Positions 1 to 64,000 of a stretch of 64,000 nt of DNA are shown piece by piece. How positions within the stretch are numbered: the stretch's first letter is position 1; the number at the start of each line of letters is the position of its first letter. A program made the position numbers and the translations under genes. Source of the DNA: a virus; the IMG/VR virus record IMGVR_UViG_3300027976_000033. One strand, given 5' to 3'. A model generated the notes under the pieces. The model saw only the letters and a program-made list of their open reading frames with translations, had not been told where the DNA came from and made no database searches.

Positions 1-75
1 ATGCAGAATTATTACTATGGCATAGGTTGTCTTATGTTACCGAGATTCGAAAGAGTTATTGAACAATTTAAATAG
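1..75 (+). CDS. 3' end of upstream gene (partial); position suggests the sliding clamp gene 45 by T4 synteny
   Basis: open frame ending TAG 73-75 directly upstream of the gene 44 homolog; only about 24 aa visible, so identity cannot be verified. Confidence 0.2.
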   Translation: MQNYYYGIGCLMLPRFERVIEQFK

Positions 76-85
76 GTGATATTAT

Positions 86-718
86 ATGATTATGAACGAA
101 AATCCACTATGGGTGGAAAAATACAGACCAAAGACTATCGAAGATACTATTCTTCCTAGTGATCTCAAGAAAACATTTCAGACATTTGTTGATCAAAAAC
201 AAATTCCTAATTTAATTCTAGCTGGCTCTTCTGGTGTTGGTAAAACAACAGTAGCAAAAGCCATGCTAGAAGAACTTTCTTGTGATTATATTGTGATCAA
301 TGGGTCGATGAAGGGCAATATTGATACTCTGAGAAATGACATTCAACAATTCGCTAGTTCAGTATCTCTATCTGGTGGACGAAAGTATGTTATCCTCGAT
401 GAGGCCGATTATCTAAATTGTCTAGAAGAAAATGAAATGGTAAGACTTTTTGATGGATCTGCAATTAAGTTGAAAGATATGAAAGCCGATACTGAATATA
501 ATGTGGTTTCTTTTAATGTGCACACATTAGAGTTTGAATCTGACATAGCTACCGTTCTAAACCGAACAGAAAAAGAAACTTTCAAAGTCACGTTAGATGA
601 CGGAAGCTGTATCGAAGTGACAGCCGATCATCCGTTTATAGTTAAAGATTGTGATGGTATCATATCCGAAAGGTCTATTAATGACGGGTTAACTGGATAT
701 GAAATTGTATTGAAGTAA
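86..718 (+). CDS. 44: clamp loader large subunit gp44, N-terminal fragment: N-extein (86-418) fused to split-intein N half (419-715)
   Basis: KYRP motif, Walker A GSSGVGKTT and Walker B VILDEAD align with T4 gp44; after DEADYLN the frame continues as a Cys-initiated Hint domain and ends at TAA. Confidence 0.85.
   Translation: MIMNENPLWVEKYRPKTIEDTILPSDLKKTFQTFVDQKQIPNLILAGSSGVGKTTVAKAMLEELSCDYIVINGSMKGNIDTLRNDIQQFASSVSLSGGRKYVILDEADYLNCLEENEMVRLFDGSAIKLKDMKADTEYNVVSFNVHTLEFESDIATVLNRTEKETFKVTLDDGSCIEVTADHPFIVKDCDGIISERSINDGLTGYEIVLK
419..715 (+). other. split intein N-terminal half (IntN, 99 aa) in gene 44
   Basis: starts with Cys directly after the Walker B box; intein block B T-x-x-H (EVTADHPF); terminates at an in-frame stop instead of continuing into the extein. 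Confidence 0.8.
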
Positions 719-739
719 TGAGCTTGGAATTCATGTTTA

Positions 740-747
740 TATAAATA
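740..747 (+). promoter_or_regulatory. T4-type late promoter TATAAATA upstream of the intein-embedded endonuclease gene
   Basis: exact TATAAATA octamer about 60 nt upstream of ATG 806; T4 free-standing HEGs are commonly late-transcribed. Confidence 0.45.
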
Positions 748-805
748 AAGTGTAGGTCGCGGAGTGCAATCTCACCTACTCTAGAAATATAACCGGAGTT
801 CCAGC

Positions 806-1663
806 ATGAATATTTATAAACCATATACGTATTTAATAGGATGGGCTAAACTCGACAAATATTATTATGGTGCTAGATATGCTAAAAACTGTCATCCTAC
901 TGATTTGTGGAATCCATATAAAACATCTTCTCCTATAGTAAAGGAATTCGTAAGAATGTATGGACCCCCAGACATCATATCAATTAGAAAAACCTTCTGT
1001 GATGCTTATAGTGCTATCGATTGGGAACATAAAGTATTAACCAGACTTAAAGTTGGGGCAGGCAATCCTAAATTTTTAAACGCGCATAATGCTAAAGGAT
1101 TTATGCCCTATACTAGTGAAAATAATCCAATGTGCTTTCCTGCGGTAAAGATGAAAATGATTAAAACTAAAAGGGTTAAGGGTCTAATACTTTTATTAAA
1201 GAATAAAAATACATTTGTTCCGAGTAAAAACAAGGTTTTAAACCAACGATTAAAAAATTATTTACAAATAATAGAAGATAGACCTCGTCCTTATAAGATC
1301 ATAAAACAAGTTTTAGAAAAAATGTTAAATGATTGTGATAATTTTAAAAAAAGAAGTTATCCACAAGAAAGAAAGAGTAGTCCCCGCGGCAAGATGCCTA
1401 ACATTGGTATAGCCAAACTTTGTACAAAGTGGTATCATGATCCAGTCGATCTAAAAACCAGACCATTTATACCAGGCTCCGAACCTCAAGGTTGGGTATT
1501 AGGTATGATAAAATTGACACCGAATAATAATACAGATTCATCTAAAAAGAAACTATCTATATCGATGAAGCAATATCGTGCCAGCGAATCTGATGAAAAA
1601 AAACAACAAAGGATGACAAAATATCATGAAACAATTGAAAAGCGCAAAAGTGTTAAGTATTGA
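806..1663 (+). CDS. free-standing GIY-YIG-type homing endonuclease inserted between the split-intein halves of gene 44
   Basis: N-terminal YTYLIGW-x7-KYYYGAR-x-AKNCH then WEHKVL...N matches GIY-x10-YIG, R, H, E, N of Seg/I-TevI-like enzymes; basic C-terminal DNA-binding tail; 3' end overlaps start of the downstream gp44 fragment. Confidence 0.65.
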   Translation: MNIYKPYTYLIGWAKLDKYYYGARYAKNCHPTDLWNPYKTSSPIVKEFVRMYGPPDIISIRKTFCDAYSAIDWEHKVLTRLKVGAGNPKFLNAHNAKGFMPYTSENNPMCFPAVKMKMIKTKRVKGLILLLKNKNTFVPSKNKVLNQRLKNYLQIIEDRPRPYKIIKQVLEKMLNDCDNFKKRSYPQERKSSPRGKMPNIGIAKLCTKWYHDPVDLKTRPFIPGSEPQGWVLGMIKLTPNNNTDSSKKKLSISMKQYRASESDEKKQQRMTKYHETIEKRKSVKY

Positions 1664-1748
1664 ATCGACGGGAATTAAAAGCGTAGTCGATCTTACTGTT
1701 TACAAAAACCACACCTTTGTTACTGGCAATAACATTGTAGTACACAAT
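1626..1748 (+). other. split intein C-terminal half (IntC, 41 aa) in gene 44
   Basis: intein blocks F and G (VDLTV...NNIVVHN) followed by +1 Cys. Confidence 0.8.
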
Positions 1749-2363
1749 TGCAACTCTACACAACCAGCTCTTCGTAATTTCATGGAAGAGTTTTCAAAGA
1801 ATTGTGGATTTATTCTAACTTGCAATTATAAGAATAGAATTATAGCTCCGCTTCAGTCTAGATGTTCTATGATAGATTTCAAAATAAACAAGACAGATAT
1901 TGCACAATTATCTATGCAATTTATGAAACGTGTTTGTGACATATTAGATATCGAGAAAGTTACATATGAAAAGGCTGTAGTAGCTGAAGTTATTAAGAAA
2001 CATTATCCAGATTGGAGACGTGTTCTAAATGATGTACAGAGATACGCTGCCACTGGTGCTATTGATAGTGGAATTCTTGTTAATTTTCAAGAAGCATCAC
2101 TCAAACAACTCATAACACACATGAAAGCTAAGAATTTCACTGAAGTTCGTAAATGGGCTGGTGAAAATGTAGATAATGATGCTGATGTTATATTTAGAAA
2201 AATATATGATCAGGCAGCGGAATTATTGGTACCTTCAGCTGTTCCAGCGGTAGTTTTGACTATTGGGAAGTATCAGTATCAACATGCATTTGCTGCAGAC
2301 TCAGAAATCAATCTAGTGTGTTGTCTGCTTGAGATCATGATTGATTCTGAGTGGAGAACATGA
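1626..2363 (+). CDS. 44: gp44 C-terminal fragment: split-intein C half (1626-1748) plus C-extein (1749-2363)
   Basis: begins MKQLK...VVDLTVYKNHTFVTGNNIVVHN|C; the extein CNSTQPALRNFMEEF...LQSRC aligns with T4 gp44 after its Walker B region (sensor-1 and SRC motif). Confidence 0.85.
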   Translation: MKQLKSAKVLSIESTGIKSVVDLTVYKNHTFVTGNNIVVHNCNSTQPALRNFMEEFSKNCGFILTCNYKNRIIAPLQSRCSMIDFKINKTDIAQLSMQFMKRVCDILDIEKVTYEKAVVAEVIKKHYPDWRRVLNDVQRYAATGAIDSGILVNFQEASLKQLITHMKAKNFTEVRKWAGENVDNDADVIFRKIYDQAAELLVPSAVPAVVLTIGKYQYQHAFAADSEINLVCCLLEIMIDSEWRT

Positions 2364-2602
2364 GCCACTTTATAGTACGAAATGACCAAGGTGATTACAT
2401 GTATCACCGAAGAAATACTGGCCACATGTATGAAGATCGCACCGCATGGGGTGACAACATCTGTGAAGCTAGAGTTTTTACTAAAAAGAGCGCTGCCACA
2501 AATTCTGCAAATCAAGCCACACTTCAACCATATGATAAAAAGCCAAAATTCACTTATGATATAATTAAGGTAGTTTTAATAGAGATAACAGATGAACTGT
2601 GA
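2360..2602 (+). CDS. hypothetical protein
   Basis: ATG overlaps the gp44 stop (ATGA), suggesting translational coupling; 80 aa. Confidence 0.4.
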   Translation: MSHFIVRNDQGDYMYHRRNTGHMYEDRTAWGDNICEARVFTKKSAATNSANQATLQPYDKKPKFTYDIIKVVLIEITDEL

Positions 2603-2768
2603 ATGTTGTGACAATCCTCTTAAGGACGGTGAAGAAGCTATTTTGAAACTTGGCACTGCGGATGGTCCAGTTAAAATGAAAATATGCGCAGATTGTGAGA
2701 GATTCTTAGAAACGGCAATAAGTGCGATGAAGGATATTGACATTGATAATGATAAATTCTCCGAATAG
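2592..2768 (+). CDS. small zinc-ribbon protein (two CxxC pairs)
   Basis: 58-aa ORF MNCECCDNP...ICADCERF; below the ORF-track length cutoff. Confidence 0.35.
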   Translation: MNCECCDNPLKDGEEAILKLGTADGPVKMKICADCERFLETAISAMKDIDIDNDKFSE

Positions 2769-3216
2769 TATTGATGCGGAACATCATGATTATACGGTCT
2801 TCTTAAGTGGTTCTCTATCAATAAACGATACGAGTATCTATTGGAGAAGAAAGCTAATAGCATGTCTTGGTCCTATAGATCACGATGTAGCATTTTTAAA
2901 TCCTCATAGAGACGATTTGATTGAAGATCCAACTTGTCAATACTATATTGAACATATAGAGTGGGTAATGAAATGTCTCAACACAGCTGACCAGATGGTA
3001 TTTTATTTTGATCCTAAAGTTGAAACTCCCGTTTCGATGATGGAACTTGGTGCGATTGCAAGCAATAGAAATGTGATCATATGTTGTCCAGATAAGTTCT
3101 GGAAAAAGACTATAGTGAATGTCATATGTAACGAATTTGATGTTCCCATATTTAAAACTATAGAAGAAACTGCAGGATTTTTAAAGAAAAGAATATTAGA
3201 GGATATTGAATCATGA
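2749..3216 (+). CDS. nucleoside 2-deoxyribosyltransferase-like (Rossmann-like) protein, putative
   Basis: VFLSGS...W...NPH pattern typical of the deoxyribosyltransferase/DUF1937-like fold; first ATG at 2749. Confidence 0.3.
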   Translation: MINSPNSIDAEHHDYTVFLSGSLSINDTSIYWRRKLIACLGPIDHDVAFLNPHRDDLIEDPTCQYYIEHIEWVMKCLNTADQMVFYFDPKVETPVSMMELGAIASNRNVIICCPDKFWKKTIVNVICNEFDVPIFKTIEETAGFLKKRILEDIES

Positions 3217-3322
3217 CAGCAAAATTAGTTTTAGCACAACGTGCAAGTTATCTGTAATAAATATGATATGACCTTGGTTAATACTAAGGAAGAATTCTAT
3301 GATGAAATAAGAAAGTACATTA

Positions 3323-3697
3323 ATGATGAATATGTGGGACCTTCTGAATAGTATTAATCAGAACAAGAAAGATCTTTCTAAAGAAGAAGAATTCGAAAAA
3401 CAATACAACAACTTTATGATCAATCGCGGTCTGAGTTACTTCCCAGACACGATAATGTATTCTAATGAATTGAATCTACTCCCAGACTTAGATAAAGACT
3501 TACAATATCGATATCTAATAAATATTATTAGACCACGAAAGAGGTTTAGTAAATGGGCGAAGAAAAAAGATGACAGTGATTTGCAGTTAGTTATGGAATA
3601 TTTTGACTATAATATTGAGAAAGCAAAATCGGCATTATCTATACTTTCACCATCTGATATGAAAAAAATAAAAGAAAAATTGAACAAGGGTGGATAA
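3323..3697 (+). CDS. 62: clamp loader small subunit gp62
   Basis: FMINRGLSYFPD and YLINIIRPRKRFSKWAKK resemble T4 gp62 FMVENALSQFPE and YLMAAVPRGKRYGKWAKL; located between 44 and regA as in T4. Confidence 0.7.
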   Translation: MMNMWDLLNSINQNKKDLSKEEEFEKQYNNFMINRGLSYFPDTIMYSNELNLLPDLDKDLQYRYLINIIRPRKRFSKWAKKKDDSDLQLVMEYFDYNIEKAKSALSILSPSDMKKIKEKLNKGG

Positions 3698-4106
3698 CAT
3701 GACAAACGATATTTTCAATGGTAAGGGTATAGAAATTCTTATCGAAGAAGATGATGACTTTCTTAAAATAAGAGAAACACTTACACGCATAGGTGTAGCA
3801 TCAAGAAAAGATAAAATTCTCTATCAATCGTGCCATATTTTACATAAGCAAGGTAGATATGCCATTATACATTTTAAAGAGTTATTTGAGCTTGATGGAA
3901 AGACATCGAACTTTTCAGAAGAAGATCGTGGACGTAGAAATACGATTAGCAAATTGCTTGAGGATTGGGGTCTTATTACGATCGTAAATGTAGAGCAATC
4001 AGAAGCTCCTATCGCGCCATTGAGTCAAATTAAAATTCTTCCATATAAAGAAAAAGTAGACTGGGAATTGGTGACCAAATATAATATTGGTTCTCGCAAA
4101 AATTAA
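3690..4106 (+). CDS. regA: translational repressor RegA
   Basis: DDDFLKIRETLTRIGVASRKDKILYQSCHILHKQGRYAIIHFKE and LLEDWGLITIV match T4 RegA almost motif for motif. Confidence 0.9.
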   Translation: MDNMTNDIFNGKGIEILIEEDDDFLKIRETLTRIGVASRKDKILYQSCHILHKQGRYAIIHFKELFELDGKTSNFSEEDRGRRNTISKLLEDWGLITIVNVEQSEAPIAPLSQIKILPYKEKVDWELVTKYNIGSRKN

Positions 4107-4107
4107 G

Positions 4108-4136
4108 TTGACATTATCTCCTCAGTGGTATATAAA
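4108..4136 (+). promoter_or_regulatory. sigma70-type early promoter (TTGACA-N17-TATAAA)
   Basis: -35 TTGACA 4108-4113, 17-bp spacer, -10 4131-4136; followed by RBS GAGGAG and ATG 4158. Confidence 0.55.
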
Positions 4137-4157
4137 GTATCATTGAGGAGAATTGTT

Positions 4158-4337
4158 ATGAAATTTGTTGTAATAGAATTGAATGTTTATTCTAGTCCAG
4201 AAGAAGGTGAGAACCCCGGAACAATAGAAGCCGTTCATGGTCCGTTTGATGCAAAGACCGCTCAGGTCATATGCACAAAATTTAAAAAAGATAAAAAGTT
4301 TGCTACGAACTATTCTATTCATCCATTAATTTGTTGA
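4158..4337 (+). CDS. hypothetical protein
   Basis: ATG with GAGGAG RBS downstream of promoter. Confidence 0.4.
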   Translation: MKFVVIELNVYSSPEEGENPGTIEAVHGPFDAKTAQVICTKFKKDKKFATNYSIHPLIC

Positions 4338-4362
4338 CACCACTTTAAGTTTAGTATATAAG
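4334..4362 (+). promoter_or_regulatory. early promoter, member of repeated family (TTGACA-N17-TATAAG)
   Basis: gttgacaccactttaagtttagtatataag; same architecture as the 8404, 14191 and other copies. Confidence 0.6.
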
Positions 4363-4392
4363 AAATATATCAAAACAACAAAGGAACTTATT

Positions 4393-4767
4393 ATGTACAA
4401 ATCAATTGATAAGAAAACCGCAAATAAGATCATCAATGAAGTTGAAGCTGTGATGAAGAAATATGGTGCTGAAGTTGGATTGACCTTACTTCCTAGTCGC
4501 GCCAAATATTCAGATACCGACATTGGGTTTAATTTTACCCTCAAGATCGATGGCGCGAAATCATTCGATGATTTGAAGAAAGAACGCGCGCTCAAACAAG
4601 TCGCTGCAATGTACAATCTAACAACCGAACCAAAAGGCGGATTTCAACTTGTTGGTTATAATAGCCGCAAGCACAAATACCCCTTCATATATCAGAATCT
4701 TTCTAATGGCAAGCGGTTTATCACTTGCGATGAACGTGCAACATTGATGTTTGGTAATGCAGCTTAA
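4393..4767 (+). CDS. hypothetical protein
   Basis: ORF with AAGGAA RBS downstream of promoter. Confidence 0.5.
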   Translation: MYKSIDKKTANKIINEVEAVMKKYGAEVGLTLLPSRAKYSDTDIGFNFTLKIDGAKSFDDLKKERALKQVAAMYNLTTEPKGGFQLVGYNSRKHKYPFIYQNLSNGKRFITCDERATLMFGNAA

Positions 4768-4951
4768 GGATGTTTCTTCATGGAAATCAAATCATATGAC
4801 TTGCCAACGCGGTCCGATGGGGCATATGCTATAGAAACTAAATATTGCGAGCTTCTAACTCGTCAAAGGGCTGGTGAAAACCTTGCAGAAGAACAGAAGG
4901 ATTGGATGGACTCGGCTAACAGTTGGCTATCGATATTGTAAGGAATTTGAT

Positions 4952-5251
4952 ATGATTGAGTATAAAGTTATAGTACATGTTAATGGTGATAAGTATTGGT
5001 ACCTTGATGGTAAGCTCCATCGTGAAGATGGTCCCGCAGTTGAATATGCTAATGGCAACAAGTATTGGCTTCTTAATGGTAAGCAACATCGTGAAGCGGG
5101 ACCAGCAATCGAATATGCCAATGGTTATAAGTATTGGTATCTTAATGGTGTAGAAGTTACTGAAGACAAAGTCATGAATCCTGGCAAAGAACTTACAGTT
5201 GCTGAAATTAGTAAGCTTCTAGGTTATGAAGTAAAAATCATCAAGGGTTAA
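4952..5251 (+). CDS. MORN-variant repeat protein, paralog 1 of 4
   Basis: MIEYKV start as in the other paralogs; three about 23-aa repeats KYWYLNGK-HREDGPA-EYANG; conserved tail VMNPGKELTVAEISKLLGYEVKIIKG. Confidence 0.6.
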   Translation: MIEYKVIVHVNGDKYWYLDGKLHREDGPAVEYANGNKYWLLNGKQHREAGPAIEYANGYKYWYLNGVEVTEDKVMNPGKELTVAEISKLLGYEVKIIKG

Positions 5252-5380
5252 CATTATGACAGAAAAGAATAGAAATATTAGCATAGGTGTTGGAGCGCTT
5301 CTTGCCATCAGTGGTCTTTTGGTATTCCTATCAATGCGCGCAATTCGATTACAGCTTGATGCGGTGTACGATGAAATTGA

Positions 5381-5755
5381 TTGGGATTATATCCCACCGA
5401 AATCGTGAAACCGCTTATTCATGCGAAGATTTCAGTCAAAAAGTACGGTGGTCATGTTGATGATTATCTTCCTATTCACAATTTCATTGACTCTAGTAAG
5501 TCAGCCATGCCTGATGTAAGACATCGAGCTATTTTACATAGTTCATTTGGATGTTATTTAGCAGAAGAAGTTTATGGTACATACATCACAAATGCTGATG
5601 GTAAGATGATTTCGACTAGAGACATAGTTGAAGAACATATCATACAAGATTTGGGATTTATACCAACAGTCGAAAAATGGCTAGGAACCATGCCCATAGA
5701 AAAATGGATGTCTGGTTCATTCAAACGTACAAGAATAAACTATGATCCAGATTAG
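5381..5755 (+). CDS. hypothetical protein
   Basis: ORF only. Confidence 0.45.
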   Translation: MGLYPTEIVKPLIHAKISVKKYGGHVDDYLPIHNFIDSSKSAMPDVRHRAILHSSFGCYLAEEVYGTYITNADGKMISTRDIVEEHIIQDLGFIPTVEKWLGTMPIEKWMSGSFKRTRINYDPD

Positions 5756-5758
5756 GAA

Positions 5759-6211
5759 ATGATTATGAATGACAGTATCGAAGATCAAATTGAAATGCTT
5801 AAGGTAATTAAAGAAAATTATCAAAAGCAATCTCAGGAACTTTTGAAAAAGACCATTAATGAATATATGGCTCGACATCCACAGTTGGCCTGTATCGTGT
5901 GGACTCAATACACCCCATACTCTAATGATGGTGAAGAATGTACTTTCCGGATTGGTGGGCCAGAATATTATAATCTTATCGATGGTGTAGAATTTGATCT
6001 TGATTCAGAAGATGTTGCTTCTTTTTCTTATGGTGAAGATGGTGAAACATGTGAGAATATTGGATATAAACATCCAGATAATGAAAAACATAAACCATTT
6101 ACACGAATGATACATGATAATTCTGAAATTCTACAACACATTTTTGATAATCATGTTATTGTTACTATAACAAGAGACGAAATCGTCGACGACGAATATG
6201 AGCACGAATGA
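5759..6211 (+). CDS. hypothetical acidic protein
   Basis: ORF, tightly packed with neighbours. Confidence 0.5.
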   Translation: MIMNDSIEDQIEMLKVIKENYQKQSQELLKKTINEYMARHPQLACIVWTQYTPYSNDGEECTFRIGGPEYYNLIDGVEFDLDSEDVASFSYGEDGETCENIGYKHPDNEKHKPFTRMIHDNSEILQHIFDNHVIVTITRDEIVDDEYEHE

Positions 6212-6600
6212 TGTGGTCATTTAAAAAGAAAAATATGTTTCATGGACACGATCTCAATAAGTGGAATTATCTTGGATCGTCTGAAATAAACTTTACAGAT
6301 AATGGTATTATTACTAGACAATCTTACATTTATTATTTTGTTCATAATAAGACAGACAAAAGGTCATATCATTGCTCAAACAAATATATGAAGATGCATC
6401 AGTTTATTAGTCATTACAGTGAATTGTGGAAAATTGGTGAGACTAGTTTATTTGAAATAATTCTAGATAAGCCATCGTCATATTGTATCAAACTCGCCGC
6501 AGACGCCGGATATAAATTTGATTATGGTAATACTTGTTGGATAAGATTTCTTGCTCCGACAAAAACTACTGATAATGTAATAAAAGTGGATTTCAAATGA
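6208..6600 (+). CDS. hypothetical protein
   Basis: ORF with overlapping stop/start. Confidence 0.5.
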   Translation: MMWSFKKKNMFHGHDLNKWNYLGSSEINFTDNGIITRQSYIYYFVHNKTDKRSYHCSNKYMKMHQFISHYSELWKIGETSLFEIILDKPSSYCIKLAADAGYKFDYGNTCWIRFLAPTKTTDNVIKVDFK

Positions 6601-7196
6601 GTAAACAATTATCAACTGAATGGCATAAAATGTGTCATGATATTTTACAGTTACATGTTAATGGCCAACCAGAAGTTGGTTGGCAAAAACTATTTGATGG
6701 AAATCCATTCGCTTCATCGTTCAAAGTGAAGCTGCGATATGAAGATAAAATCTATAAACTACCTTACAGATTACGTATTGATAGAAAAGAAGAAACCGTA
6801 GAAGTCTTTGTCCCACTAACAAAAGAACAAGATGAGCTTAATCGATTGATACGTGCAAATAGATATAAAAATCATGATTATGATTTTCCATTGCATAAAT
6901 ACGATGCAAATAAATTTAATCTAACATACGATCAAATAGTTAATGATGTAGAATTTGCTTTAGTAAATATTGGAAATTTCAACAAATATATCGACGATTT
7001 TAAAGTTGGTTGCTTTGCAAAATTTAGTGGACAACGAGATAAAAAATCTTGGCGAAAGATTTTATCTATTGATTGGCAATTTCAAACAGCCCATGGTCAT
7101 AAATATTCAGCTCCAGTTGATGATGTAAAATTTGATGAGAGACATTCATCGGTCAATAGTATTTCAACTCTAATAGAGGTTCATACAAATGACTAA
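6597..7196 (+). CDS. hypothetical protein
   Basis: ORF with overlapping stop/start. Confidence 0.5.
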   Translation: MSKQLSTEWHKMCHDILQLHVNGQPEVGWQKLFDGNPFASSFKVKLRYEDKIYKLPYRLRIDRKEETVEVFVPLTKEQDELNRLIRANRYKNHDYDFPLHKYDANKFNLTYDQIVNDVEFALVNIGNFNKYIDDFKVGCFAKFSGQRDKKSWRKILSIDWQFQTAHGHKYSAPVDDVKFDERHSSVNSISTLIEVHTND

Positions 7197-7743
7197 TAAG
7201 CCAATAGTTTATATTGATATGGATGGAGTTTTAGCTGATCTTGATGGTGGTGTCTTTGATTGTTTTGGTGAATATCCAAGTGAAATGTCTGCAGAATCAA
7301 GTAAACATTTTTATAGAGAAATCTTACCAGCGTACACCAAGCTTAACATGTTTGAGTTACAGCCAACATTGAAAGAATCTCAAATATTAGTGTTAGCATT
7401 GAATATGCTTAAGAAGGAAGGTAAAGTAAATTTAGCAATATGTACGAGTACTGGACATTTTTACAGACCTTTATCTGAAGTTAGACATCAAAAAAGCAAA
7501 TTTATAGAACAACACTTCACATCATTAAAAGATATTCCATTCATAACAACATCATCTGGTATTGAAAAATCTTTCATGGCACACAAAAGAGCATTTTTGA
7601 TAGATGATCATCACAAAAACATAACCAGATTTATTGAAGCTGGTGGTTCTGGCTATATCTATGATGCTGATGATGCAAAATGTGTAACTAAAACGATTAA
7701 TGCAATAAATTTGTGGTTAGATCGAATATCACTGTATAAATAG
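7189..7743 (+). CDS. 5'(3')-deoxyribonucleotidase (HAD superfamily, NT5C-like)
   Basis: N-terminal IVYIDMDGVLADL is the HAD motif I DxDG(V/T)L of NT5C-type deoxynucleotidases. Confidence 0.65.
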   Translation: MTNKPIVYIDMDGVLADLDGGVFDCFGEYPSEMSAESSKHFYREILPAYTKLNMFELQPTLKESQILVLALNMLKKEGKVNLAICTSTGHFYRPLSEVRHQKSKFIEQHFTSLKDIPFITTSSGIEKSFMAHKRAFLIDDHHKNITRFIEAGGSGYIYDADDAKCVTKTINAINLWLDRISLYK

Positions 7744-7834
7744 AAACACAAGGATTGAACCTAAGGGTTCTTTAGCATTTAAAACCCATAATGCTTTAAT
7801 ATTGGTAAAACATAAACAACTATAGGAATAATAT

Positions 7835-8317
7835 ATGAATAAGTTAATTTCTCTAATGGCTGCCGCATTACTTTTTGCAGTACCATCAATTGCATCTGCA
7901 AATGAATTTTCTGGTTTTAGAATTGGTGTAACTGCCGGTCTTGATGACGTAACAGTTGCTCCAGATCGTACCGATGTTACATACGGAGCTGAAGTTGGAT
8001 ATGACGTTAACATTAATGATACTCCAGTTTATCTAGGTGTTGAAGCAACACTTGATAATGTGTTTGATAGACGTGATGTAGGTGCATCTGCACGCCTTGG
8101 TGTACAGGTTGCTAGCGATACATTGCTCTATGGTAAAGTTGGATATGCTAACTATAAAGACGTTTTCTCTCGTGAACTTGATGGTCTCCGCGTCGGTGGT
8201 GGTGCTGAACTTCATCTATCCGAAAATGTCTACGGGAAAGTAGAATATCGTTATACCGACTTTCAAGCTGGTGTTGGAAAGCACGGCGGGTTGATTGGTC
8301 TTGGTTATCGCTTTTAA
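7835..8317 (+). CDS. outer-membrane beta-barrel protein (OmpX/Ail/Lom-like) with signal peptide
   Basis: cleavable signal peptide MNKLISLMAAALLFAVPSIASA; alternating amphipathic strands; C-terminal LGYRF aromatic terminus typical of OMP beta-barrels. Confidence 0.55.
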   Translation: MNKLISLMAAALLFAVPSIASANEFSGFRIGVTAGLDDVTVAPDRTDVTYGAEVGYDVNINDTPVYLGVEATLDNVFDRRDVGASARLGVQVASDTLLYGKVGYANYKDVFSRELDGLRVGGGAELHLSENVYGKVEYRYTDFQAGVGKHGGLIGLGYRF

Positions 8318-8376
8318 TTAAGCGTTAAGTTCCTGAGCATGAATTTAAACTGCTTAACTTCACCTTGGTTAACCTT

Positions 8377-8402
8377 AACCCGCCCTGTGCGGGTTATTTT
8401 TT
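8377..8402 (+). terminator. rho-independent terminator
   Basis: acccgccctgtgcgggtt stem-loop followed by T-run. Confidence 0.7.
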
Positions 8403-8403
8403 G

Positions 8404-8432
8404 TTGACATTCTTTTCGAAATAGTATATAAG
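8404..8432 (+). promoter_or_regulatory. early promoter (TTGACA-N17-TATAAG), repeated family
   Basis: gttgacattcttttcgaaatagtatataag; near-identical to the copies at 47254, 54046 and 62676. Confidence 0.65.
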
Positions 8433-8462
8433 AATATATCAAGTCAATAAAGGATTAGGATT

Positions 8463-8762
8463 ATGATCGAATATAAAGTAGAAGTCCATGAGAATGGCGA
8501 CAAGCATTGGTACCTTAATGGTAAGAGACATCGTGAAGATGGACCAGCTATCGAATATGCTGATTTGGACAAACATTGGTACCTTAATGGTAAGAAGCAT
8601 CGTGAAGATGGACCAGCAATCGAACTTGCTAGTGGTACAAGGCTATGGTTCCTTAATGGTGTATTAGTTAATGAAGATAAAGTCATGAATCCTGGCAAGG
8701 AACTTACGGTTGCTGAAGTATCAAAGCTTCTAGGTTATGAAGTGAAAATAGTTAAGGGTTAA
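8463..8762 (+). CDS. MORN-variant repeat protein, paralog 2
   Basis: same repeat and C-terminal tail as the 4952 gene. Confidence 0.65.
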   Translation: MIEYKVEVHENGDKHWYLNGKRHREDGPAIEYADLDKHWYLNGKKHREDGPAIELASGTRLWFLNGVLVNEDKVMNPGKELTVAEVSKLLGYEVKIVKG

Positions 8763-8787
8763 CATTCTTTTCGAAATAGTATATAAG
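8759..8787 (+). promoter_or_regulatory. early promoter variant (TTAACA-N17-TATAAG)
   Basis: ttaacattcttttcgaaatagtatataag. Confidence 0.5.
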
Positions 8788-8815
8788 AAATATATAATAA
8801 ATATGGAGAAACATT

Positions 8816-9130
8816 ATGCAAATCAAAGTTTATCATACCGGTCTCGCAGTTGCATCCATTCAGATTTCACACACAAATGATATCATGGCTGCATTAGAAT
8901 ATGCATTTTTTCGTACTCAGAACATTCATGGTAGTTGGTCCCGCGGAGAATTCTTCGAACTCGGTCAAGAAAATTGCGACTATAGTGCTGATATTAATGT
9001 CTTGGCTCCACTCCATGAAGCCGATGGTCATATTTACGGTCTCAGATCATCGATGGTCGGTGACACGTTTGTCGTAAATGACGAAATGGGATATAGTGTA
9101 GCAAGCATGGGATTTGAGGAAATATTATGA
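8816..9130 (+). CDS. hypothetical protein
   Basis: ORF with GGAGAA RBS. Confidence 0.5.
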   Translation: MQIKVYHTGLAVASIQISHTNDIMAALEYAFFRTQNIHGSWSRGEFFELGQENCDYSADINVLAPLHEADGHIYGLRSSMVGDTFVVNDEMGYSVASMGFEEIL

Positions 9131-10407
9131 AACCGACAATTATCACTTCAGAACCAGTTCATGGTTCACACGCTAGAAAGAATTTGAGCATGGAATATGA
9201 ATTTCCACTAATCATCAATATCAATGATGTGCTTCCAGCAATCGAAGGTCGCGACGAATTTAATGTCTCTGTGAAAGAAGGCTATACAGTCATCAATTAC
9301 AATGTGATGTTTGAAGACACATTCCCACCAATTAAAGTTGCTGGCGGAAGTCCAAAAATGCGTGCCGAAAGAGCTTTGCATAATGCTCTTCGTCGTGAGT
9401 GCCGCGGCATCATTTTTGATACTGTGACTGGTGATATTTTGCGTAGACCATATCACAAATTTTTCAATGTGAATGAACGAGATGAAACTCAAGATCATAT
9501 TGTTGATATGTCTGTCGGACATAGTATTCTTGAAAAGCTCGATGGTTCTATGATTGCTCCATTTATTGTTAATGAAAATATGATTTGGGGCACCAAAATG
9601 GGCGCTACAGATGTCGCAAAACCAGTTGAAGATTTTGTGAAGAACAATCCACATTATGCAGAATTTGCTGAGACATTGATCAAAAAATATGCTCTAACTC
9701 CAATCTTTGAATGGTGCTCTCGTAAACAGCGCATCGTTATTGATCACCCAGAAGATATGCTGATCTTGACTGGAATTAGAAACAGATTCAACGGCGATTA
9801 TGTTCTACATCGTCATCTTCATGAATACGTTCGTGATAAAGATATTCCAATTGTTAAAGCATTTAAACCACAGACTGACATGAAAGAATTCATCAATTAT
9901 GTTGTCGATCTGGAGGAAACTGAGGGCTTTGTAGTTAGATTTAATAGTGGTCATATGGTCAAACTAAAATGTCACTGGTATATCAATCTGCATAAGGCTA
10001 AAGAAGCTATTTTGCAAGATCGCAATATTGTTCAACTTATCATTGATAATTCTTTGGATGATATCAAAGCTCATCTTTCACCTGAAGACCGCGTAAAAAT
10101 TGAACAATTTGAAACCGATTTTAATAATGCGATAATAAAACAGTATAGATATATTATCGCAGTACTCTATAGTAATGCGCAGAAAAAAATAGACAGAAAA
10201 ACTTTTGCATTAAATCATGCTCAAAATGTTGATCGATATGCTCGTGGGATAGTATTCAAAAACTTTGAATATCGACCAGATATAGTAACCCCGAAAATGA
10301 TTCGTGATGATGTTCTTAATACCATTCGCAACAATCTTACGAAAACTGTTAAGTATGAAGAAATTCGAGATGCTTGGTTTTCAGATGTTAAATATAACGC
10401 GGAGTAG
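9127..10407 (+). CDS. rnlA: RNA ligase 1 (T4 gp63/RnlA-like)
   Basis: RECRGIIFD, nucleotidyltransferase motif I KLDGS, EGFVV and WYINLH align along the length of T4 Rnl1; extra about 50-aa N-terminal extension carrying the EPVHGSHAR motif. Confidence 0.9.
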   Translation: MKPTIITSEPVHGSHARKNLSMEYEFPLIININDVLPAIEGRDEFNVSVKEGYTVINYNVMFEDTFPPIKVAGGSPKMRAERALHNALRRECRGIIFDTVTGDILRRPYHKFFNVNERDETQDHIVDMSVGHSILEKLDGSMIAPFIVNENMIWGTKMGATDVAKPVEDFVKNNPHYAEFAETLIKKYALTPIFEWCSRKQRIVIDHPEDMLILTGIRNRFNGDYVLHRHLHEYVRDKDIPIVKAFKPQTDMKEFINYVVDLEETEGFVVRFNSGHMVKLKCHWYINLHKAKEAILQDRNIVQLIIDNSLDDIKAHLSPEDRVKIEQFETDFNNAIIKQYRYIIAVLYSNAQKKIDRKTFALNHAQNVDRYARGIVFKNFEYRPDIVTPKMIRDDVLNTIRNNLTKTVKYEEIRDAWFSDVKYNAE

Positions 10408-10411
10408 ACTA

Positions 10412-10690
10412 ATGGATCATCTGATATTAGTATTGCCTTTAATGTTATTGATATTCGCATTGCTCAGCCAATATAAGTATCTTCAAACGAGGCGAAGAAT
10501 TCGATTTGATGCATATGTTAGGAAGCTCGATTTAGAATTTCATAGGGTCGGTGGTGAGAGTTGGGTTCTTGGACGAGTCGTGAAAACTAATAAGATAAAT
10601 AGCTTGGAATCTATTCACAACTTTGAAAAGACTAAAATTTGGAATTATGATTTTGCATCAATGGTAGTATTGGAGAAAAGAAATGACTGA
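10412..10690 (+). CDS. small membrane protein, hypothetical
   Basis: ATG with GGAG RBS; hydrophobic N-terminus. Confidence 0.4.
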   Translation: MDHLILVLPLMLLIFALLSQYKYLQTRRRIRFDAYVRKLDLEFHRVGGESWVLGRVVKTNKINSLESIHNFEKTKIWNYDFASMVVLEKRND

Positions 10691-11216
10691 CCCTAAACCT
10701 ATATGTTACATCCTGATCGGTCCTCCTGCTGCTGGCAAGTCCACGTGGATTGCAGAAAATTGGATGAATGAATACACACGTCATATCGTTGTCAGTTCTG
10801 ATAATGAAATTGAACGCCATGCCAAAAGTGTTGGCAAGACTTATAATGATGTCTTTGCGTCACATATCAAAAAGGCAACAAAAGTTGCAATGGCTGACGC
10901 ACAAATGGCTGCTGATCAGGGATATAATGTAGTGATTGATAGAACCAATATGACTATTGGAGCTAGGAAAAAGTTCATTGATATCTTTAAAGACACACAT
11001 ATTATTATTGGATATGATTTTGGAACACCAGATAACATTGTTGAACGCTTGCTTTCTAGACCAGGAAAAGATATTCCAATGCACATTGTTCGTAATATGA
11101 TAGAATCATATGAAGCTCCAACATTGGAAGAAGGATTCGATGCTGTTTATGATAACGATAGTGCGATCGATACTTTGAAAATTGTAAATGATTTAAAAAT
11201 ACATGAAGGGAATTAA
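10683..11216 (+). CDS. polynucleotide 5'-kinase (T4 Pnk kinase-domain-like P-loop kinase), no HAD phosphatase domain
   Basis: P-loop GPPAAGKSTW, VVIDRTNMT (T4 VIISDTNLN) and C-terminal RLLSRPGKDIPMHIVRNM (T4 KRNSKRGTKAVPIDVLRSM). Confidence 0.7.
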   Translation: MTDPKPICYILIGPPAAGKSTWIAENWMNEYTRHIVVSSDNEIERHAKSVGKTYNDVFASHIKKATKVAMADAQMAADQGYNVVIDRTNMTIGARKKFIDIFKDTHIIIGYDFGTPDNIVERLLSRPGKDIPMHIVRNMIESYEAPTLEEGFDAVYDNDSAIDTLKIVNDLKIHEGN

Positions 11217-11218
11217 TT

Positions 11219-11587
11219 ATGATCGAATATAAAGTTAGAGTTTATGAGAATGGTACAAAGTATTGGTATCTTAATGGTAAACGTCATCGTGAAGATGGAC
11301 CAGCAATCGAATATGCCGATGGTAACAAGTATTGGTATCTTAATGATAAACTTCATCGTGAAGATGGTCCAGCAGTCGAATATGCCGATGGTAACAAGTT
11401 TTGGTATCTTAATGGTAAGTGTCATCGTGAAGATGGTCCAGCTATGGAATATGCTGATGGTGATAAGTACTGGTACATTAATGATCTGAAAGTTACAGAA
11501 GCTGACGTCATGAATCGTAACAGAGAACTTACAGTTGCTGAAGTATCAAAGTTTCTAGGATACGATGTAAAAATCGTTAAGGGTTGA
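11219..11587 (+). CDS. MORN-variant repeat protein, paralog 3 (four repeats)
   Basis: same repeat and tail. Confidence 0.65.
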   Translation: MIEYKVRVYENGTKYWYLNGKRHREDGPAIEYADGNKYWYLNDKLHREDGPAVEYADGNKFWYLNGKCHREDGPAMEYADGDKYWYINDLKVTEADVMNRNRELTVAEVSKFLGYDVKIVKG

Positions 11588-11613
11588 CATTCTTTTCGTT
11601 TTGGTATATAAGA
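11585..11613 (+). promoter_or_regulatory. early promoter (TTGACA-N17-TATAAG)
   Basis: gttgacattcttttcgttttggtatataag; identical to the 13349 copy. Confidence 0.6.
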
Positions 11614-11975
11614 GTCATAACAACAAAGGAATGTTATGATGGTAACTAAAGATGATGCAATGGAATTTATTGTAGAACTTGAAGATATGATGAAAGTTCT
11701 CGAATTGCGCCTTGATGAAAAAGTATCAACTGCAATGTCTGATCGTTATTTTGCTATCAAAAAATATATCCGAAATTCAGAAAACATAATCGTAAAGGCA
11801 AAAACGTGAAATTCAAAATTGTAAACCCAAAACATTCATGGCATTTTGCTTACGCACATCAGACTTTTGAAGTAGCTGAAGGGTATGATCCAGACCACCC
11901 ACAAGTGCCGGCAATGACGTCGTTCGGCCGGACTTGGTTTGATATCGATGTTATAGAATTTATAGAGGACTAAAA

Positions 11976-12632
11976 ATGGGAAAATTTGTAAACAGATTCA
12001 TTATCTCCGATACGCATTTCGGACACACCAATTCTTGGGAAAAGTTCAAGAATGCTGATGGCACACCACTGCGCCCATTTACTTCTACTGAAGAAATGGA
12101 TGAAGCGATGGTTGAACGTTGGAATGCGAAGGTTAAACCTGGAGATACTGTGTATCATCTGGGTGATGTTGTTATCAATGCTAAATCACTGCATCATGTA
12201 TCTAGGCTGAATGGTCGTAAGATTCTGATTCGTGGTAACCATGATATCTTCAAGGATAAACAATACCGTGAAGTTGGCTTTGAACAACTGCATGGTTGCA
12301 GAGTTTTTGTTGATAAATTCATTATGACTCATATTCCACTGCATCCAGATAGTGTAACAGATCGCTTTCGTGTAAATGTCCACGGGCATCTGCATGGCAA
12401 TGAGGTTATGACAAATGGTGTGGTTTTCGATAAGGATGACCAATCTGGAGGTAATCCCTACAAAAAGATTACATATCCTGATCCTCGTTATCTATGTGTA
12501 TCGGTAGAACATACCAACTATGAACCACTGCATTTTGATGAAGTGGAAGCACGAATTCAGCAGCGCTGGAAAACTGTCGGCTATAATCCACCAAGTGGTG
12601 CTGGATGGGGTAATGGAAGCGGAGCTAGTTAA
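11976..12632 (+). CDS. calcineurin-like metallophosphoesterase
   Basis: motifs DTHFGH, GDVV, GNHD, THIPLH, HGHLHG. Confidence 0.75.
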   Translation: MGKFVNRFIISDTHFGHTNSWEKFKNADGTPLRPFTSTEEMDEAMVERWNAKVKPGDTVYHLGDVVINAKSLHHVSRLNGRKILIRGNHDIFKDKQYREVGFEQLHGCRVFVDKFIMTHIPLHPDSVTDRFRVNVHGHLHGNEVMTNGVVFDKDDQSGGNPYKKITYPDPRYLCVSVEHTNYEPLHFDEVEARIQQRWKTVGYNPPSGAGWGNGSGAS

Positions 12633-12928
12633 TGGGACTGGGTATTATGTCTTCTGGTGATAGCTATAGGACTTTTTCACTAAATCCAGATCCATATAAG
12701 TTTCGTATCGTGAAAACATCTAAAATTAATGGTTTGCATATTAGTATGATCAATTACCCAAACTGTACTAACTACGAGGGTAATAAGTTGTTGGTTACCA
12801 CATATGATCCTCGAAATAGACTCTCAATTGATCCACATTTCAGTGGAGACGGTGGACTAGTTGCTAGATTTCAACCAACATTGATTGGGTGGGAAAGTGC
12901 TGTTAGTTTCGTGAAAGGTTTGAAATGA
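12632..12928 (+). CDS. hypothetical protein
   Basis: ORF; start overlaps upstream stop. Confidence 0.45.
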   Translation: MGLGIMSSGDSYRTFSLNPDPYKFRIVKTSKINGLHISMINYPNCTNYEGNKLLVTTYDPRNRLSIDPHFSGDGGLVARFQPTLIGWESAVSFVKGLK

Positions 12929-13099
12929 AATGAAAATTAATTTTATATACAAAAGTGAGATAATCGAAGAGTGGGTAGATTATCCATTCGTGCCCCGCGT
13001 AGGCGATTATGTTCGCTGCTTCGACGAATCTCGTGATAGAGTAATTACTCGAGTTCAACATACACGTGATTATATTAATATAGAAGTGGACCATGCCTA

Positions 13100-13345
13100 A
13101 TGATTACTTTTCATAAGAAATACTTTGCACTTGATGGACTTCCAGGATATTACTGGAATAAAGAAGACGAAAAACTTTATTCGATTAAAATCGGCGGTGT
13201 TCTGAGACCTTTGGCACTTCAGAAACCCAATAGTTTTAATCACTTATGTGATCATGGATATCAATTATCTAAACATAATAGATCATATAGCTATACTATT
13301 CGACAGATTAAATCTAAAATCGTTGAAAATTATATCATTCAGTGA
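13100..13345 (+). CDS. hypothetical protein
   Basis: ORF. Confidence 0.4.
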   Translation: MITFHKKYFALDGLPGYYWNKEDEKLYSIKIGGVLRPLALQKPNSFNHLCDHGYQLSKHNRSYSYTIRQIKSKIVENYIIQ

Positions 13346-13348
13346 TAG

Positions 13349-13377
13349 TTGACATTCTTTTCGTTTTGGTATATAAG
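13349..13377 (+). promoter_or_regulatory. early promoter (TTGACA-N17-TATAAG)
   Basis: identical to the 11585 copy. Confidence 0.6.
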
Positions 13378-13403
13378 AGTTATATTAAATCAGGAGAAAC
13401 ATC

Positions 13404-13652
13404 ATGAATGGTACAGATATTGTAAATCTTCTTCGCACAAATGATAAAGCCGTTGCTCGCGCTTTGGTTGTTCTGACCGAACGTCAGACATCGGATGAGC
13501 AAGTTGCCGAAAGAACCAAGCACGTAAATGGTCGTGGATTTCGACCAGCGCATGCAAAATGGGTACAGCGATGGCTAAGTTCTATCTTCGTACAGGTTAC
13601 CTTTCTCCAAAGCAAATTGCATATTGGAGAGTACGCGGCAAACAAGGAATGA
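13404..13652 (+). CDS. hypothetical protein (possible frameshift with the overlapping frame 13570-13719)
   Basis: RBS AGGAGA; a second protein-like frame is open over the 3' end. Confidence 0.4.
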   Translation: MNGTDIVNLLRTNDKAVARALVVLTERQTSDEQVAERTKHVNGRGFRPAHAKWVQRWLSSIFVQVTFLQSKLHIGEYAANKE

Positions 13653-13709
13653 GAATTTCTATCTATTGGCGCCAGCTACTTCAGGTTGCTAACGAAAAGG
13701 CAGCTCGCA

Positions 13710-14006
13710 ATGCCGTGTAATAAAAGAAAACGGAGATTTCTGGCGCGGATGATGAAAGCTCAAAATGGAAAATGTGTTTATTGTTTTACACCCATGGTCT
13801 TACAACTTTCCGGAATATCTCGTCTATCAGATAATACAGCTACATTAGATCATATCATCCCAAGATCTAAAGGCGGGAAATATGATATGTCACACAATAC
13901 TGTATGCGCTTGCCATAAGTGTAACAATCAGCGTGGCGATATGTGTATTACCAAATTTTTGATTCAACAAAGGAATGTTCATGAAAGTCTATGTAACATA
14001 TTATGA
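13710..14006 (+). CDS. free-standing HNH endonuclease
   Basis: CVYC ... LDHIIPRSKGG ... HN ... CHKCN: HNH motif with zinc-ligand cysteines. Confidence 0.65.
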   Translation: MPCNKRKRRFLARMMKAQNGKCVYCFTPMVLQLSGISRLSDNTATLDHIIPRSKGGKYDMSHNTVCACHKCNNQRGDMCITKFLIQQRNVHESLCNIL

Positions 14007-14190
14007 TTACGGTCCGCATGAGGGCTTGAGTGCACCTCTTGGGTGCACTCTTCTCTTGAAGAAGCTATGAACTCATTTGATATTTCCCCTGAACGAATTA
14101 TGAAGCGCGATTGCGGGTGGGTTCATTTTACAGATGAAAATTTATGGATTTTTGATAACTCAGAATCAATTACTGAATTCGAAGTATAAG

Positions 14191-14219
14191 TTGACACCAC
14201 TTTAAAAATAGTATATAAG
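14191..14219 (+). promoter_or_regulatory. early promoter (TTGACA-N17-TATAAG)
   Basis: gttgacaccactttaaaaatagtatataag. Confidence 0.6.
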
Positions 14220-14242
14220 AATACTATAAAGAGGAAAACGTT

Positions 14243-14698
14243 ATGAAAAATGGTGAAATGCTTGGAAAAATGCTAGTTATGGCAGCGGTTGCTCATGATG
14301 GACAATTCGATAAAGGTGGAAAACCTTACATTCTACATTGTCTCCAGGTCATGCATAATCTCAAAAGCGATGACGAAGAGCTACAGTGTATTGCACTTGG
14401 CCACGACATTATTGAAGATACAAAGACTACATGGCATGATCTTGAAGAAGCTGGCTTTTCCAAACGTGTCGTAAGTGGAATTCGTGCCATGACAAAGCAA
14501 AATGGTTATTCCTATGATGAATACAAACTGCAAGTGTTTGCAAACAAAGACGCAATGAAAGTCAAAATGGCTGATCTTATGCATAACAGTGATATCCGCA
14601 GATTGAAGGGTGTTACAGAAAAGGACATCAATCGGATGGCTAAGTACCACCGCTTCTATCTCGAAATACAAACAAAATTGGATAAAGACATTGAGTAA
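14243..14698 (+). CDS. small alarmone hydrolase: SpoT/RelA-type HD-domain (p)ppGpp hydrolase
   Basis: AHDGQFDKGGKPYILHCLQV ... ALGHDIIEDT matches the HxGQ-R-sGePY-H and HD..EDT signature of SpoT hydrolase domains; 151 aa single domain. Confidence 0.8.
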   Translation: MKNGEMLGKMLVMAAVAHDGQFDKGGKPYILHCLQVMHNLKSDDEELQCIALGHDIIEDTKTTWHDLEEAGFSKRVVSGIRAMTKQNGYSYDEYKLQVFANKDAMKVKMADLMHNSDIRRLKGVTEKDINRMAKYHRFYLEIQTKLDKDIE

Positions 14699-14911
14699 AT
14701 ATAATAGAGCATTTCCTCTCGAGTCGATGCATAACATGGAAACTGGGATAAGTCAATTGGATTATTTTGCTGCTCAGGCTTTAACGACCTTTGACGTATC
14801 AAAGGTCAGAGGTCTTGATGGTGGTGTTCCAGACGAAATTGCTACACTTTGGGCCAAAAGCGCATTTAAAATTGCAGAAGCCATGATAAAGGAATCAGAA
14901 AGGAGACACAC

Positions 14912-15709
14912 ATGAAAATACAATTTGTAAGTGATCTTCATCTAGAATTTGAAAGTCAATTCAGAATTAAGAATGCCGGCAGTGATCTTCTGATCCTCGG
15001 TGGAGACATATGTACTGCTATGCCATTTTCAAGATCTGAAGATTCACCATATTATGCTTACGGTCAACGATTCAAAGAGTTCTTTGAATACTGTTCTAAT
15101 GAATTTGAACACGTTCTTTATATCATGGGCAACCATGAGTCATATCAATACATTCAAAATAAGACTGAGCAAACTCTTCGTGAAACTCTAGCACATCTGC
15201 CAAATATTAATATACTAGAAAACGAATATGTTGAAGTTGGAGATGTTAGATTTCTAGGAACTACGCTCTGGACTGATATGAATAAGAATGATCCTATTAC
15301 TATGGGTCTTATAAAGGATAAGATGAATGATTTTCGAGTCGTTCAAGTAAATCACGATGGTGTTTATCGTAAATTTCAACCATATGACGCATCTCGGATG
15401 CACGACGCGGCACTGAAATTTATTGATAAAAACACTGTCGATCATGATAAGTGCTTTGTACTTTCTCATCATGCACCAAGTACATTGTCTATCAGCAAGA
15501 GATTTGCAAATGATTTTGTGATGAATGGTGGATATGCTTCCGATCTAAGTGAATTTATACTAGATCGTCCACAAATCAAAATGTGGACTCATGGTCACGT
15601 TCATCATAACAATGATTATGAACTCGGCTCATGCCGGATCATGTCTAATCCTCGTGGATATGATGATGAAAATCCTGGTTTTATGGTTGATAAAATCGTA
15701 GAATTATGA
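14912..15709 (+). CDS. calcineurin-like metallophosphoesterase (second copy, different family member)
   Basis: VSDLHLE, GGDI, GNHE, HGHVHH. Confidence 0.7.
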   Translation: MKIQFVSDLHLEFESQFRIKNAGSDLLILGGDICTAMPFSRSEDSPYYAYGQRFKEFFEYCSNEFEHVLYIMGNHESYQYIQNKTEQTLRETLAHLPNINILENEYVEVGDVRFLGTTLWTDMNKNDPITMGLIKDKMNDFRVVQVNHDGVYRKFQPYDASRMHDAALKFIDKNTVDHDKCFVLSHHAPSTLSISKRFANDFVMNGGYASDLSEFILDRPQIKMWTHGHVHHNNDYELGSCRIMSNPRGYDDENPGFMVDKIVEL

Positions 15710-15723
15710 TCTCAATGTATATA

Positions 15724-15757
15724 TAGTATGCCTAATGCACATTGGTTAGGCATACTA
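15724..15757 (+). promoter_or_regulatory. perfect 12-bp-stem hairpin in the hsp20 5' region (no U-tract)
   Basis: tagtatgcctaa-N10-ttaggcatacta. Confidence 0.5.
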
Positions 15758-15783
15758 TAAATCTTGCTTTTACAGGAGATCAT

Positions 15784-16233
15784 ATGATTAATAAAGCACT
15801 CTCGTTCAGTGACGGATTCACTGAGTTTTTTGTTGGTTTTGACAAATTTTTTGGAGACCTAGAATCTCTAACAAAAACCCTCCCACTACGACACTCATAT
15901 CCACCACACAACATCATCAAAACTAATGATGGCTATAAGCTTGAATTGGCTGTTGCTGGCTTTGCAGATTCTGATATTTTGATCAGCGTTGAAAATTGTG
16001 TATTGAGCATTGCCGGTAATAAGGATAAAGTGGAAACTGAAGATCCTGAAAATCTAAGCACATACATCCACCGCGGTGTGGCTAATAGATCTTTCGAAAA
16101 GAAATTCCAAATGGGTGATTTCTTAGACATCGATTCAATCGATGCTAAAATGGAAGACGGTCTTCTAACTGTTACTGTTGATAAAACTAAATCAGTAGAA
16201 CCTAAAACCGTAAAGATTAAAACTAATGGGTAA
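15784..16233 (+). CDS. small heat-shock protein (Hsp20/alpha-crystallin family)
   Basis: alpha-crystallin domain: YPPHNIIKTNDGYKLELAVAGF ... YIHRGVANRSFEKKFQM ... DGLLTVTV; RBS AGGAGA. Confidence 0.85.
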   Translation: MINKALSFSDGFTEFFVGFDKFFGDLESLTKTLPLRHSYPPHNIIKTNDGYKLELAVAGFADSDILISVENCVLSIAGNKDKVETEDPENLSTYIHRGVANRSFEKKFQMGDFLDIDSIDAKMEDGLLTVTVDKTKSVEPKTVKIKTNG

Positions 16234-16332
16234 TGTTGTACATATCACAAGCGTAGCAAACGTGTCATCACTTATTGTTAGTGTGCTCATGCTTTGCATG
16301 TTCCTTGGTACTATTGGACTCGGATAAAAGAC

Positions 16333-16371
16333 AAAAAAAGAGCGGGAGATTTGTTTTCCCGCTCTTTTTTG
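16333..16371. terminator. bidirectional rho-independent terminator
   Basis: A-run, agagcggga-N9-tcccgctct stem, T-run; sits between convergent hsp20 (+) and endolysin (-). Confidence 0.7.
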
Positions 16372-16374
16372 TAA

Positions 16375-17025
16375 TTATGGCCAGTTATAAAATTTAACTG
16401 TTTGATTAATTCTATCATCTAAACCATGAGTACCGCCGTTGATTCTCTTTGTGAGATCGATAATTGCACTACGATTTACTCCTCTATCACAGATAGTCCA
16501 TAGACCATTTGAATCAAAAAAGAATTTTGCAGACTCGAATGCAAGTTCTGTTGCAACAATATCAGGATTTTTAAGAATATCTGGACGTTTTAAATATTTA
16601 GCAAAAGCCGTATAGTTATTTTTACCAGTTAGTTGAATAGCACCACGACCACGATATTTCCATCCGTCGCCAGATTTTTCATCACCGTTACCCATTCTAT
16701 TTGCATATACTCTATTTGCAATCATTTCAGGATTACGTGCATATTTTTTAGCTGTAGCGGCATTGAAATATTTTCCAAATGTCTTTAATAGACCTGATTC
16801 GGAATAATTTAAATTTTCGCTGAATTTTGTTAAACCTGCAGATTCATGAGAACATTGGCCGAAAAAGTGAGCCGATCTGATCTTCGATAATTTATAAAAC
16901 TTGGTCACTGCTCTAAATGTATTTGGTCCAAAAGCGCCGTCTGGATTTACACCAGATTTTGTTTGCAATAATTTTACTGGATTTGTTTCCACATCATTTC
17001 TCCTATCGTAATATATAATATACAT
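16375..17025 (-). CDS. endolysin: peptidoglycan-binding domain plus GH19 (chitinase-like) lysozyme domain
   Basis: GH19 signature NGDEKSGDGWKYRGRGAIQLTGKNNY; N-terminal PG_binding-like TKSGVNPDGAFGPNTFRAV. Confidence 0.7.
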   Translation of the reverse strand: MYIIYYDRRNDVETNPVKLLQTKSGVNPDGAFGPNTFRAVTKFYKLSKIRSAHFFGQCSHESAGLTKFSENLNYSESGLLKTFGKYFNAATAKKYARNPEMIANRVYANRMGNGDEKSGDGWKYRGRGAIQLTGKNNYTAFAKYLKRPDILKNPDIVATELAFESAKFFFDSNGLWTICDRGVNRSAIIDLTKRINGGTHGLDDRINQTVKFYNWP

Positions 17026-17050
17026 ACTATTTATTCATTGAGGATTCCCT

Positions 17051-19534
17051 ATGTTTTACACCAACGTCTGGCTTCACCGCGGCAAAATTTATACTAAAGG
17101 AGTAAGAGAGGGAAAGCCATTTAGAGAAACATCTGCATATTCACCATATCTGTTTGTCAATTCACCTGTCGAGACACAGTACAAAACTTTGGATGGAAAA
17201 TATGTCGATAAGAAAAATTTCAATACAATCCGCGAGGCTAGAGATTTTGTTAAATCTTATAGTGATGTGTCGAATTTTCCAATCTATGGTCTGACACAAT
17301 ATCAGTATACTTACATCTTTGATAACTACAAGGGTATGATTGAATATGATCCTGAACTGATTTCTGTTGTTGGTCTCGACATCGAAAACTCTATGAAGAA
17401 TAGAGTCGATATCGCAACAGGTGTTACAACGACTCCAAATGAAATTACGGCGATAACACTTCGTAAAGGCATTCACAGATATACCTTTGGTGTTAAAGAA
17501 TTTACAGAACATCAAGACGATCTTACATACTATCATTGTAAAAATGAAAAAGATCTACTATTAAAATTCATTCAGGTTTGGAAGCTCTTAGACCCTGATG
17601 TAATTACTGGATGGAACGTAGAATTCTATGATATTCCATATCTCGTTAATAGAATTATCAGAGTTCTTGGTGAAAGACATGCTAAAGAACTTAGCCCATG
17701 GGGTAACCTGATCGCTTACGAAGTTATGATCAAAGGCAAACTCTGCCCATCATATCAATTGGCTGGTATCAGCGTATTGGACTATATGCAACTATACAAA
17801 AAGTTTACATACAAAAGTCGAGAAAAATATACACTAGCACATATATGTGAAGTCGAATTGGGTGAAACGAAGCTAGACTACACAGACTACATTAATCTCG
17901 ACGATTTGTATGAAAAAAATCCACAGAAATACATCGAATATAATATTCACGACGTTGATTTGATTTTTAAACTAGAAGACAAGCTTAAACTAATTGAATT
18001 AGTCTTCGCTCTTGCATATGATGCAAAAGTAAACTATAATGATACTCTTGCATCTGTGCGCCAGTGGGATGTGATGATACACAATTATCTACTGGAAGAT
18101 GATATAGTCATACCGAATAATAGAGATAGTGGCCTCGGTGGGCCTCTAGTGGGCGGATATGTTAAGGCTCCGCACGTTGGTATGCATAAGTGGGTAGTTT
18201 CATTCGATTTAAATTCACTATATCCACACCTTATCATGCAATACAATATTAGTCCAGAGACATTTGCTGGTCGAGTTAGTTCTTTTAATACTATAGACAA
18301 ACTACTTGAAAGAAAAATTATACGAGATGATGATCACTCGTGGGCTGCGAATGGATGTTATTATACGAAAGACAAGCAGGGATTTTTACCAGCTTTGATG
18401 GAAAAAATGTATGAGGACAGAAACAAATACAAGAGATTAATGTTTGATGTAAAACAGAAAAATCAAAAAAATCCAACATGGGAATTGCAGAAACTAATTG
18501 CTAAATTTAATAATCTACAGATGGCTAAGAAAATTCAGCTGAACAGTGCTTATGGTGCGCTTGGAAATAAATATTTCAGATGGTATGATATTAACCATGC
18601 TGAAGCTATTACGATGTCTGGACAGTTATCTATTCGTTGGATTGCAGATAGACTTAATGAATATCTCAATAAGCTTATAGGTACTGAGAATGTAGATTTT
18701 GTTATTGCGAGTGATACTGACTCTGTCTATATTACACTCGATAGACTAGTTCAAAAGGTTGGAATATCCGATAAAAGCGATTTAGAAATAACTAGAATTC
18801 TTGATAAGTTCTGTTCTGAGAAAATGGAAGTACAAATTGAAAAGTTCTATTCTGAATTAGCTATTATGATGAATGCTAAATCTCAGAAAATGAAAATGGC
18901 CAGAGAGTGTATTGCTAATAAAGCAATATGGACAGCCAAGAAAAGATATATTCTTAATGTTTACAATCTCGAGGGTGTTGAGTACGCAATACCAGAATTA
19001 AAAATGTCCGGTATTGAAGCTATTAAATCATCAACTCCACAAGTATGTCGAACAGCAATTAAGCATTCGATATCACTCATTATGTCTGCTGAAGAAAAAG
19101 ATCTACAGCAATATGTTTCTAAATTTAGAACTGAATTTGAAAACAAAAACTTTGCTGAAATATCATTTCCAAGGGGAATTAGTGATATAGCCAAATGGAA
19201 TACACGCACTGGATTTCTAAAGAAAACTCCGATACATGTAAAAGGTTCAATTTTGTTCAATAGATTGATAGAAGAGCACGACATTCGTAATAAATATGAA
19301 GAGATAGGAAGCGGCGACAAAATAAGATTTTGTTATCTCAAGGCTCCGAACCCACATTTTTCTAATGTACTATCGTGTCCGGATGAACTTCCAGAGGAAT
19401 TCAATATACAAAAATATATCAATTACGATTTGCAATTTACTAAATCGTTTCTTGACCCACTGTTAGCTATCCTTAAATCGATAGGCTGGGAAGCAGAGCA
19501 CACGTCAAACCTTGATAGTTTTTTTGGAGATTAA
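17051..19534 (+). CDS. 43: DNA polymerase gp43 (family B)
   Basis: exonuclease motif VVGLDIE, motif B KIQLNSAYGALGN, motif C VIASDTDSVYI; 827 aa. Confidence 0.95.
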   Translation: MFYTNVWLHRGKIYTKGVREGKPFRETSAYSPYLFVNSPVETQYKTLDGKYVDKKNFNTIREARDFVKSYSDVSNFPIYGLTQYQYTYIFDNYKGMIEYDPELISVVGLDIENSMKNRVDIATGVTTTPNEITAITLRKGIHRYTFGVKEFTEHQDDLTYYHCKNEKDLLLKFIQVWKLLDPDVITGWNVEFYDIPYLVNRIIRVLGERHAKELSPWGNLIAYEVMIKGKLCPSYQLAGISVLDYMQLYKKFTYKSREKYTLAHICEVELGETKLDYTDYINLDDLYEKNPQKYIEYNIHDVDLIFKLEDKLKLIELVFALAYDAKVNYNDTLASVRQWDVMIHNYLLEDDIVIPNNRDSGLGGPLVGGYVKAPHVGMHKWVVSFDLNSLYPHLIMQYNISPETFAGRVSSFNTIDKLLERKIIRDDDHSWAANGCYYTKDKQGFLPALMEKMYEDRNKYKRLMFDVKQKNQKNPTWELQKLIAKFNNLQMAKKIQLNSAYGALGNKYFRWYDINHAEAITMSGQLSIRWIADRLNEYLNKLIGTENVDFVIASDTDSVYITLDRLVQKVGISDKSDLEITRILDKFCSEKMEVQIEKFYSELAIMMNAKSQKMKMARECIANKAIWTAKKRYILNVYNLEGVEYAIPELKMSGIEAIKSSTPQVCRTAIKHSISLIMSAEEKDLQQYVSKFRTEFENKNFAEISFPRGISDIAKWNTRTGFLKKTPIHVKGSILFNRLIEEHDIRNKYEEIGSGDKIRFCYLKAPNPHFSNVLSCPDELPEEFNIQKYINYDLQFTKSFLDPLLAILKSIGWEAEHTSNLDSFFGD

Positions 19535-19536
19535 TT

Positions 19537-19719
19537 ATGAGAATTGGTCCAATATACACTGCCGAAGACTGTGACGAATTAGTCAAACTGTTGAAGTGTT
19601 CGAGCAACACAAAAATATCTAATATGGCCAGAGAGTTAGAATTTAAAGAGAACATCAAGCTGGCAATTTTTGATGATGATGATGAAGAGTTTCATTTGGG
19701 AAAAATTATTTATGAATGA
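19537..19719 (+). CDS. hypothetical small protein
   Basis: ORF. Confidence 0.35.
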   Translation: MRIGPIYTAEDCDELVKLLKCSSNTKISNMARELEFKENIKLAIFDDDDEEFHLGKIIYE

Positions 19720-19942
19720 TGAAAATGATTTCGGTTTTAGTGCCGTAGATGACGAATTTATATCGAGCGAATTCGATAATAGAGACAAGGCTAAAGAAAT
19801 GTATGATGCCATTTATCCATTATTAACGAATCTTAAAAAGGATTCTGATAAGAGCAAATATATTCTATGGCCAGAACGTGCAAAAAAGATTGACCAATTT
19901 ATTGACAGACTACAAAATATATTAAACGGAGAGAATACATAA
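19712..19942 (+). CDS. hypothetical protein
   Basis: ATG overlaps upstream stop. Confidence 0.4.
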   Translation: MNDENDFGFSAVDDEFISSEFDNRDKAKEMYDAIYPLLTNLKKDSDKSKYILWPERAKKIDQFIDRLQNILNGENT

Positions 19943-19943
19943 C

Positions 19944-21014
19944 ATGTCATTACTAGAAAAAATTAAAAAGAATTCTACAATTAAAGAAAGTTCGATATTG
20001 TCGACATCAAAATTCTTTAATGAAAAGGATATGATCCAAACACAAATCCCGGCAATTAATGTTGCATACTCTGGTGATCTAGATGGCGGACTTACTCCTG
20101 GACTTACTCAGTGGGCTGGGCCATCTCGGCACTTTAAGACTTTGTTCTCTCTCATTTCAGCCAAAGCATATATGGACAAATACCCAGATGCCGTATTGTT
20201 ATTTTATGACTCAGAATTTGGTACACCAAAATCATATTTTGAAGCTGTTGGTATTGACATGGAAAGAGTTATCCACACACCACTGACAAACATCGAACAG
20301 ATGAAGTTTGATGTTATGACTCAATTGGAAGACATTATCCGTGGAGAACATCTGATAGTTCTCATCGATTCTATCGGCAACATGGCATCTAAGAAAGAAG
20401 TCGACGACGCTCTTGACGGTAAATCTGTTGCTGACATGACTCGTGCTAAGCAGCTTAAATCGTTCTTCAGAATGGTTACACCACATCTAAATCTCAAAGA
20501 TATTCCAATGATCGTCGTAAATCACGTTTACATGACTATGGAAATGTTCAGTAAACCCATCGTGTCAGGCGGAACGGGAGGAATGTACTCCTCGGATAAC
20601 GTGTTCATTATCGGTCGTCAACAGGATAAAGACGGTAAAGATCTTATGGGATATAACTTCATTATCAATGTTGAAAAATCTCGCTACGTTAAAGAAAAAT
20701 CTAAGATTCCAATTACAGTGAAATTCAAGGGTGGTATTTCTAAATGGTCTGGTTTGTTAGATATGGCTCTCGAATCTGGTCACGTTACGAAACCGAAGAA
20801 CGGTAGATATTCAAAAGTAGATCAAGAGACTGGTGAATTTGATGAAAAGGGCATAAAGATTCAAGCTACTGACACTGCTGATTTTTGGAAGCCAATTCTT
20901 GCGGATCAGAAATTTAAAGACTTTGTTAAAGCGAAATACTCAGTATCTCATGGTGCTTTGATTGAAGATGATTCTGAAGAAGTTTATGATAATTTGGAGG
21001 ACGAAAACGAGTAA
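19944..21014 (+). CDS. uvsX: recombinase UvsX (RecA/Rad51 family)
   Basis: near-colinear with T4 UvsX (SKFFNEKD, YPDAVLLFYDSEFG, VSDMTRAK, GGTGGMYS, NVEKSRYVKEKSK). Confidence 0.95.
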   Translation: MSLLEKIKKNSTIKESSILSTSKFFNEKDMIQTQIPAINVAYSGDLDGGLTPGLTQWAGPSRHFKTLFSLISAKAYMDKYPDAVLLFYDSEFGTPKSYFEAVGIDMERVIHTPLTNIEQMKFDVMTQLEDIIRGEHLIVLIDSIGNMASKKEVDDALDGKSVADMTRAKQLKSFFRMVTPHLNLKDIPMIVVNHVYMTMEMFSKPIVSGGTGGMYSSDNVFIIGRQQDKDGKDLMGYNFIINVEKSRYVKEKSKIPITVKFKGGISKWSGLLDMALESGHVTKPKNGRYSKVDQETGEFDEKGIKIQATDTADFWKPILADQKFKDFVKAKYSVSHGALIEDDSEEVYDNLEDENE

Positions 21015-21060
21015 CTTGGTATATATAGTTCGCTAATAGAATTCAACACGAAGGATCAAT

Positions 21061-21690
21061 ATGAGCATTGAAAATATTATATTAAGTAGTTTGTTATATA
21101 ATGAAGATTACGTCAGAAAGACGATAGCATTTTTAAAGCCAGAATATTTTCATAACGATGCTGATAAAGTTCTTTATAAATTAATAGAACACTATTTCCA
21201 GAAGTACAATGCCTCTCCAACAAAGGAAGCATTGCTTCTGGACATAGATAAAGTATCTTTACCGGAACACGTTTTTAAAGAGTGTGTCGAAAAGACCAAG
21301 ACTTTAGAATATACCGAACAACAGATGGTTTGGCTTACAGATACTACAGAGAAATTCTGTCAAGACAAAGCTCTCTACAATGCGATCATGGATTCAATCA
21401 AAATTATCGATGACGATGATGACAAAAATCCATTATCTAAGGGTTCTATTCCACAAATTCTGAGTGACGCTTTAGCAGTATCGTTTGATACTGATATCGG
21501 TCATGATTATTTAGAAAATTCTGAAGAGAGATTCGAGTATTATCATTTAGCTGAAGCGAAAATACCATTCGACATTGAGCATTTTAATAATATCACTAAG
21601 GGTGGTGTTTCTAGAAAAACACTTACAATCATACTTGCTGGTTGTGTTCATCCATCAACAAAAATTAAAGTGCGAATTAGAAAAGTGTAA
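21061..21690 (+). CDS. 41: replicative helicase gp41, fragment 1: N-extein (21061-21642) plus 15-aa split-intein N half
   Basis: DnaB/gp41 N-terminal domain; ends ...KTLTIILAG|CVHPSTKIKVRIRKV* inside the Walker A loop (T4 LLAG-VNVGKS). Confidence 0.85.
   Translation: MSIENIILSSLLYNEDYVRKTIAFLKPEYFHNDADKVLYKLIEHYFQKYNASPTKEALLLDIDKVSLPEHVFKECVEKTKTLEYTEQQMVWLTDTTEKFCQDKALYNAIMDSIKIIDDDDDKNPLSKGSIPQILSDALAVSFDTDIGHDYLENSEERFEYYHLAEAKIPFDIEHFNNITKGGVSRKTLTIILAGCVHPSTKIKVRIRKV
21643..21687 (+). other. atypical split-intein N half (IntN, 15 aa)
   Basis: Cys-initiated 15-residue peptide between the extein and an in-frame stop; complemented by a 128-aa IntC downstream. Confidence 0.65.
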
Positions 21691-22309
21691 ATCCGCGCTG
21701 GTATCCAATATCAATATACGATTGCAACAAATCAGGCTTTATTCTAGTTCTATGTTTTCCATTAGTTACACATATGAAGCCAGTAAGAGCTCTGCCGCCC
21801 TTAGCACAAATAATTTTTTTTACATCTGGATCGAAAAAGGCTCCTATTTTATTTTCTCTTTGTGTTTTAGAGCCAGCAGTTCCACCCTTTGAACACATGT
21901 TTTTTCTAAAGACTGGATCGAAAGTTCCTACTTTATTTTTGGATTGTGTCACCGCCGCCTTTCTGGCGCTAGCTCTGATTGATTCTTTATTATTTTTATA
22001 TTTATCAGAATGAAATCCGATTTTGTTTTTATGACAGAACTTACCAGTGATAATTCGCTGTTTAGTTGAAAGCTTCGCACCCAACATGTGCATAGATCTT
22101 AAATCATTTGGATTTTTATATATTTTCCACAATAAGAAATGAGCAATTATGTGTTCTCTAATATTTAGATATGTTAAATTTTCTTGTAAATCGCCGCCGC
22201 CCATGTGTTTTGGAATTATGTGATGAGCATGTAATCCGCTGGCGTAGCCATATTTTTCTTTTAATGATTTTCTATTTTCACACAATGATGAATAGATTAT
22301 ATCATACAT
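21677..22309 (-). CDS. HNH homing endonuclease (free-standing, opposite strand, between the split-intein halves)
   Basis: GLHAHHIIPKHMGGGD ... NLTYLNIREHIIAH HNH motif. Confidence 0.75.
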   Translation of the reverse strand: MYDIIYSSLCENRKSLKEKYGYASGLHAHHIIPKHMGGGDLQENLTYLNIREHIIAHFLLWKIYKNPNDLRSMHMLGAKLSTKQRIITGKFCHKNKIGFHSDKYKNNKESIRASARKAAVTQSKNKVGTFDPVFRKNMCSKGGTAGSKTQRENKIGAFFDPDVKKIICAKGGRALTGFICVTNGKHRTRIKPDLLQSYIDIGYQRGFTLF

Positions 22310-22323
22310 GTTTTAATCTTTCG

Positions 22324-22331
22324 TATAAATA
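22324..22331 (+). promoter_or_regulatory. T4-type late promoter octamer TATAAATA upstream of gp41 fragment 2
   Basis: exact TATAAATA 46 nt upstream of ATG 22377. Confidence 0.4.
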
Positions 22332-22376
22332 TTATGCCAGTGCCGGCTAGTAATATTTATTATTTTGGAGTTTTTA

Positions 22377-22760
22377 ATGAATAATTGGGTAGAAAAAGAA
22401 ATAGAAATAGGTGCCGTAGATGACTTGCTTAAAGAGGGTTATGAAGTAGAGGTATATTCTCCAGATGGTTGGGTTGGCATTAATTTTTTTGTTGATAAGG
22501 GTTCATATGAAGAATATATCATTACAACCGCAAATGGATTAGAAGTCAAATGTAACGCGGATCATTTATTTAAGTCTGTTGATGATGAATGGATTACTGC
22601 ACAAGAGTTAGAATATATGCAAGATCCTGTAGAATTAGTAACGATACATGGACCATCATTAGCATTTACCATTAAGACAGATAATATAATTCCAATTGTA
22701 GACATAAATGTTAATCATAAAAATAAGCGATATTATACAAATGGTATAGAATCACACAAT
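22377..22760 (+). other. atypical split-intein C half (IntC, 128 aa, contains block B)
   Basis: contains EVKCNADHLF (block B) and terminal GIESHN followed by +1 Thr. Confidence 0.65.
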
Positions 22761-23558
22761 ACTGGCGCGGGCAAAAGTTTGGCAATGTGCCACATGGCAG
22801 CTGGCAATCTCATGGATAATAAGAGTGTCCTATATATCACGCTCGAAATGGCTGAAGAAAAGATCGCAGAAAGAATTGATGCTAATCTTCTAAATATTAC
22901 CATGGACGATTTGGATAAAACTCCAAAAGCCTACTACGATAAAATGATTGCTAAGCTAAAGTCCAGAACTATGGGCAAGCTTATCATTAAAGAATATCCA
23001 ACTTCAACAGCCCATGCAAATCACTTTCGTCATCTTCTTAATGAATTAAAAATTAAGAAGAATTTTATACCAGACATCATCTATATCGATTACATCAATC
23101 TATGCGGATCAGTCAGAATTAAGGCCGGTGCTAATGCTAACTCGTACACGATGATTAAGTCGATTGCCGAAGAACTTCGTGGACTTGCCGTTGAACACAA
23201 CGTTCCTATCATTAGTGCTACACAGGTTACTCGAGCTGGATATGGTTCAAGCGATATTGAAATTACCGATACATCTGAATGTATCTTCCAGGATGAAATG
23301 ATTGAACTGCGTGATGGTAGTTCTAAAATGATTAAAGATATTGTAGTTGGAGATCAAATTATATCTAATGATCAATATAAAACGGTTCATATGGTTCATC
23401 ATTCGAAACTCAAAGACTGTTATAAGATAAAAACATCAGCTGGCAAAGAAATAATTGTAAGCAAAGATCATGTATTTCCAACAAAGCGTGGCAGAATATC
23501 AATCGAAACTGGTTTGAGTGTTGGTGATAATCTTAATAGTAGGAACCGTGATGAGTAA
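22377..23558 (+). CDS. 41: gp41 fragment 2: 128-aa IntC (22377-22760) plus central extein (22761-23279) plus IntN of second split intein (23280-23555)
   Basis: ...NGIESHN|TGAGKSLAMCHMA completes the Walker A motif; DnaB RecA-like core; ends ...DTSE|CIFQDEM...NRDE*. Confidence 0.85.
   Translation: MNNWVEKEIEIGAVDDLLKEGYEVEVYSPDGWVGINFFVDKGSYEEYIITTANGLEVKCNADHLFKSVDDEWITAQELEYMQDPVELVTIHGPSLAFTIKTDNIIPIVDINVNHKNKRYYTNGIESHNTGAGKSLAMCHMAAGNLMDNKSVLYITLEMAEEKIAERIDANLLNITMDDLDKTPKAYYDKMIAKLKSRTMGKLIIKEYPTSTAHANHFRHLLNELKIKKNFIPDIIYIDYINLCGSVRIKAGANANSYTMIKSIAEELRGLAVEHNVPIISATQVTRAGYGSSDIEITDTSECIFQDEMIELRDGSSKMIKDIVVGDQIISNDQYKTVHMVHHSKLKDCYKIKTSAGKEIIVSKDHVFPTKRGRISIETGLSVGDNLNSRNRDE
23280..23555 (+). 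other. split-intein N half (IntN, 92 aa), gp41-1-like
   Basis: CIFQDEMIELRDGS ... KDHVFPT (block B) ... stop; same pattern as described gp41-type split IntN. Confidence 0.8.
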
Positions 23559-23817
23559 TATTTATTTAGCATGCTTAGCTAAAGCAGAGTACTTGATGGA
23601 AAATGGTTATCCAGTTGGTAAGATTGATTTGGCACAATTGACCGATCTTCTTGTTAAATTGGAAAATGAGAAAATAGAAAAGCAAACACTCTCAGATGCT
23701 GTTATAGATTATAATGATACTATTGTCGAAATCATAGAGCTTGGAGAACTGGAAACAGTCGATCTTTCTGTGTCTGGTGATAATCTTTTCTATTGTAATG
23801 ACATATTAACAAAGAAT
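23551..23817 (+). other. split-intein C half (IntC; start uncertain, 89 aa from first ATG)
   Basis: blocks F/G VDLSVSGDNLFYCNDILTKN then +1 Ser. Confidence 0.6.
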
Positions 23818-24102
23818 AGTTTTGGACTTCCCGCCACTGCAGATTTAATGTTTGCTCTAGTTACATCTGAAGAGATGGAAAAATTAAATCAAGTTATGGT
23901 GAAGCAACTTAAAAACAGATATTCAGACATATCAAAGGATAGGAGATTTTTTGTTGGACTAGATAAGAGTAGAATGAAATTTTATGATCTAGAAGATAGT
24001 GCACAACGAGTTTTAAATGACGATGTTGCTATAATGGATCAAACGCCGACTGGTAAAAGAATTAATGATGAACTTAGAGATAAAATGAAAGATTTTAAAT
24101 GA
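23551..24102 (+). CDS. 41: gp41 fragment 3: IntC (23551-23817) plus C-extein (23818-24102)
   Basis: ATG overlaps the fragment-2 stop (ATGAGTAA); ...VDLSVSGDNLFYCNDILTKN|SFGLPATADLMFAL continues T4 gp41 ...SAGLPATADFMLAV. Confidence 0.8.
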   Translation: MSNIYLACLAKAEYLMENGYPVGKIDLAQLTDLLVKLENEKIEKQTLSDAVIDYNDTIVEIIELGELETVDLSVSGDNLFYCNDILTKNSFGLPATADLMFALVTSEEMEKLNQVMVKQLKNRYSDISKDRRFFVGLDKSRMKFYDLEDSAQRVLNDDVAIMDQTPTGKRINDELRDKMKDFK

Positions 24103-24269
24103 GCTATAAAATTATTGATAATACACTCGTAGAAAATAAAACTGATATTACTATTATTCAATCTAAAGATCGTAAAACATTAGTAAATATGAAACGACAT
24201 TTGTGCATGGGTGGTGGTTTTAACGGCTTTACACCGGCATTCTTTTTAAACAAACCAGGAGTAAAATAA
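24099..24269 (+). CDS. hypothetical small protein
   Basis: 56-aa ORF; ATG overlaps the gp41 stop. Confidence 0.3.
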   Translation: MSYKIIDNTLVENKTDITIIQSKDRKTLVNMKRHLCMGGGFNGFTPAFFLNKPGVK

Positions 24270-24467
24270 ATGGCTAACAACACATCTTCATCTAGCACCG
24301 GTGGCGTAGGATTTTTAGGACTACTTACTATCGTATTCATTACGCTAAAACTTACAGGATATGTTGCCTGGAATTGGTTTTGGGTATTGTCGCCCATCAT
24401 TATTCCATTTAGTATTGCAATATTGATAATTTTGATATGGATAATTGTTACTATTTTTAAAAGATAG
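24270..24467 (+). CDS. small membrane protein (two TM helices)
   Basis: hydrophobic 65-aa ORF with coupled start. Confidence 0.45.
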   Translation: MANNTSSSSTGGVGFLGLLTIVFITLKLTGYVAWNWFWVLSPIIIPFSIAILIILIWIIVTIFKR

Positions 24468-24496
24468 TTGACATTTGAATGAGAATTGTTTATAAG
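24468..24496 (+). promoter_or_regulatory. early promoter (TTGACA-N17-TATAAG); ATG 5 nt after the -10, likely leaderless
   Basis: gttgacatttgaatgagaattgtttataagagcatATG. Confidence 0.55.
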
Positions 24497-24501
24497 AGCA
24501 T

Positions 24502-25044
24502 ATGAACATATTCTATTTAGATAAATCACCAGTTCTCTGTGCGCAGTGGATGGTGGACAAGCATGTAGTTAAGATGATCGTCGAAACTGCTCAAATGTTG
24601 TCTACCGCCCATCGTGTATTAGACGGCACTCAGATAATTCAGTCGTATGAAAAATCGAATGGAAAAATTGGCTCTCGGAAACATATGCTTTTGGTTGATG
24701 AACGAGAGCCAATATTATATAAAGCTACTCATGCCAATCATCCATCTTCAGTGTGGGCTCGCACTTCGGTGCAAAATTATAACTGGTTGGTAGAACACAT
24801 GTATGCACTTGGTAGTGAGTACACTTATCGTTACGGTAAGACTCATGCAACTATTACTAAGTTAGCATATCTTCTGCAGAGCCCTCCGTATGGATTACAG
24901 AAGCAGGGTTGGACAGAACCACCATCATGCATGCCAGATGAATTTAAAACATCTGATGTAGTTGCCAATTATCGTGAATATTACAAGACCGCGAAAGCAC
25001 ATCTGCATTCGTGGAAAAAACGCGAAAAGCCAGATTGGATTTGA
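24502..25044 (+). CDS. hypothetical protein
   Basis: 180-aa ORF directly at promoter. Confidence 0.55.
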   Translation: MNIFYLDKSPVLCAQWMVDKHVVKMIVETAQMLSTAHRVLDGTQIIQSYEKSNGKIGSRKHMLLVDEREPILYKATHANHPSSVWARTSVQNYNWLVEHMYALGSEYTYRYGKTHATITKLAYLLQSPPYGLQKQGWTEPPSCMPDEFKTSDVVANYREYYKTAKAHLHSWKKREKPDWI

Positions 25045-25045
25045 T

Positions 25046-26005
25046 ATGAATAAGATTGATCACATTCCACATCTCGAAGATCTTTTGATACTTCGCGGGA
25101 CCGATGCTCTCAATGATATTATTGATGTTCTTTATTATAAGGACTCGTTCTCTATCAAATACGATGGTGCTCCTGCCGTATTGTTTGGAACATGTCCAAC
25201 TGAGAATAAGTTCTTCGTTGCAACTAAATCATTTTTTAATAAGACGCCAAAGATTAATTATAATGTGGAAGACATTACTAGAAACCACGGCAAATCACCG
25301 GAACTGGTAAATAAGCTCACGTATATATTTCCACTATTAGAAGATCTGTTTCATAATGATCTTTCGGTAACACATCAATCATCAATCATCCAAGGAGATT
25401 TGTTATTTCTTGGCAGTGATCTCGATGGAACAAACACTTTCACAGCTAACACTATAACATATAAATTTGATTCACCACACCGAGTTTACTATGACATTGG
25501 TATAGCACTTCATACACATTATGACACTCAACTGAAAAGCAGTACATCTATTAGTGATAACGTTTTAAAAACGCCGCAATTGGATAGAAGTTTCTATGCT
25601 CCACAAACGAGTGTTTCTCGAGGAAGAGGTGGAGACGGTAAACTATCATCATTCCTTTACAGTCTTGTGAATTTTAATAGATATGCTAAAAGCTTTAAGC
25701 CAGACCCAAAAAATGTAGTGCTCGTAAATAAACTCATTAGAAATAATGAAGAACTAACAATTTATAATCTACAAGATATTTTTAACAACGAAGAATTTGT
25801 AATCCTATATTTGAAAGTTAAAGCTGCTAAAGAACTTTTAATTAGTATGCTAGACCGGTACTATGGACGACATGGTTTGATCAAAAGTATCAATGATGTT
25901 TCATGTGGTCATGAAGGATTTGTCACTAGGCTCCAGGACAATACACCAGTAAAACTTGTTAATAGAAAAGCATTCAGCTATGCAAACTTTGAGAGACATT
26001 CATGA
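25046..26005 (+). CDS. putative nucleotidyltransferase/ligase-like protein (KxDG motif)
   Basis: SIKYDGAPAVLFG resembles motif I of covalent nucleotidyltransferases; other motifs not securely recognisable. Confidence 0.3.
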   Translation: MNKIDHIPHLEDLLILRGTDALNDIIDVLYYKDSFSIKYDGAPAVLFGTCPTENKFFVATKSFFNKTPKINYNVEDITRNHGKSPELVNKLTYIFPLLEDLFHNDLSVTHQSSIIQGDLLFLGSDLDGTNTFTANTITYKFDSPHRVYYDIGIALHTHYDTQLKSSTSISDNVLKTPQLDRSFYAPQTSVSRGRGGDGKLSSFLYSLVNFNRYAKSFKPDPKNVVLVNKLIRNNEELTIYNLQDIFNNEEFVILYLKVKAAKELLISMLDRYYGRHGLIKSINDVSCGHEGFVTRLQDNTPVKLVNRKAFSYANFERHS

Positions 26006-26559
26006 AAACTTTAATATTCACATATGGTAGATTTAATCCACCAACACTCGGTCATGAACTAGTATTCAATTTGATGTGCAAGACACGAATGAAATATAAA
26101 AATGCAGAAACTATGGTTGTACTAAGCCATTCTAATGATAAGAATAAAAACCCGTTGGATATAGACTTTAAATTCAACATATTGTCTGAATCATATCCGA
26201 CTATGAATTTCGTTAAAGCATCGTCACATCATCCATCGTTTATTCAACATCTAACACTGGCTTCACCAAATTATGACAAATTAATTTTTGTGTGTGGTGA
26301 AGATCGTGTTAAAGAATATAAGCGATTATTGAATAACTACAACCATCTCGATTTTAATTTCAAAGAAATAGAAGTGATTTCTGTCGGAAAAAGAGATGAA
26401 AGCGACGATGTTTCTGGAATTAGTGGTTCTAAAATGAGACAGTTTGTTAAAGATAGTGATAAAGAATCATTTAAGCTTAATTGTCCATTAGCATTTAGTG
26501 AAGGCTTTAAAAATGTTACATACAATTATTTGAGAGTAAAGGAGAAAGATGATGAGTAA
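26002..26559 (+). CDS. cytidylyltransferase-family nucleotidyltransferase (NMN/NaMN adenylyltransferase or PPAT-like)
   Basis: FTYGRFNPPTLGHE (HxGH motif) and ISGSKMRQ (ISSTxxR-like). Confidence 0.55.
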   Translation: MKTLIFTYGRFNPPTLGHELVFNLMCKTRMKYKNAETMVVLSHSNDKNKNPLDIDFKFNILSESYPTMNFVKASSHHPSFIQHLTLASPNYDKLIFVCGEDRVKEYKRLLNNYNHLDFNFKEIEVISVGKRDESDDVSGISGSKMRQFVKDSDKESFKLNCPLAFSEGFKNVTYNYLRVKEKDDE

Positions 26560-26588
26560 CACTATAGAAAAATCAATCAATGAACGCA
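26544..26588 (+). repeat. 45-bp direct repeat copy A (copy B at 27370-27414, 1 mismatch)
   Basis: agaaagatgatgagtaacac[t/g]atagaaaaatcaatcaatgaacgc; copy A spans the 3' end of the NMNAT-like gene, copy B is internal to ORF 27160. Confidence 0.8.
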
Positions 26589-26610
26589 ACCGAGCAGAGC
26601 AGGCTAGCCA
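26589..26610 (+). repeat. 22-bp exact direct repeat accgagcagagcaggctagcca (second copy 26821-26842)
   Basis: exact match seen in sequence. Confidence 0.8.
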
Positions 26611-26842
26611 TAAACTAGCATATATCATGCAGCGCGAAGGCCTCCCAATGGACGCGCAGCTAATGACCGCTGTCGCGGCTGAGATTGAAGCATTCTGGAA
26701 TAAAATGGGAGCCAAGACCATGGAGCCCGATCAAACGCAAAGGAACCCCCCCAATGACCAATAACCCAATACCCTGCGCCGATGATGAGCGCAAGGCAAC
26801 CACCCAACAGATAATCAGCGACCGAGCAGAGCAGGCTAGCCA

Positions 26843-27163
26843 ATGACCTGCCACACATTCACAACATTCATCCAGCGCGGCGATGACGAACTGGAAGTCC
26901 GCGTCACCTATAGCGTCTCGCCATTTATCGCACAGACATATTGGCAACCAGCTGAAGGCGGCGACTGTGAAATCATCAATGCCGAGTTTGTCGGGATCGA
27001 TGTCGCTGGTCGGATCGCAGACTTCAATGATGCAGAATATGAAGCTCTGCAAATCGAGTGTGAAGAACGGGCAGGTAGCGACGAACAGGACGCCGCCGCT
27101 GATTATGCAGATTATAGATATGAACAACACCGTGACCAGCAAATGATGGAGAAATTAACATGA
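26843..27163 (+). CDS. hypothetical protein (GC-rich island)
   Basis: ORF in high-GC segment; stop overlaps next start. Confidence 0.45.
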   Translation: MTCHTFTTFIQRGDDELEVRVTYSVSPFIAQTYWQPAEGGDCEIINAEFVGIDVAGRIADFNDAEYEALQIECEERAGSDEQDAAADYADYRYEQHRDQQMMEKLT

Positions 27164-27597
27164 CCGATATACCACAGTGGGCTTATGATAGAGCGCGCGA
27201 ACTGCGCGGAGGTTTTGGTACTTTTCAAGACCACGACAGAACCTTCGCCCTCTACATAAGCGAGCATGAAGACCCGCCAGAAGACCCGCTGCTACAGCAG
27301 GCGCTGGATATCGCTGCGGATGTTTATCTTAAGGCAGGATATAACAGCGATTTCACTGATAAGATTAGTAGAAAGATGATGAGTAACACGATAGAAAAAT
27401 CAATCAATGAACGCGATCGCCAATTGGCTTTTAATGCGCTGAATGGTGCTTATGGCGATGGCTCGAATGGCTGCGCTGATCTGGCTTTGGCTATTGCACA
27501 GAACCGTATTTTTGGGATGACTTATGAAAAAGTTAAATCCAATGATAAAGCCTTAGAAGCCACCGTGAAAGAAGATATTGAGAGGAATATAGGATGA
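27160..27597 (+). CDS. hypothetical protein (GC-rich island)
   Basis: coupled ORF chain; contains the internal copy of the 45-bp repeat. Confidence 0.5.
   Translation: MTDIPQWAYDRARELRGGFGTFQDHDRTFALYISEHEDPPEDPLLQQALDIAADVYLKAGYNSDFTDKISRKMMSNTIEKSINERDRQLAFNALNGAYGDGSNGCADLALAIAQNRIFGMTYEKVKSNDKALEATVKEDIERNIG
27370..27414 (+). repeat. 45-bp direct repeat copy B
   Basis: see copy A. Confidence 0.8.
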
Positions 27598-28067
27598 TCA
27601 ATGAAACAATAATGGGTGATCCAGTGATGGCTGATACGATAGAGCCGACGCTATTCGAACGCATTGGCAAAGCTGAATGGGGTGCGACAAAAGCGCAGAC
27701 AGCGAAAGAACATGGAGCTTCCATGAAAAAATCAGTTGAGATTACCGCCGAATATTTCGAGCAGGATGGGCCGCAACAATTGAACGGCCTGTATATTGCT
27801 GGAACTGAAACAGTTATCTGTCACACTGGAACAAGCCCGAATAGTCCAGAGATAGCGGCGAAATTGACTGAACTGTGGAACGATCAGGACGCCACCCTAT
27901 CCCAGGCGGCTCAAACGCGGAAGGTGATTGAGGATTGTGTTGAGGCTTTGGAATACGCAAAAGAAGCAATCGAATTTGCTTATATGGTCTCACTAGAACA
28001 GCCCCGCGAGATAGAAATGACCCGCACAGCCATCACCGCCGCCAAAGCATATCTAGGAGAGAAGTGA
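27594..28067 (+). CDS. hypothetical protein (GC-rich island)
   Basis: coupled ORF. Confidence 0.5.
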   Translation: MINETIMGDPVMADTIEPTLFERIGKAEWGATKAQTAKEHGASMKKSVEITAEYFEQDGPQQLNGLYIAGTETVICHTGTSPNSPEIAAKLTELWNDQDATLSQAAQTRKVIEDCVEALEYAKEAIEFAYMVSLEQPREIEMTRTAITAAKAYLGEK

Positions 28068-28101
28068 TGGGAACACTGTTGTTAGGCGGTCTTTATATAA
28101 T

Positions 28102-28350
28102 TTGCTGTTTCTTTTTTATTGCCAGTCTGGGCGCAGTGATCGATCTATGGTGGGACCAATGACCGACCTAAGCAAACGCCTGAAAGCTGAGAGCGTCCCG
28201 GATCGGGAACTGGATGCGGATATTGCTTGCGCGCTCCATGAGGGCATCGGGCATGATGCCCCGCCAGACAATACGACTGCCCGGAATGGTAAATTCTGTC
28301 ACGGAAGCCAGCCCGGCAATTATGACGTTCATGTCTTAAGTGGATTGTAG
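28102..28350 (+). CDS. hypothetical protein (GC-rich island)
   Basis: ORF. Confidence 0.35.
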   Translation: MLFLFYCQSGRSDRSMVGPMTDLSKRLKAESVPDRELDADIACALHEGIGHDAPPDNTTARNGKFCHGSQPGNYDVHVLSGL

Positions 28351-28379
28351 ACGGAAATGCAGCCGTAATTATTTAAAAT

Positions 28380-28387
28380 TATAAATA
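28380..28387 (+). promoter_or_regulatory. T4-type late promoter octamer TATAAATA
   Basis: exact octamer about 235 nt upstream of the 760-aa ORF. Confidence 0.35.
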
Positions 28388-28393
28388 TATAGT

Positions 28394-28412
28394 GCAAGAA
28401 CAGTTCTTGCAT
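28394..28412. repeat. perfect 19-bp palindrome tgcaagaacagttcttgca
   Basis: seen in sequence. Confidence 0.7.
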
Positions 28413-28417
28413 AACGG

Positions 28418-28564
28418 TTAGGCCAAGGCAATCCCGTTTAACAAAGATAAGTCTTAGGAAAACTCTTTGATGTTATTATATGTTTATCAACTCATCCGCG
28501 ACAGAAACGCTACTTCTCCAAAGCTAGATACTATGTCGGAGAAATGGGATTGTCCTTGGCCTAA
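28418..28564. repeat. 147-bp element bounded by 18/19-bp terminal inverted repeats (ttaggccaagg-caatccc / gggattgtccttggcctaa)
   Basis: long-range inverted repeat flanking about 110 bp non-coding; candidate structured 5'UTR RNA or MITE-like element. Confidence 0.4.
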
Positions 28565-28622
28565 TTAAGTTTGTCTTTCGAGATTTCTCGGAGGGCTTTT
28601 TTTATACGCAGAAAAAGAAGAT

Positions 28623-30905
28623 ATGGAAAACAAACAAGTAGAAGCAGAAGAACTTGATGAAGTTCTCAGTATTGCTCAGAGACAGAAACGATCTCAAATC
28701 ATTCGTGCAAATAAGAACAAGCTTAAGATAGCTCGTCGTGTTGCTAGAGGCAAACATGCTCCACAGAAGATAATTAAAAAGAGAGCATATGCATTAGCAC
28801 GTAAAATTATTAGAAGAAAATTTGCAGGTAAAAGAGGCGCCGATTATGCCAATCTTTCAGTTTCAGAAAAGATGGTCATCGATAAGGCAATAGAATCTAA
28901 AACCAAACTTATTAAAAAATTAGCATTAAGACTAATTCCTCGCATACAAAATATGGAATCGAAAAGATTACAATCATTCATGGCAGGTAAAAAACTAGAA
29001 AACTTGGGTAAAAAAGAAATGGCCGAATCATTAAACGAAAAATTTGCTGAAATTATTGGTAAAAAGAAAGAAGAAAAAGATAAAGAAAAATCTGTTAAAG
29101 TTAGTTCTTCTCCCAATATTAAATTCTATAGAAAATTTTCAGAAGAAAAAGAACTAGAAACACCAACGTTCTTGGCTCTTAAGAAAAAGTCAGATTCTAG
29201 TAACATAGATATCGATATACTAGGTGAAGTATATAATCGTGGTTGTGATTGCTGGAAAGAATCATATAACTATTCCATGGAACAGTATGCATTTGCTAGA
29301 GTTAATTCATTCATTAATATGGGTAAAACATACTTTAAAGAAGATGCCGATCTTCATGAAGCCCAACTCGCTCGCGTTGGATCTCCAGGCGCTTCTTCTC
29401 GCAGATGGATCGATCATGTAACCAAAAAGAGAACTGAATTATCTCAATCGCGCCGCAAAAATGCTAAGAAACTTGAAGTAGTAGAATCATCTTCTCGTGC
29501 CGAAAGCCCGGCATTTAAAGACGCTCAGAAAAATCTCGCTGATTTGAAAGCCGGTAAAGTTAAGCGTGAATATAAACCGAGAGAACAGAGCCTTGATCAG
29601 AGAATTAAATCGCAGAATAAAGCATGGGCTAAAGAAGATCATGCTACAGCCGAACACCATCGCAAAGCACATAATGATCTTAAAAAAGAACACGGTGAAA
29701 GCTTTAAGATGGAAGATGATTTAGATGCTGGTAATCACAAAAAATGGGGATTCAGTGACGAAGAAGCCCGTGGCGCACATGAAGAAATTGGCTACCACAA
29801 TGATAAAGTTCGTCAAAAATTGCAGCATCATCATAACAAGTTTCATAAAGCCGTTTCTGGATACGAAGAATTGTCCGGTAAGCAATATAGAGGCAAACTT
29901 CATGAAGCAGTTGATCCAGATTATGAAAAGAAGCTTCAAGCACATGTTGAATTATCTAAAAAGCTTATAGATAAATATGGTGGAATACATCAGAGAACAC
30001 CAAAGGGTAATGGATTTGTACATGCAGCAGCATTTGGAAAGCCAGATCATGTTGTTCTTCGTAATAATCATGAAGACGATAGAATAGTCCATATTAAACA
30101 TTTAAAGACTGAGCAGGATTATATGAAGAAAGAATCTATGGATGAAGCTTGGACGGAAAAAGACAGATTTGGTAAAGACGTTGTTAATGTAAAAAATCCA
30201 TATGGTAAAGGATTTAGTCAACAGGGTGTTCATATAGTCAATGGAAAAGAAGTACCTAGCTGTGTAAAGAACACCAATGAAGAAGCAGAAATAGATGAAT
30301 CTAACAATACACCACATGTTAGACCACATTTTGGCGATGTTAATAATACTGAAGCTCAAACTGGTTGGAAAGCATCTAATAAGCATGGTAAAGTAAAATT
30401 GTTTGGAATGAAGTTCAAAGATTCTGCTAACAGACATGCTGGCATTAATGAGTCGAGTTCTAAATTTGGTGCGGCATGGGACCCATACACACCAGACGGC
30501 CCAGCATACCCAAAGGCTGCTTATAGTAAAACAACTGGAAAGTTGAATAAAAAGAGTGCAGCTTTCAAACAACACGTAAAAGATCATTATCCTAAACATC
30601 TTCATAAGCAATACGGTATTAATGAAGAATCAATAGTTGAAGGCGATCCTAATCCGGCGCATAGGGAAGTTGGCACAGACTCAGCAACTAAAATATTTGC
30701 TAATGACACACCGGGTCAATGTAAGCATACAAAATGTGGTACACCAGATTGTTGTGGTGAATGTAAGTCTGTAAAAGAGGGTTCAATCGAAGGAATTCCA
30801 GTAGTACATACCAATTCTTCTGATACGAAACGAGTGAAGGTCAAAAGTGCAAGTGGCAAAATGGTCTGGAGAAACGTCAGATCATCTAGAGATATAATTA
30901 AATAG
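28623..30905 (+). CDS. large Lys/Glu/His-rich protein, candidate virion-internal protein
   Basis: 760-aa ORF, strongly basic low-complexity N-terminal half; no enzymatic motifs recognised. Confidence 0.55.
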   Translation: MENKQVEAEELDEVLSIAQRQKRSQIIRANKNKLKIARRVARGKHAPQKIIKKRAYALARKIIRRKFAGKRGADYANLSVSEKMVIDKAIESKTKLIKKLALRLIPRIQNMESKRLQSFMAGKKLENLGKKEMAESLNEKFAEIIGKKKEEKDKEKSVKVSSSPNIKFYRKFSEEKELETPTFLALKKKSDSSNIDIDILGEVYNRGCDCWKESYNYSMEQYAFARVNSFINMGKTYFKEDADLHEAQLARVGSPGASSRRWIDHVTKKRTELSQSRRKNAKKLEVVESSSRAESPAFKDAQKNLADLKAGKVKREYKPREQSLDQRIKSQNKAWAKEDHATAEHHRKAHNDLKKEHGESFKMEDDLDAGNHKKWGFSDEEARGAHEEIGYHNDKVRQKLQHHHNKFHKAVSGYEELSGKQYRGKLHEAVDPDYEKKLQAHVELSKKLIDKYGGIHQRTPKGNGFVHAAAFGKPDHVVLRNNHEDDRIVHIKHLKTEQDYMKKESMDEAWTEKDRFGKDVVNVKNPYGKGFSQQGVHIVNGKEVPSCVKNTNEEAEIDESNNTPHVRPHFGDVNNTEAQTGWKASNKHGKVKLFGMKFKDSANRHAGINESSSKFGAAWDPYTPDGPAYPKAAYSKTTGKLNKKSAAFKQHVKDHYPKHLHKQYGINEESIVEGDPNPAHREVGTDSATKIFANDTPGQCKHTKCGTPDCCGECKSVKEGSIEGIPVVHTNSSDTKRVKVKSASGKMVWRNVRSSRDIIK

Positions 30906-31146
30906 GAAATTAAAATAACACTACCACGTATCATAAGAGACATCATGTATTTAAGCAAATCAAATGACAAAACACTTGAGACTAAGTCGGGTGCAGCTGA
31001 AGAAAAAATAGATAGACCGGAACAAATGAGTAAAGCTGATATAGTTGCAAATAGGTATCTAAGAAAACCATTGCACAATGCACAGCTTAAATCAAAAATA
31101 ATTGATAATACGTAATTAATAAATAAAAGAAAAAAGGTTTTATTAC

Positions 31147-32436
31147 ATGACAAGCATTAAAGACATCATTAAAAATATTACTGCATCGGTTACTCTTATC
31201 GCTGAAGAAGTGAATAATGTGGAGCCGGAAGCAGTTGTTGAAGAAGAGCAGATAGATGAACTATCAAAGAATACTCTAATAAAGTATAGTACCAAGTCAA
31301 CGAAAGATCAGTTTAATGCTGCTTTTGACGGTGATAATGACCGCATTTCAAAGAGAGCTAAAGGTGAGACGATGACTCGCAAAAAGATTGACAAACTTAC
31401 TAAAGAAGATGTAATGAACAGAGAAGAATTAGAAATCAGTGGTGTCTTTAATGAAGACGAAATCAATCGTTTAGATGAAATATCTAAGGGTGCCGTGGCT
31501 AATTATATTGGCAAAGCTTCAACTGATGTGCACAACACTGCATATAGAGCTGGTAAAAAAGATGGTGATCTAAAAAACTTCGACACTGACGGTATTCTAA
31601 AAAGTATTAAAAGACAGATGTCTATCAAAAAAGCTGCTTCTAGACTTGCTAAAGAAGAAGTAGAAATCACTGAAGCACGAGAACGTACACCAAATTTTAG
31701 ATTTACACACAAGCCTGGTGATAAAGGATCTGAAAAGAAGCTTGCTGATCTTAAAGCTAATAAAGCTCCACATGAAGTTGTTTCTATGAAGCCCCGCCTT
31801 GGCAAGAACAGTCCACATGCTGATCTATATAAGAAAGGCGGAGAGCTTAGTCGCAAAGATATAAAAAAGCAACACGCTAGTCATTTTGACGTATATGTTC
31901 ACCCAAAACATGATCATCCACATTGGACAAAAATTCGTGATGCCGAAGCTGATGAAAACCGCAAAAGTCATATATCTAATAACAATGCACTAAAAACCAA
32001 ATTTGATAGTGTTGCTCATAAGACACTAACAAAACATGGGTATGATAAGGTCGGCGAAAGCCCACATGATACGGTGTATGCACACTTTAATAATAAGACC
32101 GGTGTGCATCACACCGCGACTATTAGTAAGGCTGGCGTAGCAGCTGCTTTCCATACAAACAAGGCAACCGGCTCTACGTTTCACTCGTGGACAACATCGC
32201 ATGCAGATCATCATAAAGAAACCATGGATAATTTGCCGGTAAAATTCGAAGCTCATGTTATAGGTGAACATGAACAGCATCATAAAATTCACCACAGTAT
32301 GAGAGAAGATTTTCAAATTGACTTTGAAAAAGAGCTCATAGAACATGAAGAGTATGGTTTAGGTAATATCATATATGAAAACGATGAAACGGTAGAAGTA
32401 GCATTCGAAACCGGCATTATTTTGTTAAATAAATAA
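31147..32436 (+). CDS. Lys/His-rich protein, candidate virion-internal protein
   Basis: 429-aa ORF; shares short K/H-rich motifs with the 28623, 33687 and 56508 products. Confidence 0.55.
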   Translation: MTSIKDIIKNITASVTLIAEEVNNVEPEAVVEEEQIDELSKNTLIKYSTKSTKDQFNAAFDGDNDRISKRAKGETMTRKKIDKLTKEDVMNREELEISGVFNEDEINRLDEISKGAVANYIGKASTDVHNTAYRAGKKDGDLKNFDTDGILKSIKRQMSIKKAASRLAKEEVEITEARERTPNFRFTHKPGDKGSEKKLADLKANKAPHEVVSMKPRLGKNSPHADLYKKGGELSRKDIKKQHASHFDVYVHPKHDHPHWTKIRDAEADENRKSHISNNNALKTKFDSVAHKTLTKHGYDKVGESPHDTVYAHFNNKTGVHHTATISKAGVAAAFHTNKATGSTFHSWTTSHADHHKETMDNLPVKFEAHVIGEHEQHHKIHHSMREDFQIDFEKELIEHEEYGLGNIIYENDETVEVAFETGIILLNK

Positions 32437-32465
32437 TATTAAGAAAAGAATAATAGGAGAACTAA

Positions 32466-33041
32466 ATGACTTGGGGAAATACAGATGATGCAGCAAACTC
32501 AGTAAGTTATGCACCATCACAAGCAGGTAAAACATCTAATACAGGTAATCAGACAGCATTGTTTGGTAATACAACAGTTGGTACCTTTGAAGCCGGAAAA
32601 GCAACTGGACAATTTGGTGTTTCAACTGCCGAAATGGCAAATACAGGCGGCGAAGCTCAGAAAGTAACTCATGCTGGTTGGGTGTTAAGAAATGCCGGAA
32701 CTGGTTCGATCGAATCTATCGTAGTTAGTGTAGGCGGCACTACATATAACAATACTGATGTTATCAGTATCACTAGTGATACAGCAAACGCTGCAGCAAC
32801 TTTAACTACAAATGCTACAGGTGGTATTACATCTGTAACAATTACCAACGCAGGCGCTGGCTTCGTTGCAGTTAATCCAACAGTTCTTATTGCTAATTCT
32901 ACCGCAGGCGCAACTGGTGGTTCTGGTGCAACTCTTGTTGCAACTGCTGGTGGCAGAGCAGGTAGAGTAAATTACGAAACATTAGTTGCAATGGGCAGTA
33001 TTACTGGCGATGCAACTGACGACGCATTACTACCAGAATAA
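32466..33041 (+). CDS. Gly/Thr/Ala-rich putative structural protein
   Basis: composition typical of fibrous or surface structural proteins. Confidence 0.45.
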   Translation: MTWGNTDDAANSVSYAPSQAGKTSNTGNQTALFGNTTVGTFEAGKATGQFGVSTAEMANTGGEAQKVTHAGWVLRNAGTGSIESIVVSVGGTTYNNTDVISITSDTANAAATLTTNATGGITSVTITNAGAGFVAVNPTVLIANSTAGATGGSGATLVATAGGRAGRVNYETLVAMGSITGDATDDALLPE

Positions 33042-33056
33042 TTGGGATATTAAATT

Positions 33057-33302
33057 ATGACTAGTAGAGCTAGAAAAATAAATGAATTGCCCGCGGCTAC
33101 AACTATTGACTCTGATGATCTTATCGTTATAGAAAAGGTTACTGGAGCCAACAGTGTAACGTCGCAAATTAATGGAAACAATTTGAAAACCGCATTATTT
33201 GCCGGACCGTATGATGACGATACAGCTGCAGCAGCAGGAACTGTATTATTAGGTGAACCATATTATACGACAACAGGTGCGCTTAGAATTAGAATAGTGT
33301 AA
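33057..33302 (+). CDS. hypothetical protein
   Basis: ORF. Confidence 0.4.
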   Translation: MTSRARKINELPAATTIDSDDLIVIEKVTGANSVTSQINGNNLKTALFAGPYDDDTAAAAGTVLLGEPYYTTTGALRIRIV

Positions 33303-33306
33303 TTAT

Positions 33307-33687
33307 ATGAACCCCGAAATGTTGAATGACGACAATTTTCTTCTTTATGCAGCAAGACATTATGACAGTTCACAATGTCATGATCCAAAAGAATTTGACG
33401 ACGATTTAAAGAGATTTAAATACATTAAAAGATTATTTGGAAAATACAAAGATGGTGGTGAATTGAGAGAACGATTAATCTTAAATCATATCATTATTAT
33501 CTATAATGTATTCGGTGCAGGAGCTACTAAAATGTTATTTTATAAGTTGCACATGTATCAAGAATATTTAAAACCGTTTGTGGTTCTACTAAATATGATG
33601 CCAGATAAAATAGAAAACGAGACTATCATATACGCAAGTGATATACATATGGATGATCATATCGTTGGTGTATTAAGGAAACTTTAA
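33307..33687 (+). CDS. hypothetical protein
   Basis: ORF. Confidence 0.5.
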   Translation: MNPEMLNDDNFLLYAARHYDSSQCHDPKEFDDDLKRFKYIKRLFGKYKDGGELRERLILNHIIIIYNVFGAGATKMLFYKLHMYQEYLKPFVVLLNMMPDKIENETIIYASDIHMDDHIVGVLRKL

Positions 33688-34352
33688 TGAATATTGAAAC
33701 TGTAGATAAACACATTGGTGCATTAAGATCTAAATTTAAAACGACAGCGCCAAGACATGCAACATATCATAGAGATGGGTCTGATATACCAAATGTAAAA
33801 TATGTAAAAAGCGATGAAGATCATCAAAAGATCTTTAATCATCTAAAGAAAAGTGGTTTTAAAAAAACTGAAGGATACGATCCAAACCCAAACACTTGGT
33901 CCATGGGTCATTCGGCTGAAAGAATGTATTCTTATTCAGATCCAGTTCATCATAAGGATGGTTTATCAGTACATATTTCTAAAGAGCATAAGGGTATGAC
34001 ACATGTTCACTTCTCTCATAAGCGCAAACTTAAAGAAGAATTCATCAAAGAAGAGCAAATTACTAGTAATGTCGCAGCTCTAGAAGCTCCATTCAGAAAA
34101 ATTGCTGATGAACTTAAAACAAATTCAGTTTCTTTAAAGAAAAGAAATGAAAAGATGTCTAATGCATTTGAGCATTATCACAATATGTATAATCATCTAG
34201 CAATACAATCAAGTTTGAATAGACCAGAAAACGTGGCACACATTTTTGAAACGTTAGATGAAGATGGTGCTAAATTCATCAATGAAATATTAGATGAAAA
34301 TGAACAGCAGACGGTGCTAGAAGAATTAAAAAATATTGGAATAGAATTATGA
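33687..34352 (+). CDS. hypothetical His/Lys-rich protein
   Basis: ORF. Confidence 0.5.
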   Translation: MNIETVDKHIGALRSKFKTTAPRHATYHRDGSDIPNVKYVKSDEDHQKIFNHLKKSGFKKTEGYDPNPNTWSMGHSAERMYSYSDPVHHKDGLSVHISKEHKGMTHVHFSHKRKLKEEFIKEEQITSNVAALEAPFRKIADELKTNSVSLKKRNEKMSNAFEHYHNMYNHLAIQSSLNRPENVAHIFETLDEDGAKFINEILDENEQQTVLEELKNIGIEL

Positions 34353-34510
34353 CCAATGAAGAAGCTCCAACAAATTCAGCAGGCGGTGGGCAAGTGGCAG
34401 CAATTGGTGTAGGTCCAGATGGCGAACCGCCAGCAAAAAAGAAAAAGAAAGACGCTACATTTAAGCGCATGTCGTCTTTTAAAGATTATCTTGTAAAGGG
34501 TAAGGTTTAA
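34349..34510 (+). CDS. hypothetical small basic protein
   Basis: 53-aa ORF with start and stop coupled to both neighbours. Confidence 0.3.
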   Translation: MTNEEAPTNSAGGGQVAAIGVGPDGEPPAKKKKKDATFKRMSSFKDYLVKGKV

Positions 34511-34983
34511 TGTTTACTGGTATTTTGATGAAAATTGGATTTAGCATACTTGGCGGATTTAAATGGATCGGCCAGTTTCTAAAAGATAATTGGAAATGGG
34601 TGCTTCCTATTCTATTAGCCCTTGGTGCTTATTGGTATCACAACCATGCTGTAAAAACTGCATACGGAAATGGATATCTGGGTGGTGTTAAAGATGAACA
34701 GGCAGCCATTCAAGAAAGAATGGATGCTGAAAATAAAAAGAATCGCGAATTCGAGCAGATGTTAAATAGTGCAATAAGTGAATTCGGTAGAGGATTGATT
34801 ACTGAAACGGCTGAAAGAGTTGCAATCGAAGCGAAATTGAATAAATCAATTCAAACGATTATTAGAGACAATCCTATCTATGAACAGTGCCAGGTAGATC
34901 AGGGTGTTACTGATGCTAGAAATCAGATTAGAAAATTGGGACCCGGTCCCGTGGCTAGAATGGAATTACCAGATGCAGAATAA
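34510..34983 (+). CDS. inner-membrane spanin (Rz-like)
   Basis: N-terminal TM helix then charged coiled-coil periplasmic domain; followed by overlapping lipoprotein gene. Confidence 0.6.
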   Translation: MFTGILMKIGFSILGGFKWIGQFLKDNWKWVLPILLALGAYWYHNHAVKTAYGNGYLGGVKDEQAAIQERMDAENKKNREFEQMLNSAISEFGRGLITETAERVAIEAKLNKSIQTIIRDNPIYEQCQVDQGVTDARNQIRKLGPGPVARMELPDAE

Positions 34984-35299
34984 AATTATAATAGTGATCG
35001 CTAGCCTCGCCCTTGCAGGATGCGCTACAACTCATGAATTTACACCAGATGGTGTAACACCTGTTCGAATTCCAGATTTACCAGCAGGGCTTTCTATTAA
35101 GGCCAACCAGATGCCACAAATTGAAAGCAACAGTATGGGAGCACATGTTAGTGCTGGTGTTGATGCTGATATTGCTTATAACGATGTCGCATTTAAATAT
35201 AACCATTTAATTGATTTATACAATTGTGTTAAGCAATCAATTAACAATAAAACAGATTTGAAAGAGTGTTTAGATGGCCCAGCCGAATCCACTAGATAA
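34973..35299 (+). CDS. outer-membrane spanin lipoprotein (Rz1-like)
   Basis: signal peptide with lipobox LALAG|C; start overlaps the last 11 nt of the i-spanin gene. Confidence 0.6.
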   Translation: MQNKIIIVIASLALAGCATTHEFTPDGVTPVRIPDLPAGLSIKANQMPQIESNSMGAHVSAGVDADIAYNDVAFKYNHLIDLYNCVKQSINNKTDLKECLDGPAESTR

Positions 35300-35498
35300 T
35301 AAACAAGCAATAGTTCAATATATTCTTTCGAATATAACGAAGCTTGCAAACAGTGCCAACCCCGATGATGCTCGTCAGTTGATCATGTTGGTTGCTGCAA
35401 TATCTCTATTGAATCTTGGAAACACCTCTCAGATAATTTCTAGTGCTCGTCGTGTTGCTCAATTGTCTATGATTAAATCGAAATCTAAAAAGAAATAA
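35274..35498 (+). CDS. hypothetical protein
   Basis: ORF. Confidence 0.35.
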   Translation: MAQPNPLDNKQAIVQYILSNITKLANSANPDDARQLIMLVAAISLLNLGNTSQIISSARRVAQLSMIKSKSKKK

Positions 35499-35555
35499 AT
35501 ACAATATGATTTGATGACTTTTCTCTGTAATGTATAATTAAATAGGAGAAATAGA

Positions 35556-35804
35556 ATGAAAATATTAGCGCGTATTGTTAACTGGTCTGTCATAGTAATA
35601 AACAGTGTACTAGAATTTATAAGAGTATCATGGCGACCAGCAGCTTGCATTGGTATGGCTGGAAGTGTTATTATTCATGGAATATATTTACCATTATCTA
35701 CAGGTGTCAGTGCTGATTTGATAGGCCTTACTGGATTGATAACGGCCGTAGTTGCAGGATTTGCCATAAGAGAATATGGTAAACTTAAGGGAACTATCGA
35801 GTAA
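35556..35804 (+). CDS. small membrane protein
   Basis: RBS AGGAGA; 2-3 predicted TM segments. Confidence 0.45.
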   Translation: MKILARIVNWSVIVINSVLEFIRVSWRPAACIGMAGSVIIHGIYLPLSTGVSADLIGLTGLITAVVAGFAIREYGKLKGTIE

Positions 35805-35848
35805 ATTGTATATATAGTTTAGTATTACATTATGTGAGCAATTTAAAT

Positions 35849-36871
35849 ATGTACTCCTGGATAGATACTAAATATATCAATCTACTTTCACCAAAACTTC
35901 AAATGTTTAAAAGATCGGGCGGATCCTATAATTTTAGGTGTCCGATCTGTGGTGACTCTCGAAAATCAAAAACTAAAGCGCGCGGTTGGATTTATCCAAA
36001 GGACGGACATGTGAGATTTCACTGTCATAATTGCAATGCGAGTATGAAGTTCAAATATTTTCTTAAACAGATAGACAATCCGCTTTATTATGAATATCTG
36101 AAAGAGGTTCTTGTGGATAAAGATGGTCCTAAGAAAGAAACCGATCTTCAGCAATTTGTTAATAAAATGAAAAAGCCAGTCTTTGCAAAGACAACTAAAA
36201 TTGCTGATCTTAAAAAGATATCACAATTGGCGCCAGATCATCCTGCTAAATTATATGTGATGAAAAGAAGAATTCCACCACACGTTCATCATAAACTATA
36301 CTATGCACCAAAATTTAAAGCATGGACAAATAGCCAAATAGCAAACAAATTTGAAAGTCTAGAATTCGATGATGGTAGAATTATCATTCCACTTCTAGAC
36401 GAAGCTGGCGACATGTTTGGCTATCAGGGTAGGTCTCTAAAGAAGAACGATAATATGAAATATATTACAATTTTGCTTAATGATGACAGACCTAAAGTTT
36501 TTGGATTAGATAGCATAGATAAATCCAAGCGTGTTTATGTCTTAGAGGGTCCGTTGGATGCATTGTTTCTTAGTAACTCTATAGCATCATGTGGGGGCAA
36601 ACTTGAAACAAACATTGAAGCATGTGATATCGAAAATCATGTTATTGTTTATGACAATGAACCACGTGGAAAAGAAACAATTCGCAAAATGGAAGATTCA
36701 ATTAATGCTGGACACAACATTTGCATATGGCCAAATGATATCATTCAAAAAGATATAAACGATATGGTGTTGGCTGGATTCACTCCATTAGAAATAAAAA
36801 ATATCATAAATGAAAACACGTACGATAATTTGTCAGCGAAAATGCAAATGTTAGAATGGAAAAAGATATGA
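35849..36871 (+). CDS. 61: DNA primase gp61
   Basis: zinc ribbon FRCPICGDSRKSKTKARGW...HCHNCN and TOPRIM VLEGPLDALFL...DNEPRG align with T4 gp61. Confidence 0.9.
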   Translation: MYSWIDTKYINLLSPKLQMFKRSGGSYNFRCPICGDSRKSKTKARGWIYPKDGHVRFHCHNCNASMKFKYFLKQIDNPLYYEYLKEVLVDKDGPKKETDLQQFVNKMKKPVFAKTTKIADLKKISQLAPDHPAKLYVMKRRIPPHVHHKLYYAPKFKAWTNSQIANKFESLEFDDGRIIIPLLDEAGDMFGYQGRSLKKNDNMKYITILLNDDRPKVFGLDSIDKSKRVYVLEGPLDALFLSNSIASCGGKLETNIEACDIENHVIVYDNEPRGKETIRKMEDSINAGHNICIWPNDIIQKDINDMVLAGFTPLEIKNIINENTYDNLSAKMQMLEWKKI

Positions 36872-37113
36872 CTATTAATGAAGAAGTAGATGATTTTATC
36901 AACGGTTTGCCAGAAGCACCTGACAAAAGAGTATATATAGTTTTATATAATACTGACTTCCACAAAAACTTTATGAAAAGAATTTGTGAATTGAGATCAG
37001 AAGAATATGCCGAACGCGTGACGCTTTTAGATAAAAATGCGGCCATAGCTGGGCGGCGGGATTTATGGATTTTTAAACCAACACACTATTATGTTGGTAA
37101 TGGCTACAATTGA
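36856..37113 (+). CDS. hypothetical protein
   Basis: ORF. Confidence 0.4.
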   Translation: MEKDMTINEEVDDFINGLPEAPDKRVYIVLYNTDFHKNFMKRICELRSEEYAERVTLLDKNAAIAGRRDLWIFKPTHYYVGNGYN

Positions 37114-37122
37114 GGATAAACA

Positions 37123-37623
37123 ATGATGAATTTTAATGAATTTGTAATAGAACAGAAAGGTGATCACAAAGATGGAACATACATTTCTGTTAAATTGAAT
37201 AAGCAAGACTCAGCAAAGCTTGACTTTTGGGCAACTGAAAATGGAATAAAGAATCTTATAGACCCTTCAGAATATCATACCACAGTAATATATTCAAAGA
37301 AGGGCATACCAGATTCTAAAGGATATGATCTTGATCTTCCAATAGAAGCTAAAATATCCGGATGGGAAATATTTGATTCACAGGGAAGTACCAAATGTCT
37401 AGTTGGTGTATTAGACAGCAAAGAATTAGTAAAGCATCACAACAACATCATGAGCACATATAAGGGTACTTATGATTTTCCGAAATATATTCCACATATC
37501 ACACTAACATATAATAATGCAGATCGTGGCATTCCAAAAGAACTACCCGATTTTAATCTTAAGTTTGATACTAGAGATTTTCAACCCATTCGACCAGATT
37601 TTATACCGAAAAGCAAATCATAA
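37123..37623 (+). CDS. 2H phosphoesterase superfamily protein (LigT/cyclic phosphodiesterase-like)
   Basis: two H-x-T-x motifs: HTTVIY and HITLTY. Confidence 0.55.
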   Translation: MMNFNEFVIEQKGDHKDGTYISVKLNKQDSAKLDFWATENGIKNLIDPSEYHTTVIYSKKGIPDSKGYDLDLPIEAKISGWEIFDSQGSTKCLVGVLDSKELVKHHNNIMSTYKGTYDFPKYIPHITLTYNNADRGIPKELPDFNLKFDTRDFQPIRPDFIPKSKS

Positions 37624-38660
37624 TGAGAATTGAAACTGAAGAATATCTTGATTTTTCACAAGTTCTTCTTAAGCCAAAAAGATCTAAATTGACTTCTAGA
37701 CTTCAGGCTAACATTACTAGAAATTTTAAATTCCTCTATTCAAATATAGATTTTAATGACTGTACTCCGATAATTGCTGCTAATATGACTACTGTTGGAA
37801 CATTTGAAACTGCTAAAGTGTTATCAGATAATGCAATGCCAACATGCATACACAAATTTTATAACATTGATGAACTAGAAGCTTTTTTTAAAATAGATAC
37901 TAACAGAGAATTTTTCTATACTATGGGGTCGGGTCAAGAAGAATATGATAAGTATGTTACACTGATATCGAAGATTGGTTATACTCCAAACGTGTGTATC
38001 GATGTTGCAAACGGATATTCGGAAAGCTTTGTAAAATATGTGTCTAAAGTTAGAGCGTTTGTTGAAAATAATGCCACAATCATGGCTGGAAATGTTGCAA
38101 CACCAGAAATTACAGAAGAATTAATTCTGAATGGTGCCGATATTGTAAAAGCTGGAATCGGTTCAGGGGCACTTTGTACAACTCGTTTAGTTACAGGTGT
38201 TGGCATACCACAATTTTCATGTGTTGCTGAATGTGCTGATGCTGCTCATGGTGTTGGTGGTATGCTTTGTTCAGACGGCGGGATTACATGTCCGGGTGAT
38301 GTTGTAAAAGCTTTTGGTGCAGGCGCTGATTTTGTGATGGTTGGATCTGAGTTTGCTGGCCATACTGAAAATTCGGATTCTGGTAATAATGTTACAATAT
38401 ATGGTATGAGTTCATCCATGGCTCAAGAGAAACACTACACAGAAAATAAATCATACAGATCAAGTGAAGGCCGAGAAGCTGTTATAGAATTCAGAGGCGA
38501 TATACAAGACACACTAAATTATTATTTTGGTGGGCTTCGCTCTGGAATGACATATATTGGAGCTCAAAACATTAAAGAGATTCCAAAAAGAGCAACCTTT
38601 ATCAAAGTGTCTAAAATATTAAATGAGACACATCTACACAATACCGTAAGGATTAAATAA
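37623..38660 (+). CDS. guaC: GMP reductase (IMPDH/GMPR family)
   Basis: catalytic loop [11 protein letters not shown]; 345 aa, the GuaC size, without CBS insert. Confidence 0.75.
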
Positions 38661-39391
38661 TGACCGAACCAGTATCACTAGTATCGCTATCTTCACCATC
38701 AGCTGAAACTGACTGTAAAACGGCTGAAGAATTGATTGCTTATGTAGCAAGAGTAAGTGCGAAAGAAAATCAGGGAAATAAATCGACAGCACAATCTCTA
38801 ATTAATTTTTTAATTACTCATAATCATTGGTCTCCATTAGAGATGGTTAATATGACATTGGAAATTAATACTACGAGAGACATTGCACGACAATTACTTC
38901 GTCATAGATCATTTTCGTTTCAAGAATTTAGTCAGAGGTATGCTGAAGTAAATACTGATGATTTTGTTTTGAGAGAAGCGAGATTACAAGATTCAAAAAA
39001 CAGACAAAATAGTATGAAGTCGCATGATATGGGTCTACAGACTGAGTGGAACAAAAAACAACAAAGTGTTATTAGAGCTGCAACAGAAGCATATGAATGG
39101 GCAGCAGCACATAATATCGCTAAAGAACAGCGCCGCGTTGTTTTACCAGAAGGACTAACACCATCTAGAATGTATATGCAAGGCAATATACGCTCGTGGC
39201 TACACTATTGTTTATTGAGAATGGGGAATGGTACTCAATTAGAACACATAATGATAGCAAATAGAGTGTGGTTAATTCTTCATCAACATTTTCCAAACAT
39301 AACAAAAATATTTCATGAGCATCAAAGAGAAATTCAAAATATTCTCCTAGCTTATGATAATGAACAAGATGCCTATCAGAATGCAAAATAA
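38660..39391 (+). CDS. thyX: flavin-dependent thymidylate synthase ThyX
   Basis: ThyX signature RHRSFSFQEFSQRY (RHR-x7-S). Confidence 0.85.
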   Translation: MTEPVSLVSLSSPSAETDCKTAEELIAYVARVSAKENQGNKSTAQSLINFLITHNHWSPLEMVNMTLEINTTRDIARQLLRHRSFSFQEFSQRYAEVNTDDFVLREARLQDSKNRQNSMKSHDMGLQTEWNKKQQSVIRAATEAYEWAAAHNIAKEQRRVVLPEGLTPSRMYMQGNIRSWLHYCLLRMGNGTQLEHIMIANRVWLILHQHFPNITKIFHEHQREIQNILLAYDNEQDAYQNAK

Positions 39392-39659
39392 TAGATTACA
39401 TATAGTGTGCGATTGTAACACTTTAGAACATCAAATTGTATTTGATTATGATGATGACGAATATTATCTCATGGTTCATTTATCTAAAAAGTCATTTTTT
39501 AGAAGATTCATCCATGCAATCAAATATATAATAGGCTATCAATCACAAAATGGCGCATTTGATGAGGTTCTTATAGGAACATCAGATTTAGATAGAATAA
39601 TAGAGCACATGAAAAAATATAAAAATAAGGACCAACATGTCACAAATACACGTAATTAA
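39354..39659 (+). CDS. hypothetical protein
   Basis: ORF. Confidence 0.4.
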   Translation: MIMNKMPIRMQNNRLHIVCDCNTLEHQIVFDYDDDEYYLMVHLSKKSFFRRFIHAIKYIIGYQSQNGAFDEVLIGTSDLDRIIEHMKKYKNKDQHVTNTRN

Positions 39660-41253
39660 AAGAGACGGCTCAAAAGAACTCTTAGATATAGAAAAAATTC
39701 ACAAAGTATTATATTGGGCATGTGAGGATATTACTGGCGTTTCAGTATCTGAAATTGAACTGAAATCAGAAATTCAGTTTTATACCAACATAGAGACTGC
39801 GACGATTCATGAAACCATGATTCGATCTGCTGCCGAACTTATCACTGAAGACTCACCGAATTATCAATATGTTGCTGGTAGACTTATAAACTATCATCTT
39901 AGAAAACAAATCTATGGTTCACATAAAGTTCCTAATCTCTTTGAACATTACAAAAAGATAACAGATCTTGGGTATTACGATAAACAGCTAATGGATTTAT
40001 ATGATGTGGATGAGTGGGAATATTTAGATAAAATAATAGATCATTCGCGTGATGATGATATTGCATATGCCGGCATGGAACAGTTGCGCGGCAAGTATCT
40101 TGTTAAGGATAGAGCATCTAGTGAAATATTTGAGACACCACAAATAGCGTTCATGTTGATTTCAATGACTCTATTTTCTCATTATAATAAATACAATAGG
40201 ATGAAGTGGGTTAAAGATTTATATAATGCTATATCACAATTCGATATAAGTTTACCTACTCCCATTATGGCTGGCGTCAGAACTCCTGACAGACAATTCA
40301 GCTCTTGTGTATTGATTGAAAGTGGAGATTCTTTGGATTCAATTAATGCTACTTCGTCTGCTACAGTTAAATACGTATCTCAGAAAGCTGGCATTGGCCT
40401 TGGCGCAGGTCGTATCCGTGCCCTTAAATCTCGTATTAGGAACGGCGCTGCTGTGCACACTGGGGTTATTCCTTTTTATAAGCTCTTTGCTTCTTCTGTT
40501 AAATCCTGCAATCAGGGCGGAGTTCGCGGGGGGTCTGCGACACTTCACACAGTTATTTGGCATAAGGAAATAGATGATATTCTTGCTCTGAAGAGCAATA
40601 AGAAAACAGTAGAAACTAGCTGTAGAAATTTGGATTATTCCATTCAATTGTCTAGACTGTTTTATGATAGACTTATTAGTGGCGGCGATATAACACTGTT
40701 TTGTCCAAATGATGTTCCAGATTTATACGATGCGTTTTTTAAAGATCAAGACGAATTCGATAGATTGTATGTTAAGTACGAAAAATCTTATAAGATTGAA
40801 AAGACGACTGTTCCAGCGATTGAAGTATTTTCTAAACTGATGCAAGAAAGAAAAGAAACTGGTCGCATATATTTCATGAATGTGGATCATTGTAATACAC
40901 ACAGTTCATTCAAACAAGATTTAGCTCCAATTAGAATGAGCAATCTCTGTCTATCAGGAAATACTGATATTGTTATAATGAATGATAATGGTGAGATCAA
41001 AGATATTAAAATTAAAGATTCTATTGTTGGTGATAAAATATATTCCCGTGATTTAAACAAAGGCAAGGACGAATTTCGCGAAATTAAAGCTTTCGCGAAA
41101 ACCGCACAAGACGCTAGTGTTATGAAAATTACTGATGAAGAAACAGGTAAATTTATCATTTGTACACCAGAACATAAAATATACACACAAAATCGTGGAT
41201 ATGTGATGGCTGAGGATCTTCTTGAAAGCGACATTTTAAAGTTTCAGGATTAG
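39637..41253 (+). CDS. nrdA: ribonucleotide reductase alpha subunit NrdA, N-terminal fragment: N-extein (39637-40947) plus split-intein N half (40948-41250)
   Basis: ATP-cone, class I RNR core; ends ...PIRMSNL|CLSGNTDIV... (E. coli SNLCLEI site). Confidence 0.9.
   Translation: MSQIHVIKRDGSKELLDIEKIHKVLYWACEDITGVSVSEIELKSEIQFYTNIETATIHETMIRSAAELITEDSPNYQYVAGRLINYHLRKQIYGSHKVPNLFEHYKKITDLGYYDKQLMDLYDVDEWEYLDKIIDHSRDDDIAYAGMEQLRGKYLVKDRASSEIFETPQIAFMLISMTLFSHYNKYNRMKWVKDLYNAISQFDISLPTPIMAGVRTPDRQFSSCVLIESGDSLDSINATSSATVKYVSQKAGIGLGAGRIRALKSRIRNGAAVHTGVIPFYKLFASSVKSCNQGGVRGGSATLHTVIWHKEIDDILALKSNKKTVETSCRNLDYSIQLSRLFYDRLISGGDITLFCPNDVPDLYDAFFKDQDEFDRLYVKYEKSYKIEKTTVPAIEVFSKLMQERKETGRIYFMNVDHCNTHSSFKQDLAPIRMSNLCLSGNTDIVIMNDNGEIKDIKIKDSIVGDKIYSRDLNKGKDEFREIKAFAKTAQDASVMKITDEETGKFIICTPEHKIYTQNRGYVMAEDLLESDILKFQD
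40948..41250 (+). other. split-intein N half (IntN, 101 aa) in nrdA
   Basis: Cys start, block B TPEHKIYT, ends at stop. Confidence 0.8.
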
Positions 41254-41401
41254 TTGGAATATGTTCCATATTACAAATGTAAGAAACAAAAATCGTAACT
41301 GGAAAAAAATGGTTTTTTTGTAAAGACATAAAAAGCAATAGATTGTGTCATGAACATGAATTAGATATAAAATTAAACTGGAAAAAGGGTAGAATGACAT
41401 C

Positions 41402-41503
41402 ATGGGATTAAGACTAGAATATTTAACTGATGTAGAAGATGTTTATGACGTAACGGTTGATAAAAATTTAAATTTTTATGCTAATGGTATTTTAGTTCAT
41501 AAT
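41402..41503 (+). other. split-intein C half (IntC, 34 aa) in nrdA
   Basis: blocks F/G, terminal HN, +1 Cys. Confidence 0.8.
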
Positions 41504-42667
41504 TGTCAAGAAATAACATTACCAACTCATCCACTTACTAGCATCCACGATGGAGAACCATCTAAAGAGCCAGTTCAAATTAACTGGAGTGATTGGGACG
41601 CATATGAAGAATTCAAAATATCGAATTCAGATTATGTTTACAAGCGCGGAAAGGGTCAGCACACCGACACATTTGCTTATGAAGTCATAAATTATATCAA
41701 TTTTGATAGCGCTTATAGGTGTGTTTACGAATTAGCTGAGAGTGATTCTAAAGCAGAAATTGCACTATGTACATTGGGAGCAATCAATTGGGGCAAAATT
41801 AAAAAACCTGAAGATTTCATGAAGCCAGCTAGATTGTTGGTTAGAGCTTTAGATGCACTATTAGATTATCAGTCGTATCCAGTTAAAGCTGCTGAAAATG
41901 CAACCATGAATAGAAGGCCACTTGGAATTGGTATCATCAATTTTGCATATTGGATCGCTAAGAATGGTATGACATATAGTGAACCAAATTTAGAGCTCAT
42001 CCACGAATACGCCGAAGCATGGTCATATTATTTGATTAGAGCATCTGTAGAATTAGCAGAAGATTTTGGTCCATGCCCACTATCACACCAGACAAAATAT
42101 GATGACGGTATTATGCCAATTCATACATACAAAGAAGCTGTTGATGAATTAGTAAACCCAGACTATAAATTGGATTGGAATGAACTATCAGAAAGATTGA
42201 AGAAGAGCAAGATTAGAAATTCTACATTAATGGCTCTAATGCCATCAGAAACATCTTCTCAAGTTTCTAATTCTACTAATGGTATTGACCCTATCAGAGA
42301 GATAGTTTCTATTAAACAATCTAAAGATGGTGTACTAGCACAAGTTGCGCCGGAGCCAATTAAATTTAAGAACAAGTATGAAAAGATGTGGGATGCTAAA
42401 ACACCACACGGTTATATAAAAATTATGGCAGTACTTCAAAAGTTCATTGATCAATCTATCTCAACAAATACGACTTATAATCCAGAGCATTATCCAGATG
42501 AGATGCTGTCTGAGGCTGGATTGCTTACAGACATGTTGATGATGTATAAATATGGTATCAAGACAGCATATTATTTTAATACAAATGACGATGCTGGAGA
42601 GATAGAAGTCCCTGATGCCGACGTTGAAGCAATGGAAGATGAAACGTGCGACGCTTGCGCGATATAA
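41402..42667 (+). CDS. nrdA: NrdA C-terminal fragment: IntC (41402-41503) plus C-extein (41504-42667)
   Basis: MGLRLEYLTDVEDVYDVTVDKNLNFYANGILVHN|CQEITLPT; the extein restores the catalytic NLCxEIxLPT motif. Confidence 0.9.
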   Translation: MGLRLEYLTDVEDVYDVTVDKNLNFYANGILVHNCQEITLPTHPLTSIHDGEPSKEPVQINWSDWDAYEEFKISNSDYVYKRGKGQHTDTFAYEVINYINFDSAYRCVYELAESDSKAEIALCTLGAINWGKIKKPEDFMKPARLLVRALDALLDYQSYPVKAAENATMNRRPLGIGIINFAYWIAKNGMTYSEPNLELIHEYAEAWSYYLIRASVELAEDFGPCPLSHQTKYDDGIMPIHTYKEAVDELVNPDYKLDWNELSERLKKSKIRNSTLMALMPSETSSQVSNSTNGIDPIREIVSIKQSKDGVLAQVAPEPIKFKNKYEKMWDAKTPHGYIKIMAVLQKFIDQSISTNTTYNPEHYPDEMLSEAGLLTDMLMMYKYGIKTAYYFNTNDDAGEIEVPDADVEAMEDETCDACAI

Positions 42668-42680
42668 TGAGAGTAATTTA

Positions 42681-43775
42681 ATGTCTGTTTTCAATTTAAA
42701 TAATAAGACGCCACATCATAAGAGAACTATGTTCTTTGGAGAATCTGTTGATGTGGCAAGATACGATAAGTTTAAATATCCACAATTCGACAAACTAAAC
42801 GATAAGCAATTATCATTCTTTTGGAGACCTGAAGAAATAGATATATCTAAGGACTTCAAGGATTTTAAAACTTTAAATTCGCATGAACAGCATATGTTTA
42901 CTGCTAATCTAAAAAGACAAATTCTGTTAGATTCTGTTCAGGGTAGAGCGCCTTCTTTAGCATTTCTTCCTATAGTATCATTACCAGAATTGGAAAATTG
43001 GATTACTACATGGACTTTCTCTGAAACGATTCACTCTAAATCTTACACACATTTAATTAAAAATATCTATTCAGATCCGTCTAAGGTTTTTGATGAAATA
43101 AAAGAAATAACTGAAATCATCGATTGCGCTAAGGACATCAGTAAATATTATGATGATTTGATTTTGTGTAATAGTATGTTGAGTCCTCATTCAGCCCACG
43201 CTATTACTACATACGAACACAAAAAGGCTCTATGGCTTTGTCTGAATGCTGTGAATGCTCTTGAGGGAATTCGTTTCTATGTAAGCTTTGCAATTTCGTG
43301 GAACTTTGCAGAACTTAAGAAGATGGAAGGCAATGCAAAGATTATTAAATTCATTGCAAGAGATGAAAATTTACATTTAGCATCCACACAACAGATGATA
43401 AAGCTATTACCAAGTGATGATAAAGATTTCAAAAAGATAGAAAAAGAATGCCAACCAGAAGTTATTCAAATGTTTACTGATGTGGTAAATCAAGAAAGAG
43501 ATTGGGCAAAATATGTCTTTAAAGACGGTTCCATGATCGGCATCAATGAAGCACTTTCAGTAGAATATTTGGAATGGATAGCAAATAAAAGAATGCTAGC
43601 AATAGGTCTACCATCTCCATATAAAGGTGGTTCCAATCCACTCCCATGGACACAAAAATGGATTGCTGGCTCCGATGTCCAGACAGCCCCCCAACAAACT
43701 CAGATATCCAGTTATACAATCGGGGCTGTTAAAAAAGACATTCAAGATGATACATTTAAAGGATTTTCATTATAA
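42681..43775 (+). CDS. nrdB: ribonucleotide reductase beta subunit NrdB
   Basis: di-iron ferritin-like R2 protein (EGIRFYVSFA, ARDENLH); follows nrdA. Confidence 0.9.
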   Translation: MSVFNLNNKTPHHKRTMFFGESVDVARYDKFKYPQFDKLNDKQLSFFWRPEEIDISKDFKDFKTLNSHEQHMFTANLKRQILLDSVQGRAPSLAFLPIVSLPELENWITTWTFSETIHSKSYTHLIKNIYSDPSKVFDEIKEITEIIDCAKDISKYYDDLILCNSMLSPHSAHAITTYEHKKALWLCLNAVNALEGIRFYVSFAISWNFAELKKMEGNAKIIKFIARDENLHLASTQQMIKLLPSDDKDFKKIEKECQPEVIQMFTDVVNQERDWAKYVFKDGSMIGINEALSVEYLEWIANKRMLAIGLPSPYKGGSNPLPWTQKWIAGSDVQTAPQQTQISSYTIGAVKKDIQDDTFKGFSL

Positions 43776-43798
43776 TTTGGAAAATACCGGAATATAAT

Positions 43799-44536
43799 TT
43801 GATTCAAGTGGAACCAACATTACATTCATTAGAAAATTGCTGCCACTGGAACGTAGATAAACAAATAGAGTTAGTGGGTGGTGAATCTATAAGAGGCGTA
43901 TATGTATTACATTCAGACGTTCTGAATGATTATCAATATATAGATCATACAGTTTGGAAATTTGGAAACTGTGTTGTAGATATAACACCATTCGAAGATA
44001 ATCGACAATATAATTGCTTTTATCCGATTAACATACATTTTAAAAATGTATATGGAATAGAAATTTATGATATAATAAATAATTGTAGTTTCATGAATAA
44101 GGATACTGTAATGTCGTATTATGTCTATGGATTATTAGACCCAATAACAAAACATGTGTTTTATGTTGGAAATGGTAAAGGTGATAGATCTGAATCACAT
44201 TTTTCAGAACAAACGATTAAAAAATATAAATTTAGAAAAGATAAAAATATTCATGATAGAAAAATGGATAAAATTATCTCTCTAAGTTCTAAAGGTTTAG
44301 AACCAATTGTAATTTATTACGCAGAAAATATTGAGAATGAAACAGTAGCATATCAGTACGAAGAAAAGATAATAAGAAAATTCGGAAGAAGAGATATAGA
44401 TGACGGTGGAATATTATTAAATATCTGTCTAGGTTCAAATCCACCCAATCACAGCGGAAAAACATATTCTGAAATTATGGCTCCTAAAGCTACTATTAAA
44501 CTAAAAGAAAGAAAATTACCATATGAAGTGGCATGA
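43799..44536 (+). CDS. GIY-YIG homing endonuclease-like protein with about 100-aa N-terminal extension
   Basis: YVYGLLDPITKHVFYVGNGKGDRSESHF GIY-YIG core located centrally in the protein. Confidence 0.55.
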   Translation: MIQVEPTLHSLENCCHWNVDKQIELVGGESIRGVYVLHSDVLNDYQYIDHTVWKFGNCVVDITPFEDNRQYNCFYPINIHFKNVYGIEIYDIINNCSFMNKDTVMSYYVYGLLDPITKHVFYVGNGKGDRSESHFSEQTIKKYKFRKDKNIHDRKMDKIISLSSKGLEPIVIYYAENIENETVAYQYEEKIIRKFGRRDIDDGGILLNICLGSNPPNHSGKTYSEIMAPKATIKLKERKLPYEVA

Positions 44537-44669
44537 ATGCACAGAGTGCGGTGCGGAGTTTAGAATTGTTGCCGACACACATATACATCCAGAGTTTTGT
44601 CCGTTTTGCGCGACAGAGCTTCCCGTAGAAGACGACGAAGACGACGAAGACGAGGATGATGACTATTAA
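44523..44669 (+). CDS. small zinc-ribbon protein with poly-acidic tail
   Basis: CTEC...CPFC then DDEDDEDEDDDY; 48 aa. Confidence 0.35.
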   Translation: MKWHECTECGAEFRIVADTHIHPEFCPFCATELPVEDDEDDEDEDDDY

Positions 44670-44710
44670 AATCTAATAAATATATTTTTAATACAACAAA
44701 GATTGAAAAT

Positions 44711-45130
44711 ATGAATTGGATTTACGAAGGCGTCGAGTTTGAGAATGATGGAGAATATTATGGATTTATCTATTTAATAGAAAACATAACCAGTGGTAAG
44801 AAATATATCGGAAGAAAGTTTCTAACTAAAGCTGGATATAAAACCGTCAAAAAGAAAAGAAAAAAAATTAGAGTAGAATCCGATTGGAAAGATTACTACG
44901 GCTCGTCGCTGTCATTAAAAAAAGACATTGATGAACTTGGGGTCGAAAATTTTAAAAGAACGATTTTAAAGCTATGCAAATCTAGAGGTGAATGTAATTA
45001 CCAAGAAGCAAAAATGATTTTTGAAGCTGATGCTGTTATTGATGATAATTACTATAATAACTGGGTTTCGGCAAAAGTACATCGAGGGCATGTATTAGCT
45101 TTAGTTTTTAATAGTGCGGAGAATTTATGA
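44711..45130 (+). CDS. GIY-YIG homing endonuclease (Seg-like)
   Basis: GFIYLIENITSGKKYIGRK = GIY-x10-YIG-x-R near N-terminus. Confidence 0.7.
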   Translation: MNWIYEGVEFENDGEYYGFIYLIENITSGKKYIGRKFLTKAGYKTVKKKRKKIRVESDWKDYYGSSLSLKKDIDELGVENFKRTILKLCKSRGECNYQEAKMIFEADAVIDDNYYNNWVSAKVHRGHVLALVFNSAENL

Positions 45131-45512
45131 CGTGGGTAAAATATTAGAACATAAGCATTTGATTATTACAGGAAGAATTAACAATCCACCGCGAGATACG
45201 GTATATATAGATATGTGGATGAAAAAACTTGTTAATTCTATTGGTATGAAAATATTAATGGGGCCGTATTCAGTTTATTCTAAAATAGCCGGTAATCGAG
45301 GACTTACATCAGTAACGATCATAGAAACATCACATATCGCACTCCATGTCTGGGATGAAGAAGAACCTGGAAAGCTCCAACTTGATGTATATTCATGCAG
45401 CACATTGGACGTTGATGTAGTATTGAAAGCAATAGACGAATTTGAGCCGCAGAACATGAATTACTATCTGATCGATAGAGATCAAGAACTAAAATTAATA
45501 GCATCACAATAA
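45114..45512 (+). CDS. pyruvoyl-dependent S-adenosylmethionine decarboxylase (SpeH-type small proenzyme)
   Basis: LTSVTIIETSHIALHVWDEEEPGKLQLDVYSCS matches the AdoMetDC class 1 processing site (E-S-H). Confidence 0.65.
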   Translation: MRRIYDVGKILEHKHLIITGRINNPPRDTVYIDMWMKKLVNSIGMKILMGPYSVYSKIAGNRGLTSVTIIETSHIALHVWDEEEPGKLQLDVYSCSTLDVDVVLKAIDEFEPQNMNYYLIDRDQELKLIASQ

Positions 45513-45519
45513 GGAATAT

Positions 45520-45786
45520 ATGATGGGTAAAAAGAAGCATCGCAGTGGATATACATCCAAGGGCCAAAGAAGAAATGTTAGCAAAGAAAATTGTAAAATG
45601 GTAAAAAATAATGTTAGTGCCGCCGATAAGGCGCTCAACATTATTGAAGCGTGGAGAGCAGGCAAAAATCCATGGATAAGTATTGTCGATATAAATCGTG
45701 CTCAAGGGCGCCAACATACTAGAGTTCGTGCTAACGATTGTTACGGCAATCCGAAATTTCTATCATTAAGACAGGGTAAATCATGA
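45520..45786 (+). CDS. hypothetical basic protein
   Basis: ORF. Confidence 0.4.
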   Translation: MMGKKKHRSGYTSKGQRRNVSKENCKMVKNNVSAADKALNIIEAWRAGKNPWISIVDINRAQGRQHTRVRANDCYGNPKFLSLRQGKS

Positions 45787-46037
45787 CAACAATAATTTAC
45801 AGTAAAAAGGCATGTCCAAATTGTGATTATTCTAAAATGTTGATGCAATCTAGAAATCAACCTTATATTGAAACTGTTATCGGTGAAGACATTACCCGAG
45901 AAGAATTTATGACAACATTTCCTGGAGTGATGTCTGTACCATACATTATCATAAACGGAAAACCTATAGGCGGTTTCACAGAATTAAAGGAATATTATAA
46001 TGGACTTGAAAGCAAAACCTTCCTTACAGAAGACTGA
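45783..46037 (+). CDS. glutaredoxin (NrdC/NrdH-like)
   Basis: CPNC active site near N-terminus; 84 aa. Confidence 0.6.
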   Translation: MTTIIYSKKACPNCDYSKMLMQSRNQPYIETVIGEDITREEFMTTFPGVMSVPYIIINGKPIGGFTELKEYYNGLESKTFLTED

Positions 46038-46278
46038 CGTTGTAAAACTACTACAATCAAATCGTATGGACGTAGTTTTTAGAAAGACTGATGGGACAAT
46101 GAGAAAAATGCATTGTACATTGATGGAAGATTATCTTCCAGAGAAATCAGAAGAAACTAGATCACATACACCAAATGATGAAGTTGTTTCGGTTTGGGAT
46201 TTAGAGAAGCAAGATTGGAGAGCATTCAGACTGGATGCAGTTAGTGAAATTAGAAGTGTGAATATCAATGGAAATTAA
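46000..46278 (+). CDS. hypothetical protein
   Basis: ORF. Confidence 0.4.
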   Translation: MDLKAKPSLQKTDVVKLLQSNRMDVVFRKTDGTMRKMHCTLMEDYLPEKSEETRSHTPNDEVVSVWDLEKQDWRAFRLDAVSEIRSVNINGN

Positions 46279-47257
46279 TGGTGGAAAACTAATTCGCAAT
46301 GAGACTAACCAGAAATCTATGGGTGGAAGTGAAATTATTGCTACTGCACTGGTCAACAAATTAAATCCAGATTTATTAAAAGAATTTCAAATCGTCAATT
46401 CTCGTGTAAGAGAATTGGACGACAGTAAAGTTCGTGTATTTATTGCCCACGATCTTCCAGGCGATCCAGAATCTGAATTTCTTAAAGATGGTGGGTATGA
46501 TGTTTTTCATAAGCTAGTATTTGTATCAAATTGGCAAATGCAAGCATATATGAATCATTATAGAATTCCATGGTCTAAATGCGTTGTAATGCAAAATGCA
46601 ATAGAACCAATAACAAGAATTGAAAATAAACCAAAAGAAACAATTCGACTTGGATATTGGTCTACTCCTCATCGTGGATTAAGCATACTCGTTCCAGTAT
46701 TTCAGAAATTGTGCGAAAAATATGATAACATCGAACTTGATGTATATTCATCTTTCAGTCTATATGGTTGGGAAGAAAGAGATGAAGCATTCGAGCCATT
46801 ATTTAATACGTGTAGAGAACATGATAAAATCAATTATCACGGTGCAGTATCTAACGATGAAATCAGATCAGGACTCGATGGTATGCATATATTAGCATAT
46901 CCATCTACTTGGTTAGAAACATCATGTTTAGTTCTCATGGAAGCAATGGCAGCTGGTCTATTATGTGTTCATTCTAATTATGGCGCGCTCTATGAAACCG
47001 CAGCAAATTGGACTTGGATGTATCAATATAACGAAGATATGAACGGCCATGCTAATATGTTTTATCAGGTCTTGGATGGTGCTATTCAATCTATGCAGCA
47101 TGAATTGGTAGAACATCACGTGTCTTCACAATCCTCATGGGCTAATATGAACTATGGTTGGGATAGAAGAGTTCCAAATTGGGATGCGTTCCTATTATCA
47201 CTAGTAAATGAACCTAGAGATTTACCAAAAGAATCATTTAAATATTCTACTGGTTGA
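46268..47257 (+). CDS. glycosyltransferase family 4-like (GT-B fold)
   Basis: ETSCLVLMEAMAAGLLCVHSNYGALYET = E-x7-E motif of GT4 retaining glycosyltransferases. Confidence 0.7.
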   Translation: MEINGGKLIRNETNQKSMGGSEIIATALVNKLNPDLLKEFQIVNSRVRELDDSKVRVFIAHDLPGDPESEFLKDGGYDVFHKLVFVSNWQMQAYMNHYRIPWSKCVVMQNAIEPITRIENKPKETIRLGYWSTPHRGLSILVPVFQKLCEKYDNIELDVYSSFSLYGWEERDEAFEPLFNTCREHDKINYHGAVSNDEIRSGLDGMHILAYPSTWLETSCLVLMEAMAAGLLCVHSNYGALYETAANWTWMYQYNEDMNGHANMFYQVLDGAIQSMQHELVEHHVSSQSSWANMNYGWDRRVPNWDAFLLSLVNEPRDLPKESFKYSTG

Positions 47258-47282
47258 CATTCTTTTCGAAATAGTATATAAG
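47254..47282 (+). promoter_or_regulatory. early promoter (TTGACA-N17-TATAAG)
   Basis: identical over 40 bp to the 8404 copy. Confidence 0.65.
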
Positions 47283-47312
47283 AATATATCAAAACAATAA
47301 AGGATTAGGTTT

Positions 47313-48401
47313 ATGGCCAAACGTAATAAGGAAAAATCCAAAAACATTGATCAAGTTGGAATGGGTTTCGAACCTGTTCTTACCGAGGTTAATGGTGTTC
47401 GTGATATAAATCTTATCAAATCGTTCAACTGGTATAACTACATGTACGATGCCAAAAGGGGTAAAGTATGGTTGATCAAATGGATGAAAGAAAACAACCA
47501 CACACCAGCTTATATTTCTTCTATTAAACATGCGCCAGATTGGGTAATCAATACCACCGCATGTTGGTCTGCTAAAATGGCTCTTAATGGAACCATTCTG
47601 GCACAAGAAAATATCGACTTTATTAATAGACAAATTGGTATTAGTGTCGATCGTCACAAAGCACTTATCGTCGAAAAAGAAGAAGATGACCGACCAAAGC
47701 CAACTATTCAATCACGAATTCAAGCCAAAAATCGGGCTCTTGCCGAGCAGGCTGAAGCTCTGGTAGATCAGATCATCGATGGTGAAGAATTAGATATGTA
47801 TGATTTCCTTCTTCGTAATGAGGGAACACCGGTTCTAGCTAATTTTCTCAAATCCATATACGAGCCAATTCTTGAAGAGCTCATGTCTGATGATGAAGAT
47901 GTTGTGGAAGCATATGGTAAAACATTGAAGCGTTGGCAGAAAATTTATCAGACCATTATTGATGATATTGATCGTTTTGCTAACAACAAAAAGGTGGTTC
48001 GCAAGCGTCGAATCACAGTCAAGAAGGTCAAACCAATCAGCGCAATTGTTAAGAATCTCAAATATCAAAAAGAAGATACTACACTCAAGGTTGTGTCGGT
48101 TAATCCAGAACAACTGGTTGGAGCATCAAGCGTTTGGCTATATAACACCAAATATAAGTCACTAACCAATCTTAGCACTAATGCTCCAACCGGTCTTGGT
48201 GTAAAGGGAACCACCATCATTAACTATGATGTGGCTACCGCAATTTCCAAAAAGCTTCGCAAGCCAGAGGAAACTATTGCCAAGCTCCTTGCTTCTGGTA
48301 AGGTTGGTGTTAGAACTTTCATGGATGCGCTAACTACTAAACCTGGTGGTGTGAATGGCCGTATAAATAATAATATAATTATCTTGAAAGTTATAAAATG
48401 A
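47313..48401 (+). CDS. hypothetical protein
   Basis: 362-aa ORF downstream of promoter. Confidence 0.55.
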   Translation: MAKRNKEKSKNIDQVGMGFEPVLTEVNGVRDINLIKSFNWYNYMYDAKRGKVWLIKWMKENNHTPAYISSIKHAPDWVINTTACWSAKMALNGTILAQENIDFINRQIGISVDRHKALIVEKEEDDRPKPTIQSRIQAKNRALAEQAEALVDQIIDGEELDMYDFLLRNEGTPVLANFLKSIYEPILEELMSDDEDVVEAYGKTLKRWQKIYQTIIDDIDRFANNKKVVRKRRITVKKVKPISAIVKNLKYQKEDTTLKVVSVNPEQLVGASSVWLYNTKYKSLTNLSTNAPTGLGVKGTTIINYDVATAISKKLRKPEETIAKLLASGKVGVRTFMDALTTKPGGVNGRINNNIIILKVIK

Positions 48402-48601
48402 GTAGCCCTCGGATAGAAGTAGCTGGATCAATTGATACAAATCGATATGAACATCGCATATATAGTTCACATTCAGTTATAGTGAAAACACATCAGAGTG
48501 GAAAATCACTACAAAACAAGTGGGGTGGATATTCACCAATCAATGTTGGTCAGCATGGTTACGTAGCAAAGAAATTTGCGTCTATACGAAAGGGAATGTG
48601 A
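48398..48601 (+). CDS. hypothetical protein
   Basis: ORF. Confidence 0.35.
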   Translation: MSSPRIEVAGSIDTNRYEHRIYSSHSVIVKTHQSGKSLQNKWGGYSPINVGQHGYVAKKFASIRKGM

Positions 48602-48641
48602 TGTTATTTTTAGCAGTAGTCACTATTAATGAAACCATCAC

Positions 48642-48947
48642 ATGACTAATGTAATAGCATTTCCTAAGGGAAAGAAGCACTCACCTGTACAAAGTGTAAG
48701 TGATGTTATTCGTCATGTTGAAGAAGTTCGCAAAGAACAAATAGAGCTTATGGCTGATGGATTAATACATAACATAGTTCAATCCATTTATGACGACGGA
48801 TATGATGTTTCTAGCCCACAATGCATTGTTCCTATAGCATACTTAACGGAAACTATCAAGGGTATTCTATGTGCTTCTATGAACATAGACCATCCAATAC
48901 ATCAACACGCAGTAGACTTTTATGAAACTAAAATTGAAGAAGATTAA
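48642..48947 (+). CDS. hypothetical protein
   Basis: ORF. Confidence 0.45.
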   Translation: MTNVIAFPKGKKHSPVQSVSDVIRHVEEVRKEQIELMADGLIHNIVQSIYDDGYDVSSPQCIVPIAYLTETIKGILCASMNIDHPIHQHAVDFYETKIEED

Positions 48948-48950
48948 TTT

Positions 48951-49853
48951 ATGATTATCGTTGATTTGAACCAAGTTATTATCTCATCTCTCATGGCATC
49001 TCTTGGAACACATGCTCCAAAACTTATCAATAAAACAGAAGATGAGGGCACATATGAAAATGAGTCTCTCCTGCGGCACTTTGTTCTTAATAGTATAAGA
49101 TCATATAACCACAAATTTAAAGACAAATACGGTGAGCTGGTAATCGCATGCGATGCGACTGATTACTGGCGTAAAGACATATTTCCATATTACAAACAGA
49201 ATAGAAAAAAAGATCGCGATGCGTCAGAATTAGACTGGAACGTGTTGTTCAAAAGTCTAAACAAAATTCGTGATGAAATTATAACATTTCTTCCTTATCG
49301 TGTTATTAGAATTGATAGAGCTGAAGCTGATGATGTTATTGCATCTCTCTGTCACGAATTTGGAAATACATCACAGAAGATTATGATTGTAAGCGGTGAT
49401 AAAGATTTCAAACAGCTCCAGTCATATGTGAATGTAGAGCAATATGATCCAGTCCGCAAAAAGAAAATTGTAGAAAAAAATCCAGAAGCATATTTGAAAG
49501 AGCACATCATGCGCGGAGATGGTGGTGATGGCATACCAAACTTCTTGAGTCCAGATGATAAGTTTGTAACTGGTGTTAGAGCAAAACCAATCTCAGCTAA
49601 GAACATAAATAAGTGGATTTATATGAAACCCGCAGAATTTTGTGATGATCATATGCTGAGAGGTTATAAGCGCAATGAAGCATTGGTTGACCTACAACTA
49701 ATTCCAGAAAACATTAAGATTGCTACTATAGAATCGTATAATGAACAAGTAGACAAACACAAACAAAACAATCGTATGCTAACATATTTTATTGAAAAGC
49801 GATTGAAGAATTTAACAGAAGTAATTACACAATTTAAGGTGAACCATGGCTAG
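48951..49853 (+). CDS. rnh: RNase H / 5'-3' flap exonuclease (T4 rnh)
   Basis: IVDLNQV, LVIACD, FPYYKQNRKK, AEADDVIA, VSGDKDFKQL align with T4 RNase H. Confidence 0.85.
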   Translation: MIIVDLNQVIISSLMASLGTHAPKLINKTEDEGTYENESLLRHFVLNSIRSYNHKFKDKYGELVIACDATDYWRKDIFPYYKQNRKKDRDASELDWNVLFKSLNKIRDEIITFLPYRVIRIDRAEADDVIASLCHEFGNTSQKIMIVSGDKDFKQLQSYVNVEQYDPVRKKKIVEKNPEAYLKEHIMRGDGGDGIPNFLSPDDKFVTGVRAKPISAKNINKWIYMKPAEFCDDHMLRGYKRNEALVDLQLIPENIKIATIESYNEQVDKHKQNNRMLTYFIEKRLKNLTEVITQFKVNHG

Positions 49854-50253
49854 AAAAGCAGTATCGTGGATTTTAGAATTTGCATCTAATCTCCCTAAAA
49901 AAGAAATGATAAAATGTTTAAGAGAGAATGAACTAGCAGTTAAGACCGTTCTTCAATATGCATATGATCCAAATATTAAATGGCTTCTACCAAAAGGAGA
50001 TGTTCCATATGAGCCCTGCAAATTTGACAATCAAGATGGTATTTTATATGCAGAGCTTAGAAGACTCTATCTCTTTGTAGAAGGTGGAAACCCAAATCTA
50101 ACTCAATTAAAAAGAGAATCTATATTCATTGACATTATTGAAAATGTTACACCAGAAGATGCTATATTGTTGGTTAACATTAAAGACAAAAAGCTCCCTC
50201 ATCCAAAAGTCACATCAAAGATAGTTTTGGAAGCGTTTCCTGGATTGTATTAA
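49846..50253 (+). CDS. hypothetical protein
   Basis: ORF. Confidence 0.45.
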   Translation: MARKAVSWILEFASNLPKKEMIKCLRENELAVKTVLQYAYDPNIKWLLPKGDVPYEPCKFDNQDGILYAELRRLYLFVEGGNPNLTQLKRESIFIDIIENVTPEDAILLVNIKDKKLPHPKVTSKIVLEAFPGLY

Positions 50254-50414
50254 TGTCTAAAAATAAAAAATTTGATGACGATGAAGATGAAGAATATAGT
50301 AATTCGAAATTTCGTCAAGAACTAAAACAGCACCGAAAGGATAAGAAAATCAAAAATGCTTTGCGCAATAATAATATTAATTTTCTTATAGATGACGATG
50401 ATGATTACCAATGA
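50253..50414 (+). CDS. hypothetical small acidic protein
   Basis: 53-aa ORF. Confidence 0.3.
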   Translation: MSKNKKFDDDEDEEYSNSKFRQELKQHRKDKKIKNALRNNNINFLIDDDDDYQ

Positions 50415-50416
50415 GA

Positions 50417-50424
50417 TATAAATA
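50417..50424 (+). promoter_or_regulatory. late promoter octamer TATAAATA, 4 nt before ATG 50429
   Basis: exact octamer. Confidence 0.35.
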
Positions 50425-50428
50425 AATC

Positions 50429-50725
50429 ATGCCAACCTATCTTTTTTTAAATACAGAAACTAACGAACCATTTGAAGATTTCTTATCTTACGAAGCTCGT
50501 AAAATTCTTTTAGATGAAAATCCCCACATCATTCCAATAGTTACCGCACCGGCCATCGTGTCTGGTGTGTCTAGTGGCATGAAAACTGACGGAGGATTTA
50601 ACGAAGTATTATCTAAAATTGGTGAAGCTCATCCAGCGTCAGCTCTGGCAGATAAACATGTCAGAAGATCTAATAAACAAGTAAAAACACGGGAGATTGT
50701 CAAAAAACACTTTGGTAAAAAATGA
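50429..50725 (+). CDS. hypothetical protein
   Basis: ORF. Confidence 0.5.
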   Translation: MPTYLFLNTETNEPFEDFLSYEARKILLDENPHIIPIVTAPAIVSGVSSGMKTDGGFNEVLSKIGEAHPASALADKHVRRSNKQVKTREIVKKHFGKK

Positions 50726-50771
50726 TCGTGGCTATGATTCAGTGATCAACACTAACCACTAAGGAACTATC

Positions 50772-51503
50772 ATGTCTGTAACTAGATCTACTAAAAGACA
50801 AAAGAGACAAGCAGCATCATCATCAAATTGTGGAACTAAAAATCATTTAGAACTTAGAGATATTGGTCCGATAACGGACAACCAGGTTAAAACATTTCAG
50901 TATTATAATGAAAACAAAAATGTTTTCTTATTAGGATGCGCTGGAACTGGTAAAACATTTCTAAGTTTATATCTAGCGCTAAAAGAAATTTTATACCAAA
51001 AAACTGACAAACGACAAATAGTTATAATTAGAACAGCACAACCAACAAAACAAATTGGATTTCTTCCAGGTGATGAAGCAACCAAAATGGATGTTTATGA
51101 AGCACCATATAGAGCTATATGTTCTGAACTATTTAATAGAGATGATGCATACGAAATTCTTAAACAAAAAGGTGTTATAGTTTTTGCTGGCACATCATTC
51201 CTTAGAGGTTGTACCATCAATGAAAGTATTATTATAGCCGACGAAGTTCAAAATTGTGGATATCAAGAGTTGAGAACAGTGCTGACAAGACCTGGTGACA
51301 AATCAAAAATAATTTTATGTGGTGATACACGCCAAGACGACTTAACATCTAAAAGATACAATGAATTTAGTGGAATTCAAGACATAATGAAAGTGCTAGG
51401 TAATGTAGAATCTATGAAAACTGTTATCTTCGATATAGATGATATTGTTAGAAGCAATTTTGTAAGAGACTTCATTATAGCGGAGTATGAAGCAGGAATT
51501 TAA
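50772..51503 (+). CDS. phoH: PhoH-like ATPase
   Basis: Walker A LLGCAGTGKTFL and PhoH family layout. Confidence 0.85.
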   Translation: MSVTRSTKRQKRQAASSSNCGTKNHLELRDIGPITDNQVKTFQYYNENKNVFLLGCAGTGKTFLSLYLALKEILYQKTDKRQIVIIRTAQPTKQIGFLPGDEATKMDVYEAPYRAICSELFNRDDAYEILKQKGVIVFAGTSFLRGCTINESIIIADEVQNCGYQELRTVLTRPGDKSKIILCGDTRQDDLTSKRYNEFSGIQDIMKVLGNVESMKTVIFDIDDIVRSNFVRDFIIAEYEAGI

Positions 51504-52181
51504 ATGACATTTAATCATGAACTAATAAAAAATCTACCAGAGTTGGAACAAATCAATACCGACTCTGGTAGATTTTATTTAACACCAGAAGGAAACCGAT
51601 ATTCTTCTGTAACAACAATTCTCGGAACTATGTCTGACAAGTCTGGGTTAGATCAGTGGCGAGAACGTGTTGGCGCCCGAGAAGCTGATCGCATCGGTAA
51701 TCAAGCAAGTCTTCGTGGAACACACTTCCATAGTCTATGTGAAGATTATGTTCTAAATAGAGAAGTCGATGTCCAATCGCTGATGCCATTAGACAAACAA
51801 CTATTCAACCAAACGAAAAAAGTCTTGGATGCTAATCTGACTACACTTCGTGGTTCTGAAAGTAGATTATATTCTAACAGACTTAAGTCTGCTGGATCAT
51901 GTGATCTTATTTGTGATTGGAATGGTGAATTAGCTATTGGTGATTTTAAGACATCTGCTAAACCAAAAGATAAAGAATACATCTTAAATTATTTTTTACA
52001 AACAACTGCATATTCATATATGTTATGGGAACAGCATAGAATGATGTGTAAGAAGATTGTAGTGATTATAGCGTGTGATTCTTTACCTCATGCACAAGTT
52101 TATATTGAAGATCCACGAAAATATATTGATAAAGTAGTTGACATGTTCGATACTTTTGATTATAATAATAAACATGGATAG
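51504..52181 (+). CDS. PD-(D/E)XK nuclease superfamily protein
   Basis: D...DFK core (GSCDLICDW...IGDFKTS) with C-terminal QTTAY. Confidence 0.5.
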   Translation: MTFNHELIKNLPELEQINTDSGRFYLTPEGNRYSSVTTILGTMSDKSGLDQWRERVGAREADRIGNQASLRGTHFHSLCEDYVLNREVDVQSLMPLDKQLFNQTKKVLDANLTTLRGSESRLYSNRLKSAGSCDLICDWNGELAIGDFKTSAKPKDKEYILNYFLQTTAYSYMLWEQHRMMCKKIVVIIACDSLPHAQVYIEDPRKYIDKVVDMFDTFDYNNKHG

Positions 52182-52764
52182 ACTATATAAAGAATATATC
52201 GACAAATGTGGACTAAAGAATCGTCTGATAGATCGCCGGATTTCGATGTCGCGGGATTCTCAAGCAGAAAAGACTTATAGTAGTGAAACTCTCTTCGATA
52301 ATGCTAATGATGATTTAAATATTAAATTTAAAAATATTAAAGAAGCGAATGAATACGCAAAGAAGATACTGAAATATAAAGCTTGGAAAAAGATAATGTG
52401 TCCAGGTCTTTTCAAAAGACCTGCACCGAATATCATTTTTAAGAGTCATAAAAGTTTGCTTGGAATGTATTGTGGTGGTGGACTCATTTGGTTATCTACT
52501 AAAGGTATGACATCATTCACACTAATACATGAACTAATCCATTATGCCGGTTATGATCATCATGATGCATTTTTCAGACATGCTCAGATAAAAATAATCT
52601 CGGCCGCAGTCAGTCGAGAAACGGCATCATCTTTAAAAGAGTATTACAAAGCAGATGGATTAAAATGCAATCTACCAAAGAAAATAAAACCACTGTCATA
52701 TAAAGACTGGAAAATTAAATATCTAAGATTAGAAGATGCGAGAAATAAAAGGAAGATATTATGA
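52174..52764 (+). CDS. putative Zn-metallopeptidase (HExxH, SprT-like)
   Basis: HELIHYAG; ATG overlaps upstream stop. Confidence 0.45.
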   Translation: MDRLYKEYIDKCGLKNRLIDRRISMSRDSQAEKTYSSETLFDNANDDLNIKFKNIKEANEYAKKILKYKAWKKIMCPGLFKRPAPNIIFKSHKSLLGMYCGGGLIWLSTKGMTSFTLIHELIHYAGYDHHDAFFRHAQIKIISAAVSRETASSLKEYYKADGLKCNLPKKIKPLSYKDWKIKYLRLEDARNKRKIL

Positions 52765-52846
52765 ACAAAGATATTGTAGTGTGGCTACCTAGAATTATAT
52801 TAATAGTCTTAGTGTTTATTGGATTAATTTATATTGGAGTTTTATC

Positions 52847-53449
52847 ATGAACAAACAATTGTGGGCTTACGGTGCTGGTATCATTGCTCTTGCTGCATAT
52901 ATCGCTGTTAACATACCAATCATTGAAAAGAAAATGGAAATGAAATCAGTAGAAGCTGAATTTGTAGCAGAAGATTTAACACCAATTGGAGAATATACAC
53001 CTTCTTTGAGTCTGAAATATGATTTTGAGATGGACATCTTTAGTAATTTTAAACAAGTCACATATATCAAAAATTATGGCCGTGAAAACATTGATATTGA
53101 AAGTGTTGTTGTAAATGGGCGAGAAGGATGTCTATTATCACTATATGGTCTTTCAATGGACGATATCAAGAAATGGGATATCGTTAAAACACTGACTAGT
53201 GATGGAACTGAAGATGAAGCATTGGATGGTATTCCACCAGAGATTCAAAAAACGGCTGCAGATTACAGAATCACAGATTTAGATTTTAGACCAGTTCCAC
53301 TTGGTTACAACCCAGGTCATGTACTTCCTGGCGTAACACTACAACCCGGTGATTCAATCAAAATCAACTATCCTAAAAACAGATGTGGTAAGGATATCAT
53401 TTTCTTGGAAGTAAGAAATGGCGACGCTTCATTTGAATTGATTGGTTAA
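52847..53449 (+). CDS. membrane-anchored hypothetical protein
   Basis: N-terminal TM helix. Confidence 0.45.
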   Translation: MNKQLWAYGAGIIALAAYIAVNIPIIEKKMEMKSVEAEFVAEDLTPIGEYTPSLSLKYDFEMDIFSNFKQVTYIKNYGRENIDIESVVVNGREGCLLSLYGLSMDDIKKWDIVKTLTSDGTEDEALDGIPPEIQKTAADYRITDLDFRPVPLGYNPGHVLPGVTLQPGDSIKINYPKNRCGKDIIFLEVRNGDASFELIG

Positions 53450-53474
53450 CATTCTTTTCGTTTCAGTATATAAG
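53446..53474 (+). promoter_or_regulatory. early promoter variant (TTAACA-N17-TATAAG); ATG 6 nt after -10
   Basis: ttaacattcttttcgtttcagtatataag. Confidence 0.5.
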
Positions 53475-53480
53475 ATAATC

Positions 53481-53678
53481 ATGGAAAAATATATTCAAGA
53501 AGGTGATCTCCTATTGTACCACAACGAGTGGGCAGGTGGAGTCAGACCTAAAGACAAAATAAATACTGCTAGACACAAGCTGGTCAAGAAAGGCCAAGCT
53601 GAAATAGTTTTGCCAGAAGACTATTTTCCAAAGAAAAAAGTTAAGATCACTCGCAAAGGCAAATTGAAAGGTAATTAA
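53481..53678 (+). CDS. hypothetical small basic protein
   Basis: ORF directly at promoter. Confidence 0.4.
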   Translation: MEKYIQEGDLLLYHNEWAGGVRPKDKINTARHKLVKKGQAEIVLPEDYFPKKKVKITRKGKLKGN

Positions 53679-53680
53679 TT

Positions 53681-54049
53681 ATGATCGAATATAAAGTTGA
53701 AGTTTATCCTAATGGTACCAAGTATTGGTTCCTTAATGGGAAATATCATCGCGAAGATGGTCCAGCTATCGAATGGTCTAATGGTAACAAATATTGGTAC
53801 ATTAATGATGTACTCCATCGTGAAGATGGCCCAGCAATCGAATATGCCAATGGTGGCAAGGTTTGGTACCTTGATGGTAAGCCCCATCGTGAAGATGGAC
53901 CAGCTGTCGAATATGCCGATGGTGATAAGTATTGGTACCTTAATGGTGTATTAGTTACCGAAGACGAAGTAATGAATCCTGGCAAAGAACTTACTGTTGC
54001 TGAAATTAGTAAGCTTCTTGGATACGATGTAAAAATCATCAAGGGTTGA
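53681..54049 (+). CDS. MORN-variant repeat protein, paralog 4 (four repeats)
   Basis: same repeat and tail. Confidence 0.65.
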   Translation: MIEYKVEVYPNGTKYWFLNGKYHREDGPAIEWSNGNKYWYINDVLHREDGPAIEYANGGKVWYLDGKPHREDGPAVEYADGDKYWYLNGVLVTEDEVMNPGKELTVAEISKLLGYDVKIIKG

Positions 54050-54074
54050 CATTCTTTTCGAAATAGTATATAAG
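54046..54074 (+). promoter_or_regulatory. early promoter (TTGACA-N17-TATAAG)
   Basis: gttgacattcttttcgaaatagtatataag. Confidence 0.65.
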
Positions 54075-54105
54075 AGTCATATCAAAACAACAATAGGAAC
54101 TTATT

Positions 54106-55074
54106 ATGTCTCATGAACTTGAAATGGTTGGTAAAGATGCTCAAATGGCTTACGTCGGCGACGTTCCATGGCACGGTCTTGGTGTAAAAGTCCCCGCCGA
54201 TCTCACTCCACAACAAATGGCAAAATCTGCCGGCGTCGATTGGAATGTTGAAACCATTCCAGCACACGTCGAAATCAACGGCAAACAAGTTGAAATTGGA
54301 AAATCTGCACTAGTGCGAAGCACTGACAAGAAAATTTTGGATGTTATCAGTAATGACTGGAACCCATGTCAGAACGTTGACGCCTTCGAATTCTTCAATG
54401 ACTTTATTTCGGCTGGCGATATGGAAATGCATACGGCTGGATCGCTCAAAGATGGCAAAATCGTCTGGGCGCTCGCAAAGGTGAAGGATTCTTCATTCGA
54501 ACTATTTAACGGTAAAGACCGAGTAGATTCTTATCTCCACTTTACCAATCCACATCAATATGGACAATCAATCGATGTCCGCTTCACACCAATTCGAGTG
54601 GTATGTAATAACACACTTTCGCTCTCGCTTGGTATGAAATCAAAAAATATGGTGAAGATTTCCCATCGCGCACAATTTAATGCAGATGAAGTCAAGTTGG
54701 CTCTCGGTGTTGCAGCTGATAAGTTGAAAACTTACAAAGAGTCTGCAATGTTTCTCAGTGAAAAGCGATACACAAACGAAAGCATGGAAAACTATTTCAA
54801 ACGCGTTTTCCCTTATATGTCATCTGATCCAAAGAAAGCAACTGAACTTTCTCGCAATGCAAAGCTTGCTTCTGAAGATTATTTGACCGGTCAGGCCGGC
54901 GCAGAACTTGGTGAAGGCACATACTGGCAGCTGTTCAATACCGTAACCTATATGACAGATCATGTAATGGGCCGTACCGCCGACAATCGGCTATCTTCAG
55001 CTTGGTATGGTAGTAACCGCAATCTCAAAGTAAGAGCGCTAGAAACCGCCCTTGAAATGGCAAACGAAGCTTAA
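54106..55074 (+). CDS. phage/plasmid-like protein (DUF932/TIGR03299-like), putative
   Basis: size and sequence pattern reminiscent of the DUF932 family; weak. Confidence 0.4.
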   Translation: MSHELEMVGKDAQMAYVGDVPWHGLGVKVPADLTPQQMAKSAGVDWNVETIPAHVEINGKQVEIGKSALVRSTDKKILDVISNDWNPCQNVDAFEFFNDFISAGDMEMHTAGSLKDGKIVWALAKVKDSSFELFNGKDRVDSYLHFTNPHQYGQSIDVRFTPIRVVCNNTLSLSLGMKSKNMVKISHRAQFNADEVKLALGVAADKLKTYKESAMFLSEKRYTNESMENYFKRVFPYMSSDPKKATELSRNAKLASEDYLTGQAGAELGEGTYWQLFNTVTYMTDHVMGRTADNRLSSAWYGSNRNLKVRALETALEMANEA

Positions 55075-55080
55075 GATATC

Positions 55081-55105
55081 AGGGGGCTTCGGCCCCCTCT
55101 TTTTG
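55081..55105 (+). terminator. rho-independent terminator
   Basis: agggggcttcggccccct then T-run. Confidence 0.75.
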
Positions 55106-55114
55106 GAGAAATTT

Positions 55115-56311
55115 ATGTTGTACTTTTATAATGATGGTGAAATTGATATCAACGGAGCCACAATAGCTGGATTATCTGCTAAAGATAATAATAAACCTAT
55201 TGGCTTCTTCGGCACTGGATTGAAATATGCTATTGCATGCATTCTTCGATGGGATGGAGAAATCAGTATTTGGTCTGGCAAAACAAAATACATTTTTAGT
55301 CTAAATGAGCTGATGTTTCGTGGAGCATCATTCAAACAAATAGTTATGACTAACAGATCAACTGGTAAAGTGAGTGAACTTGGATTCACTACAGAGTATG
55401 GTAAAAATTGGAAACCGTGGCAAGTGTTTAGAGAGCTATACAGCAACGCTATAGATGAAAATGGTGATGTAACCCAGTATGATTCTAAAGATCTCCATGG
55501 TGGTGGTAAAACTGTAATAGAAGTATCTTCTGAGGAATTGCATGACATATATCCGAAACGCGATTCTATTATTCTACCAAAAACCTTCGGCCCAAAAATA
55601 GAAACAAAATATGGGTACATATATAACACTCCAAATAATAGTGTTTATTACCGAGGAGTGCGAGTGGCTGAGGCTGAAAGCAAATATACGTACAATATCA
55701 CAGACACATTGGATCTTACTGAAGATAGAACAGTAGATACATATTACATGCGGCGTGCAGCTGGCAGATTAGTTATAAATTGTAAGTCTCGAGACATTAT
55801 CTATGATATTATAACAGCCAAAGATGGTCTTGAAAGCGATCTCTATTATACGGCTTACTCAGAACATACACCAGAATTCATGGATGCATGCCGTCAAATT
55901 CACTTAGAGACACCAAACAAATATGCGACAGTGACTGAATTTTTGAAGCGATATGATAAAACATTCAAAGAAAACACTGAAGTCACAATATCTACTATTC
56001 AAAAATCTATGATGGATAAGGCCATACGAGTTTGTTGCGCCATGTTTAATATCAATGATAGCGAATTGCCAAATATAAAATATGGCAATCTTGGTCGCGA
56101 AACTCTTGGATTGTATGATCCAAAGTGTAGAGAAATTTGGATCGATGTTAAGTGTTTCAACAGTGGAACGAAGTTTGTTACATCAACACTCTATGAAGAA
56201 ATAACACATTGGCTCACCGGTCACACTGATTGTAATTATACCATGCAGACTTATCTTTTTGATAAAATTATTACACTATATGAAGAGCATGTGCTAAAAG
56301 AACCAATATAA
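55115..56311 (+). CDS. hypothetical protein
   Basis: RBS GGAGAA. Confidence 0.5.
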   Translation: MLYFYNDGEIDINGATIAGLSAKDNNKPIGFFGTGLKYAIACILRWDGEISIWSGKTKYIFSLNELMFRGASFKQIVMTNRSTGKVSELGFTTEYGKNWKPWQVFRELYSNAIDENGDVTQYDSKDLHGGGKTVIEVSSEELHDIYPKRDSIILPKTFGPKIETKYGYIYNTPNNSVYYRGVRVAEAESKYTYNITDTLDLTEDRTVDTYYMRRAAGRLVINCKSRDIIYDIITAKDGLESDLYYTAYSEHTPEFMDACRQIHLETPNKYATVTEFLKRYDKTFKENTEVTISTIQKSMMDKAIRVCCAMFNINDSELPNIKYGNLGRETLGLYDPKCREIWIDVKCFNSGTKFVTSTLYEEITHWLTGHTDCNYTMQTYLFDKIITLYEEHVLKEPI

Positions 56312-56314
56312 ATA
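56307..56314 (+). promoter_or_regulatory. late promoter octamer TATAAATA
   Basis: exact octamer 6 nt before ATG 56320. Confidence 0.35.
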
Positions 56315-56319
56315 ATTAT

Positions 56320-64000: not shown

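Follow-up and report, generated by a model that had tools for sequence, protein, structure and literature searches.

Gene 44 of a T4-like phage is carried as two genes, each with half of an intein, flanking a predicted homing endonuclease gene

Gene 44, whose product is the large AAA+ subunit of the sliding-clamp loader, is carried by a T4-like phage as two genes, each with half of an intein, and a predicted nuclease gene lies between them. This arrangement stands near the start of the window, by which we mean the whole 64-kb stretch of viral DNA that was analysed. Very probably, the interruption is a composite element in which a trans-splicing split intein is combined with a late-expressed homing endonuclease. 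The locus contains the following features.

86..418, + strand: gp44 N-extein, residues 1-111, with Walker A (GSSGVGKT) and Walker B (ILDEAD), ending ..YLN
419..718, + strand: N-intein (IntN), 99 aa from Cys1 (CLEENEMV..), with block B TADH and a net charge of about -11
419..1748, + strand: whole composite element of 1,330 bp, split intein and endonuclease gene together, bounded by alignment with the empty-site contig L029
722..805, + strand: predicted RNA hairpin, 5' arm 722-735 pairing with 3' arm 793-805
740..747, + strand: TATAAATA, a T4-type late-promoter motif between the hairpin arms
806..1663, + strand: predicted free-standing homing endonuclease gene, 285 aa, pI about 10, with an N-terminal SegE-like GIY-YIG domain of ~100 aa
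1626..1748, + strand: C-intein (IntC), 41 aa (MKQLKSAKVLSIESTGIKSVVDLTVYKNHTFVTGNNIVVHN), with a net charge of about +3, ending VVHN
1749..2363, + strand: gp44 C-extein, 204 aa from Cys+1 (CNSTQPALRNFMEEF..), with the SRC motif (LQSRC) and the lid and collar domains
3323..3697, + strand: gp62 clamp-loader small subunit, the partner of gp44 (Pfam Phage_clamp_A, E 4e-14)
3690..4106, + strand: RegA translational repressor (Pfam Translat_reg, E 1.7e-43)

The gene order is the 45-44-62-regA order of T4-like phages, with gp62 and regA downstream in the window and gp45 upstream in a near-identical contig, L032, which comes from another sample and is identical to the window across 4,200 nt save for 10 clustered mismatches. 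A megablast search with nt 1-2600 as query gave no match in 50,697 phage records, and the phage appears to have no close cultured relative. ORF 86-718 encodes 210 aa, with Cys112 at nt 419, and ORF 1626-2363 encodes 245 aa, with Cys+1 at nt 1749; the first 38 nt of the latter overlap the 3' end of the endonuclease gene. The initial annotation had proposed a gp44 frame passing through Walker A and ILDEAD into an N-intein at nt 419, a stop at 716-718, a middle gene between the intein halves, and a separate ORF bearing the intein C half, a +1 Cys and the rest of gp44 including SRC. All of these were found where it had placed them, and the TAA stop at 716-718 is backed by an in-frame TGA at 719-721 (a double stop) and by independent contigs that share the arrangement.

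The two flanking ORFs together encode a complete gp44-type clamp loader. First, PHROG 168 (clamp loader) matched ORF 86-718 over profile positions 4-121 (E 7.5e-44) and ORF 1626-2363 over positions 115-313 (E 6e-66), and Pfam placed an AAA domain in the former and Gp44_lid in the latter (E 2e-12). Second, joining the exteins in silico gave a protein of 315 aa and 35.7 kDa. In the junction alignment to T4 gp44 that had been suggested at the outset (8unf_E/3u5z_B), this protein was collinear across residues 8-314 (E 1.5e-50), and the junction introduced no gap. Third, the Walker A, Walker B, SRC arginine-finger and lid features of gp44-type clamp loaders are all present, and the split point falls 4 residues past Walker B, within the AAA+ core. 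Within the 64-kb window, no further gp44-like or intein-like sequence of the gp44 intein family was found.

Judged by its motifs and profile matches, the interrupting sequence is a naturally split class-1 intein with a HINT domain. The HMM search of the intein halves, also suggested initially, matched Pfam Intein_splicing in each: N-terminal profile positions 5-82 in ORF 86-718 (E 1.6e-7, 31.7 bits) and C-terminal positions 121-155 in ORF 1626-2363 (E 2.6e-3, 18 bits), both scores lying singly under the gathering threshold of 35.8 bits. A phmmer search of PDB with the joined intein matched the DnaE intein (2.7e-7), the DnaB intein (4.5e-7) and the gp41-1 intein (6.9e-7), with both halves spanned. 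The catalytic residues of the N half are Cys112 in block A and T179-A-D-H182 in block B; among 22 aligned sequences, Cys112 is at least 90% conserved and His182 is invariant, and Thr179 is conserved across the family. The C half (VVDLTVYKNHTFV...VVHN) carries block F (D..H) and block G (HN followed by Cys+1), and NH.F and HN/C (the slash here and below marks a splice junction or insertion point) are conserved in all nine loci compared. The break separates block B from block F, where endonucleases are canonically inserted in class-1 inteins. IntC has its own ATG, the Met-Lys start of the C-fragment is conserved, and the two halves are charge-complementary. No contiguous form of the gp44 intein was found among the best 120 database matches.

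An intein-less allele defines the ends of the element. The contig L029 represents a near-identical phage from the same sample series with an uninterrupted gene 44; its nucleotide identity to the window is 93.9% in the N-extein and 90.8% in the C-extein. Alignment of the two placed the insertion (..CTAAAT/GCAAACTCC..) at exactly nt 419-1748, and the empty site of L029, at nt ~4280-4380, reads ..GATTATCTAAAT/GCAAACTCCACACAACCAGCT... Intein-less alleles have Ala or Pro where spliced gp44 has Cys (DEADYLN/C). A common end point and an invariant DYLN/C site unite about 17 protein clusters of 208-217 aa and one more that is partial, and a second insertion site (DE/C) lies 5 residues upstream, beside DEADYLN/C. 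The three-gene layout recurs in more than 10 independent metagenomic contigs (L002-L004, L006, L007, L032 and L035-L039), whereas L034 and L030 have kept the split intein without the endonuclease, as two separate ORFs with short spacers. The gp44 split inteins are about 50-99% identical to one another, and dN/dS values of 0.10-0.24 for IntN, the endonuclease and IntC (unsaturated pairs) point to purifying selection on both intein halves and on the endonuclease.

These comparisons bear on other readings of the locus. The two gp44 pieces might form a non-covalent complex in which the intein halves merely dock and do not splice, and the mobE-split NrdA of phage Aeh1 is a published precedent for a split gene that works without splicing (PMC2677866; PMC3045599). 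We consider this unlikely: Cys1, TxxH, the terminal HN and Cys+1 have changed little or not at all between lineages whose inteins have diverged to about 50% identity, dN/dS is about 0.1-0.2, and a retained 140-aa HINT domain near Walker B would probably disturb the ATP site. It is very unlikely that the locus is decaying, with gene 44 inactivated by the insertion and its function supplied elsewhere. The window covers 64 kb of genome, and a second intact gene 44 could lie beyond it, but exteins, intein halves and endonuclease are intact and under purifying selection in more than 10 independent contigs, gp62 and regA are kept downstream, the window holds no second gp44-like or intein-like copy of the family, and the frameshifts, stops or dN/dS near 1 that decay would leave across relatives are the opposite of what we observed. 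Removal at the RNA level, by which a self-splicing intron would carry the endonuclease gene and a contiguous intein-containing gp44 would be translated, is highly improbable. Homing endonucleases of phages often reside in introns, and cases are known in which an intron and an intein coincide (PMC3322345), but no Rfam family, group I and II introns included, matches nt 1-2700 at E<=1, the C-fragment retains its conserved Met-Lys start, and gene 44 is still two ORFs with short spacers in the endonuclease-less L034 and L030. A false stop codon or chimeric contig has negligible likelihood, because although the window probably derives from metagenomic assembly, the near-identical L032 comes from another sample, diverged contigs drawn from ENA, JGI, Logan and IMG/VR have the same arrangement, and these independent assemblies refute an artefact in practice.

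The middle ORF is predicted to encode a GIY-YIG homing endonuclease of a divergent SegE-like subgroup not recognised by the standard Pfam GIY-YIG models. Pfam gave no GIY-YIG match for the window protein at E<=1 and no nuclease family for six orthologous endonucleases of related loci; a profile built from 48 homologs found nothing relevant, and no solved structure, among PDB sequences; and hhalign of that profile with an I-TevI catalytic-domain sequence gave a match of only 7 residues. The assignment therefore rests on a fold search and on transitive homology. The fold search found the GIY-YIG alpha/beta catalytic fold in the middle protein, although the Foldseek match to I-TevI (E 0.31) is not significant alone. 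In the comparison with Seg-like endonucleases, 18 of the 48 homologs matched PF19835 (SegE_GIY-YIG). When ten proteins, eight of them from that set, were scanned singly, P0170 alone exceeded the cut-off (43.2 bits), and the window endonuclease matched P0170 with E 1.4e-5 in a database of 5.8 billion sequences. The GIY-YIG-like character originally proposed for ORF 806-1663 is thus borne out by fold and remote homology, without a direct Pfam match. Across the 48 homologs, Y7/Y9, Y20-Y21-G22, E74 and N92 show no variation, and R24 is at least 90% conserved; these are candidates for the catalytic Tyr pair, Gly, Arg, Glu and Asn of GIY-YIG enzymes, and we take E74 and N92 to be close in numbering to E75 and N90 of I-TevI. 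Unlike T4 SegE and I-TevI, the window protein has an unusual motif (YTYLIGW...YYYGARY). No NUMOD was recognisable in it, and classification of the 443-aa middle ORF of a jumbo-phage locus, L001, gave no assignment.

Pairs of diverged phages point to lateral transfer of the intein and endonuclease together. Nucleotide identity between L035 and L037 is about 0.95 within the element versus about 0.75 in the exteins, and between L004 and L038 it is about 0.87 versus 0.6-0.7; in both pairs, the step in identity coincides with the intein ends. Because the element is far more alike between phages than the flanking gp44 sequence, these comparisons indicate that the composite was transferred as one unit. 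They show the signature of endonuclease-driven transfer, and cleavage of empty sites by the endonuclease would be its probable cause.

The endonuclease gene has its own putative expression signals. The late promoter that the initial annotation had marked at 740 occupies 740-747 and is conserved in every related locus. TATAAATA and the hairpin were present together in all nine same-site loci with an endonuclease that we examined, with the motif 10-58 nt ahead of where the endonuclease gene starts. In the window, the hairpin has a predicted folding energy of -25.3 kcal/mol with a modest z of -2.1, and its 3' arm covers the endonuclease Shine-Dalgarno GGAG (795-798). Across the nine loci, z ranges from -1.7 to -7.2, the 3' arm lies over the Shine-Dalgarno or ATG, and the arms differ in sequence yet pair equivalently, in a covarying manner. 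The significance of TATAAATA comes from this conservation in related loci and not from its frequency in the window, where it occurs 10 times versus 9.3 expected by chance; we therefore dropped window-wide enrichment as evidence. Every copy of the motif on the window's + strand lies either between genes or at the 3' end of an ORF. A scan for sigma-70 promoters and terminators gave nothing above shuffled expectation, and we therefore claim no internal promoter for the C-fragment.

We propose that a composite selfish element invaded gene 44 of an uncultured T4-like phage and that the class-1 intein coding sequence was itself broken by a free-standing SegE-like GIY-YIG gene bringing stop and start signals of its own. 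With the intein so interrupted, gene 44 would be expressed as two polypeptides, a 23.5-kDa gp44(1-111)-IntN and a 27.9-kDa IntC-gp44(112-315). The acidic IntN and basic IntC would associate, fold into a full HINT domain and trans-splice, releasing an 11.1-kDa IntN and a 4.5-kDa IntC, and the 35.7-kDa gp44 product would differ from intein-less alleles only by the junction Cys. By analogy with I-TevI, segB and mobE, the hairpin would bury the ribosome-binding site of the endonuclease and keep it silent on early and middle read-through transcripts, and translation would occur only from late transcripts starting at TATAAATA inside the hairpin. The endonuclease would then cut intein-less gene 44 of co-infecting phages, and repair after cleavage would copy the whole 1.33-kb element.

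The fractured-gene architecture itself has been known since 2009, from gp41-1, gp41-8, NrdJ-1, NrdA-2, IMPDH-1 and others (Dassa, London, Stoddard and Pietrokovski, 2009; PMC2677866). The resemblance to it noticed at the outset holds for ORF order, late promoter and hairpin. As in those loci, a phage DNA-metabolism gene is present as two adjacent same-strand ORFs with split-intein halves of opposite charge, the halves are separated by a free-standing endonuclease gene (GIY-YIG or Vsr-like) that overlaps the C-fragment ORF, a T4 late-promoter motif and hairpin occupy the endonuclease 5' UTR, and some variants lack the endonuclease (gp41-7 in that study, L034 and L030 in the gp44 family) (PMC2677866). 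Unlike those loci, the host gene gp44 is absent from the eight enzyme types of that study (PMC2677866), the intein is only distantly related in sequence (gp41-1 intein, E 7e-7), two adjacent sites are occupied (DEADYLN/C and DE/C), and the endonuclease falls within a divergent SegE-like subgroup.

Inteins of cyanobacterial DnaX (PolIII gamma/tau) and of archaeal RFC small subunits likewise lie within the AAA+ module of a clamp-loader ATPase (Novikova et al., 2016; PMC4760082). The DnaX intein directly follows Walker B (PMC4760082) and the gp44 site is in the same neighbourhood, a likeness drawn from proximity to Walker B, and the Spl DnaX mini-intein is a weak match to the joined gp44 intein (E 9.5e-4). 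The DnaX and RFC inteins are contiguous, cis-splicing and in cellular genomes (PMC4760082), whereas the gp44 intein is split, phage-borne and accompanied by a free-standing endonuclease gene. In Aeh1 nrdA/mobE and in gene 43 of Aeromonas phage 25, with its GIY-YIG seg gene, a free-standing endonuclease gene also splits an essential replication gene, and in such intein-less split phage genes the endonuclease is likewise under a late promoter and hairpin (PMC2988022). The Aeh1 nrdA and phage 25 gene 43 fragments assemble without an intein; the break in gp44, by contrast, is flanked by intein halves, and covalent ligation is predicted.

In the literature searched, we found no gp44 or clamp-loader split intein, in agreement with the original impression that the gene 44 case is undescribed. 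We lean towards the view that the locus represents an undescribed split-intein family in a phage clamp loader, with two sites five residues apart beside Walker B. Together with its divergent SegE-like GIY-YIG endonuclease, the family would at present be moving as one unit among aquatic T4-like phages that have diverged from one another. The gp44 case reveals no new principle; comparison between phages gives clear evidence for movement of the composite as one unit, and the endonuclease-bearing, endonuclease-less and empty-site alleles, with two neighbouring sites, offer a natural series for the origin, spread and decay of intein-endonuclease associations. If our reading is correct, protein engineering would gain from the family new orthogonal split inteins of the Cys1/Cys+1 type, diverse candidates that could be added to gp41-1, NrdJ-1 and IMPDH-1 in the orthogonal toolbox. 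The clamp loader would join the phage replication proteins rebuilt by trans-splicing and, together with the gp41 helicase of the same window, would suggest that the replisome of one phage can rely on several split inteins. Trans-splicing would then be required for an active clamp loader and, through it, for processive replication, and could serve as a post-translational checkpoint.

Three ORFs, all on the same strand, occupy nucleotides 86-2363 of the window in translation.

86-718, + strand: gp44N-IntN fusion, 210 aa; start of the clamp-loader large subunit followed by the N half of an intein
419 onward (Cys112, after ..YLN), + strand: IntN, 99 aa, CLEENEMV.., block B TADH
740-747, + strand: T4-type late-promoter motif TATAAATA, upstream of the endonuclease start
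806-1663, + strand: middle gene, 285 aa, pI about 10
1626-2363, + strand: IntC-gp44C fusion, 245 aa

The first ORF carries a KYRP box, Walker A (GSSGVGKT), and Walker B (ILDEAD), and ends at TAA 716-718, with TGA directly following in frame. IntC comprises the first 41 residues of the third ORF, ending ..VVDLTVYKNHTFVTGNNIVVHN; next come Cys+1 (nt 1749) and 203 further gp44 residues with the SRC arginine-finger motif and lid domain; the start of this ORF overlaps the middle ORF by 38 nt. Pfam AAA was matched in the first ORF and Gp44_lid in the third, Intein_splicing was matched by its first part in the first ORF and its last part in the third, and the PHROG 168 'clamp loader' profile was divided similarly (positions 4-121 and 115-313). 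The joined exteins (315 aa, 35.7 kDa) were collinear with T4 gp44 (PDB 8unf, 3u5z; E 1.5e-50), their junction being free of gaps, and the joined intein halves (140 aa) matched solved DnaE, DnaB, and gp41-1 inteins (E about 3e-7 to 7e-7), with both halves covered. Because the ORF reading and all of these matches agree, the initial annotation, in which gp44 runs into an IntN that ends at a stop and resumes downstream after an IntC and a +1 Cys, is confirmed in full; its interpretation, assembly by protein trans-splicing, is supported.

The middle protein had no direct Pfam match, and the earlier 'GIY-YIG-like' call therefore needed testing. In tblastn searches, about 100 N-terminal residues resembled those of phage proteins that carry SEG-like or GIY-YIG homing endonuclease annotations. 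Among 48 database homologues, 18 matched PF19835 SegE_GIY-YIG and 19 matched NUMOD3; of 10 proteins scanned individually, only the homologue P0170 scored above the SegE_GIY-YIG threshold. Y7, Y9, Y20-Y21-G22, E74, and N92 are invariant in the family and fit the GIY-YIG pattern. On these grounds we accept the middle gene as a putative divergent SegE-like GIY-YIG endonuclease.

The motif of the late promoter previously placed at 740 was found there. TATAAATA is unremarkable in number in the window (10 found versus 9.3 expected), and all nine + strand copies are intergenic or sit at the very 3' terminus of an ORF, on a strand that is 80% coding. In 9/9 same-site loci examined, the motif precedes the endonuclease start by 10-58 nt and lies between the arms of a hairpin (z -1.7 to -7.2), with the 5' arm upstream of the promoter and the 3' arm over the Shine-Dalgarno/start region; arm sequences vary between lineages, with pairing kept. 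The same arrangement has been described for fractured genes (Dassa et al., 2009; PMC2677866) and for I-TevI, segB, and mobE (PMC2988022). By analogy, the hairpin would conceal the endonuclease ribosome-binding site in read-through transcripts, and late transcripts would begin inside the hairpin, leaving the endonuclease translatable.

Multiple comparisons bear on the element. First, gene 44 is uninterrupted in L029, a contig of the window's own sample series with matching gene order; filled and empty alleles occur together in one sample series. Alignment with this contig (DNA identity 93.9% in the N-extein, 90.8% in the C-extein) defined the insert as exactly nt 419-1748, 1,330 bp, directly after ..CTA AAT; the next gp44 codon reads TGC (Cys) in the window, against GCA (Ala) in the empty allele. 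Second, a search of 5.8 billion proteins returned about 17 clusters of gp44N-IntN fusions (208-217 aa; 54-99% identical to the window protein) plus one partial, all clusters with the same end point and an essentially invariant DYLN/C junction; no contiguous intein-containing gp44 was present among the best 120 hits. The three-gene layout, its middle gene being orthologous, recurs in >10 independent contigs (DNA from IMG/VR, JGI, ENA, and Logan). One locus (L034, 4001-5544) has the same-site split intein with a 179-nt spacer and no endonuclease, and thus the split state persists without the endonuclease gene, whether this was lost or had yet to be gained. A second gp44 insertion site lies five residues upstream, inside Walker B (ILDE/C, Cys+1 replacing the Ala of DEAD), and holds a related split intein in L030 (280-1815), where only a 51-aa ORF separates the halves, and in L001 (3983-6728; LR756500.1, a 462-kb uncultured phage), where a 443-aa ORF with no Pfam match does. 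Third, in L035 versus L037, DNA identity is about 95% from first to last intein codon and about 75% in exteins and neighbouring genes; in L004 versus L038 it is about 87% in the element versus 60-70% outside. In both pairs the step falls at the intein boundaries, which indicates an element much younger than its host gene and is the signature expected of homing, with the intein-endonuclease composite apparently copied whole into the genomes of diverged phages. Finally, dN/dS in these two pairs, the only unsaturated ones, was 0.10-0.19 (IntN), 0.10-0.21 (endonuclease), and 0.24 (IntC), and all three are therefore maintained by selection.

Beside the gene structure, catalytic residues, homology, conservation, and transfer signature documented here, we propose that trans-splicing of the two gp44 pieces would follow association of acidic IntN with basic IntC (net charges about -11 and about +3, respectively). 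The endonuclease would cleave gene 44 copies that lack the intein, close to the insertion site, and a genome already carrying the element would be protected because that site is disrupted. The gp44 pieces might instead assemble non-covalently without splicing, but this leaves conservation of every nucleophile unexplained. RNA-level repair of the interruption is unsupported: an Rfam scan of nt 1-2700 gave no match at E<=1, and relatives without the endonuclease still have two ORFs. A pseudogene reading conflicts with the purifying selection and with recurrence of the arrangement across contigs. An artefact is excluded, as independent assemblies carry the same arrangement; assembly error in particular is ruled out because a separate contig from another sample (L032) is identical across 4,200 nt save ten clustered mismatches. 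These ten, the sole differences, all fall within 96 nt of the N-extein (window 131-226), where the L032 protein matches the intein-less gp44 allele P0017; the patch suggests that alleles occurring together have recombined over a short tract.

Breaks are also present in the gp41-like replicative helicase (window 21061-22309, 22365-22760).

21061-21690: helicase piece 1, ending ..LTIILAG/CVHPSTKIKVRIRKV and a stop, an N-intein of only 15 aa in the P-loop
21677-22309, strand opposite to the helicase ORFs: HNH endonuclease ORF
22365-23558: helicase piece 2, starting with a long intein C-part, ..KCNADHLF...GIESHN/TGAGKS
23518-24102: helicase piece 3, overlapping ORF 22365-23558 and containing ..ETVDLSVSGDNLFYCNDILTKN/SFGLPATADL...

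A further TATAAATA lies at 22324. The P-loop intein looks atypically split, with an antisense HNH gene. A second split intein (23268-24102) begins at the end of ORF 22365-23558 (..ITDTSE/CIFQDEMIELRDG...SKDHVF.., then a stop); it resembles the gp41-1 split intein, has no endonuclease gene between its halves, and ends in Lys-Asn, not His-Asn. With two split inteins, the helicase (Pfam DnaB, DnaB_C, Intein_splicing) is thus encoded in three pieces. The interval from gene 44 to gene 62 also holds three small ORFs (2351-3216), where T4 is not known to have any; one is listed here.

2737-3216: nucleoside 2-deoxyribosyltransferase-like protein (Pfam Nuc_deoxyri_tr2, E 3e-19)

The empty-allele contig L029 has two copies of this gene.

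As initially proposed, the gene 44 locus has the architecture of the fractured genes of Dassa et al. (2009; PMC2677866), whose endonucleases are GIY-YIG or Vsr-like, but differs in host gene: those are gp41, IMPDH, DnaE, NrdA, NrdJ, DNA ligase, and terminase, with gp44 and clamp loaders absent. Cellular clamp-loader inteins occur in cyanobacterial DnaX, just after Walker B, and in archaeal RFC-S, at four sites (PMC4760082); these are contiguous, whereas the gp44 intein is split. The claim that the arrangement is undescribed for gene 44 holds provisionally, as the full-text literature searched, in which subscription journals are under-covered, contained no description of a split intein in gp44 or another clamp loader. 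Gene 44 is a clean, well-populated new example of a known architecture rather than a new principle, and the gp44 family offers clear evidence of mobility and a possible source of split inteins.

Follow-up and report, generated by a model that had tools for sequence, protein, structure and literature searches.

Three genes of an uncultured T4-like myovirus, encoding the clamp-loader large subunit gp44, the helicase gp41 and NrdA, are divided into seven pieces (two, three and two, respectively) at four split inteins. These are very probably fractured genes, in which mini-inteins have been split by free-standing homing-endonuclease genes and the products are joined by trans-splicing. The window analysed is a metagenomic contig of 64 kb, and the closest relatives of its gp43 are those of cyanomyoviruses (~49% identity). 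At each break a conserved enzyme gene passes into adjoining ORFs exactly at a HINT/intein domain. All four junctions are exact against intein-free alleles of related phages, and in-frame stops are absent from every gene piece. Six of the seven pieces have matches to Pfam Intein_splicing or Hint, all under the Pfam curated cut-off; the exception is the gp41 N piece, which has no Pfam intein match and whose intein part is just 15 residues long. A profile built from the four inteins detected no further HINT domains in the six frames of the 64 kb.

The 'fractured gene' arrangement is already known; the window is a confirmed case of it, unusually rich, with no new mechanism. As far as our literature search reached, gp44 as a host, a natural three-piece helicase and the sister-population polymorphism are new. 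An earlier note on this DNA had placed four split inteins in three essential replication genes of a single phage. The ORFs, HINT domains and gapless junctions bear out the four inteins in gp44, gp41 (twice) and NrdA. Of these hosts, NrdA is a nucleotide-supply gene and not strictly an essential replication gene. The genes for gp43, UvsX, primase (gp61; 35834..36871) and NrdB are unbroken, as that note had said, whereas the complete genomic context that it claimed is not available in a 64 kb contig that is not a whole genome.

Anatomy of the broken genes

Coordinates are on the plus strand unless stated. The gp44 N piece (86..718) consists of a 111-aa N-extein (86..418), whose boundary is exact against intein-free alleles and which ends ...ILDEADYLN three residues past the Walker B motif, and a 99-aa intein N piece (CLEENE...EIVLK) with its stop codon (419..718; sub-cut-off match to Pfam Intein_splicing). 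It is followed by a free-standing gene for a 285-aa GIY-YIG homing endonuclease (806..1663). A Pfam search with this ORF gave no nuclease-family match; the protein has the GIY-YIG alpha/beta fold with the conserved Tyr-Tyr-Gly, Arg, Glu and Asn. The 3' end of the endonuclease gene overlaps the start of the gp44 C piece (1626..2363) by 38 nt (1626-1663). This last piece comprises a 41-aa intein C piece (MKQLKS...NIVVHN; 1626..1748; Pfam and structure matches) and a 204-aa C-extein with stop (CNSTQPALRNF...; 1749..2363; Gp44_lid and T4 gp44 alignment) that begins with the +1 Cys. The rejoined exteins align to T4 gp44 without gaps over the junction DYLN|CNSTQ (1.5e-50). In intein-free alleles the +1 position is P or A in 47 of 48 and D in one; Cys is seen there only in intein-bearing alleles. 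C1, T179 and H182 (block B TxxH) do not vary among 19 homologues of the intein (53-99% identity), and the split point is identical. The family recurs across metagenomes, with at least 18 sequence clusters.

The 5'UTR of the GIY-YIG gene forms a hairpin (722..805) in which the GGAG ribosome-binding site (795-798) is paired with the upstream arm. The fold of 716-815 has an energy of -25.3 kcal/mol (z -2.95) and contains the octamer TATAAATA at 740-747; the hairpin is gone when folding begins at 750 (z +0.5). A comparable hairpin and octamer lie upstream of the endonuclease gene in a related locus, L133 (z -4.6). Such a structure may mask translation of the endonuclease in read-through transcripts, and the gene would be unmasked in transcripts begun at the internal octamer. 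A second copy, at 22324..22331, precedes the gp41 middle piece by 45 nt and is a candidate late promoter that is not significant alone; the hairpin around it is not significant (z -0.6). Both octamers had been reported in front of the downstream gene fragments; their positions are correct, but the one at 740 precedes the endonuclease gene and not the gp44 C piece. The octamer occurs 10 times in the window against 9.3 +/- 2.9 expected by chance, with nine of the ten copies on the coding strand. Since this count is what chance would give in an AT-rich window, octamers alone are no evidence of promoters.

The helicase gene is interrupted twice. The gp41 N piece (21061..21690) has a 194-aa N-extein (21061..21642; T4 gp41 alignment), ending ...TLTIILAG within the Walker A loop, and a 15-aa N piece of intein a (CVHPSTKIKVRIRKV) with its stop (21643..21690), an atypical (S1) split; the counterpart in another locus, L007, is CVHPDTKVVIRYRRVSS. 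A gene for a 210-aa HNH-type homing endonuclease (21677..22309, minus strand; PHROG 655 'homing endonuclease', 8.6e-20; weak Pfam HNH similarity) converges on the N piece from the opposite strand and overlaps it by 14 nt. The same convergent layout is found in L007, with an HNH protein 43% identical. For the middle piece (22377..23558) a start at TTG 22365 was replaced by ATG 22377, which is preceded by GGAG. It opens with the 128-aa C piece of intein a (MNNWVEK...GIESHN; 22377..22760; VidaL, 6VGV, 3.6e-11), followed by a 173-aa middle extein (TGAGKS...ITDTSE; 22761..23279; T4 gp41 alignment) with Thr at +1 and a pN/pS of 0.06 against the sister strain. In a sister population 97.3% identical to the window, 21643..22760 is exactly absent and the site reads as an uninterrupted LAG-I-GAGKS. 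The HNH gene and intein a may travel together as one cassette of 1118 nt.

The middle piece ends with the 92-aa N piece of intein b (CIFQDE...NRDE) and a stop (23280..23558; gp41-1, 6QAZ, 6e-18). It shares an 8-nt stop/start overlap (ATGAGTAA) with the gp41 C piece (23551..24102), which is composed of the 89-aa C piece of intein b (MSNIYL...NDILTKN; 23551..23817; 6QAZ match) and a 94-aa C-extein with stop (SFGLPATAD...; 23818..24102; T4 gp41 alignment). The +1 residue is Ser, as in all 74 matched intein-free relatives. The rejoined gp41 exteins align to T4 gp41 without gaps over both ILAG|TGAGKS and DTSE|SFGLPAT (9e-100). The C piece of intein b is unusually long, with an extension of ~50 residues, and this length is kept in two other loci, L008 and L009 (52% identity). 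The pN/pS values are 0.06-0.08 for the gp41 exteins, 0.08 for the intein b N piece and 0.26 for its C piece, and intein b is, as judged from these comparisons, under purifying selection. In the window the halves have no endonuclease gene between them; in L008 the same place holds a 328-aa gene with weak DUF559/Vsr-like similarity that overlaps the C piece by 8 nt. The endonuclease gene of intein b has probably been lost and the split intein left.

The NrdA N piece (39637..41253) has a 437-aa N-extein (39637..40947; NrdA alignment), ending ...PIRMSNL directly before the thiyl-radical Cys, and a 101-aa intein N piece (CLSGNT...LKFQD) with stop (40948..41253; NrdJ-1, 8UBS, 5e-12). The C piece (41402..42667) begins with a 34-aa intein C piece (MGLRLE...GILVHN; 41402..41503; Pfam and NrdJ-1 8UBS matches) and continues as the C-extein (CQEITLPT...; 41504..42667; class Ia NrdA alignment), whose +1 Cys is the catalytic thiyl Cys. 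The rejoined exteins align to class Ia NrdA structures without gaps over MSNL|CQEITLPT (2e-89). Both intein halves are net negative (-5 and -4), and therefore overall charge complementarity is absent. The pieces are separated by a 148-bp spacer (41254..41401), which alignment to the sister locus L133 identifies as the 3'-end remnant of a deleted GIY-YIG gene. L133 has here a 242-aa GIY-YIG gene whose 3' end overlaps the start of the intein C piece by 10 nt, and the window is short of about 600 bp plus 16 bp. The gene is still present in a ~97%-identical sister population; in the window it has been deleted, leaving just the split intein and the remnant. There is no stop/start overlap at this break. 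Translational coupling, which had been proposed for these loci, is plausible at only two of the four breaks, those of the gp44 endonuclease and C piece and of the gp41 middle and C pieces.

Predicted trans-splicing and its alternatives

Each of the four inteins ends in a C-terminal Asn and is followed by Cys, Ser or Thr at +1. The catalytic positions are C1, TADH and HN|C in gp44; C1, NADH (Asn for the block B Thr) and HN|T in gp41 intein a; C1, SKDH and KN|S (Lys for the penultimate His) in gp41 intein b; and C1, TPEH and HN|C in NrdA. The Asn-for-Thr and Lys-for-His deviations occur in other active inteins. These two substitutions, the long C piece of intein b and the like charges of the NrdA intein halves are nevertheless points against splicing. 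When rejoined, the inteins match solved structures (6QAZ, 6e-18; 8UBS, 5e-12; 6VGV, 3.6e-11; DnaE/DnaB inteins, ~3e-7). Splicing is indicated by the conservation of the catalytic residues, by purifying selection and by homology to inteins whose activity has been shown by experiment, and the earlier claim that the products require it holds on every sequence-level test run. Endonuclease genes acting as mobility modules would have broken the mini-inteins of the three genes into two separately translated halves. Seven polypeptides would be made, the intein halves would pair non-covalently, and protein trans-splicing would then yield intact gp44 (DYLN-CNSTQ) and NrdA (MSNL-CQEITLPT), with gp41 arising from a three-piece precursor set through two independent reactions (ILAG-TGAGKS and DTSE-SFGLPAT). 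No two of the four inteins share more than 31% identity; in one the split comes after ~15 residues (S1), and in the remaining three it lies at the canonical site of endonuclease insertion. From this divergence and the differing splits, no cross-reaction is expected between the two inteins that share the gp41 middle piece.

The pieces might instead work as non-covalent complexes without splicing, the intein halves being dimerisation handles or degenerate. Precedents are cited in PMC2677866 and PMC3653736: Aeromonas phage Aeh1, whose endonuclease-split NrdA has been shown to work in this way, and phage 25, for whose split gp43 it has been proposed. Intein b, moreover, lacks the penultimate His. 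Nevertheless this is very unlikely. Cys1, TxxH (with the substitutions given above), the terminal Asn and the +1 nucleophile are kept in all four inteins and in divergent homologues, and the +1 Cys of gp44 is confined to intein-bearing alleles. In addition, three of the breaks fall inside active-site motifs (Walker A, just past Walker B, and the thiyl Cys), which could hardly accommodate ~100-180 additional residues.

The overlap of the gp41 middle and C ORFs in adjacent frames also raises the possibility that a programmed +1 frameshift at ATGAGTAA makes intein b contiguous and cis-splicing, with gp41 in only two pieces. Little probability attaches to this. An AGGA ribosome-binding site lies 6 nt upstream of ATG 23551, and no slippery sequence or stimulatory structure was found at the overlap (fold z +0.4). 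In L008 and L009 the halves must act in trans because the 328-aa endonuclease gene separates them.

The window comes from a metagenomic assembly with no isolate, which leaves room for breaks produced by assembly or sequencing errors, or for a chimera of several phages; such an origin is scarcely credible. ENA and Logan contigs are 99.99-100% identical to the gp41 region, a JGI contig has the same three-ORF layout at gp44 with an N-piece protein identical to that of the window, and IMG/VR contigs encode an identical NrdA intein N piece. Because these loci are identical or nearly so on independent contigs, sequencing frameshifts and the chimeric assembly that the earlier note had named as a possible refutation are ruled out. 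The split layouts repeat in independent assemblies and in relatives 50-70% identical, the sister strain holds the same frames despite ~3% substitutions, and the gene order gp45-gp44-gp62-regA is kept in relatives. Decay of split pseudogenes in a defective phage, to which only the deletion recorded by the NrdA endonuclease remnant lends anything specific, is equally hard to credit given the low pN/pS of the gp41 exteins and intein b N piece, the absence of in-frame stops and the recurrence of split layouts across many populations.

Relationship to known systems

Fractured genes were described by Dassa, London, Stoddard, Schueler-Furman & Pietrokovski (2009, NAR 37:2560; PMC2677866), with 6-69 nt overlaps between the endonuclease gene and IntC, a hairpin that contains TATAAATA and precedes the endonuclease gene, and endonuclease-less loci. 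The hairpin, overlap, endonuclease genes and endonuclease-less loci were thus already on record. As in their loci, a phage gene of DNA metabolism is interrupted at a split intein that has a free-standing GIY-YIG (or Vsr-like) endonuclease gene between the halves (at gp44 in the window), the octamer-bearing hairpin precedes the endonuclease start (in the window and L133), and the 38-nt overlap falls within their range. Endonuclease-less derivatives (their gp41-7; here gp41 intein b and NrdA) and the hosts gp41 and NrdA, the latter with its site directly before the thiyl Cys, are also shared. In contrast, gp44 is outside their eight host types, four loci lie on one contig with two in one gene, and comparison with sister populations reveals an endonuclease remnant and an exact empty-site allele. 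Whereas their three ORFs lie on one strand, the HNH gene of intein a is on the opposite strand. Different stages of the Dassa et al. 2009 model stand side by side in one window. The gp44 locus is the only one in the window with a same-strand endonuclease gene between its halves.

The source of VidaL is a T4-like helicase known from metagenomes of Lake Vida. Its chain end (...VSHASG) and that of gp41 intein a (...ESHNTG) are consistent with the same P-loop site. The VidaL-type split family has an N piece of about 15-16 aa and the rest of the HINT fold in the C piece (PMC13014065); intein a, with a 15-aa N piece, a 128-aa C piece and homology to VidaL, conforms to this type. It resembles VidaL itself (6VGV; 16-aa N piece, S1 split) in its short N piece, Cys1 and the 3.6e-11 match over the C piece. 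Similarity is only moderate, and intein a differs in that its halves flank an HNH gene and an allele with an empty site is known.

Gp41 intein b resembles gp41-1 and gp41-8 (GOS; PDB 6QAZ; comparison sequences from the PMC7090010 supplement), with 31% and 30% identity, a canonical split point and a matching charge polarity, the C piece being acidic. It differs in its insertion site (DTSE|SFG versus SGY|SSS in gp41-1 and LNR|SAY in gp41-8) and in its 89-aa C piece with a penultimate Lys, compared with 37-45 aa. As its site lies 11 residues downstream of the TRAGYG|SSD position, intein b is a homologue of gp41-1 only and not an allele. The NrdA intein shares the site SNL|C with GOS NrdA-2 (43% identity over the full length, 2.5e-36), and in the sister strain a GIY-YIG gene lies between its halves as in NrdA-2. 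Unlike NrdA-2, the window has no endonuclease gene here, only the 148-bp remnant, and no TATAAATA. By site and homology the NrdA intein is an allele of NrdA-2.

Inteins are also known from cyanobacterial DnaX (Pol III gamma/tau) and archaeal RFC (Novikova et al. 2016, PMC4760082). Like these, the gp44 intein lies in a clamp-loader AAA+ ATPase near the Walker B motif; unlike these contiguous inteins of cellular genomes, it is split and phage-borne, and no relationship to the Ssp DnaX intein was detectable. The mobE gene in nrdA of Aeromonas phage Aeh1, as outlined where PMC2677866 cites Gibb & Edgell, has a late promoter in a hairpin sequestering the ribosome-binding site. Shared with the window are the splitting of an RNR gene by an endonuclease gene and the placing of a (here candidate) late promoter within a hairpin over the ribosome-binding site, but in that outline Aeh1 has no intein and its NrdA pieces assemble non-covalently.

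Implications

The gp44 locus adds a phage clamp loader to the fractured replication genes, and its split-intein family may be of use in intein engineering and in the study of intein targeting to ATPase motifs. Tentatively, gp41 could be the first documented natural protein from three separately encoded pieces joined via two co-resident, presumably orthogonal S1 and S0 split inteins, accompanied by an undescribed metagenome-wide gp44 split-intein family and a population snapshot, at ~97% identity, of cassette gain and loss and of endonuclease-gene deletion. If activity holds, the co-evolved gp41 inteins would be a ready-made orthogonal pair for tandem trans-splicing. The 15-residue N piece of intein a equals the shortest reported for a natural split intein. 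The window and its sisters provide matched 'before and after' alleles, namely a site precisely empty of the intein-HNH cassette and the remnant that deletion of an endonuclease gene has left. Steps of the gene-breaking model that were earlier inferred from unrelated loci are directly illustrated by these alleles.

Gene layout and predicted splice junctions

At the gp44 locus an ORF of 285 aa (806..1663) lies between the N piece (86..718) and the C piece (1626..2363). The gp41 gene is broken twice, into an N piece (21061..21690), a middle piece (22377..23558, starting at the ATG at 22377 behind GGAG rather than at the TTG at 22365) and a C piece (23551..24102), and a minus-strand ORF of 210 aa (21677..22309) lies between the first two. 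The NrdA pieces (39637..41253 and 41402..42667) are separated by 148 bp. This layout, described in the earlier note, was reproduced by ORF listing and translation, and the AAA/Gp44_lid, DnaB/DnaB_C and RNR domains of Pfam are located in the expected pieces. Of the seven gene pieces, six have Intein_splicing or Hint matches, every one below the curated Pfam cut-off; the exception is the gp41 N piece, with just 15 intein residues. The intein halves were joined before comparison with solved inteins in the PDB. The best matches were gp41-1 for gp41 intein b (6QAZ, E 6e-18), NrdJ-1 for the NrdA intein (8UBS, E 5e-12), VidaL for gp41 intein a (6VGV, E 3.6e-11) and DnaE/DnaB inteins for the gp44 intein (E about 3e-7). 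Searching six-frame translations of the 64-kb window with a profile built from all four inteins identified no further one, and the window therefore contains exactly four.

The conceptual splice products align without gaps across every junction to T4 gp44 (8UNF, 1.5e-50), T4 gp41 (8DTP, 9e-100) and class Ia NrdA (7MDI, 2e-89). All four insertion points are functional motifs. The gp44 intein lies three residues past Walker B (DEADYLN/C, where the slash marks the insertion point), gp41 intein a within Walker A (LAG/TGAGKS), gp41 intein b in the motif DTSE/SFGLPATAD, and the NrdA intein directly N-terminal to the thiyl-radical Cys (SNL/C). Contiguous gp44 genes with directly abutting exteins occur in 50 IMG/VR relatives, and gp41 lacks both inteins in 70. 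The gp44 +1 position is Cys in the intein allele, whereas it is Pro or Ala in 47 of the 48 matchable intein-free alleles (Asp in the other). Natural intein-free alleles confirm the predicted junctions to single-residue precision.

The earlier note had considered a chimeric assembly. The same loci are present on independent contigs, so the breaks are not an artefact. The gp41 region is found at 99.99% and 100% nucleotide identity on one ENA and one Logan contig, a JGI contig with the same three-ORF layout has a gp44 N-piece protein identical to that of the window, and the N piece of the NrdA intein is identically encoded on three IMG/VR contigs. In a sister population (L003-L005, 97.3% nucleotide identity) the split of gp41 intein b, its frames and the ATGAGTAA overlap are all kept despite scattered substitutions. 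Relative to this sister, and based on small counts, the N piece of intein b has a pN/pS of 0.08 and the C piece one of 0.26, while the flanking exteins lie at 0.06-0.08. The public contigs are shorter and did not extend the window.

Protein trans-splicing, as proposed in the earlier note, is the best explanation for all four breaks. For gp41, two inteins of different family and different split topology would join three polypeptides, intein a having an S1 split with a 15-aa N piece and intein b a canonical split. Pairwise identity among the four inteins is at most 31%. The net charges of the N and C pieces are -11/+3 for gp44, +5/-15 for gp41 intein a, +1/-11 for gp41 intein b and -5/-4 for NrdA, such that overall charge complementarity is present in three pairs and absent in the NrdA pair. 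Three deviations were found in the gp41 inteins: the penultimate His is replaced by Lys in intein b, the block B Thr position is Asn in intein a, and the intein b C piece has an N-terminal extension of ~50 residues. We infer that the inteins splice and are orthogonal, that the endonucleases are active, and when the promoters are used.

Endonuclease genes and proposed regulatory signals

The ORF within the gp44 locus (806..1663) matches no Pfam nuclease family and only a family of unknown function in PHROGs; a fold search settled its identity as a GIY-YIG protein. Its first ~95 residues are common to 47 metagenomic proteins, several of which have NUMOD3 or SegE_GIY-YIG domains. Within this family Y7, Y9, Y20-Y21-G22, E74 and N92 are invariant, and R24 is present in at least 90% of sequences. 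The 5'UTR forms a hairpin (722-805; -25.3 kcal/mol, z -2.95) whose upstream arm pairs with the GGAG ribosome-binding site and which contains the octamer TATAAATA (740-747). An RNA that begins directly 3' of the octamer loses this structure. The 3' end of the ORF overlaps the gp44 intein C piece by 38 nt. The hairpin, the octamer and the overlap are features reported by Dassa et al., who found such features at 15 of 16 endonuclease 5'UTRs and overlaps of 6-69 bp at 15 loci (PMC2677866). gp44 N pieces ending at a single split point form at least 18 protein clusters (53-99% identical, ~209 aa), across which Cys1 and the block B Thr/His are invariant. The same layout, with an ORF of 292 aa separating the two gp44 pieces, is found again on 87-153 kb contigs from ENA and JGI, where it sits in gp45-gp44-gp62-regA synteny. 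The gp44 split is also present on contigs of 150-184 kb (clusters P0009, P0012 and P0015).

The earlier note placed late-promoter octamers before the downstream fragments. The positions (740 and 22324) are right, but the frequency of TATAAATA is at chance level (10 copies in the window, compared with 9.3 +/- 2.9 expected), and the copy at 740 is best assigned to the regulatory hairpin of the endonuclease gene. Nine of the ten copies are on the plus (coding) strand. The octamer at 22324 precedes the gp41 middle piece by 45 nt and has no significant structure beside it. No significant hairpins were found at 22310-22390, 23500-23570 or 41340-41415, and scans for sigma-70 promoters and terminators around all three loci gave chance levels. 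Translational coupling, also claimed in the earlier note, could plausibly link the gp41 middle piece to the C piece that follows, where there is an 8-nt overlap with AGGA 6 nt upstream. It could equally link the endonuclease gene to the C piece of gp44, but it is not plausible for NrdA.

Among the few minus-strand genes of the window are two adjacent genes (57659..58402 and 58359..59336) with Pfam ADPrib_exo_Tox matches on identical public contigs. Their products are probably Alt/Mod-like ADP-ribosyltransferases.

Occupied, empty and endonuclease-less loci

At gp41 intein a, the 15-aa N piece (CVHPSTKIKVRIRKV) and the 128-aa C piece flank the minus-strand ORF (21677..22309), which matches PHROG 655 'homing endonuclease' (8.6e-20) and more weakly HNH. 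Its convergent overlapping placement is kept in a ~60% identical relative (L007). The sister strain reads ...TLTIILAG-I-GAGKS... at this site (P-loop sequence ..CTTGCTGGTATAGGGGCGGGC..). Compared with it, the window contains an insertion of exactly 1118 nt (21643..22760), comprising the N piece, the HNH gene and the C piece, and the +1 codon is ACT rather than ATA. The two alleles are an exact occupied-site/empty-site pair, as would be expected of a mobile intein-endonuclease unit. The first 120 nt 3' of the site contain 10 nucleotide mismatches (window 22764..22884 versus L003 6001..6120), compared with a mean of ~2.7%. This cluster is only suggestive of a co-conversion tract, as mismatches are clumped elsewhere too.

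At gp41 intein b, two more distant relatives (L008 and L009) have a 328-aa ORF with weak DUF559/Vsr-like similarity between the intein halves, and the window therefore represents an endonuclease-less state. The unusually long C piece (89 aa) is common to all three. Its ~50-residue N-terminal extension (window 23551..23700; …KIDLAQLTDLLVKLENEKIEKQ…) is charged and predicted to be helical; it is kept in both relatives and not found in gp41-1 or gp41-8. The ORF of L008 (2011..2997) contains the motif ...IIEYNNEFWHCHP... and a weak DUF559 match (0.039), and may belong to the Vsr-like/EDxHD family of homing endonucleases described by Dassa et al.

At the NrdA locus, sister contigs (L133-L135) carry a 242-aa GIY-YIG gene (Pfam GIY-YIG, 1.4e-10) between identical intein halves, with its own hairpin containing TATAAATA (z -4.6). 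The 148-bp spacer in the window aligns to the first ~12 nt past the stop and to the last ~135 nt of this gene, indicating that the endonuclease gene has been deleted and a remnant left. Of 80 IMG/VR NrdA loci with an intein at the SNL/C site, ~64 have an insert of ~740 bp between the halves, ~7 are apparently contiguous and 6 are truncated. Right past the LPT active-site loop there is also an insertion of ~63 residues (window ~41552..41743; NrdA C-extein ~17-80), which E. coli-type NrdA structures lack (query residues 161-223 stay unaligned) and which is variable or absent among more distant phage relatives. Directly 3' of nrdB is a free-standing GIY-YIG endonuclease gene (43799..44536, plus strand, 245 aa; Pfam LEM-3_GIY-YIG, 4.4e-9), the fifth nuclease-type mobile gene in the window, with no associated intein.

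Relation to known inteins

An intact IMPDH/GMP-reductase-like gene is present at 37623..38660 (plus strand). The GOS IMPDH-1 split intein came from such a phage gene, so an intein could potentially sit here, but the site is empty.

Such broken loci are the 'fractured genes' described in 2009 by Dassa et al. (PMC2677866). In NrdA the intein is a GOS NrdA-2-type allele, with the same SNL/C site and 43% identity. gp41 intein b is homologous to gp41-1 (31%) and gp41-8 (30%), whereas its site (DTSE/SFG) differs from theirs (SGY/SSS and LNR/SAY). gp41 intein a groups with VidaL, and its short N piece has precedents of 15-16 aa among natural S1-split inteins (PMC13014065). gp44 is not one of the eight host types in Dassa et al. 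(PMC2677866), and the clamp-loader inteins found in the literature, those of cyanobacterial DnaX and archaeal RFC, were all contiguous (PMC4760082). Within an incomplete coverage of the literature, neither a clamp-loader split intein nor a multi-split-intein phage was found.

A tblastn search of 50,697 GenBank phage records identified no close relative of any of the four inteins; the matches are distant (at most 43% identity) and in other hosts, such as UvsX (PA5oct-like phages) and NrdA (Campylobacter and Yersinia phages). The set of four occurs in none of the deposited phages. The sole nucleotide match to GenBank phages is 61 bp, so no known phage is close to the window. One record, PQ819873.1 (Streptococcus phage vB_SagM-GXN1), has weak matches to the gp44-type and NrdA-type N pieces (34974..35228 and 123837..124091). 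It is the only deposited phage record matching two different inteins of the window, and could be a further phage with several inteins.

The feature is genuine, has good support and involves no new mechanism. As far as we could determine, three elements are new: the family with gp44 as host, a helicase naturally encoded in three pieces that would need two different split inteins, and matched alleles documenting cassette gain or loss and endonuclease-gene deletion. The finding is of use for intein engineering and for research on the dynamics of selfish elements.

Follow-up and report, generated by a model that had tools for sequence, protein, structure and literature searches.

A T4 Rnl1-type RNA ligase and two ADP-ribosyltransferases (ARTs) encoded on the same viral DNA carry one and the same short peptide near their N-terminus, and this tag is in all likelihood a real, portable module. 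The three genes lie in a stretch of 64,000 nt from the IMG/VR record IMGVR_UViG_3300027976_000033, referred to here as the window:

9127..10407, plus strand: T4 Rnl1-type RNA ligase ORF of 426 aa with the tag at its extreme N-terminus, starting MKPTIITSEPVHGSHARK
9130..9177, plus strand: ligase tag KPTIITSEPVHGSHAR, residues 2-17
58359..59336, minus strand: ART1, an ADP-ribosyltransferase of the C3/Certhrax fold, 325 aa, starting MQKFKFFIKKKIKPILIDAEPVHGSHAKHD
59253..59300, minus strand: ART1 tag KPILIDAEPVHGSHAK
57659..58372, minus strand: ART2, a paralogue of ART1, with its probable start MMISK at 58372 (longest ORF to 58402), containing KKTKAITITAIPVHGKHAKG
58262..58309, minus strand: ART2 tag KAITITAIPVHGKHAK

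In the six frames of the window, P-x-H-G-x-H-[A/S] occurs 3 times where 0.018 occurrences are expected, and all three lie close to the N-terminal end of a long ORF. In 200 shuffles, P.HG.H[AS] was found 0.005 times on average, with a maximum of 1. The first-pass annotation had reported a motif on these three proteins, and all three sequences were indeed found, PVHG being present exactly 3 times in the six-frame translation. The three proteins had been called otherwise unrelated, which holds for the ligase against the ARTs but not for ART1 and ART2, which are mutual paralogues. Likewise, the basic stretch said to precede the motif is missing from the ligase, whose tag follows directly on the initiator Met, from residue 2 on. 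The core that had been described is real, but the shared unit is longer, with a K-P-x-Φ-I start about 8 residues ahead of PVHG. It comprises about 16 residues, K-P-Φ-Φ-I-x-[A/V]-x-P-V-H-G-x-H-[A/S]-[K/R/Q], with the consensus K-P-I-L-I-x-A-x-P-V-H-G-x-H-A-K over the instances. An example of a tag peptide is KKIKPILIDAEPVHGSHAKH.

The reported near-identity of the ligase and ART1 cores at the nucleotide level was confirmed, with 25 of 27 nt being identical (GAACCWGTTCATGGTTCACACGCTARA). Since ART2 codes for its tag with synonymous codons that differ from those of the ligase and ART1, a strict constraint at this level is absent, and a nucleotide-level element was rejected on the ground of this codon divergence. 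The residue before the Pro is E/E/I in the ligase, ART1 and ART2 of the window, Q/Q/Q in one relative, T/T/T in another and D elsewhere, so that it co-varies across the three proteins despite the differing synonymous codons. A HIGH-type motif of class I aminoacyl-tRNA synthetases or an HxGH nucleotidyltransferase motif was also rejected, as the spacing is H-G-x-H and not H-x-G-H, and as 16 residues cannot form such a site.

ART1 matches Pfam ADPrib_exo_Tox (5.9e-14) and an Alt-like PHROG, and Foldseek matches its AF2 model (pLDDT 82.5) to Certhrax/C3 (E 8e-10) and Vip2. ART2 matches ADPrib_exo_Tox with 2.4e-13; its ATG has a GAAGGA ribosome-binding site ahead and overlaps the ART1 stop. The C3/Alt-type catalytic fold with the STS and ExE motifs is present, and S209, E275 and E277 are invariant in an alignment of 29 ARTs that, apart from P0001, are just 29-41% identical. 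In the R-S-E triad, the canonical Arg position is apparently His or Ser. A protein search of cultured phages retrieved no homologue of ART1, and no near-DNA match of the window was found among cultured phages. The clade consists of uncultured, T4-like phages.

The pro-region of the ARTs follows a fixed order: an amphipathic helix resembling the T4 capsid targeting sequence (CTS), written MxxF4KxF7ΦKK, then the tag, in a single copy in the window and in 1-3 copies in relatives, then a ΦxE site. These elements, with the cut of each predicted site marked by a slash, and the boxes ahead of ART1 are:

59358..59372, minus strand: CATAAATAATAAATA, a pair of T4-late-type boxes that overlap, 29-36 nt ahead of the ART1 start codon
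59307..59336, minus strand: CTS-like N-terminus MQKFKFFIKK of ART1 (F4, F7, I8)
59214..59222, minus strand: IKE/A, predicted T4 gp21-type processing site of ART1
58313..58336, minus strand: CTS-like segment RFKALVKK of ART2 (RFKEIIKN in L002, RFKEEVKK in L003)
58241..58249, minus strand: IKE/S, predicted processing-type site past the ART2 tag

In the T4 CTS, MKTYQEFIAE, positions 4 and 7 are the targeting positions (PMC9026906, PMC8442874). The ART1 element is likewise N-terminal, and both of its corresponding residues are hydrophobic or aromatic. Among the 29 ARTs, F4 is conserved in at least 90% and F7 is common, and AF2 places a helix at residues 4-9 of ART1. The corresponding segment of ART2 lies 9-13 residues in from the protein start. 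The ART tags begin at residue 13 or beyond, and their residues G24 and H26 are invariant in the 29 sequences. Every ART has [LIV]xE 2-16 residues past its last tag, compared to a background of one per 97 residues, and the Glu of this site (E41) is invariant as well. An accessible (L/I/V)xE, as in Peptidase S77 substrates, is a feature of the ARTs and not of the ligase. In the AF2 model of ART1, residues 11-20 have a mean pLDDT of 92 and form a beta-bridge (I15-L16), PVHGSHAKHD, the most conserved part of the tag, has a pLDDT of just 63, and the linker 31-44 that holds the ΦxE site stays below 50.

A NATAAATA box is located 25-42 nt upstream in 6 of 7 ART1 loci, against about 0.005 per locus expected. 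In T4, alt belongs to the late genes, and gp21 cleaves its product at ITE-6 and LTE-619 (PMC9697503, PMC5694885). Because the tag is situated between the CTS-like helix and the invariant ΦxE, with T4-late-type boxes upstream, the ARTs of the window are probably Alt-like proteins that are processed and packaged.

Next to the ART pair, a gene with a CTS-like start and a box upstream of its operon were annotated:

56508..57203, plus strand: 231-aa protein, possibly kinase-like, with the CTS-like start MVKSFKTFTEE (56508..56540) and no tag
56307..56314, plus strand: TATAAATA box, located 13 nt ahead of ORF 56320; this ORF and 56508 form one operon

The 231-aa protein is kept beside the ART pair in L002, L005, L006 and L019. 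It showed weak, sub-threshold matches to the VRK1 catalytic loop (E ~0.5) and no match in Pfam, PHROG or NCBIfam. In L019, TATAAATA is found at -30 of the gene orthologous to that of the window. Over the whole window this box is not enriched (10 sites vs 9.3 expected) and is significant solely by its positional association with the ART genes. The window holds no head module or protease gene. In L004, a more distant relative, Portal_T4, Peptidase_S77, T4_CASP and Gp23 are encoded beside the ART pair, and the capsid protein has LFE/D at the place of T4 LTE/A. None of the L004 head proteins contains the tag motif.

The ligase matches Pfam RNA_lig_T4_1 (2.9e-28, 99.7 bits, cut-off 28.3) and T4_Rnl1_C (28.8 bits, cut-off 27) and has its KxDG motif at K137 (K137-L-D-G). 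Its NCBIfam equivalog score of 139 lies under the cut-off of 242, and the protein is therefore considered a member of the T4 RnlA (Rnl1) family and not an equivalog. Among the 120 closest ligases, the tag is present in only 4; these keep P-x-H-G-x-H-A and are 57-61% identical to the query. The other 116 are without it, nearly all beginning with MNYEFP. In the AF2 model of the ligase (mean pLDDT 79), residues 9-20 stay below 50 and the tag is modelled as disordered, but this model is an unfair control since just 4 of the 36 alignment rows contain the tag. The following features lie ahead of the gene:

8793..8803, plus strand: TATAATAAATA, in which a sigma-70-like -10 hexamer and a late-type AATAAATA box overlap, directly upstream of the ORF104-ligase pair
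8816..9130, plus strand: ORF of 104 aa; its stop codon and the ligase ATG share nucleotides (ATGA)

The ATGA overlap indicates translational coupling of the two genes, an arrangement kept in L010-L014. As TATAATAAATA/AATAAATA is a consensus match only, the timing of their expression is ambiguous. Read-through from a TATAAATA box at 7735 was ruled out as a source of ligase transcription by a strong terminator at 8376-8396. The polynucleotide-kinase-like partner of the ligase (10683..11216) has no tag. Neither a CTS-like helix nor a ΦxE site was found near the ligase tag ([LIV]xE being sought within 30 residues), and the ligase is for this reason probably not a processed head protein.

These data bear on the earlier idea that the motif is a head-targeting and processing signal. 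It gains from the ARTs, which look like Alt-type enzymes with a pro-region suited to prohead targeting and processing, but the elements that support it are the CTS-like helix and ΦxE, not PVHG. Cleavage at IxxE/P does not fit, as the residue before the Pro is unconserved (E, Q, T, D or I) and the I would be at P4 instead of P3. PVHG itself has no likeness to the CTS, and the 231-aa neighbour begins in a CTS-like manner but is untagged. That the RNA ligase is packaged, as had been suggested too, is not supported: its tag stands alone, with no helix or nearby ΦxE, and the tagged ligase gene of one relative has a sigma-70-type promoter ahead of it. The tag is neither a cleavage site nor a T4-type CTS.

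When 1.84 billion proteins were searched with a profile of the tag, 36 representatives matched it at E<=1e-3. The majority of these are ARTs with 1-3 tandem tag copies, and the best matches all lie within the first ~60 residues, many proteins having 2-3 matched stretches. Besides ARTs and Rnl1 ligases, the tag is carried by six unrelated small proteins (58-87 aa) without Pfam hits. The amino-acid pattern is conserved over 66 instances in 41 proteins, with a similarity of 0.65 within a genome or protein vs 0.48 between genomes, and P-x-H-G-x-H-[A/S] is nearly invariant across elements of 34 to 61% GC. Every ART of the family has the tag at least once. In the other cargo it starts 2-10 residues past the Met; these genes encode no helix, have a site in just 2 of 9 cases and are located in early-type operons, one of them behind TTGACA-N17-TATAAG. 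In L015, L018 and L020, which are tagged non-ART loci, no ART was seen in the parts examined. The context of P0150 (L015) is not T4-like, and PHROGs gave just an NAD-dependent ligase there.

P0135 and a tag-like 52-aa family are regarded as tag-only mini-proteins. The latter is encoded in a conjugative element, adjoining ArdC, TrwC and TrwB, and has an invariant tag part and a variable tail. It scores 26.5-26.9 bits against the profile that gives 34.8-41.2 for the phage small-protein tags, and its likeness could be due to convergence. No ART was detected near this family, and tblastn of the 52-aa protein vs PLSDB gave no match. A scan of IMG/VR with back-translated EPVHGxHA[KR] returned out-of-frame noise as its sole match. 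The tag is not covered in the literature or by Pfam, NCBIfam and PHROG models and is apparently unreported so far.

As to function, we tentatively propose a portable docking role for the tag at the N-terminus: its receptor would be the catalytic domain of the ARTs, which are themselves probably packaged and processed. From sequence and the T4 precedent, pro-ARTs would be loaded into the prohead, trimmed at ΦxE with removal of helix and tag, and injected. In cis, the tag would latch on the pro-enzyme, like a zymogen pro-segment, until the protease removes it. In trans, tag-only proteins of the early type (the ligase and the small proteins) might be recruited by the injected ART, by then mature and without its tag, to serve as its substrates, partners or inhibitors, and the tag-only mini-proteins might act as competitors. 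We infer the ART-receptor step from one structure prediction and from distribution patterns. A wider formulation seems possible but rather doubtful: a 16-residue address peptide, spread horizontally among T4-like phages and to one or more conjugative elements, with one receptor, most interestingly the catalytic domain of a phage's own injected ARTs, serving pro-enzyme latency in the producing cell, marking of early proteins such as the RNA ligase for ART docking or modification in the next cell, and mini-protein decoys.

Several observations were counted for the ART domain as receptor. Tag residues 11-20 of ART1 are modelled with confidence and a beta-bridge as opposed to the linker; all ARTs of the family are tagged and the CTS-like 231-aa neighbour is not; tags are more similar within genomes, with a co-varying residue before P-x-H-G; and the tagged non-ART genes, in early-type operons, have no helix and mostly no site. 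Counted against it were that cis docking comes from a single AF2 model with 29 sequences, that the core PVHGSHAKHD is modelled less confidently and the ligase tag as disordered, that ARTs were not seen in the examined parts of L015, L018 and L020 or detected near the conjugative-element family, and that the tag is more conserved than the domain it is supposed to bind. Against the packaging part, a head module and protease are found just in the more distant L004 and not in the window.

Alternatively, the tag may dock on the prohead, as a second capsid-targeting sequence for its core or the capsid interior that loads ARTs, ligase and small cargo resembling internal proteins. Tandem copies would provide avidity for the scaffold lattice, and the ΦxE cut would free the ARTs and leave the ligase tagged. 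This reading, which we consider somewhat unlikely, draws on the position of the ART tag inside the segment that would be removed at the invariant site, so that the tag would act before or during head maturation, and on the propeptides of T4, which give head proteins affinity for the core (PMC9026906). The 1-3 tandem copies, the modular spread on unrelated proteins, including some of T4 internal-protein size (58-87 aa), and a T4-like clade with a gp21-type protease agree with it, and the within-genome co-variation suits a phage-encoded receptor. However, the ARTs have a CTS-like helix already and the 231-aa neighbour has one without the tag. Non-ART cargo, from early-type operons, is without a helix and mostly without a processing site, the kinase-like partner of the ligase is untagged, and so is every L004 head protein. 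Moreover, P0135 and the 52-aa family carry nothing to deliver, and the tag-like peptide of the latter occurs in an element without a capsid.

An unlikely reading is that the tag binds a conserved bacterial factor; for example, an AAA+ protease or chaperone might recognise it as a degron or docking site at the N-terminus. On this view, early proteins would turn over quickly or be drawn to the factor, pro-ARTs left outside the head would be degraded and processed ones would persist, and tag-only proteins would inhibit the factor by competition. The strictly N-terminal position in all classes, the near-invariance of P-x-H-G-x-H-[A/S] at very different GC contents, the 52-aa family by ArdC, TrwC and TrwB with its invariant tag part and variable tail, and the non-T4-like context of P0150 would all be in line with a host factor. 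Yet this leaves unexplained why all ARTs are tagged and the CTS-like neighbour is not, as well as the cis docking in the AF2 model, and the lower-scoring conjugative-element peptide could be convergent. We know of no degron or chaperone motif like the tag. Finally, recent intragenomic recombination or a translational or regulatory nucleotide signal without protein-level function, suggested by the nearly identical ligase and ART1 cores, is extremely improbable, as ART2 and other genomes keep the peptide with different synonymous codons, the pattern is conserved at the amino-acid level and ligases just 57-61% identical to the query retain it.

Compared to known systems, the tag resembles the T4 CTS in being a short N-terminal peptide common to unrelated proteins of T4-type phages. 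The CTS is part of a propeptide removed by gp21 after (L/I)xE, and the ART leaders hold its look-alike together with ΦxE. Unlike the CTS, to which it has no sequence likeness, the PVHG tag is separate from the CTS-like helix, may be tandem, also exists outside phages and is found on the ligase and small proteins without any cleavage site. With T4 Alt, as far as can be read from sequence, the ARTs have in common the fold, a T4-like genome, a promoter of the late type and a pro-segment at the N-terminus that ends with ΦxE. T4 Alt has 682 aa; the ARTs here are 237-325 aa and match in the catalytic domain alone (PHROG 802, profile positions 321-591 of 674). The N-terminal propeptide of Alt has 6 residues (ITE-6) and no tag, and the His or Ser apparently at the Arg position of R-S-E is a further difference. 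The cargo-loading peptides of encapsulins are a functional analogy only, being short conserved terminal marks, sometimes in several copies, on unrelated enzymes for one HK97-fold shell. They are of the GSLxIGSLK type, to which the tag has no resemblance, mostly C-terminal and not removed by proteolysis, and a shell-protein receptor has no support for the PVHG tag. The parallel with zymogen-type pro-segments, known from secreted toxins and proteases, is an N-terminal stretch predicted to pack against the catalytic domain, after which comes an exposed linker that holds a protease site; those segments are specific to one enzyme family, however, and the tag is also found on unrelated proteins and alone.

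The T4 CTS is the classic case of unrelated proteins being sent to one place by a short peptide, and it is used for engineering protein-loaded phage particles. With the tag, this virus group appears to have another portable peptide, unrelated to the CTS and apparently not reported before. Its sequence rules are clear, it can be repeated in tandem, and its cargo is a defined set of Alt-like ARTs, a ligase of the tRNA-repair type and small orphan proteins. The role of the propeptides flanking Alt has been posed as a question of targeting, tethering or activity control (PMC5694885). As the ART pro-region described here is far more elaborate and strongly conserved, it opens this question to a direct test. 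A prohead receptor would make the tag a new handle with which to load proteins into capsids; with the ART domain or a host factor as receptor, mobile-element biology would gain a new motif for recruitment or inhibition.

The motif PVHG[S/K]HA[K/R] lies near the N-terminus of three proteins encoded in the window, which has a GC content of 36%:

9127..10407, + strand, T4 Rnl1-type RNA ligase (Pfam RNA_lig_T4_1, 2.9e-28; KxDG at K137)
58359..59336, - strand, ADP-ribosyltransferase ART1 (Pfam ADPrib_exo_Tox, ~1e-13; Alt-like PHROG match)
57659..58402, - strand, ADP-ribosyltransferase ART2, a paralogue of ART1 (Pfam ADPrib_exo_Tox, ~1e-13)

The pattern P.HG.H[AS] occurs three times in the six frames against 0.018 expected, with a maximum of one per shuffle in 200 shuffles, confirming the motif reported in the first-pass annotation. 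Being paralogues, ART1 and ART2 cannot be called otherwise unrelated, as had been stated for all three proteins. Anchoring the proteins on PVHG reveals a longer common unit, hereafter the tag: KPTIITSEPVHGSHAR in the ligase, directly after Met1, KPILIDAEPVHGSHAK in ART1 and KAITITAIPVHGKHAK in ART2. The near-identical nucleotides pointed out for ligase and ART1 are borne out (25/27 nt of the core), while the ART2 tag uses different synonymous codons.

In the ligase, the tag is an add-on under selection. Alignments to cultured phages start only at residue 17-26 (tblastn), and the leader is absent from 116 of the 120 closest ligases (57-100% identity, from 5.8 billion proteins), nearly all 116 beginning at MNYEFP. 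The remaining four, P0007 (the same sequence as the window ligase), P0012, P0015 and P0029, carry it, as MDPIVITATPTHGAHAR and MDPIVIKAQPSHGAHAQ. Two genes downstream, an untagged AAA_33/polynucleotide kinase-like gene (10683..11216) completes a T4-style RNA-repair pair.

The tag is a widespread portable module. Only six ART1 homologues were found in the same collection, all with a diverged leader, which is tandemly duplicated in two. A 29-position tag profile run against 1.84 billion representative proteins retrieved 36 proteins at E<=1e-3, all with best matches in the N-terminal ~60 residues and many with 2-3 matched stretches. ARTs, 250-320 aa long and bearing 1-3 tags in tandem, make up the majority, but six unrelated proteins of 58-87 aa (P0142, P0145, P0150, P0154, P0156 and P0159), without Pfam match, have one extreme N-terminal tag each, and P0135 consists of two tags and little besides. 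P0144 was rejected as a false positive. Since each 50%-identity cluster has a single representative in the library, which hides tagged members of mostly untagged families such as the ligase, this catalogue is a lower bound. Scans with back-translated DNA added further ARTs from IMG/VR and JGI metagenomes and one new 52-aa protein. The consensus from 66 instances in 41 proteins is K-P(56/66)-I-L-I(55/66)-[T/D/P]-[A/V]-x-P(65/66)-V-H-G-x-H-[S/A]-[K/R/Q], a motif absent from published papers in a literature search. The gene for P0150 (72 aa), in the interval 8505-11176 of L015, has on one side a TnpB (OrfB_IS605) gene with a tRNA and on the other a split release factor-like gene; its contig also encodes NAD-dependent ligase, GyrB and GyrA.

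A family of 52-57 aa (P0162-P0167) adjoins ArdC, TrwC and TrwB in a conjugative element of 61% GC:

L055 about 9885-10059, - strand, 52-57 aa family gene (also in L131)

These proteins consist of a tag-like peptide MAKKDEGIPPIIIPVAPVHGGHASRSRE and a short, variable charged tail, and the 52-aa family gene has a good Shine-Dalgarno sequence. They score 26.5-26.9 bits with the tag profile, against 2.7-14.5 for noise matches to the same DNA pattern and 34.8-41.2 for phage small-protein tags scored alongside. Upstream lies non-coding DNA that hardly varies over ~300 nt.

The clade of tagged phages is T4-like. Directly upstream of the ART pair, contig L004 encodes sheath, tube, Portal_T4, Peptidase_S77 (gp21-type), T4_CASP scaffold and Gp23, its capsid protein having LFE|D at the position of LTE|A in T4 gp23. 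Related contigs encode gp32, gp59 and a late-transcription coactivator (L019) or td, frd, nrdA/B and RNase H (L018). The window encodes clamp loader, DNA polymerase, UvsX-like recombinase, primase and helicase; no head module lies within it. L002, L003 and L006 share with the window a DUF932 gene (54106-55074), of a family common in plasmids, and a 398-aa ORF (PHROG 8203; 55115-56311), both syntenic with the ART cluster. Convergent with the L004 ART pair and overlapping its end is an ADP-ribosylglycohydrolase gene (11754-12641, - strand; L004 GC 52%), a possible eraser for the ARTs. Four paralogous small ORFs (4952-5251, 8463-8762, 11219-11587 and 53681-54049) with a MIEYKV start and MORN-like YWYLNGKxHREDGPA repeats are dispersed between genes of early type; one closely precedes the ligase block and another closely follows the kinase. 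An outer-membrane beta-barrel protein with signal peptide (7835-8317; Pfam OMP_b-brl homologues in L002, L008 and L020) constitutes a unit of its own, together with a TATAAATA box at 7735-7742 and a strong terminator at 8376-8396. ORF fragments at 1626-2363 and 41402-42667 run into VVHNC and LVHNC, ends reminiscent of C-terminal intein splice junctions within genes for replication or ribonucleotide reductase.

Every ART has three leader elements: a CTS-like N-terminus, 1-3 tags and an [L/I/V]xE site. The first, M-x-x-F-K-x-F-Φ-K-K, has F4 at least 90% conserved and a helix predicted by AF2 at residues 4-9. In the T4 capsid targeting sequence (CTS), MKTYQEFIAE (PMC8442874), residues 4 and 7 mainly govern targeting and residues 8 and 10 processing, Asp at position 10 blocking processing while targeting is kept (PMC9026906); the ART element fits the targeting positions. 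The [L/I/V]xE site follows the last tag by 2-16 residues (IKE|A in ART1, IKE|S in ART2), against a background of one per 97 residues, and is the sole such site in P0002 and P0004. T4 gp21 cleaves after the Glu of (L/I)xE, and Alt is cleaved at ITE-6 and LTE-619 (PMC5694885). Among 29 ARTs sharing only 29-41% identity (P0001 excepted), the site Glu E41, tag residues G24 and H26 and catalytic S209, E275 and E277 are invariant, as are the STS and ExE motifs. Of seven ART1 genes, six have a T4-late-type box, NATAAATA, at a distance of 25-42 nt upstream (~0.005 per locus expected by chance); the alt gene of T4 is expressed late, and its product is found in virions (PMC9697503). The ARTs are thus probably Alt-like enzymes, prohead-processed and packaged. 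In the alignment, His (HVYHG), or Ser in P0005/P0006, appears to take the place of the canonical NAD-binding Arg of R-S-E ARTs. The ARTs are unusually His-rich, with a conserved W..N.N.HLG directly after the predicted mature N-terminus. A conserved 231-aa neighbour (56508..57203), also found next to the ART pair in L002, L005, L006 and L019, starts MVKSFKTFTEE, the CTS-like element without tag, with a TATAAATA box upstream. It contains an HDNxxxN...IDHGG motif and may be a packaged kinase-like effector; the protein gives only sub-threshold matches (E ~0.5), to the VRK1 kinase catalytic loop.

The first-pass reading of the motif as a targeting and cleavage signal for proteins injected with the DNA is partly supported for the ARTs, through the CTS-like element, ΦxE site and late-type boxes, and unsupported for the ligase. 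Cleavage at IxxE|P is not supported: no conserved Glu precedes PVHG, and the hydrophobic residue is at P4, not P3. In ligase, ART1 and ART2, the window has E/E/I as the preceding residues, L003+L008 (taken as one phage, with syntenic contigs from the same sample) has Q/Q/Q, and L002 and L009 have T/T/T; D occurs elsewhere. The ligase and tagged small proteins lack the CTS-like element, and only 2/9 of them have an [LIV]xE no more than 20 residues from the tag. No late box was found within 110 nt upstream of their genes. Upstream of the L009 ligase gene are a terminator and a TTGACA-N17-TATAAG promoter. The window has a sigma-70-like -10 overlapping a AATAAATA box, just upstream of ORF 8816, which is coupled with the ligase. 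Their timing is therefore early-type or ambiguous.

Tags are more similar within a genome or protein (0.65) than between genomes (0.48), and ligase and ARTs share the co-varying residue before PVHG despite synonymous divergence, which points to one partner co-evolving with the tags. In the AF2 model of ART1 (29-sequence alignment, tag in every row), the tag forms a strand at residues 11-20 (pLDDT 92; beta-bridge at I15-L16), with PVHGSHAKHD at pLDDT 63 and the cleavage-site linker below 50. The leader resembles a pro-segment that packs against the C3/Certhrax-type domain and leaves its scissile linker exposed. In the ligase model, where only 4/36 alignment rows had the tag, it falls below pLDDT 50. 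Tags occur in all ARTs of the ART1/ART2 family, the CTS-like 231-aa neighbour has none, and tag-only proteins exist. We tentatively rank the ART domain as candidate receptor first of three readings, as the only one with direct, if predicted, structural support and the one covering the largest share of the observations. In cis, the tag would be a latch on the ART, taken off by the protease; in trans, it would recruit tagged early proteins to the ART domain. A prohead-core docking peptide, the first-pass idea in corrected form, is somewhat less probable, and binding to a conserved host factor, or a degron, is slightly less probable again.

Among known systems, the T4 CTS/gp21 propeptide system and Alt come closest, and the CTS-like element and ΦxE site fit both. 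The tag lacks the defining features of the CTS, and is analogous in logic to it and to encapsulin cargo-loading peptides. The first-pass observation is considerably extended, and the most fitting description of the PVHG tag is that of a portable N-terminal peptide module of a new kind.

Follow-up and report, generated by a model that had tools for sequence, protein, structure and literature searches.

Sequence and predicted structure support an atypically split intein with a 15-residue N-intein in the Walker A loop of a phage gp41 helicase

The gp41 locus of an uncultured T4-like phage raises the question of how a replicative helicase might be made when its reading frame stops inside the Walker A loop and resumes beyond a gene on the opposite strand. 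The window analyzed here is a 64,000-nucleotide stretch of viral DNA (IMG/VR record IMGVR_UViG_3300027976_000033), numbered from its first letter. A first-pass annotation placed an atypical split intein in the helicase P-loop, with an N half of 15 residues, a C half of 128 residues and an HNH endonuclease gene between them. Natural split inteins with a short N-intein (IntN) include PolB16 OarG (15 amino acids), AceL-TerL (25 amino acids) and GOS-TerL (37 amino acids) (PMC10189870, PMC13014065), and "fractured genes" together with the gp41-1 to gp41-9 split inteins have been described by Dassa et al. 2009 (PMC2677866). Natural N-inteins that are short are highly valued, since the peptide can be made synthetically and then serves to link a protein to probes or to modified segments.

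Results

Organization of the gp41 Locus

The helicase is encoded by three genes and is interrupted by two split inteins, termed intein 1 and intein 2 (a slash marks each splice junction). Fragment 1 (21061-21690, plus strand, 209 amino acids) terminates in ...GGVSRKTLTIILAG/CVHPSTKIKVRIRKV directly before its stop codon and is composed of a 194-residue N-extein (21061-21642) ending ...TLTIILAG and a strongly basic 15-residue IntN. The N-extein matches the Pfam DnaB N-terminal domain (E = 2e-5) and is colinear with gp41 of Melnitz and HTVC008M. Fragment 2 has an acidic 128-residue C-intein (IntC), a 173-residue middle extein (22761-23279, plus strand) extending from Thr+1 of the Walker A sequence TGAGKS to ...EITDTSE with a match to Pfam DnaB_C (E = 1.2e-14), and a canonical 92-residue IntN. 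Fragment 3 consists of an 89-residue IntC and a 94-residue C-extein (23818-24102, plus strand, including the stop codon), which starts at Ser+1 of SFGLPATADLMF and is placed by colinearity with Melnitz and HTVC008M. So encoded, gp41 would be tripartite, and the whole enzyme must then be joined from three separate proteins.

With the intein pieces removed, the helicase lines up colinearly with gp41 proteins that lack inteins, and its first junction reads ..LAG/TG.GKS. The product spliced in silico has 461 amino acids and aligns with gp41 of Melnitz at 56% and of HTVC008M at 53%, gap-free at both junctions, in agreement with the earlier proposal that the Walker A motif is restored across the junction. 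The first-pass annotation read both halves of intein 1 correctly but overlooked the second, canonical split intein and the third gene (23551-24102).

Two further public assemblies (ENA ERZ27247425 and Logan SRR5208770) carry exactly the same DNA over 21061-24102, and equivalent stops occur in five diverged loci described below, so the stop at 21688 is no sequencing error and the suspicion that an error there hides a longer IntN is ruled against. The same segment has no megablast match among 50,697 phage records, and hence the phage has no close cultured relative in that set. Searches of the window returned no further inteins or HNH paralogues and no tRNAs.

The Two Halves of Intein 1

IntN1 is the peptide CVHPSTKIKVRIRKV (21643-21687, plus strand; 15 residues) with its stop codon at 21688-21690, and its net charge of +5 is complementary to the -15 of the 128-residue IntC1 (22377-22760, plus strand). 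Both are present as first annotated, one following ...ILAG at the end of fragment 1 and the other opening fragment 2 with block B and ending GIESHN/TGAGKS. The halves lie in separate open reading frames, set apart by the stop at 21688-21690, the GGAG and ATG of fragment 2 at 22367 and 22377, and the antisense gene between them.

The features of a class-1 intein are clearly recognizable. Cys1 directly follows ...ILAG and is invariant in the six loci and in contiguous relatives. IntC1 contains the block B histidine (..CNADH.., within ...VKCNADHLF...), block F (IVDINVNH) and block G (..GIESHN), and the junction in fragment 2 reads ...YYTNGIESHN/TGAGKSLAMC. Little or no variation is seen at His78, Asp124, His142 and Asn143, and the downstream nucleophile is Thr+1 (..ESHN/T); across 7-21 family members the whole catalytic set of Cys1, block B His, block F Asp, penultimate His, terminal Asn and Thr+1 is invariant or nearly invariant. 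In block B an asparagine replaces threonine, giving NxxH and not the TxxH of most class-1 inteins. The Cys1/Thr+1 pair is a minority combination found in ~12% of inteins (PMC11766414).

Curated intein profiles do not reach their thresholds with intein 1. The Pfam Intein_splicing model (PF14890) scores 16.7 bits against a cut-off of 35.8, and TIGR01445 scores 22.5 against 24.5, and this only with the halves fused. These misses reflect the limited sensitivity of the models and no structural defect. A phmmer search of the PDB with the fused halves has VidaL (PDB code 6vgv) as its best match (E = 3.8e-11 and 9.2e-12), with IntC1 aligning to VidaL residues 11-141. The match at E = 3.8e-11 and the metagenomic relatives at 1e-35 to 1e-60 (fused 143-residue query) argue at the sequence level that the feature is no chance pattern of reading frames.

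Predicted Fold and Relationship to VidaL

The AF2 model of the fused 144-mer, calculated from an alignment of the window's fusion and IntC-only relatives, is a confident HINT fold (pLDDT 96.4, pTM 0.86). IntN1 forms a predicted strand at residues 7-13 (pLDDT ~95), consistent with the suggestion that the 15-mer supplies a strand of this fold, and the split point falls in the loop 14-19 between this strand and the next (20-25). The break thus lies after β2, ~15-16 amino acids from the N terminus, at the position known as S1. A Foldseek search of the PDB with the model ranks 6vgv first (TM 0.88, rmsd 1.4 Å); inteins, including 6vgv, make up 48 of the 50 listed matches, and the other two are the related BIL2/HINT domain.

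VidaL is an ultra-short split intein (PDB codes 6vgv and 6vgw; Burton et al. 2020, as cited in PMC13014065) and a fast trans-splicer (PMC13014065). It is the closest solved relative of intein 1 by both sequence and structure. The two have Cys1 in common and are split in the same loop after β2, the VidaL junction ...TKKG/MIEEKK aligning with ...IRKV/MNNWVEKE of intein 1, with an IntN of 16 residues in VidaL and 15 in intein 1. The sequence identity is only ~28%, and VidaL has Ser+1 (chain end ...SHA-SG) where intein 1 has Thr+1 in gp41 (TGAGKS). For both, the host is a phage RecA-fold ATPase, interrupted in its P-loop. Close VidaL relatives in PA5oct-like phages lie in UvsX and end SHN/SGKS, and we infer that VidaL itself would come from UvsX. 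The UvsX pieces in the PA5oct-like jumbo phages carry no intein annotation. An atypical intein "VidaL T4Lh," possibly in a T4-like helicase, was reportedly listed by Thiel et al. in 2014; if so, a relative hosted by a helicase would already be on record. A full-text literature search for "T4Lh" gave nothing relevant.

PolB16 OarG shares the S1 split and the IntN of 15 residues, so that IntN1 ties with the shortest natural N-intein, but PolB16 OarG has Ser1/Ser+1 instead of Cys1/Thr+1 and is a weak structural match (rank 47, TM 0.59). AceL-TerL and GOS-TerL are split later, after helix α1 (S2). The hosts of these three are PolB or terminase, in place of gp41.

The Start of Fragment 2 and Candidate Expression Signals

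Fragment 2 starts at the ATG at 22377. Six nucleotides before it, read from the sequence, is a putative GGAG ribosome-binding site (22367-22370, plus strand), and purine-rich sites occur at the equivalent place in L003, L004 and L007. The TTG at 22365, given as the start in the list of open reading frames, was rejected, as the GGAG lies inside the resulting extension and the relatives begin at the equivalent ATG.

The octamer TATAAATA (22324-22331, plus strand), a putative promoter, is present 45 nucleotides upstream of the fragment 2 ATG. The late-promoter role assigned to it in the first pass is unsupported. The window has 10 copies where 9.3 are expected by chance, and none of L003-L007 has the octamer upstream of IntC. 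Nine of the 10 copies are on the plus (coding) strand, several of them just upstream of gene starts. An inverted repeat containing TATAAATA in the spacer between the HNH gene and fragment 2 is imperfect and gains no stability over shuffled sequences (RNA folding z of -0.25), and scans for sigma-70-like promoters and terminators are at chance level.

The HNH Gene between the Halves

The predicted free-standing, Mob-like HNH homing endonuclease gene (21677-22309, minus strand, 210 amino acids) is located between the halves on the opposite strand, as first annotated, with its 3' end overlapping the tail of IntN1 by 14 nucleotides. It contains the HNH motif LHAHHIIPKH...NLTYLNIREHIIAH and matches PHROG 655 "homing endonuclease" (E = 8.6e-20); the Pfam HNH match is sub-threshold (E = 0.005). 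By tblastn it is 27-41% identical to annotated MobD/MobE-type endonuclease genes of T4-like phages, over 49-84% of the protein, and an N-terminal HNH motif is common to both. Mob genes are likewise free-standing, between or within conserved replication genes; unlike MobD/MobE, the gene described here lies within the reading frame of an intein, in antisense orientation and over the IntN tail. Homologous HNH genes (28-49% identity) are found between the intein halves in L003-L007. The gene is antisense in five of the six loci, with overlaps of the 14-nucleotide type also in L004-L007, and is on the same strand in L003. The length of 210 residues, compared with ~215-271 in some relatives, makes the activity of the predicted protein uncertain. 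A base-composition profile across the insert displays no foreign-DNA signature.

Intein 2

IntN2 (23280-23558, plus strand, including the stop codon) is a 92-residue segment CIFQDEMIELRDG...NSRNRDE, and IntC2 (23551-23817, plus strand), supplied by the third gene (23551-24102), has 89 residues with a ~55-residue N-terminal extension preceding a 34-residue core that ends ...LFYCNDILTKN. The halves have no endonuclease gene between them, and the start codon (ATG) of IntC2 overlaps with the stop codon of IntN2. Intein 2 is homologous to the gp41-1 intein (PDB code 6qaz; E = 7.5e-18, matched in two stretches), and Pfam Intein_splicing and Hint match fragment 2 at residues 298-369. The junction is TSE/C...TKN/S, with Cys1/Ser+1. 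The AF2 model of the fused intein 2, from an alignment of three rows, has a pLDDT of 48.6, too low to be informative about the extension of IntC2.

The insertion site differs from that of gp41-1, as intein 2 is at TSE/SFG, 12 residues downstream of the gp41-1 site SGY/SSS (gp41-1 itself, locus L017, is at SGY/SSSDV). In P0042 inteins occupy both the gp41-1 site and the site of intein 2, and P0043 is a middle fragment of the same three-piece type. The IntC2 extension is conserved in L012 and L013, and L012 has a Vsr-like endonuclease gene between the intein 2 halves; from intein 2 in the window the endonuclease gene has been lost.

Split and Contiguous Relatives

The layout of intein 1 is common to six diverged metagenomic loci, the window and L003-L007. 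In the latter five the stop codon lies 15-21 residues into the intein at the equivalent place. A 14-residue IntN core, CVHPxTKvKvRxRK or more widely CVHPxTK(V/I)K(V/I)Rx(R)K, is conserved in all six, with IntC only 50-60% identical. Per pair of loci, the IntN codons differ by 2-8 synonymous and 1-5 mostly conservative changes, a pattern that supports selection on the 15-mer. Within this set L003 has a tandem duplication and lacks the central helicase segment, and the IntC of L004 loses its reading frame ahead of block G.

A single-sequence homologue search returns four proteins, and the family was retrieved by profile and exhaustive searches, with ~380 members at E <= 1e-10. At least 36 of the retrieved database cluster representatives have the split form in gp41, so the topology, described in the first pass as known from a handful of cases, is commoner in sequence data than that implied. 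The NCBI annotation of members of the intein 1 family is "hypothetical protein"; the family escapes standard annotation.

Contiguous gp41 P-loop mini-inteins share the insertion site (..AG/C...SHN/T.xGKS) and the CVHPxTK N terminus with intein 1. Locus L014 carries a one-piece 141-amino acid intein at the same site with 53% identity over all 143 residues, and further contiguous relatives include P0042, P0047, P0051 and P0063. These are in the unsplit state, each in one polypeptide and without an endonuclease gene in the β2/β3 loop, and, being at the same site, show the form that the intact ancestor would have had.

Discussion

Four independent lines, namely sequence homology, the predicted fold, conservation across the family (including synonymous change in the 15-mer) and the restored colinear helicase, support an intein in the Walker A loop of gp41 that is split naturally and atypically into an IntN of 15 residues and an IntC of 128 residues, a free-standing HNH gene lying between the two, and on this point the first-pass annotation is upheld. 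Intein 1 is real and probably functional. We regard it as very probable that gp41, expressed from three genes, is rejoined by two trans-splicing reactions and that the atypical split arose by insertion of a Mob-like HNH gene into a contiguous mini-intein.

Splicing and its chemistry are inferred from the observed anatomy, homology, predicted fold, conservation and extein colinearity. By docking, the 15-mer would provide the almost complete IntC with the β1/β2 strands that its class-1 HINT fold lacks. Cys1 would then undergo an N-S acyl shift, the thioester would be transferred to Thr+1, and cyclization of Asn143 followed by an O-N shift would restore the Walker A loop as ...LAG-TGAGKS. Intein 2, through Cys1/Ser+1, would join ...DTSE-SFGLPATAD, and the final product would be the 461-residue helicase. 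In the proposed origin, the Mob-like HNH gene would have entered the loop after β2 of a contiguous P-loop mini-intein, and the intein and endonuclease gene may since have moved as a composite mobile element, with homing presumably driven by the endonuclease.

The split might instead be mainly regulatory, with TATAAATA as a late promoter that drives fragment 2 and times helicase assembly, and with antisense gp41 transcription repressing the HNH gene. The position of the octamer 45 nucleotides upstream of the fragment 2 ATG, the coding-strand bias of nine copies in 10 and the antisense HNH gene in five of six loci would fit such an arrangement. We consider it improbable, as the octamer count is at its chance expectation of 9.3, the octamer is absent upstream of IntC in L003-L007, and the HNH gene of L003 is on the same strand. 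A replicative helicase is moreover required before late transcription, as in T4, where it is needed ahead of that stage.

The same pieces could also be splicing-dead, the halves serving as a noncovalent dimerization module and gp41 working as an unspliced multi-chain complex in the manner of the Aeh1 NrdA halves. Phage genes broken by free-standing endonucleases can work unspliced, as Aeh1 nrdA, HNH-broken without an intein, illustrates (PMC2677866), and block B of intein 1 departs from the TxxH consensus. This reading is very unlikely, since a 143-residue domain in the Walker A loop (...LAG and TGAGKS) is hard to square with ATP binding, none of the nucleophiles varies across the family, nor does the His-Asn dyad, and VidaL, the nearest solved relative, is a fast trans-splicer (PMC13014065). 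We give hardly any credence to a helicase pseudogene in decay, or to an artifact of sequencing or assembly, in which a premature stop in a contiguous intein is combined with a chimeric join. The metagenomic source would permit it, and the duplication and missing helicase segment of L003 and the broken IntC frame of L004 would fit it. The 3 kb are, however, identical in two other assemblies, the architecture recurs in five diverged loci and ~36 protein clusters, each of the three reading frames is unbroken and has a start site of its own, their spliced product is colinear, the IntN codon changes are mostly synonymous, and what lies between the halves is a whole antisense gene rather than intein sequence out of frame. 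Trans-splicing of three gene products remains the preferred reading.

Compared with the loci of Dassa et al., intein 1 also has a free-standing endonuclease gene between its halves, a feature that intein 2 has only in L012. In the Dassa loci all three genes are on one strand with short non-coding spacers, whereas the HNH gene of intein 1 is antisense and overlapping; their endonucleases are GIY-YIG or Vsr-like and the break is in the canonical N4/C2 region apart from a single unexplained case, whereas that of intein 1 is Mob-like HNH and the break follows residue 15 (S1). Intein 2 is a homologue of gp41-1 from that set, but at another site (TSE/SFG). The family would thereby show that breakage of an intein by an HNH gene is possible away from the region of canonical endonuclease insertion. 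Three states are represented, the contiguous mini-intein, the split form that carries an endonuclease gene in either orientation, and, at the second site, the split intein from which the endonuclease has been lost.

For protein chemistry intein 1 is useful, and conceptually it is expected. The natural atypically split inteins cited in PMC10189870 and PMC13014065 number four, with an IntN of 15-37 amino acids, and only VidaL among them is very short and fast. To these the locus adds a VidaL homologue at 28% identity with another +1 nucleophile (Thr) and another extein context, and a consensus could be designed from diverged natural variants and contiguous forms, of which there are dozens. If intein 1 splices as proposed, an N-terminal tag could shrink to the conserved 14 residues. 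The occurrence of inteins 1 and 2 in one essential protein implies that they are orthogonal in nature. An essential helicase would need both to be fast and each to be orthogonal to the other; if they are, they would form a naturally co-evolved, ready-made pair for ligating three pieces in one pot. Gp41 may be the first natural protein to be described in which two orthogonal split inteins whose topologies are opposite, S1-type and canonical gp41-1-like, put together three gene products, a claim we hold tentatively and at somewhat below even confidence. Its middle fragment is laid out as IntC(atypical)-cargo-IntN(canonical), a design that chemists have built for "protein transposition" with VidaL or Cat together with Cfa (PMC11185735).

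Organization of the Split gp41 Gene

The region 20400-24400 was read and its ORFs listed, and the gp41 halves, HNH ORF, block B, and restored Walker A motif of the first-pass annotation are all present where it placed them. Fragment 1 (21061-21690, + strand, 209 aa) ends in ...KTLTIILAG/CVHPSTKIKVRIRKV and a stop codon (slashes mark junctions). Fragment 2 starts at an ATG at 22377 (+ strand), with a GGAG at 22367-22370 six nt ahead, and its opening 128 residues contain ..VKCNADHLF.. and end in ..YYTNGIESHN/TGAGKSLAMC. The gene between them (21677-22309, - strand) has a 210-aa product containing an HNH motif and overlaps the end of fragment 1 tail-to-tail by 14 nt. A sequencing error at the stop codon is very unlikely, because a 3-kb stretch is base-for-base the same in two further public assemblies (ENA ERZ27247425 and Logan SRR5208770).

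The first-pass annotation overlooked that fragment 2 stops short of the gp41 end in the ORF listing. It ends in a 92-residue canonical N-intein, IntN2 (23280-23558, + strand; ...EITDTSE/CIFQDEMIELRDG...NSRNRDE, then stop), whose stop overlaps (ATGA) the ATG of the fragment 3 ORF (23551-24102, + strand), which opens with the 89-residue IntC2 (23551-23817, + strand; ending ...LFYCNDILTKN/SFGLPATADLMF). These ORFs thus divide the coding of gp41 among three pieces. Intein 2 matches the gp41-1 intein structure (PDB code 6qaz) in two stretches with E = 7.5e-18, and IntC2 has an N-terminal extension of roughly 55 aa that is conserved in two other loci, L012 and L013. Removal of both inteins leaves a 461-residue product (194 + 173 + 94) with 56% identity to gp41 of Methylophilales phage Melnitz and 53% to that of Pelagibacter phage HTVC008M, both free of inteins; the junctions ..LAG/TG(A/V)GKS and ..DTSE/SFGLPATAD are both gap-free against these proteins. 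The intein 2 site (..DTSE/SFGLP) differs from that of gp41-1 (SGY/SSSDV; locus L017 is gp41-1 itself) and lies 12 residues downstream of it. The three-piece architecture occurs only in the window and in P0043 among the proteins retrieved by database search, and the literature searched, coverage of which was incomplete, yielded no account of two split inteins joining one natural protein.

Fold and Class of Intein 1

The best PDB match of the fused IntN1 and IntC1 is the ultra-short split intein VidaL (PDB code 6vgv; E = 3.8e-11), which a fusion from a relative matches with E = 9.2e-12, and the VidaL junction ...TKKG/MIEEKK is aligned with ...IRKV/MNNWVEKE in the window. The AlphaFold2 model of the fused 144-mer, calculated from an input alignment of 20 IntC relatives, has a pLDDT of 96.4 and a pTM of 0.86. 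The first-pass annotation had asked whether the 15-mer supplies β-strand 1 of the HINT fold, and in the model its residues 7-13 do form a strand, with the split in the loop ahead of strand 20-25. The top Foldseek match is VidaL (TM 0.88, rmsd 1.4 Å, 28% identity), and the remaining matches listed are nearly all intein HINT domains. Homology to VidaL, the aligned junction, and the split loop of the model agree on the proposed atypical split near the intein N terminus.

PMC13014065 and PMC10189870 put the number of known natural inteins with an atypical split at four: AceL-TerL (25 aa) and GOS-TerL (37 aa) are split after helix α1, and VidaL (16 aa) and PolB16 OarG (15 aa, "record-short") after β2. 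Intein 1 is of the S1 type, split after β2 like the latter two, with an IntN of 15 aa compared with 16 in VidaL, which ties the record length of PolB16 OarG. VidaL-family inteins with a natural S1-type atypical split, located in fractured phage genes, are already known as a kind; what is new here is the host protein and insertion site (gp41 Walker A with Thr+1), the Mob-like HNH gene lying antisense between the intein 1 halves, the size of the unannotated family, and the three-piece architecture. Intein 1 has practical value but holds no conceptual surprise for a specialist. A Lake Vida atypical intein, "T4Lh," reportedly listed by Thiel et al. in 2014, may be helicase-hosted.

Proposed Splicing Mechanism

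Intein 1 keeps the conserved residues of catalysis, namely Cys1, the His of block B, the Asp of block F, His-Asn, and Thr+1, and the halves are complementary in net charge (+5 for IntN1 versus -15 for IntC1). Following established intein chemistry, the basic 15-mer would dock into the acidic, nearly complete IntC1, Cys1 would form a thioester that Thr+1 would then take over, Asn would cyclize, and the Walker A loop would be restored. A replicative helicase needs an intact P-loop, and because this is indispensable both gp41 splicing reactions would have to be efficient in vivo.

The Split Family and Its HNH Gene

Word-indexed and profile searches gave 41 family clusters, and five related loci with flanks (L003-L007) were obtained from viral contig scans and look-ups of the encoding contigs. 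The IntC ORF starts within a few residues of one point (MxxWxEKE...) in all these loci, and all that reach through block G end in ..SHN/T(G/N/A)xGK(S/T) at the gp41 P-loop. The tail of fragment 1 reads CVHP(S/A/D/E)TK(V/I)(K/T)(V/I)R(I/Y/F)R(K/R); next come 1-7 variable residues, which are simply read-through into the inserted gene, and then a stop. Each pair of loci has 2-8 synonymous and 1-5 mostly conservative differences over the 14 core codons, with IntC only 50-60% identical, a codon pattern that points to purifying selection acting on the peptide.

A homologous HNH gene (pairwise identity 28-57%) lies between the halves in the window and all five relatives, antisense in five of the six loci; in L003 it shares the strand of gp41. 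The window protein falls into PHROG 655 ("homing endonuclease," E = 8.6e-20), and its identity to MobD/MobE-type endonucleases of T4-like phages is 27-41%. By analogy with Mob endonucleases and Dassa's fractured genes, it probably cuts endonuclease-free alleles and spreads with the intein. In the loci of Dassa 2009 all genes lie on one strand, the endonucleases are GIY-YIG or Vsr-like, and the breaks, one unexplained exception aside, fall in the canonical endonuclease-insertion region (PMC2677866), whereas intein 1 differs in strand arrangement, endonuclease type, and break position. Relatives of intein 2 conform to the Dassa pattern, as in L012, where the halves flank a 354-aa Vsr-like gene; in the window no endonuclease gene separates the overlapping intein 2 halves, a loss shared with the gp41-7 locus of Dassa.

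In L005 an additional 187-aa ORF (2442-3005), with no function assigned, separates IntC from the antisense HNH gene, and the inserted cassette is therefore able to carry additional cargo. In L003 (2-2549, JGI 3300028388) gp41 has TKGGLPNKTLNIALAG twice in tandem directly ahead of IntN and is without roughly 100 central helicase residues between two ORFs, so that this copy has either degenerated or been misassembled.

The octamer TATAAATA, annotated as a late promoter, is present at 22324-22331, but the promoter role is not borne out, with 10 copies in the window versus 9.3 expected and no conservation upstream of IntC in relatives. Nine of the 10 copies are on the + strand, several just upstream of starts, and sigma-70-like sites are at chance level. 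The octamer is also one arm of an imperfect inverted repeat (22325-22362; ATAAATATTATGCC...GGC..TAGTAATATTTAT) within the 67 nt that separate the divergent starts of the HNH gene and fragment 2, where hairpin folding energy is no better than for shuffled sequence.

Contiguous Relatives and Origin of the Split

When 1.84 billion representatives were searched exhaustively with HMMER and a profile built from IntC alone, 1790 proteins matched at E ≤ 1e-3, of which 378 reached E ≤ 1e-10. In a rough sort of 180 retrieved sequences, 36 have an N-terminal IntC followed by the gp41 P-loop, 15-19 carry the intein in one piece at this gp41 site (for example P0042, ..VLAG/CVHPSTRVNIQYRKNNSQSQQKEICIAE...SHN/TGVGKS), and the rest include UvsX/RecA-like and further P-loop ATPase hosts. 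Locus L014 encodes a contiguous 141-residue mini-intein that matches both window halves end to end (53% identity to the fused halves across all 143 residues). This match is direct evidence that the 15-mer and 128-mer are two parts of one domain, and the comparison shows that the split arose via insertion into the β2/β3 loop. The contiguous allele (L014 1655-3424, IMGVR_UViG_3300020193_000020) has the junction ..RFKKK-MIWTEKE..., with Met retained exactly at the IntC start position of the split relatives, which could mean a secondary re-fusion following endonuclease gene loss.

The L014 gene additionally has a split intein at the gp41-1 site. P0042 (735 aa) is a gp41 with inteins at both the gp41-1 and intein 2 sites, three in all: contiguous inteins at the P-loop and at the gp41-1 site, plus a split IntN at the TSE site. 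In P0046 (707 aa) the atypical IntC comes first, and another large intein interrupts the same Walker A motif after just five more residues (TNVGK/A...THN/S). In nine long proteins of 1100-1970 aa (P0075, P0083, P0088, P0093, P0098, P0108, P0134, P0145, and P0151) positions ~8-62 of the IntC1 profile, the ..EVEVDSPDGWV.. hairpin region, are matched 8-14 times each, which suggests a relationship between part of intein 1 and a repeat module that also serves elsewhere.

The cultured jumbo Pseudomonas phage PA5oct (NC_071039.1, 134722-137728; L008 1495-2766, L011 123-368) and about ten relatives, including MIJ3, have a VidaL-like atypically split intein in UvsX. PA5oct gp276 ends in ..GESG/CLPETAKVKIRLSKKQS and a stop, a 477-aa ORF with a Vsr-like C terminus follows on the same strand, and the next CDS, 'UvsX-like recombinase,' starts MEYIEKEVTV...SHN/SGKS; the pieces are without any intein annotation.

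Other Genes in the Window

Among the very few minus-strand genes are two adjoining, overlapping paralogous ORFs (57659-58402 and 58359-59336, both - strand) with common H(L/M)PAYTS(T/S)S and E-x-E-containing motifs, which by eye look like Alt/Mod-like ADP-ribosyltransferases. The ORF directly upstream of the DNA polymerase gene (16375-17025, - strand) has motifs (..CSHES.., ..RGAIQLTG..NY..) that, also by eye, resemble those of GH19-type lysozyme or chitinase endolysins.
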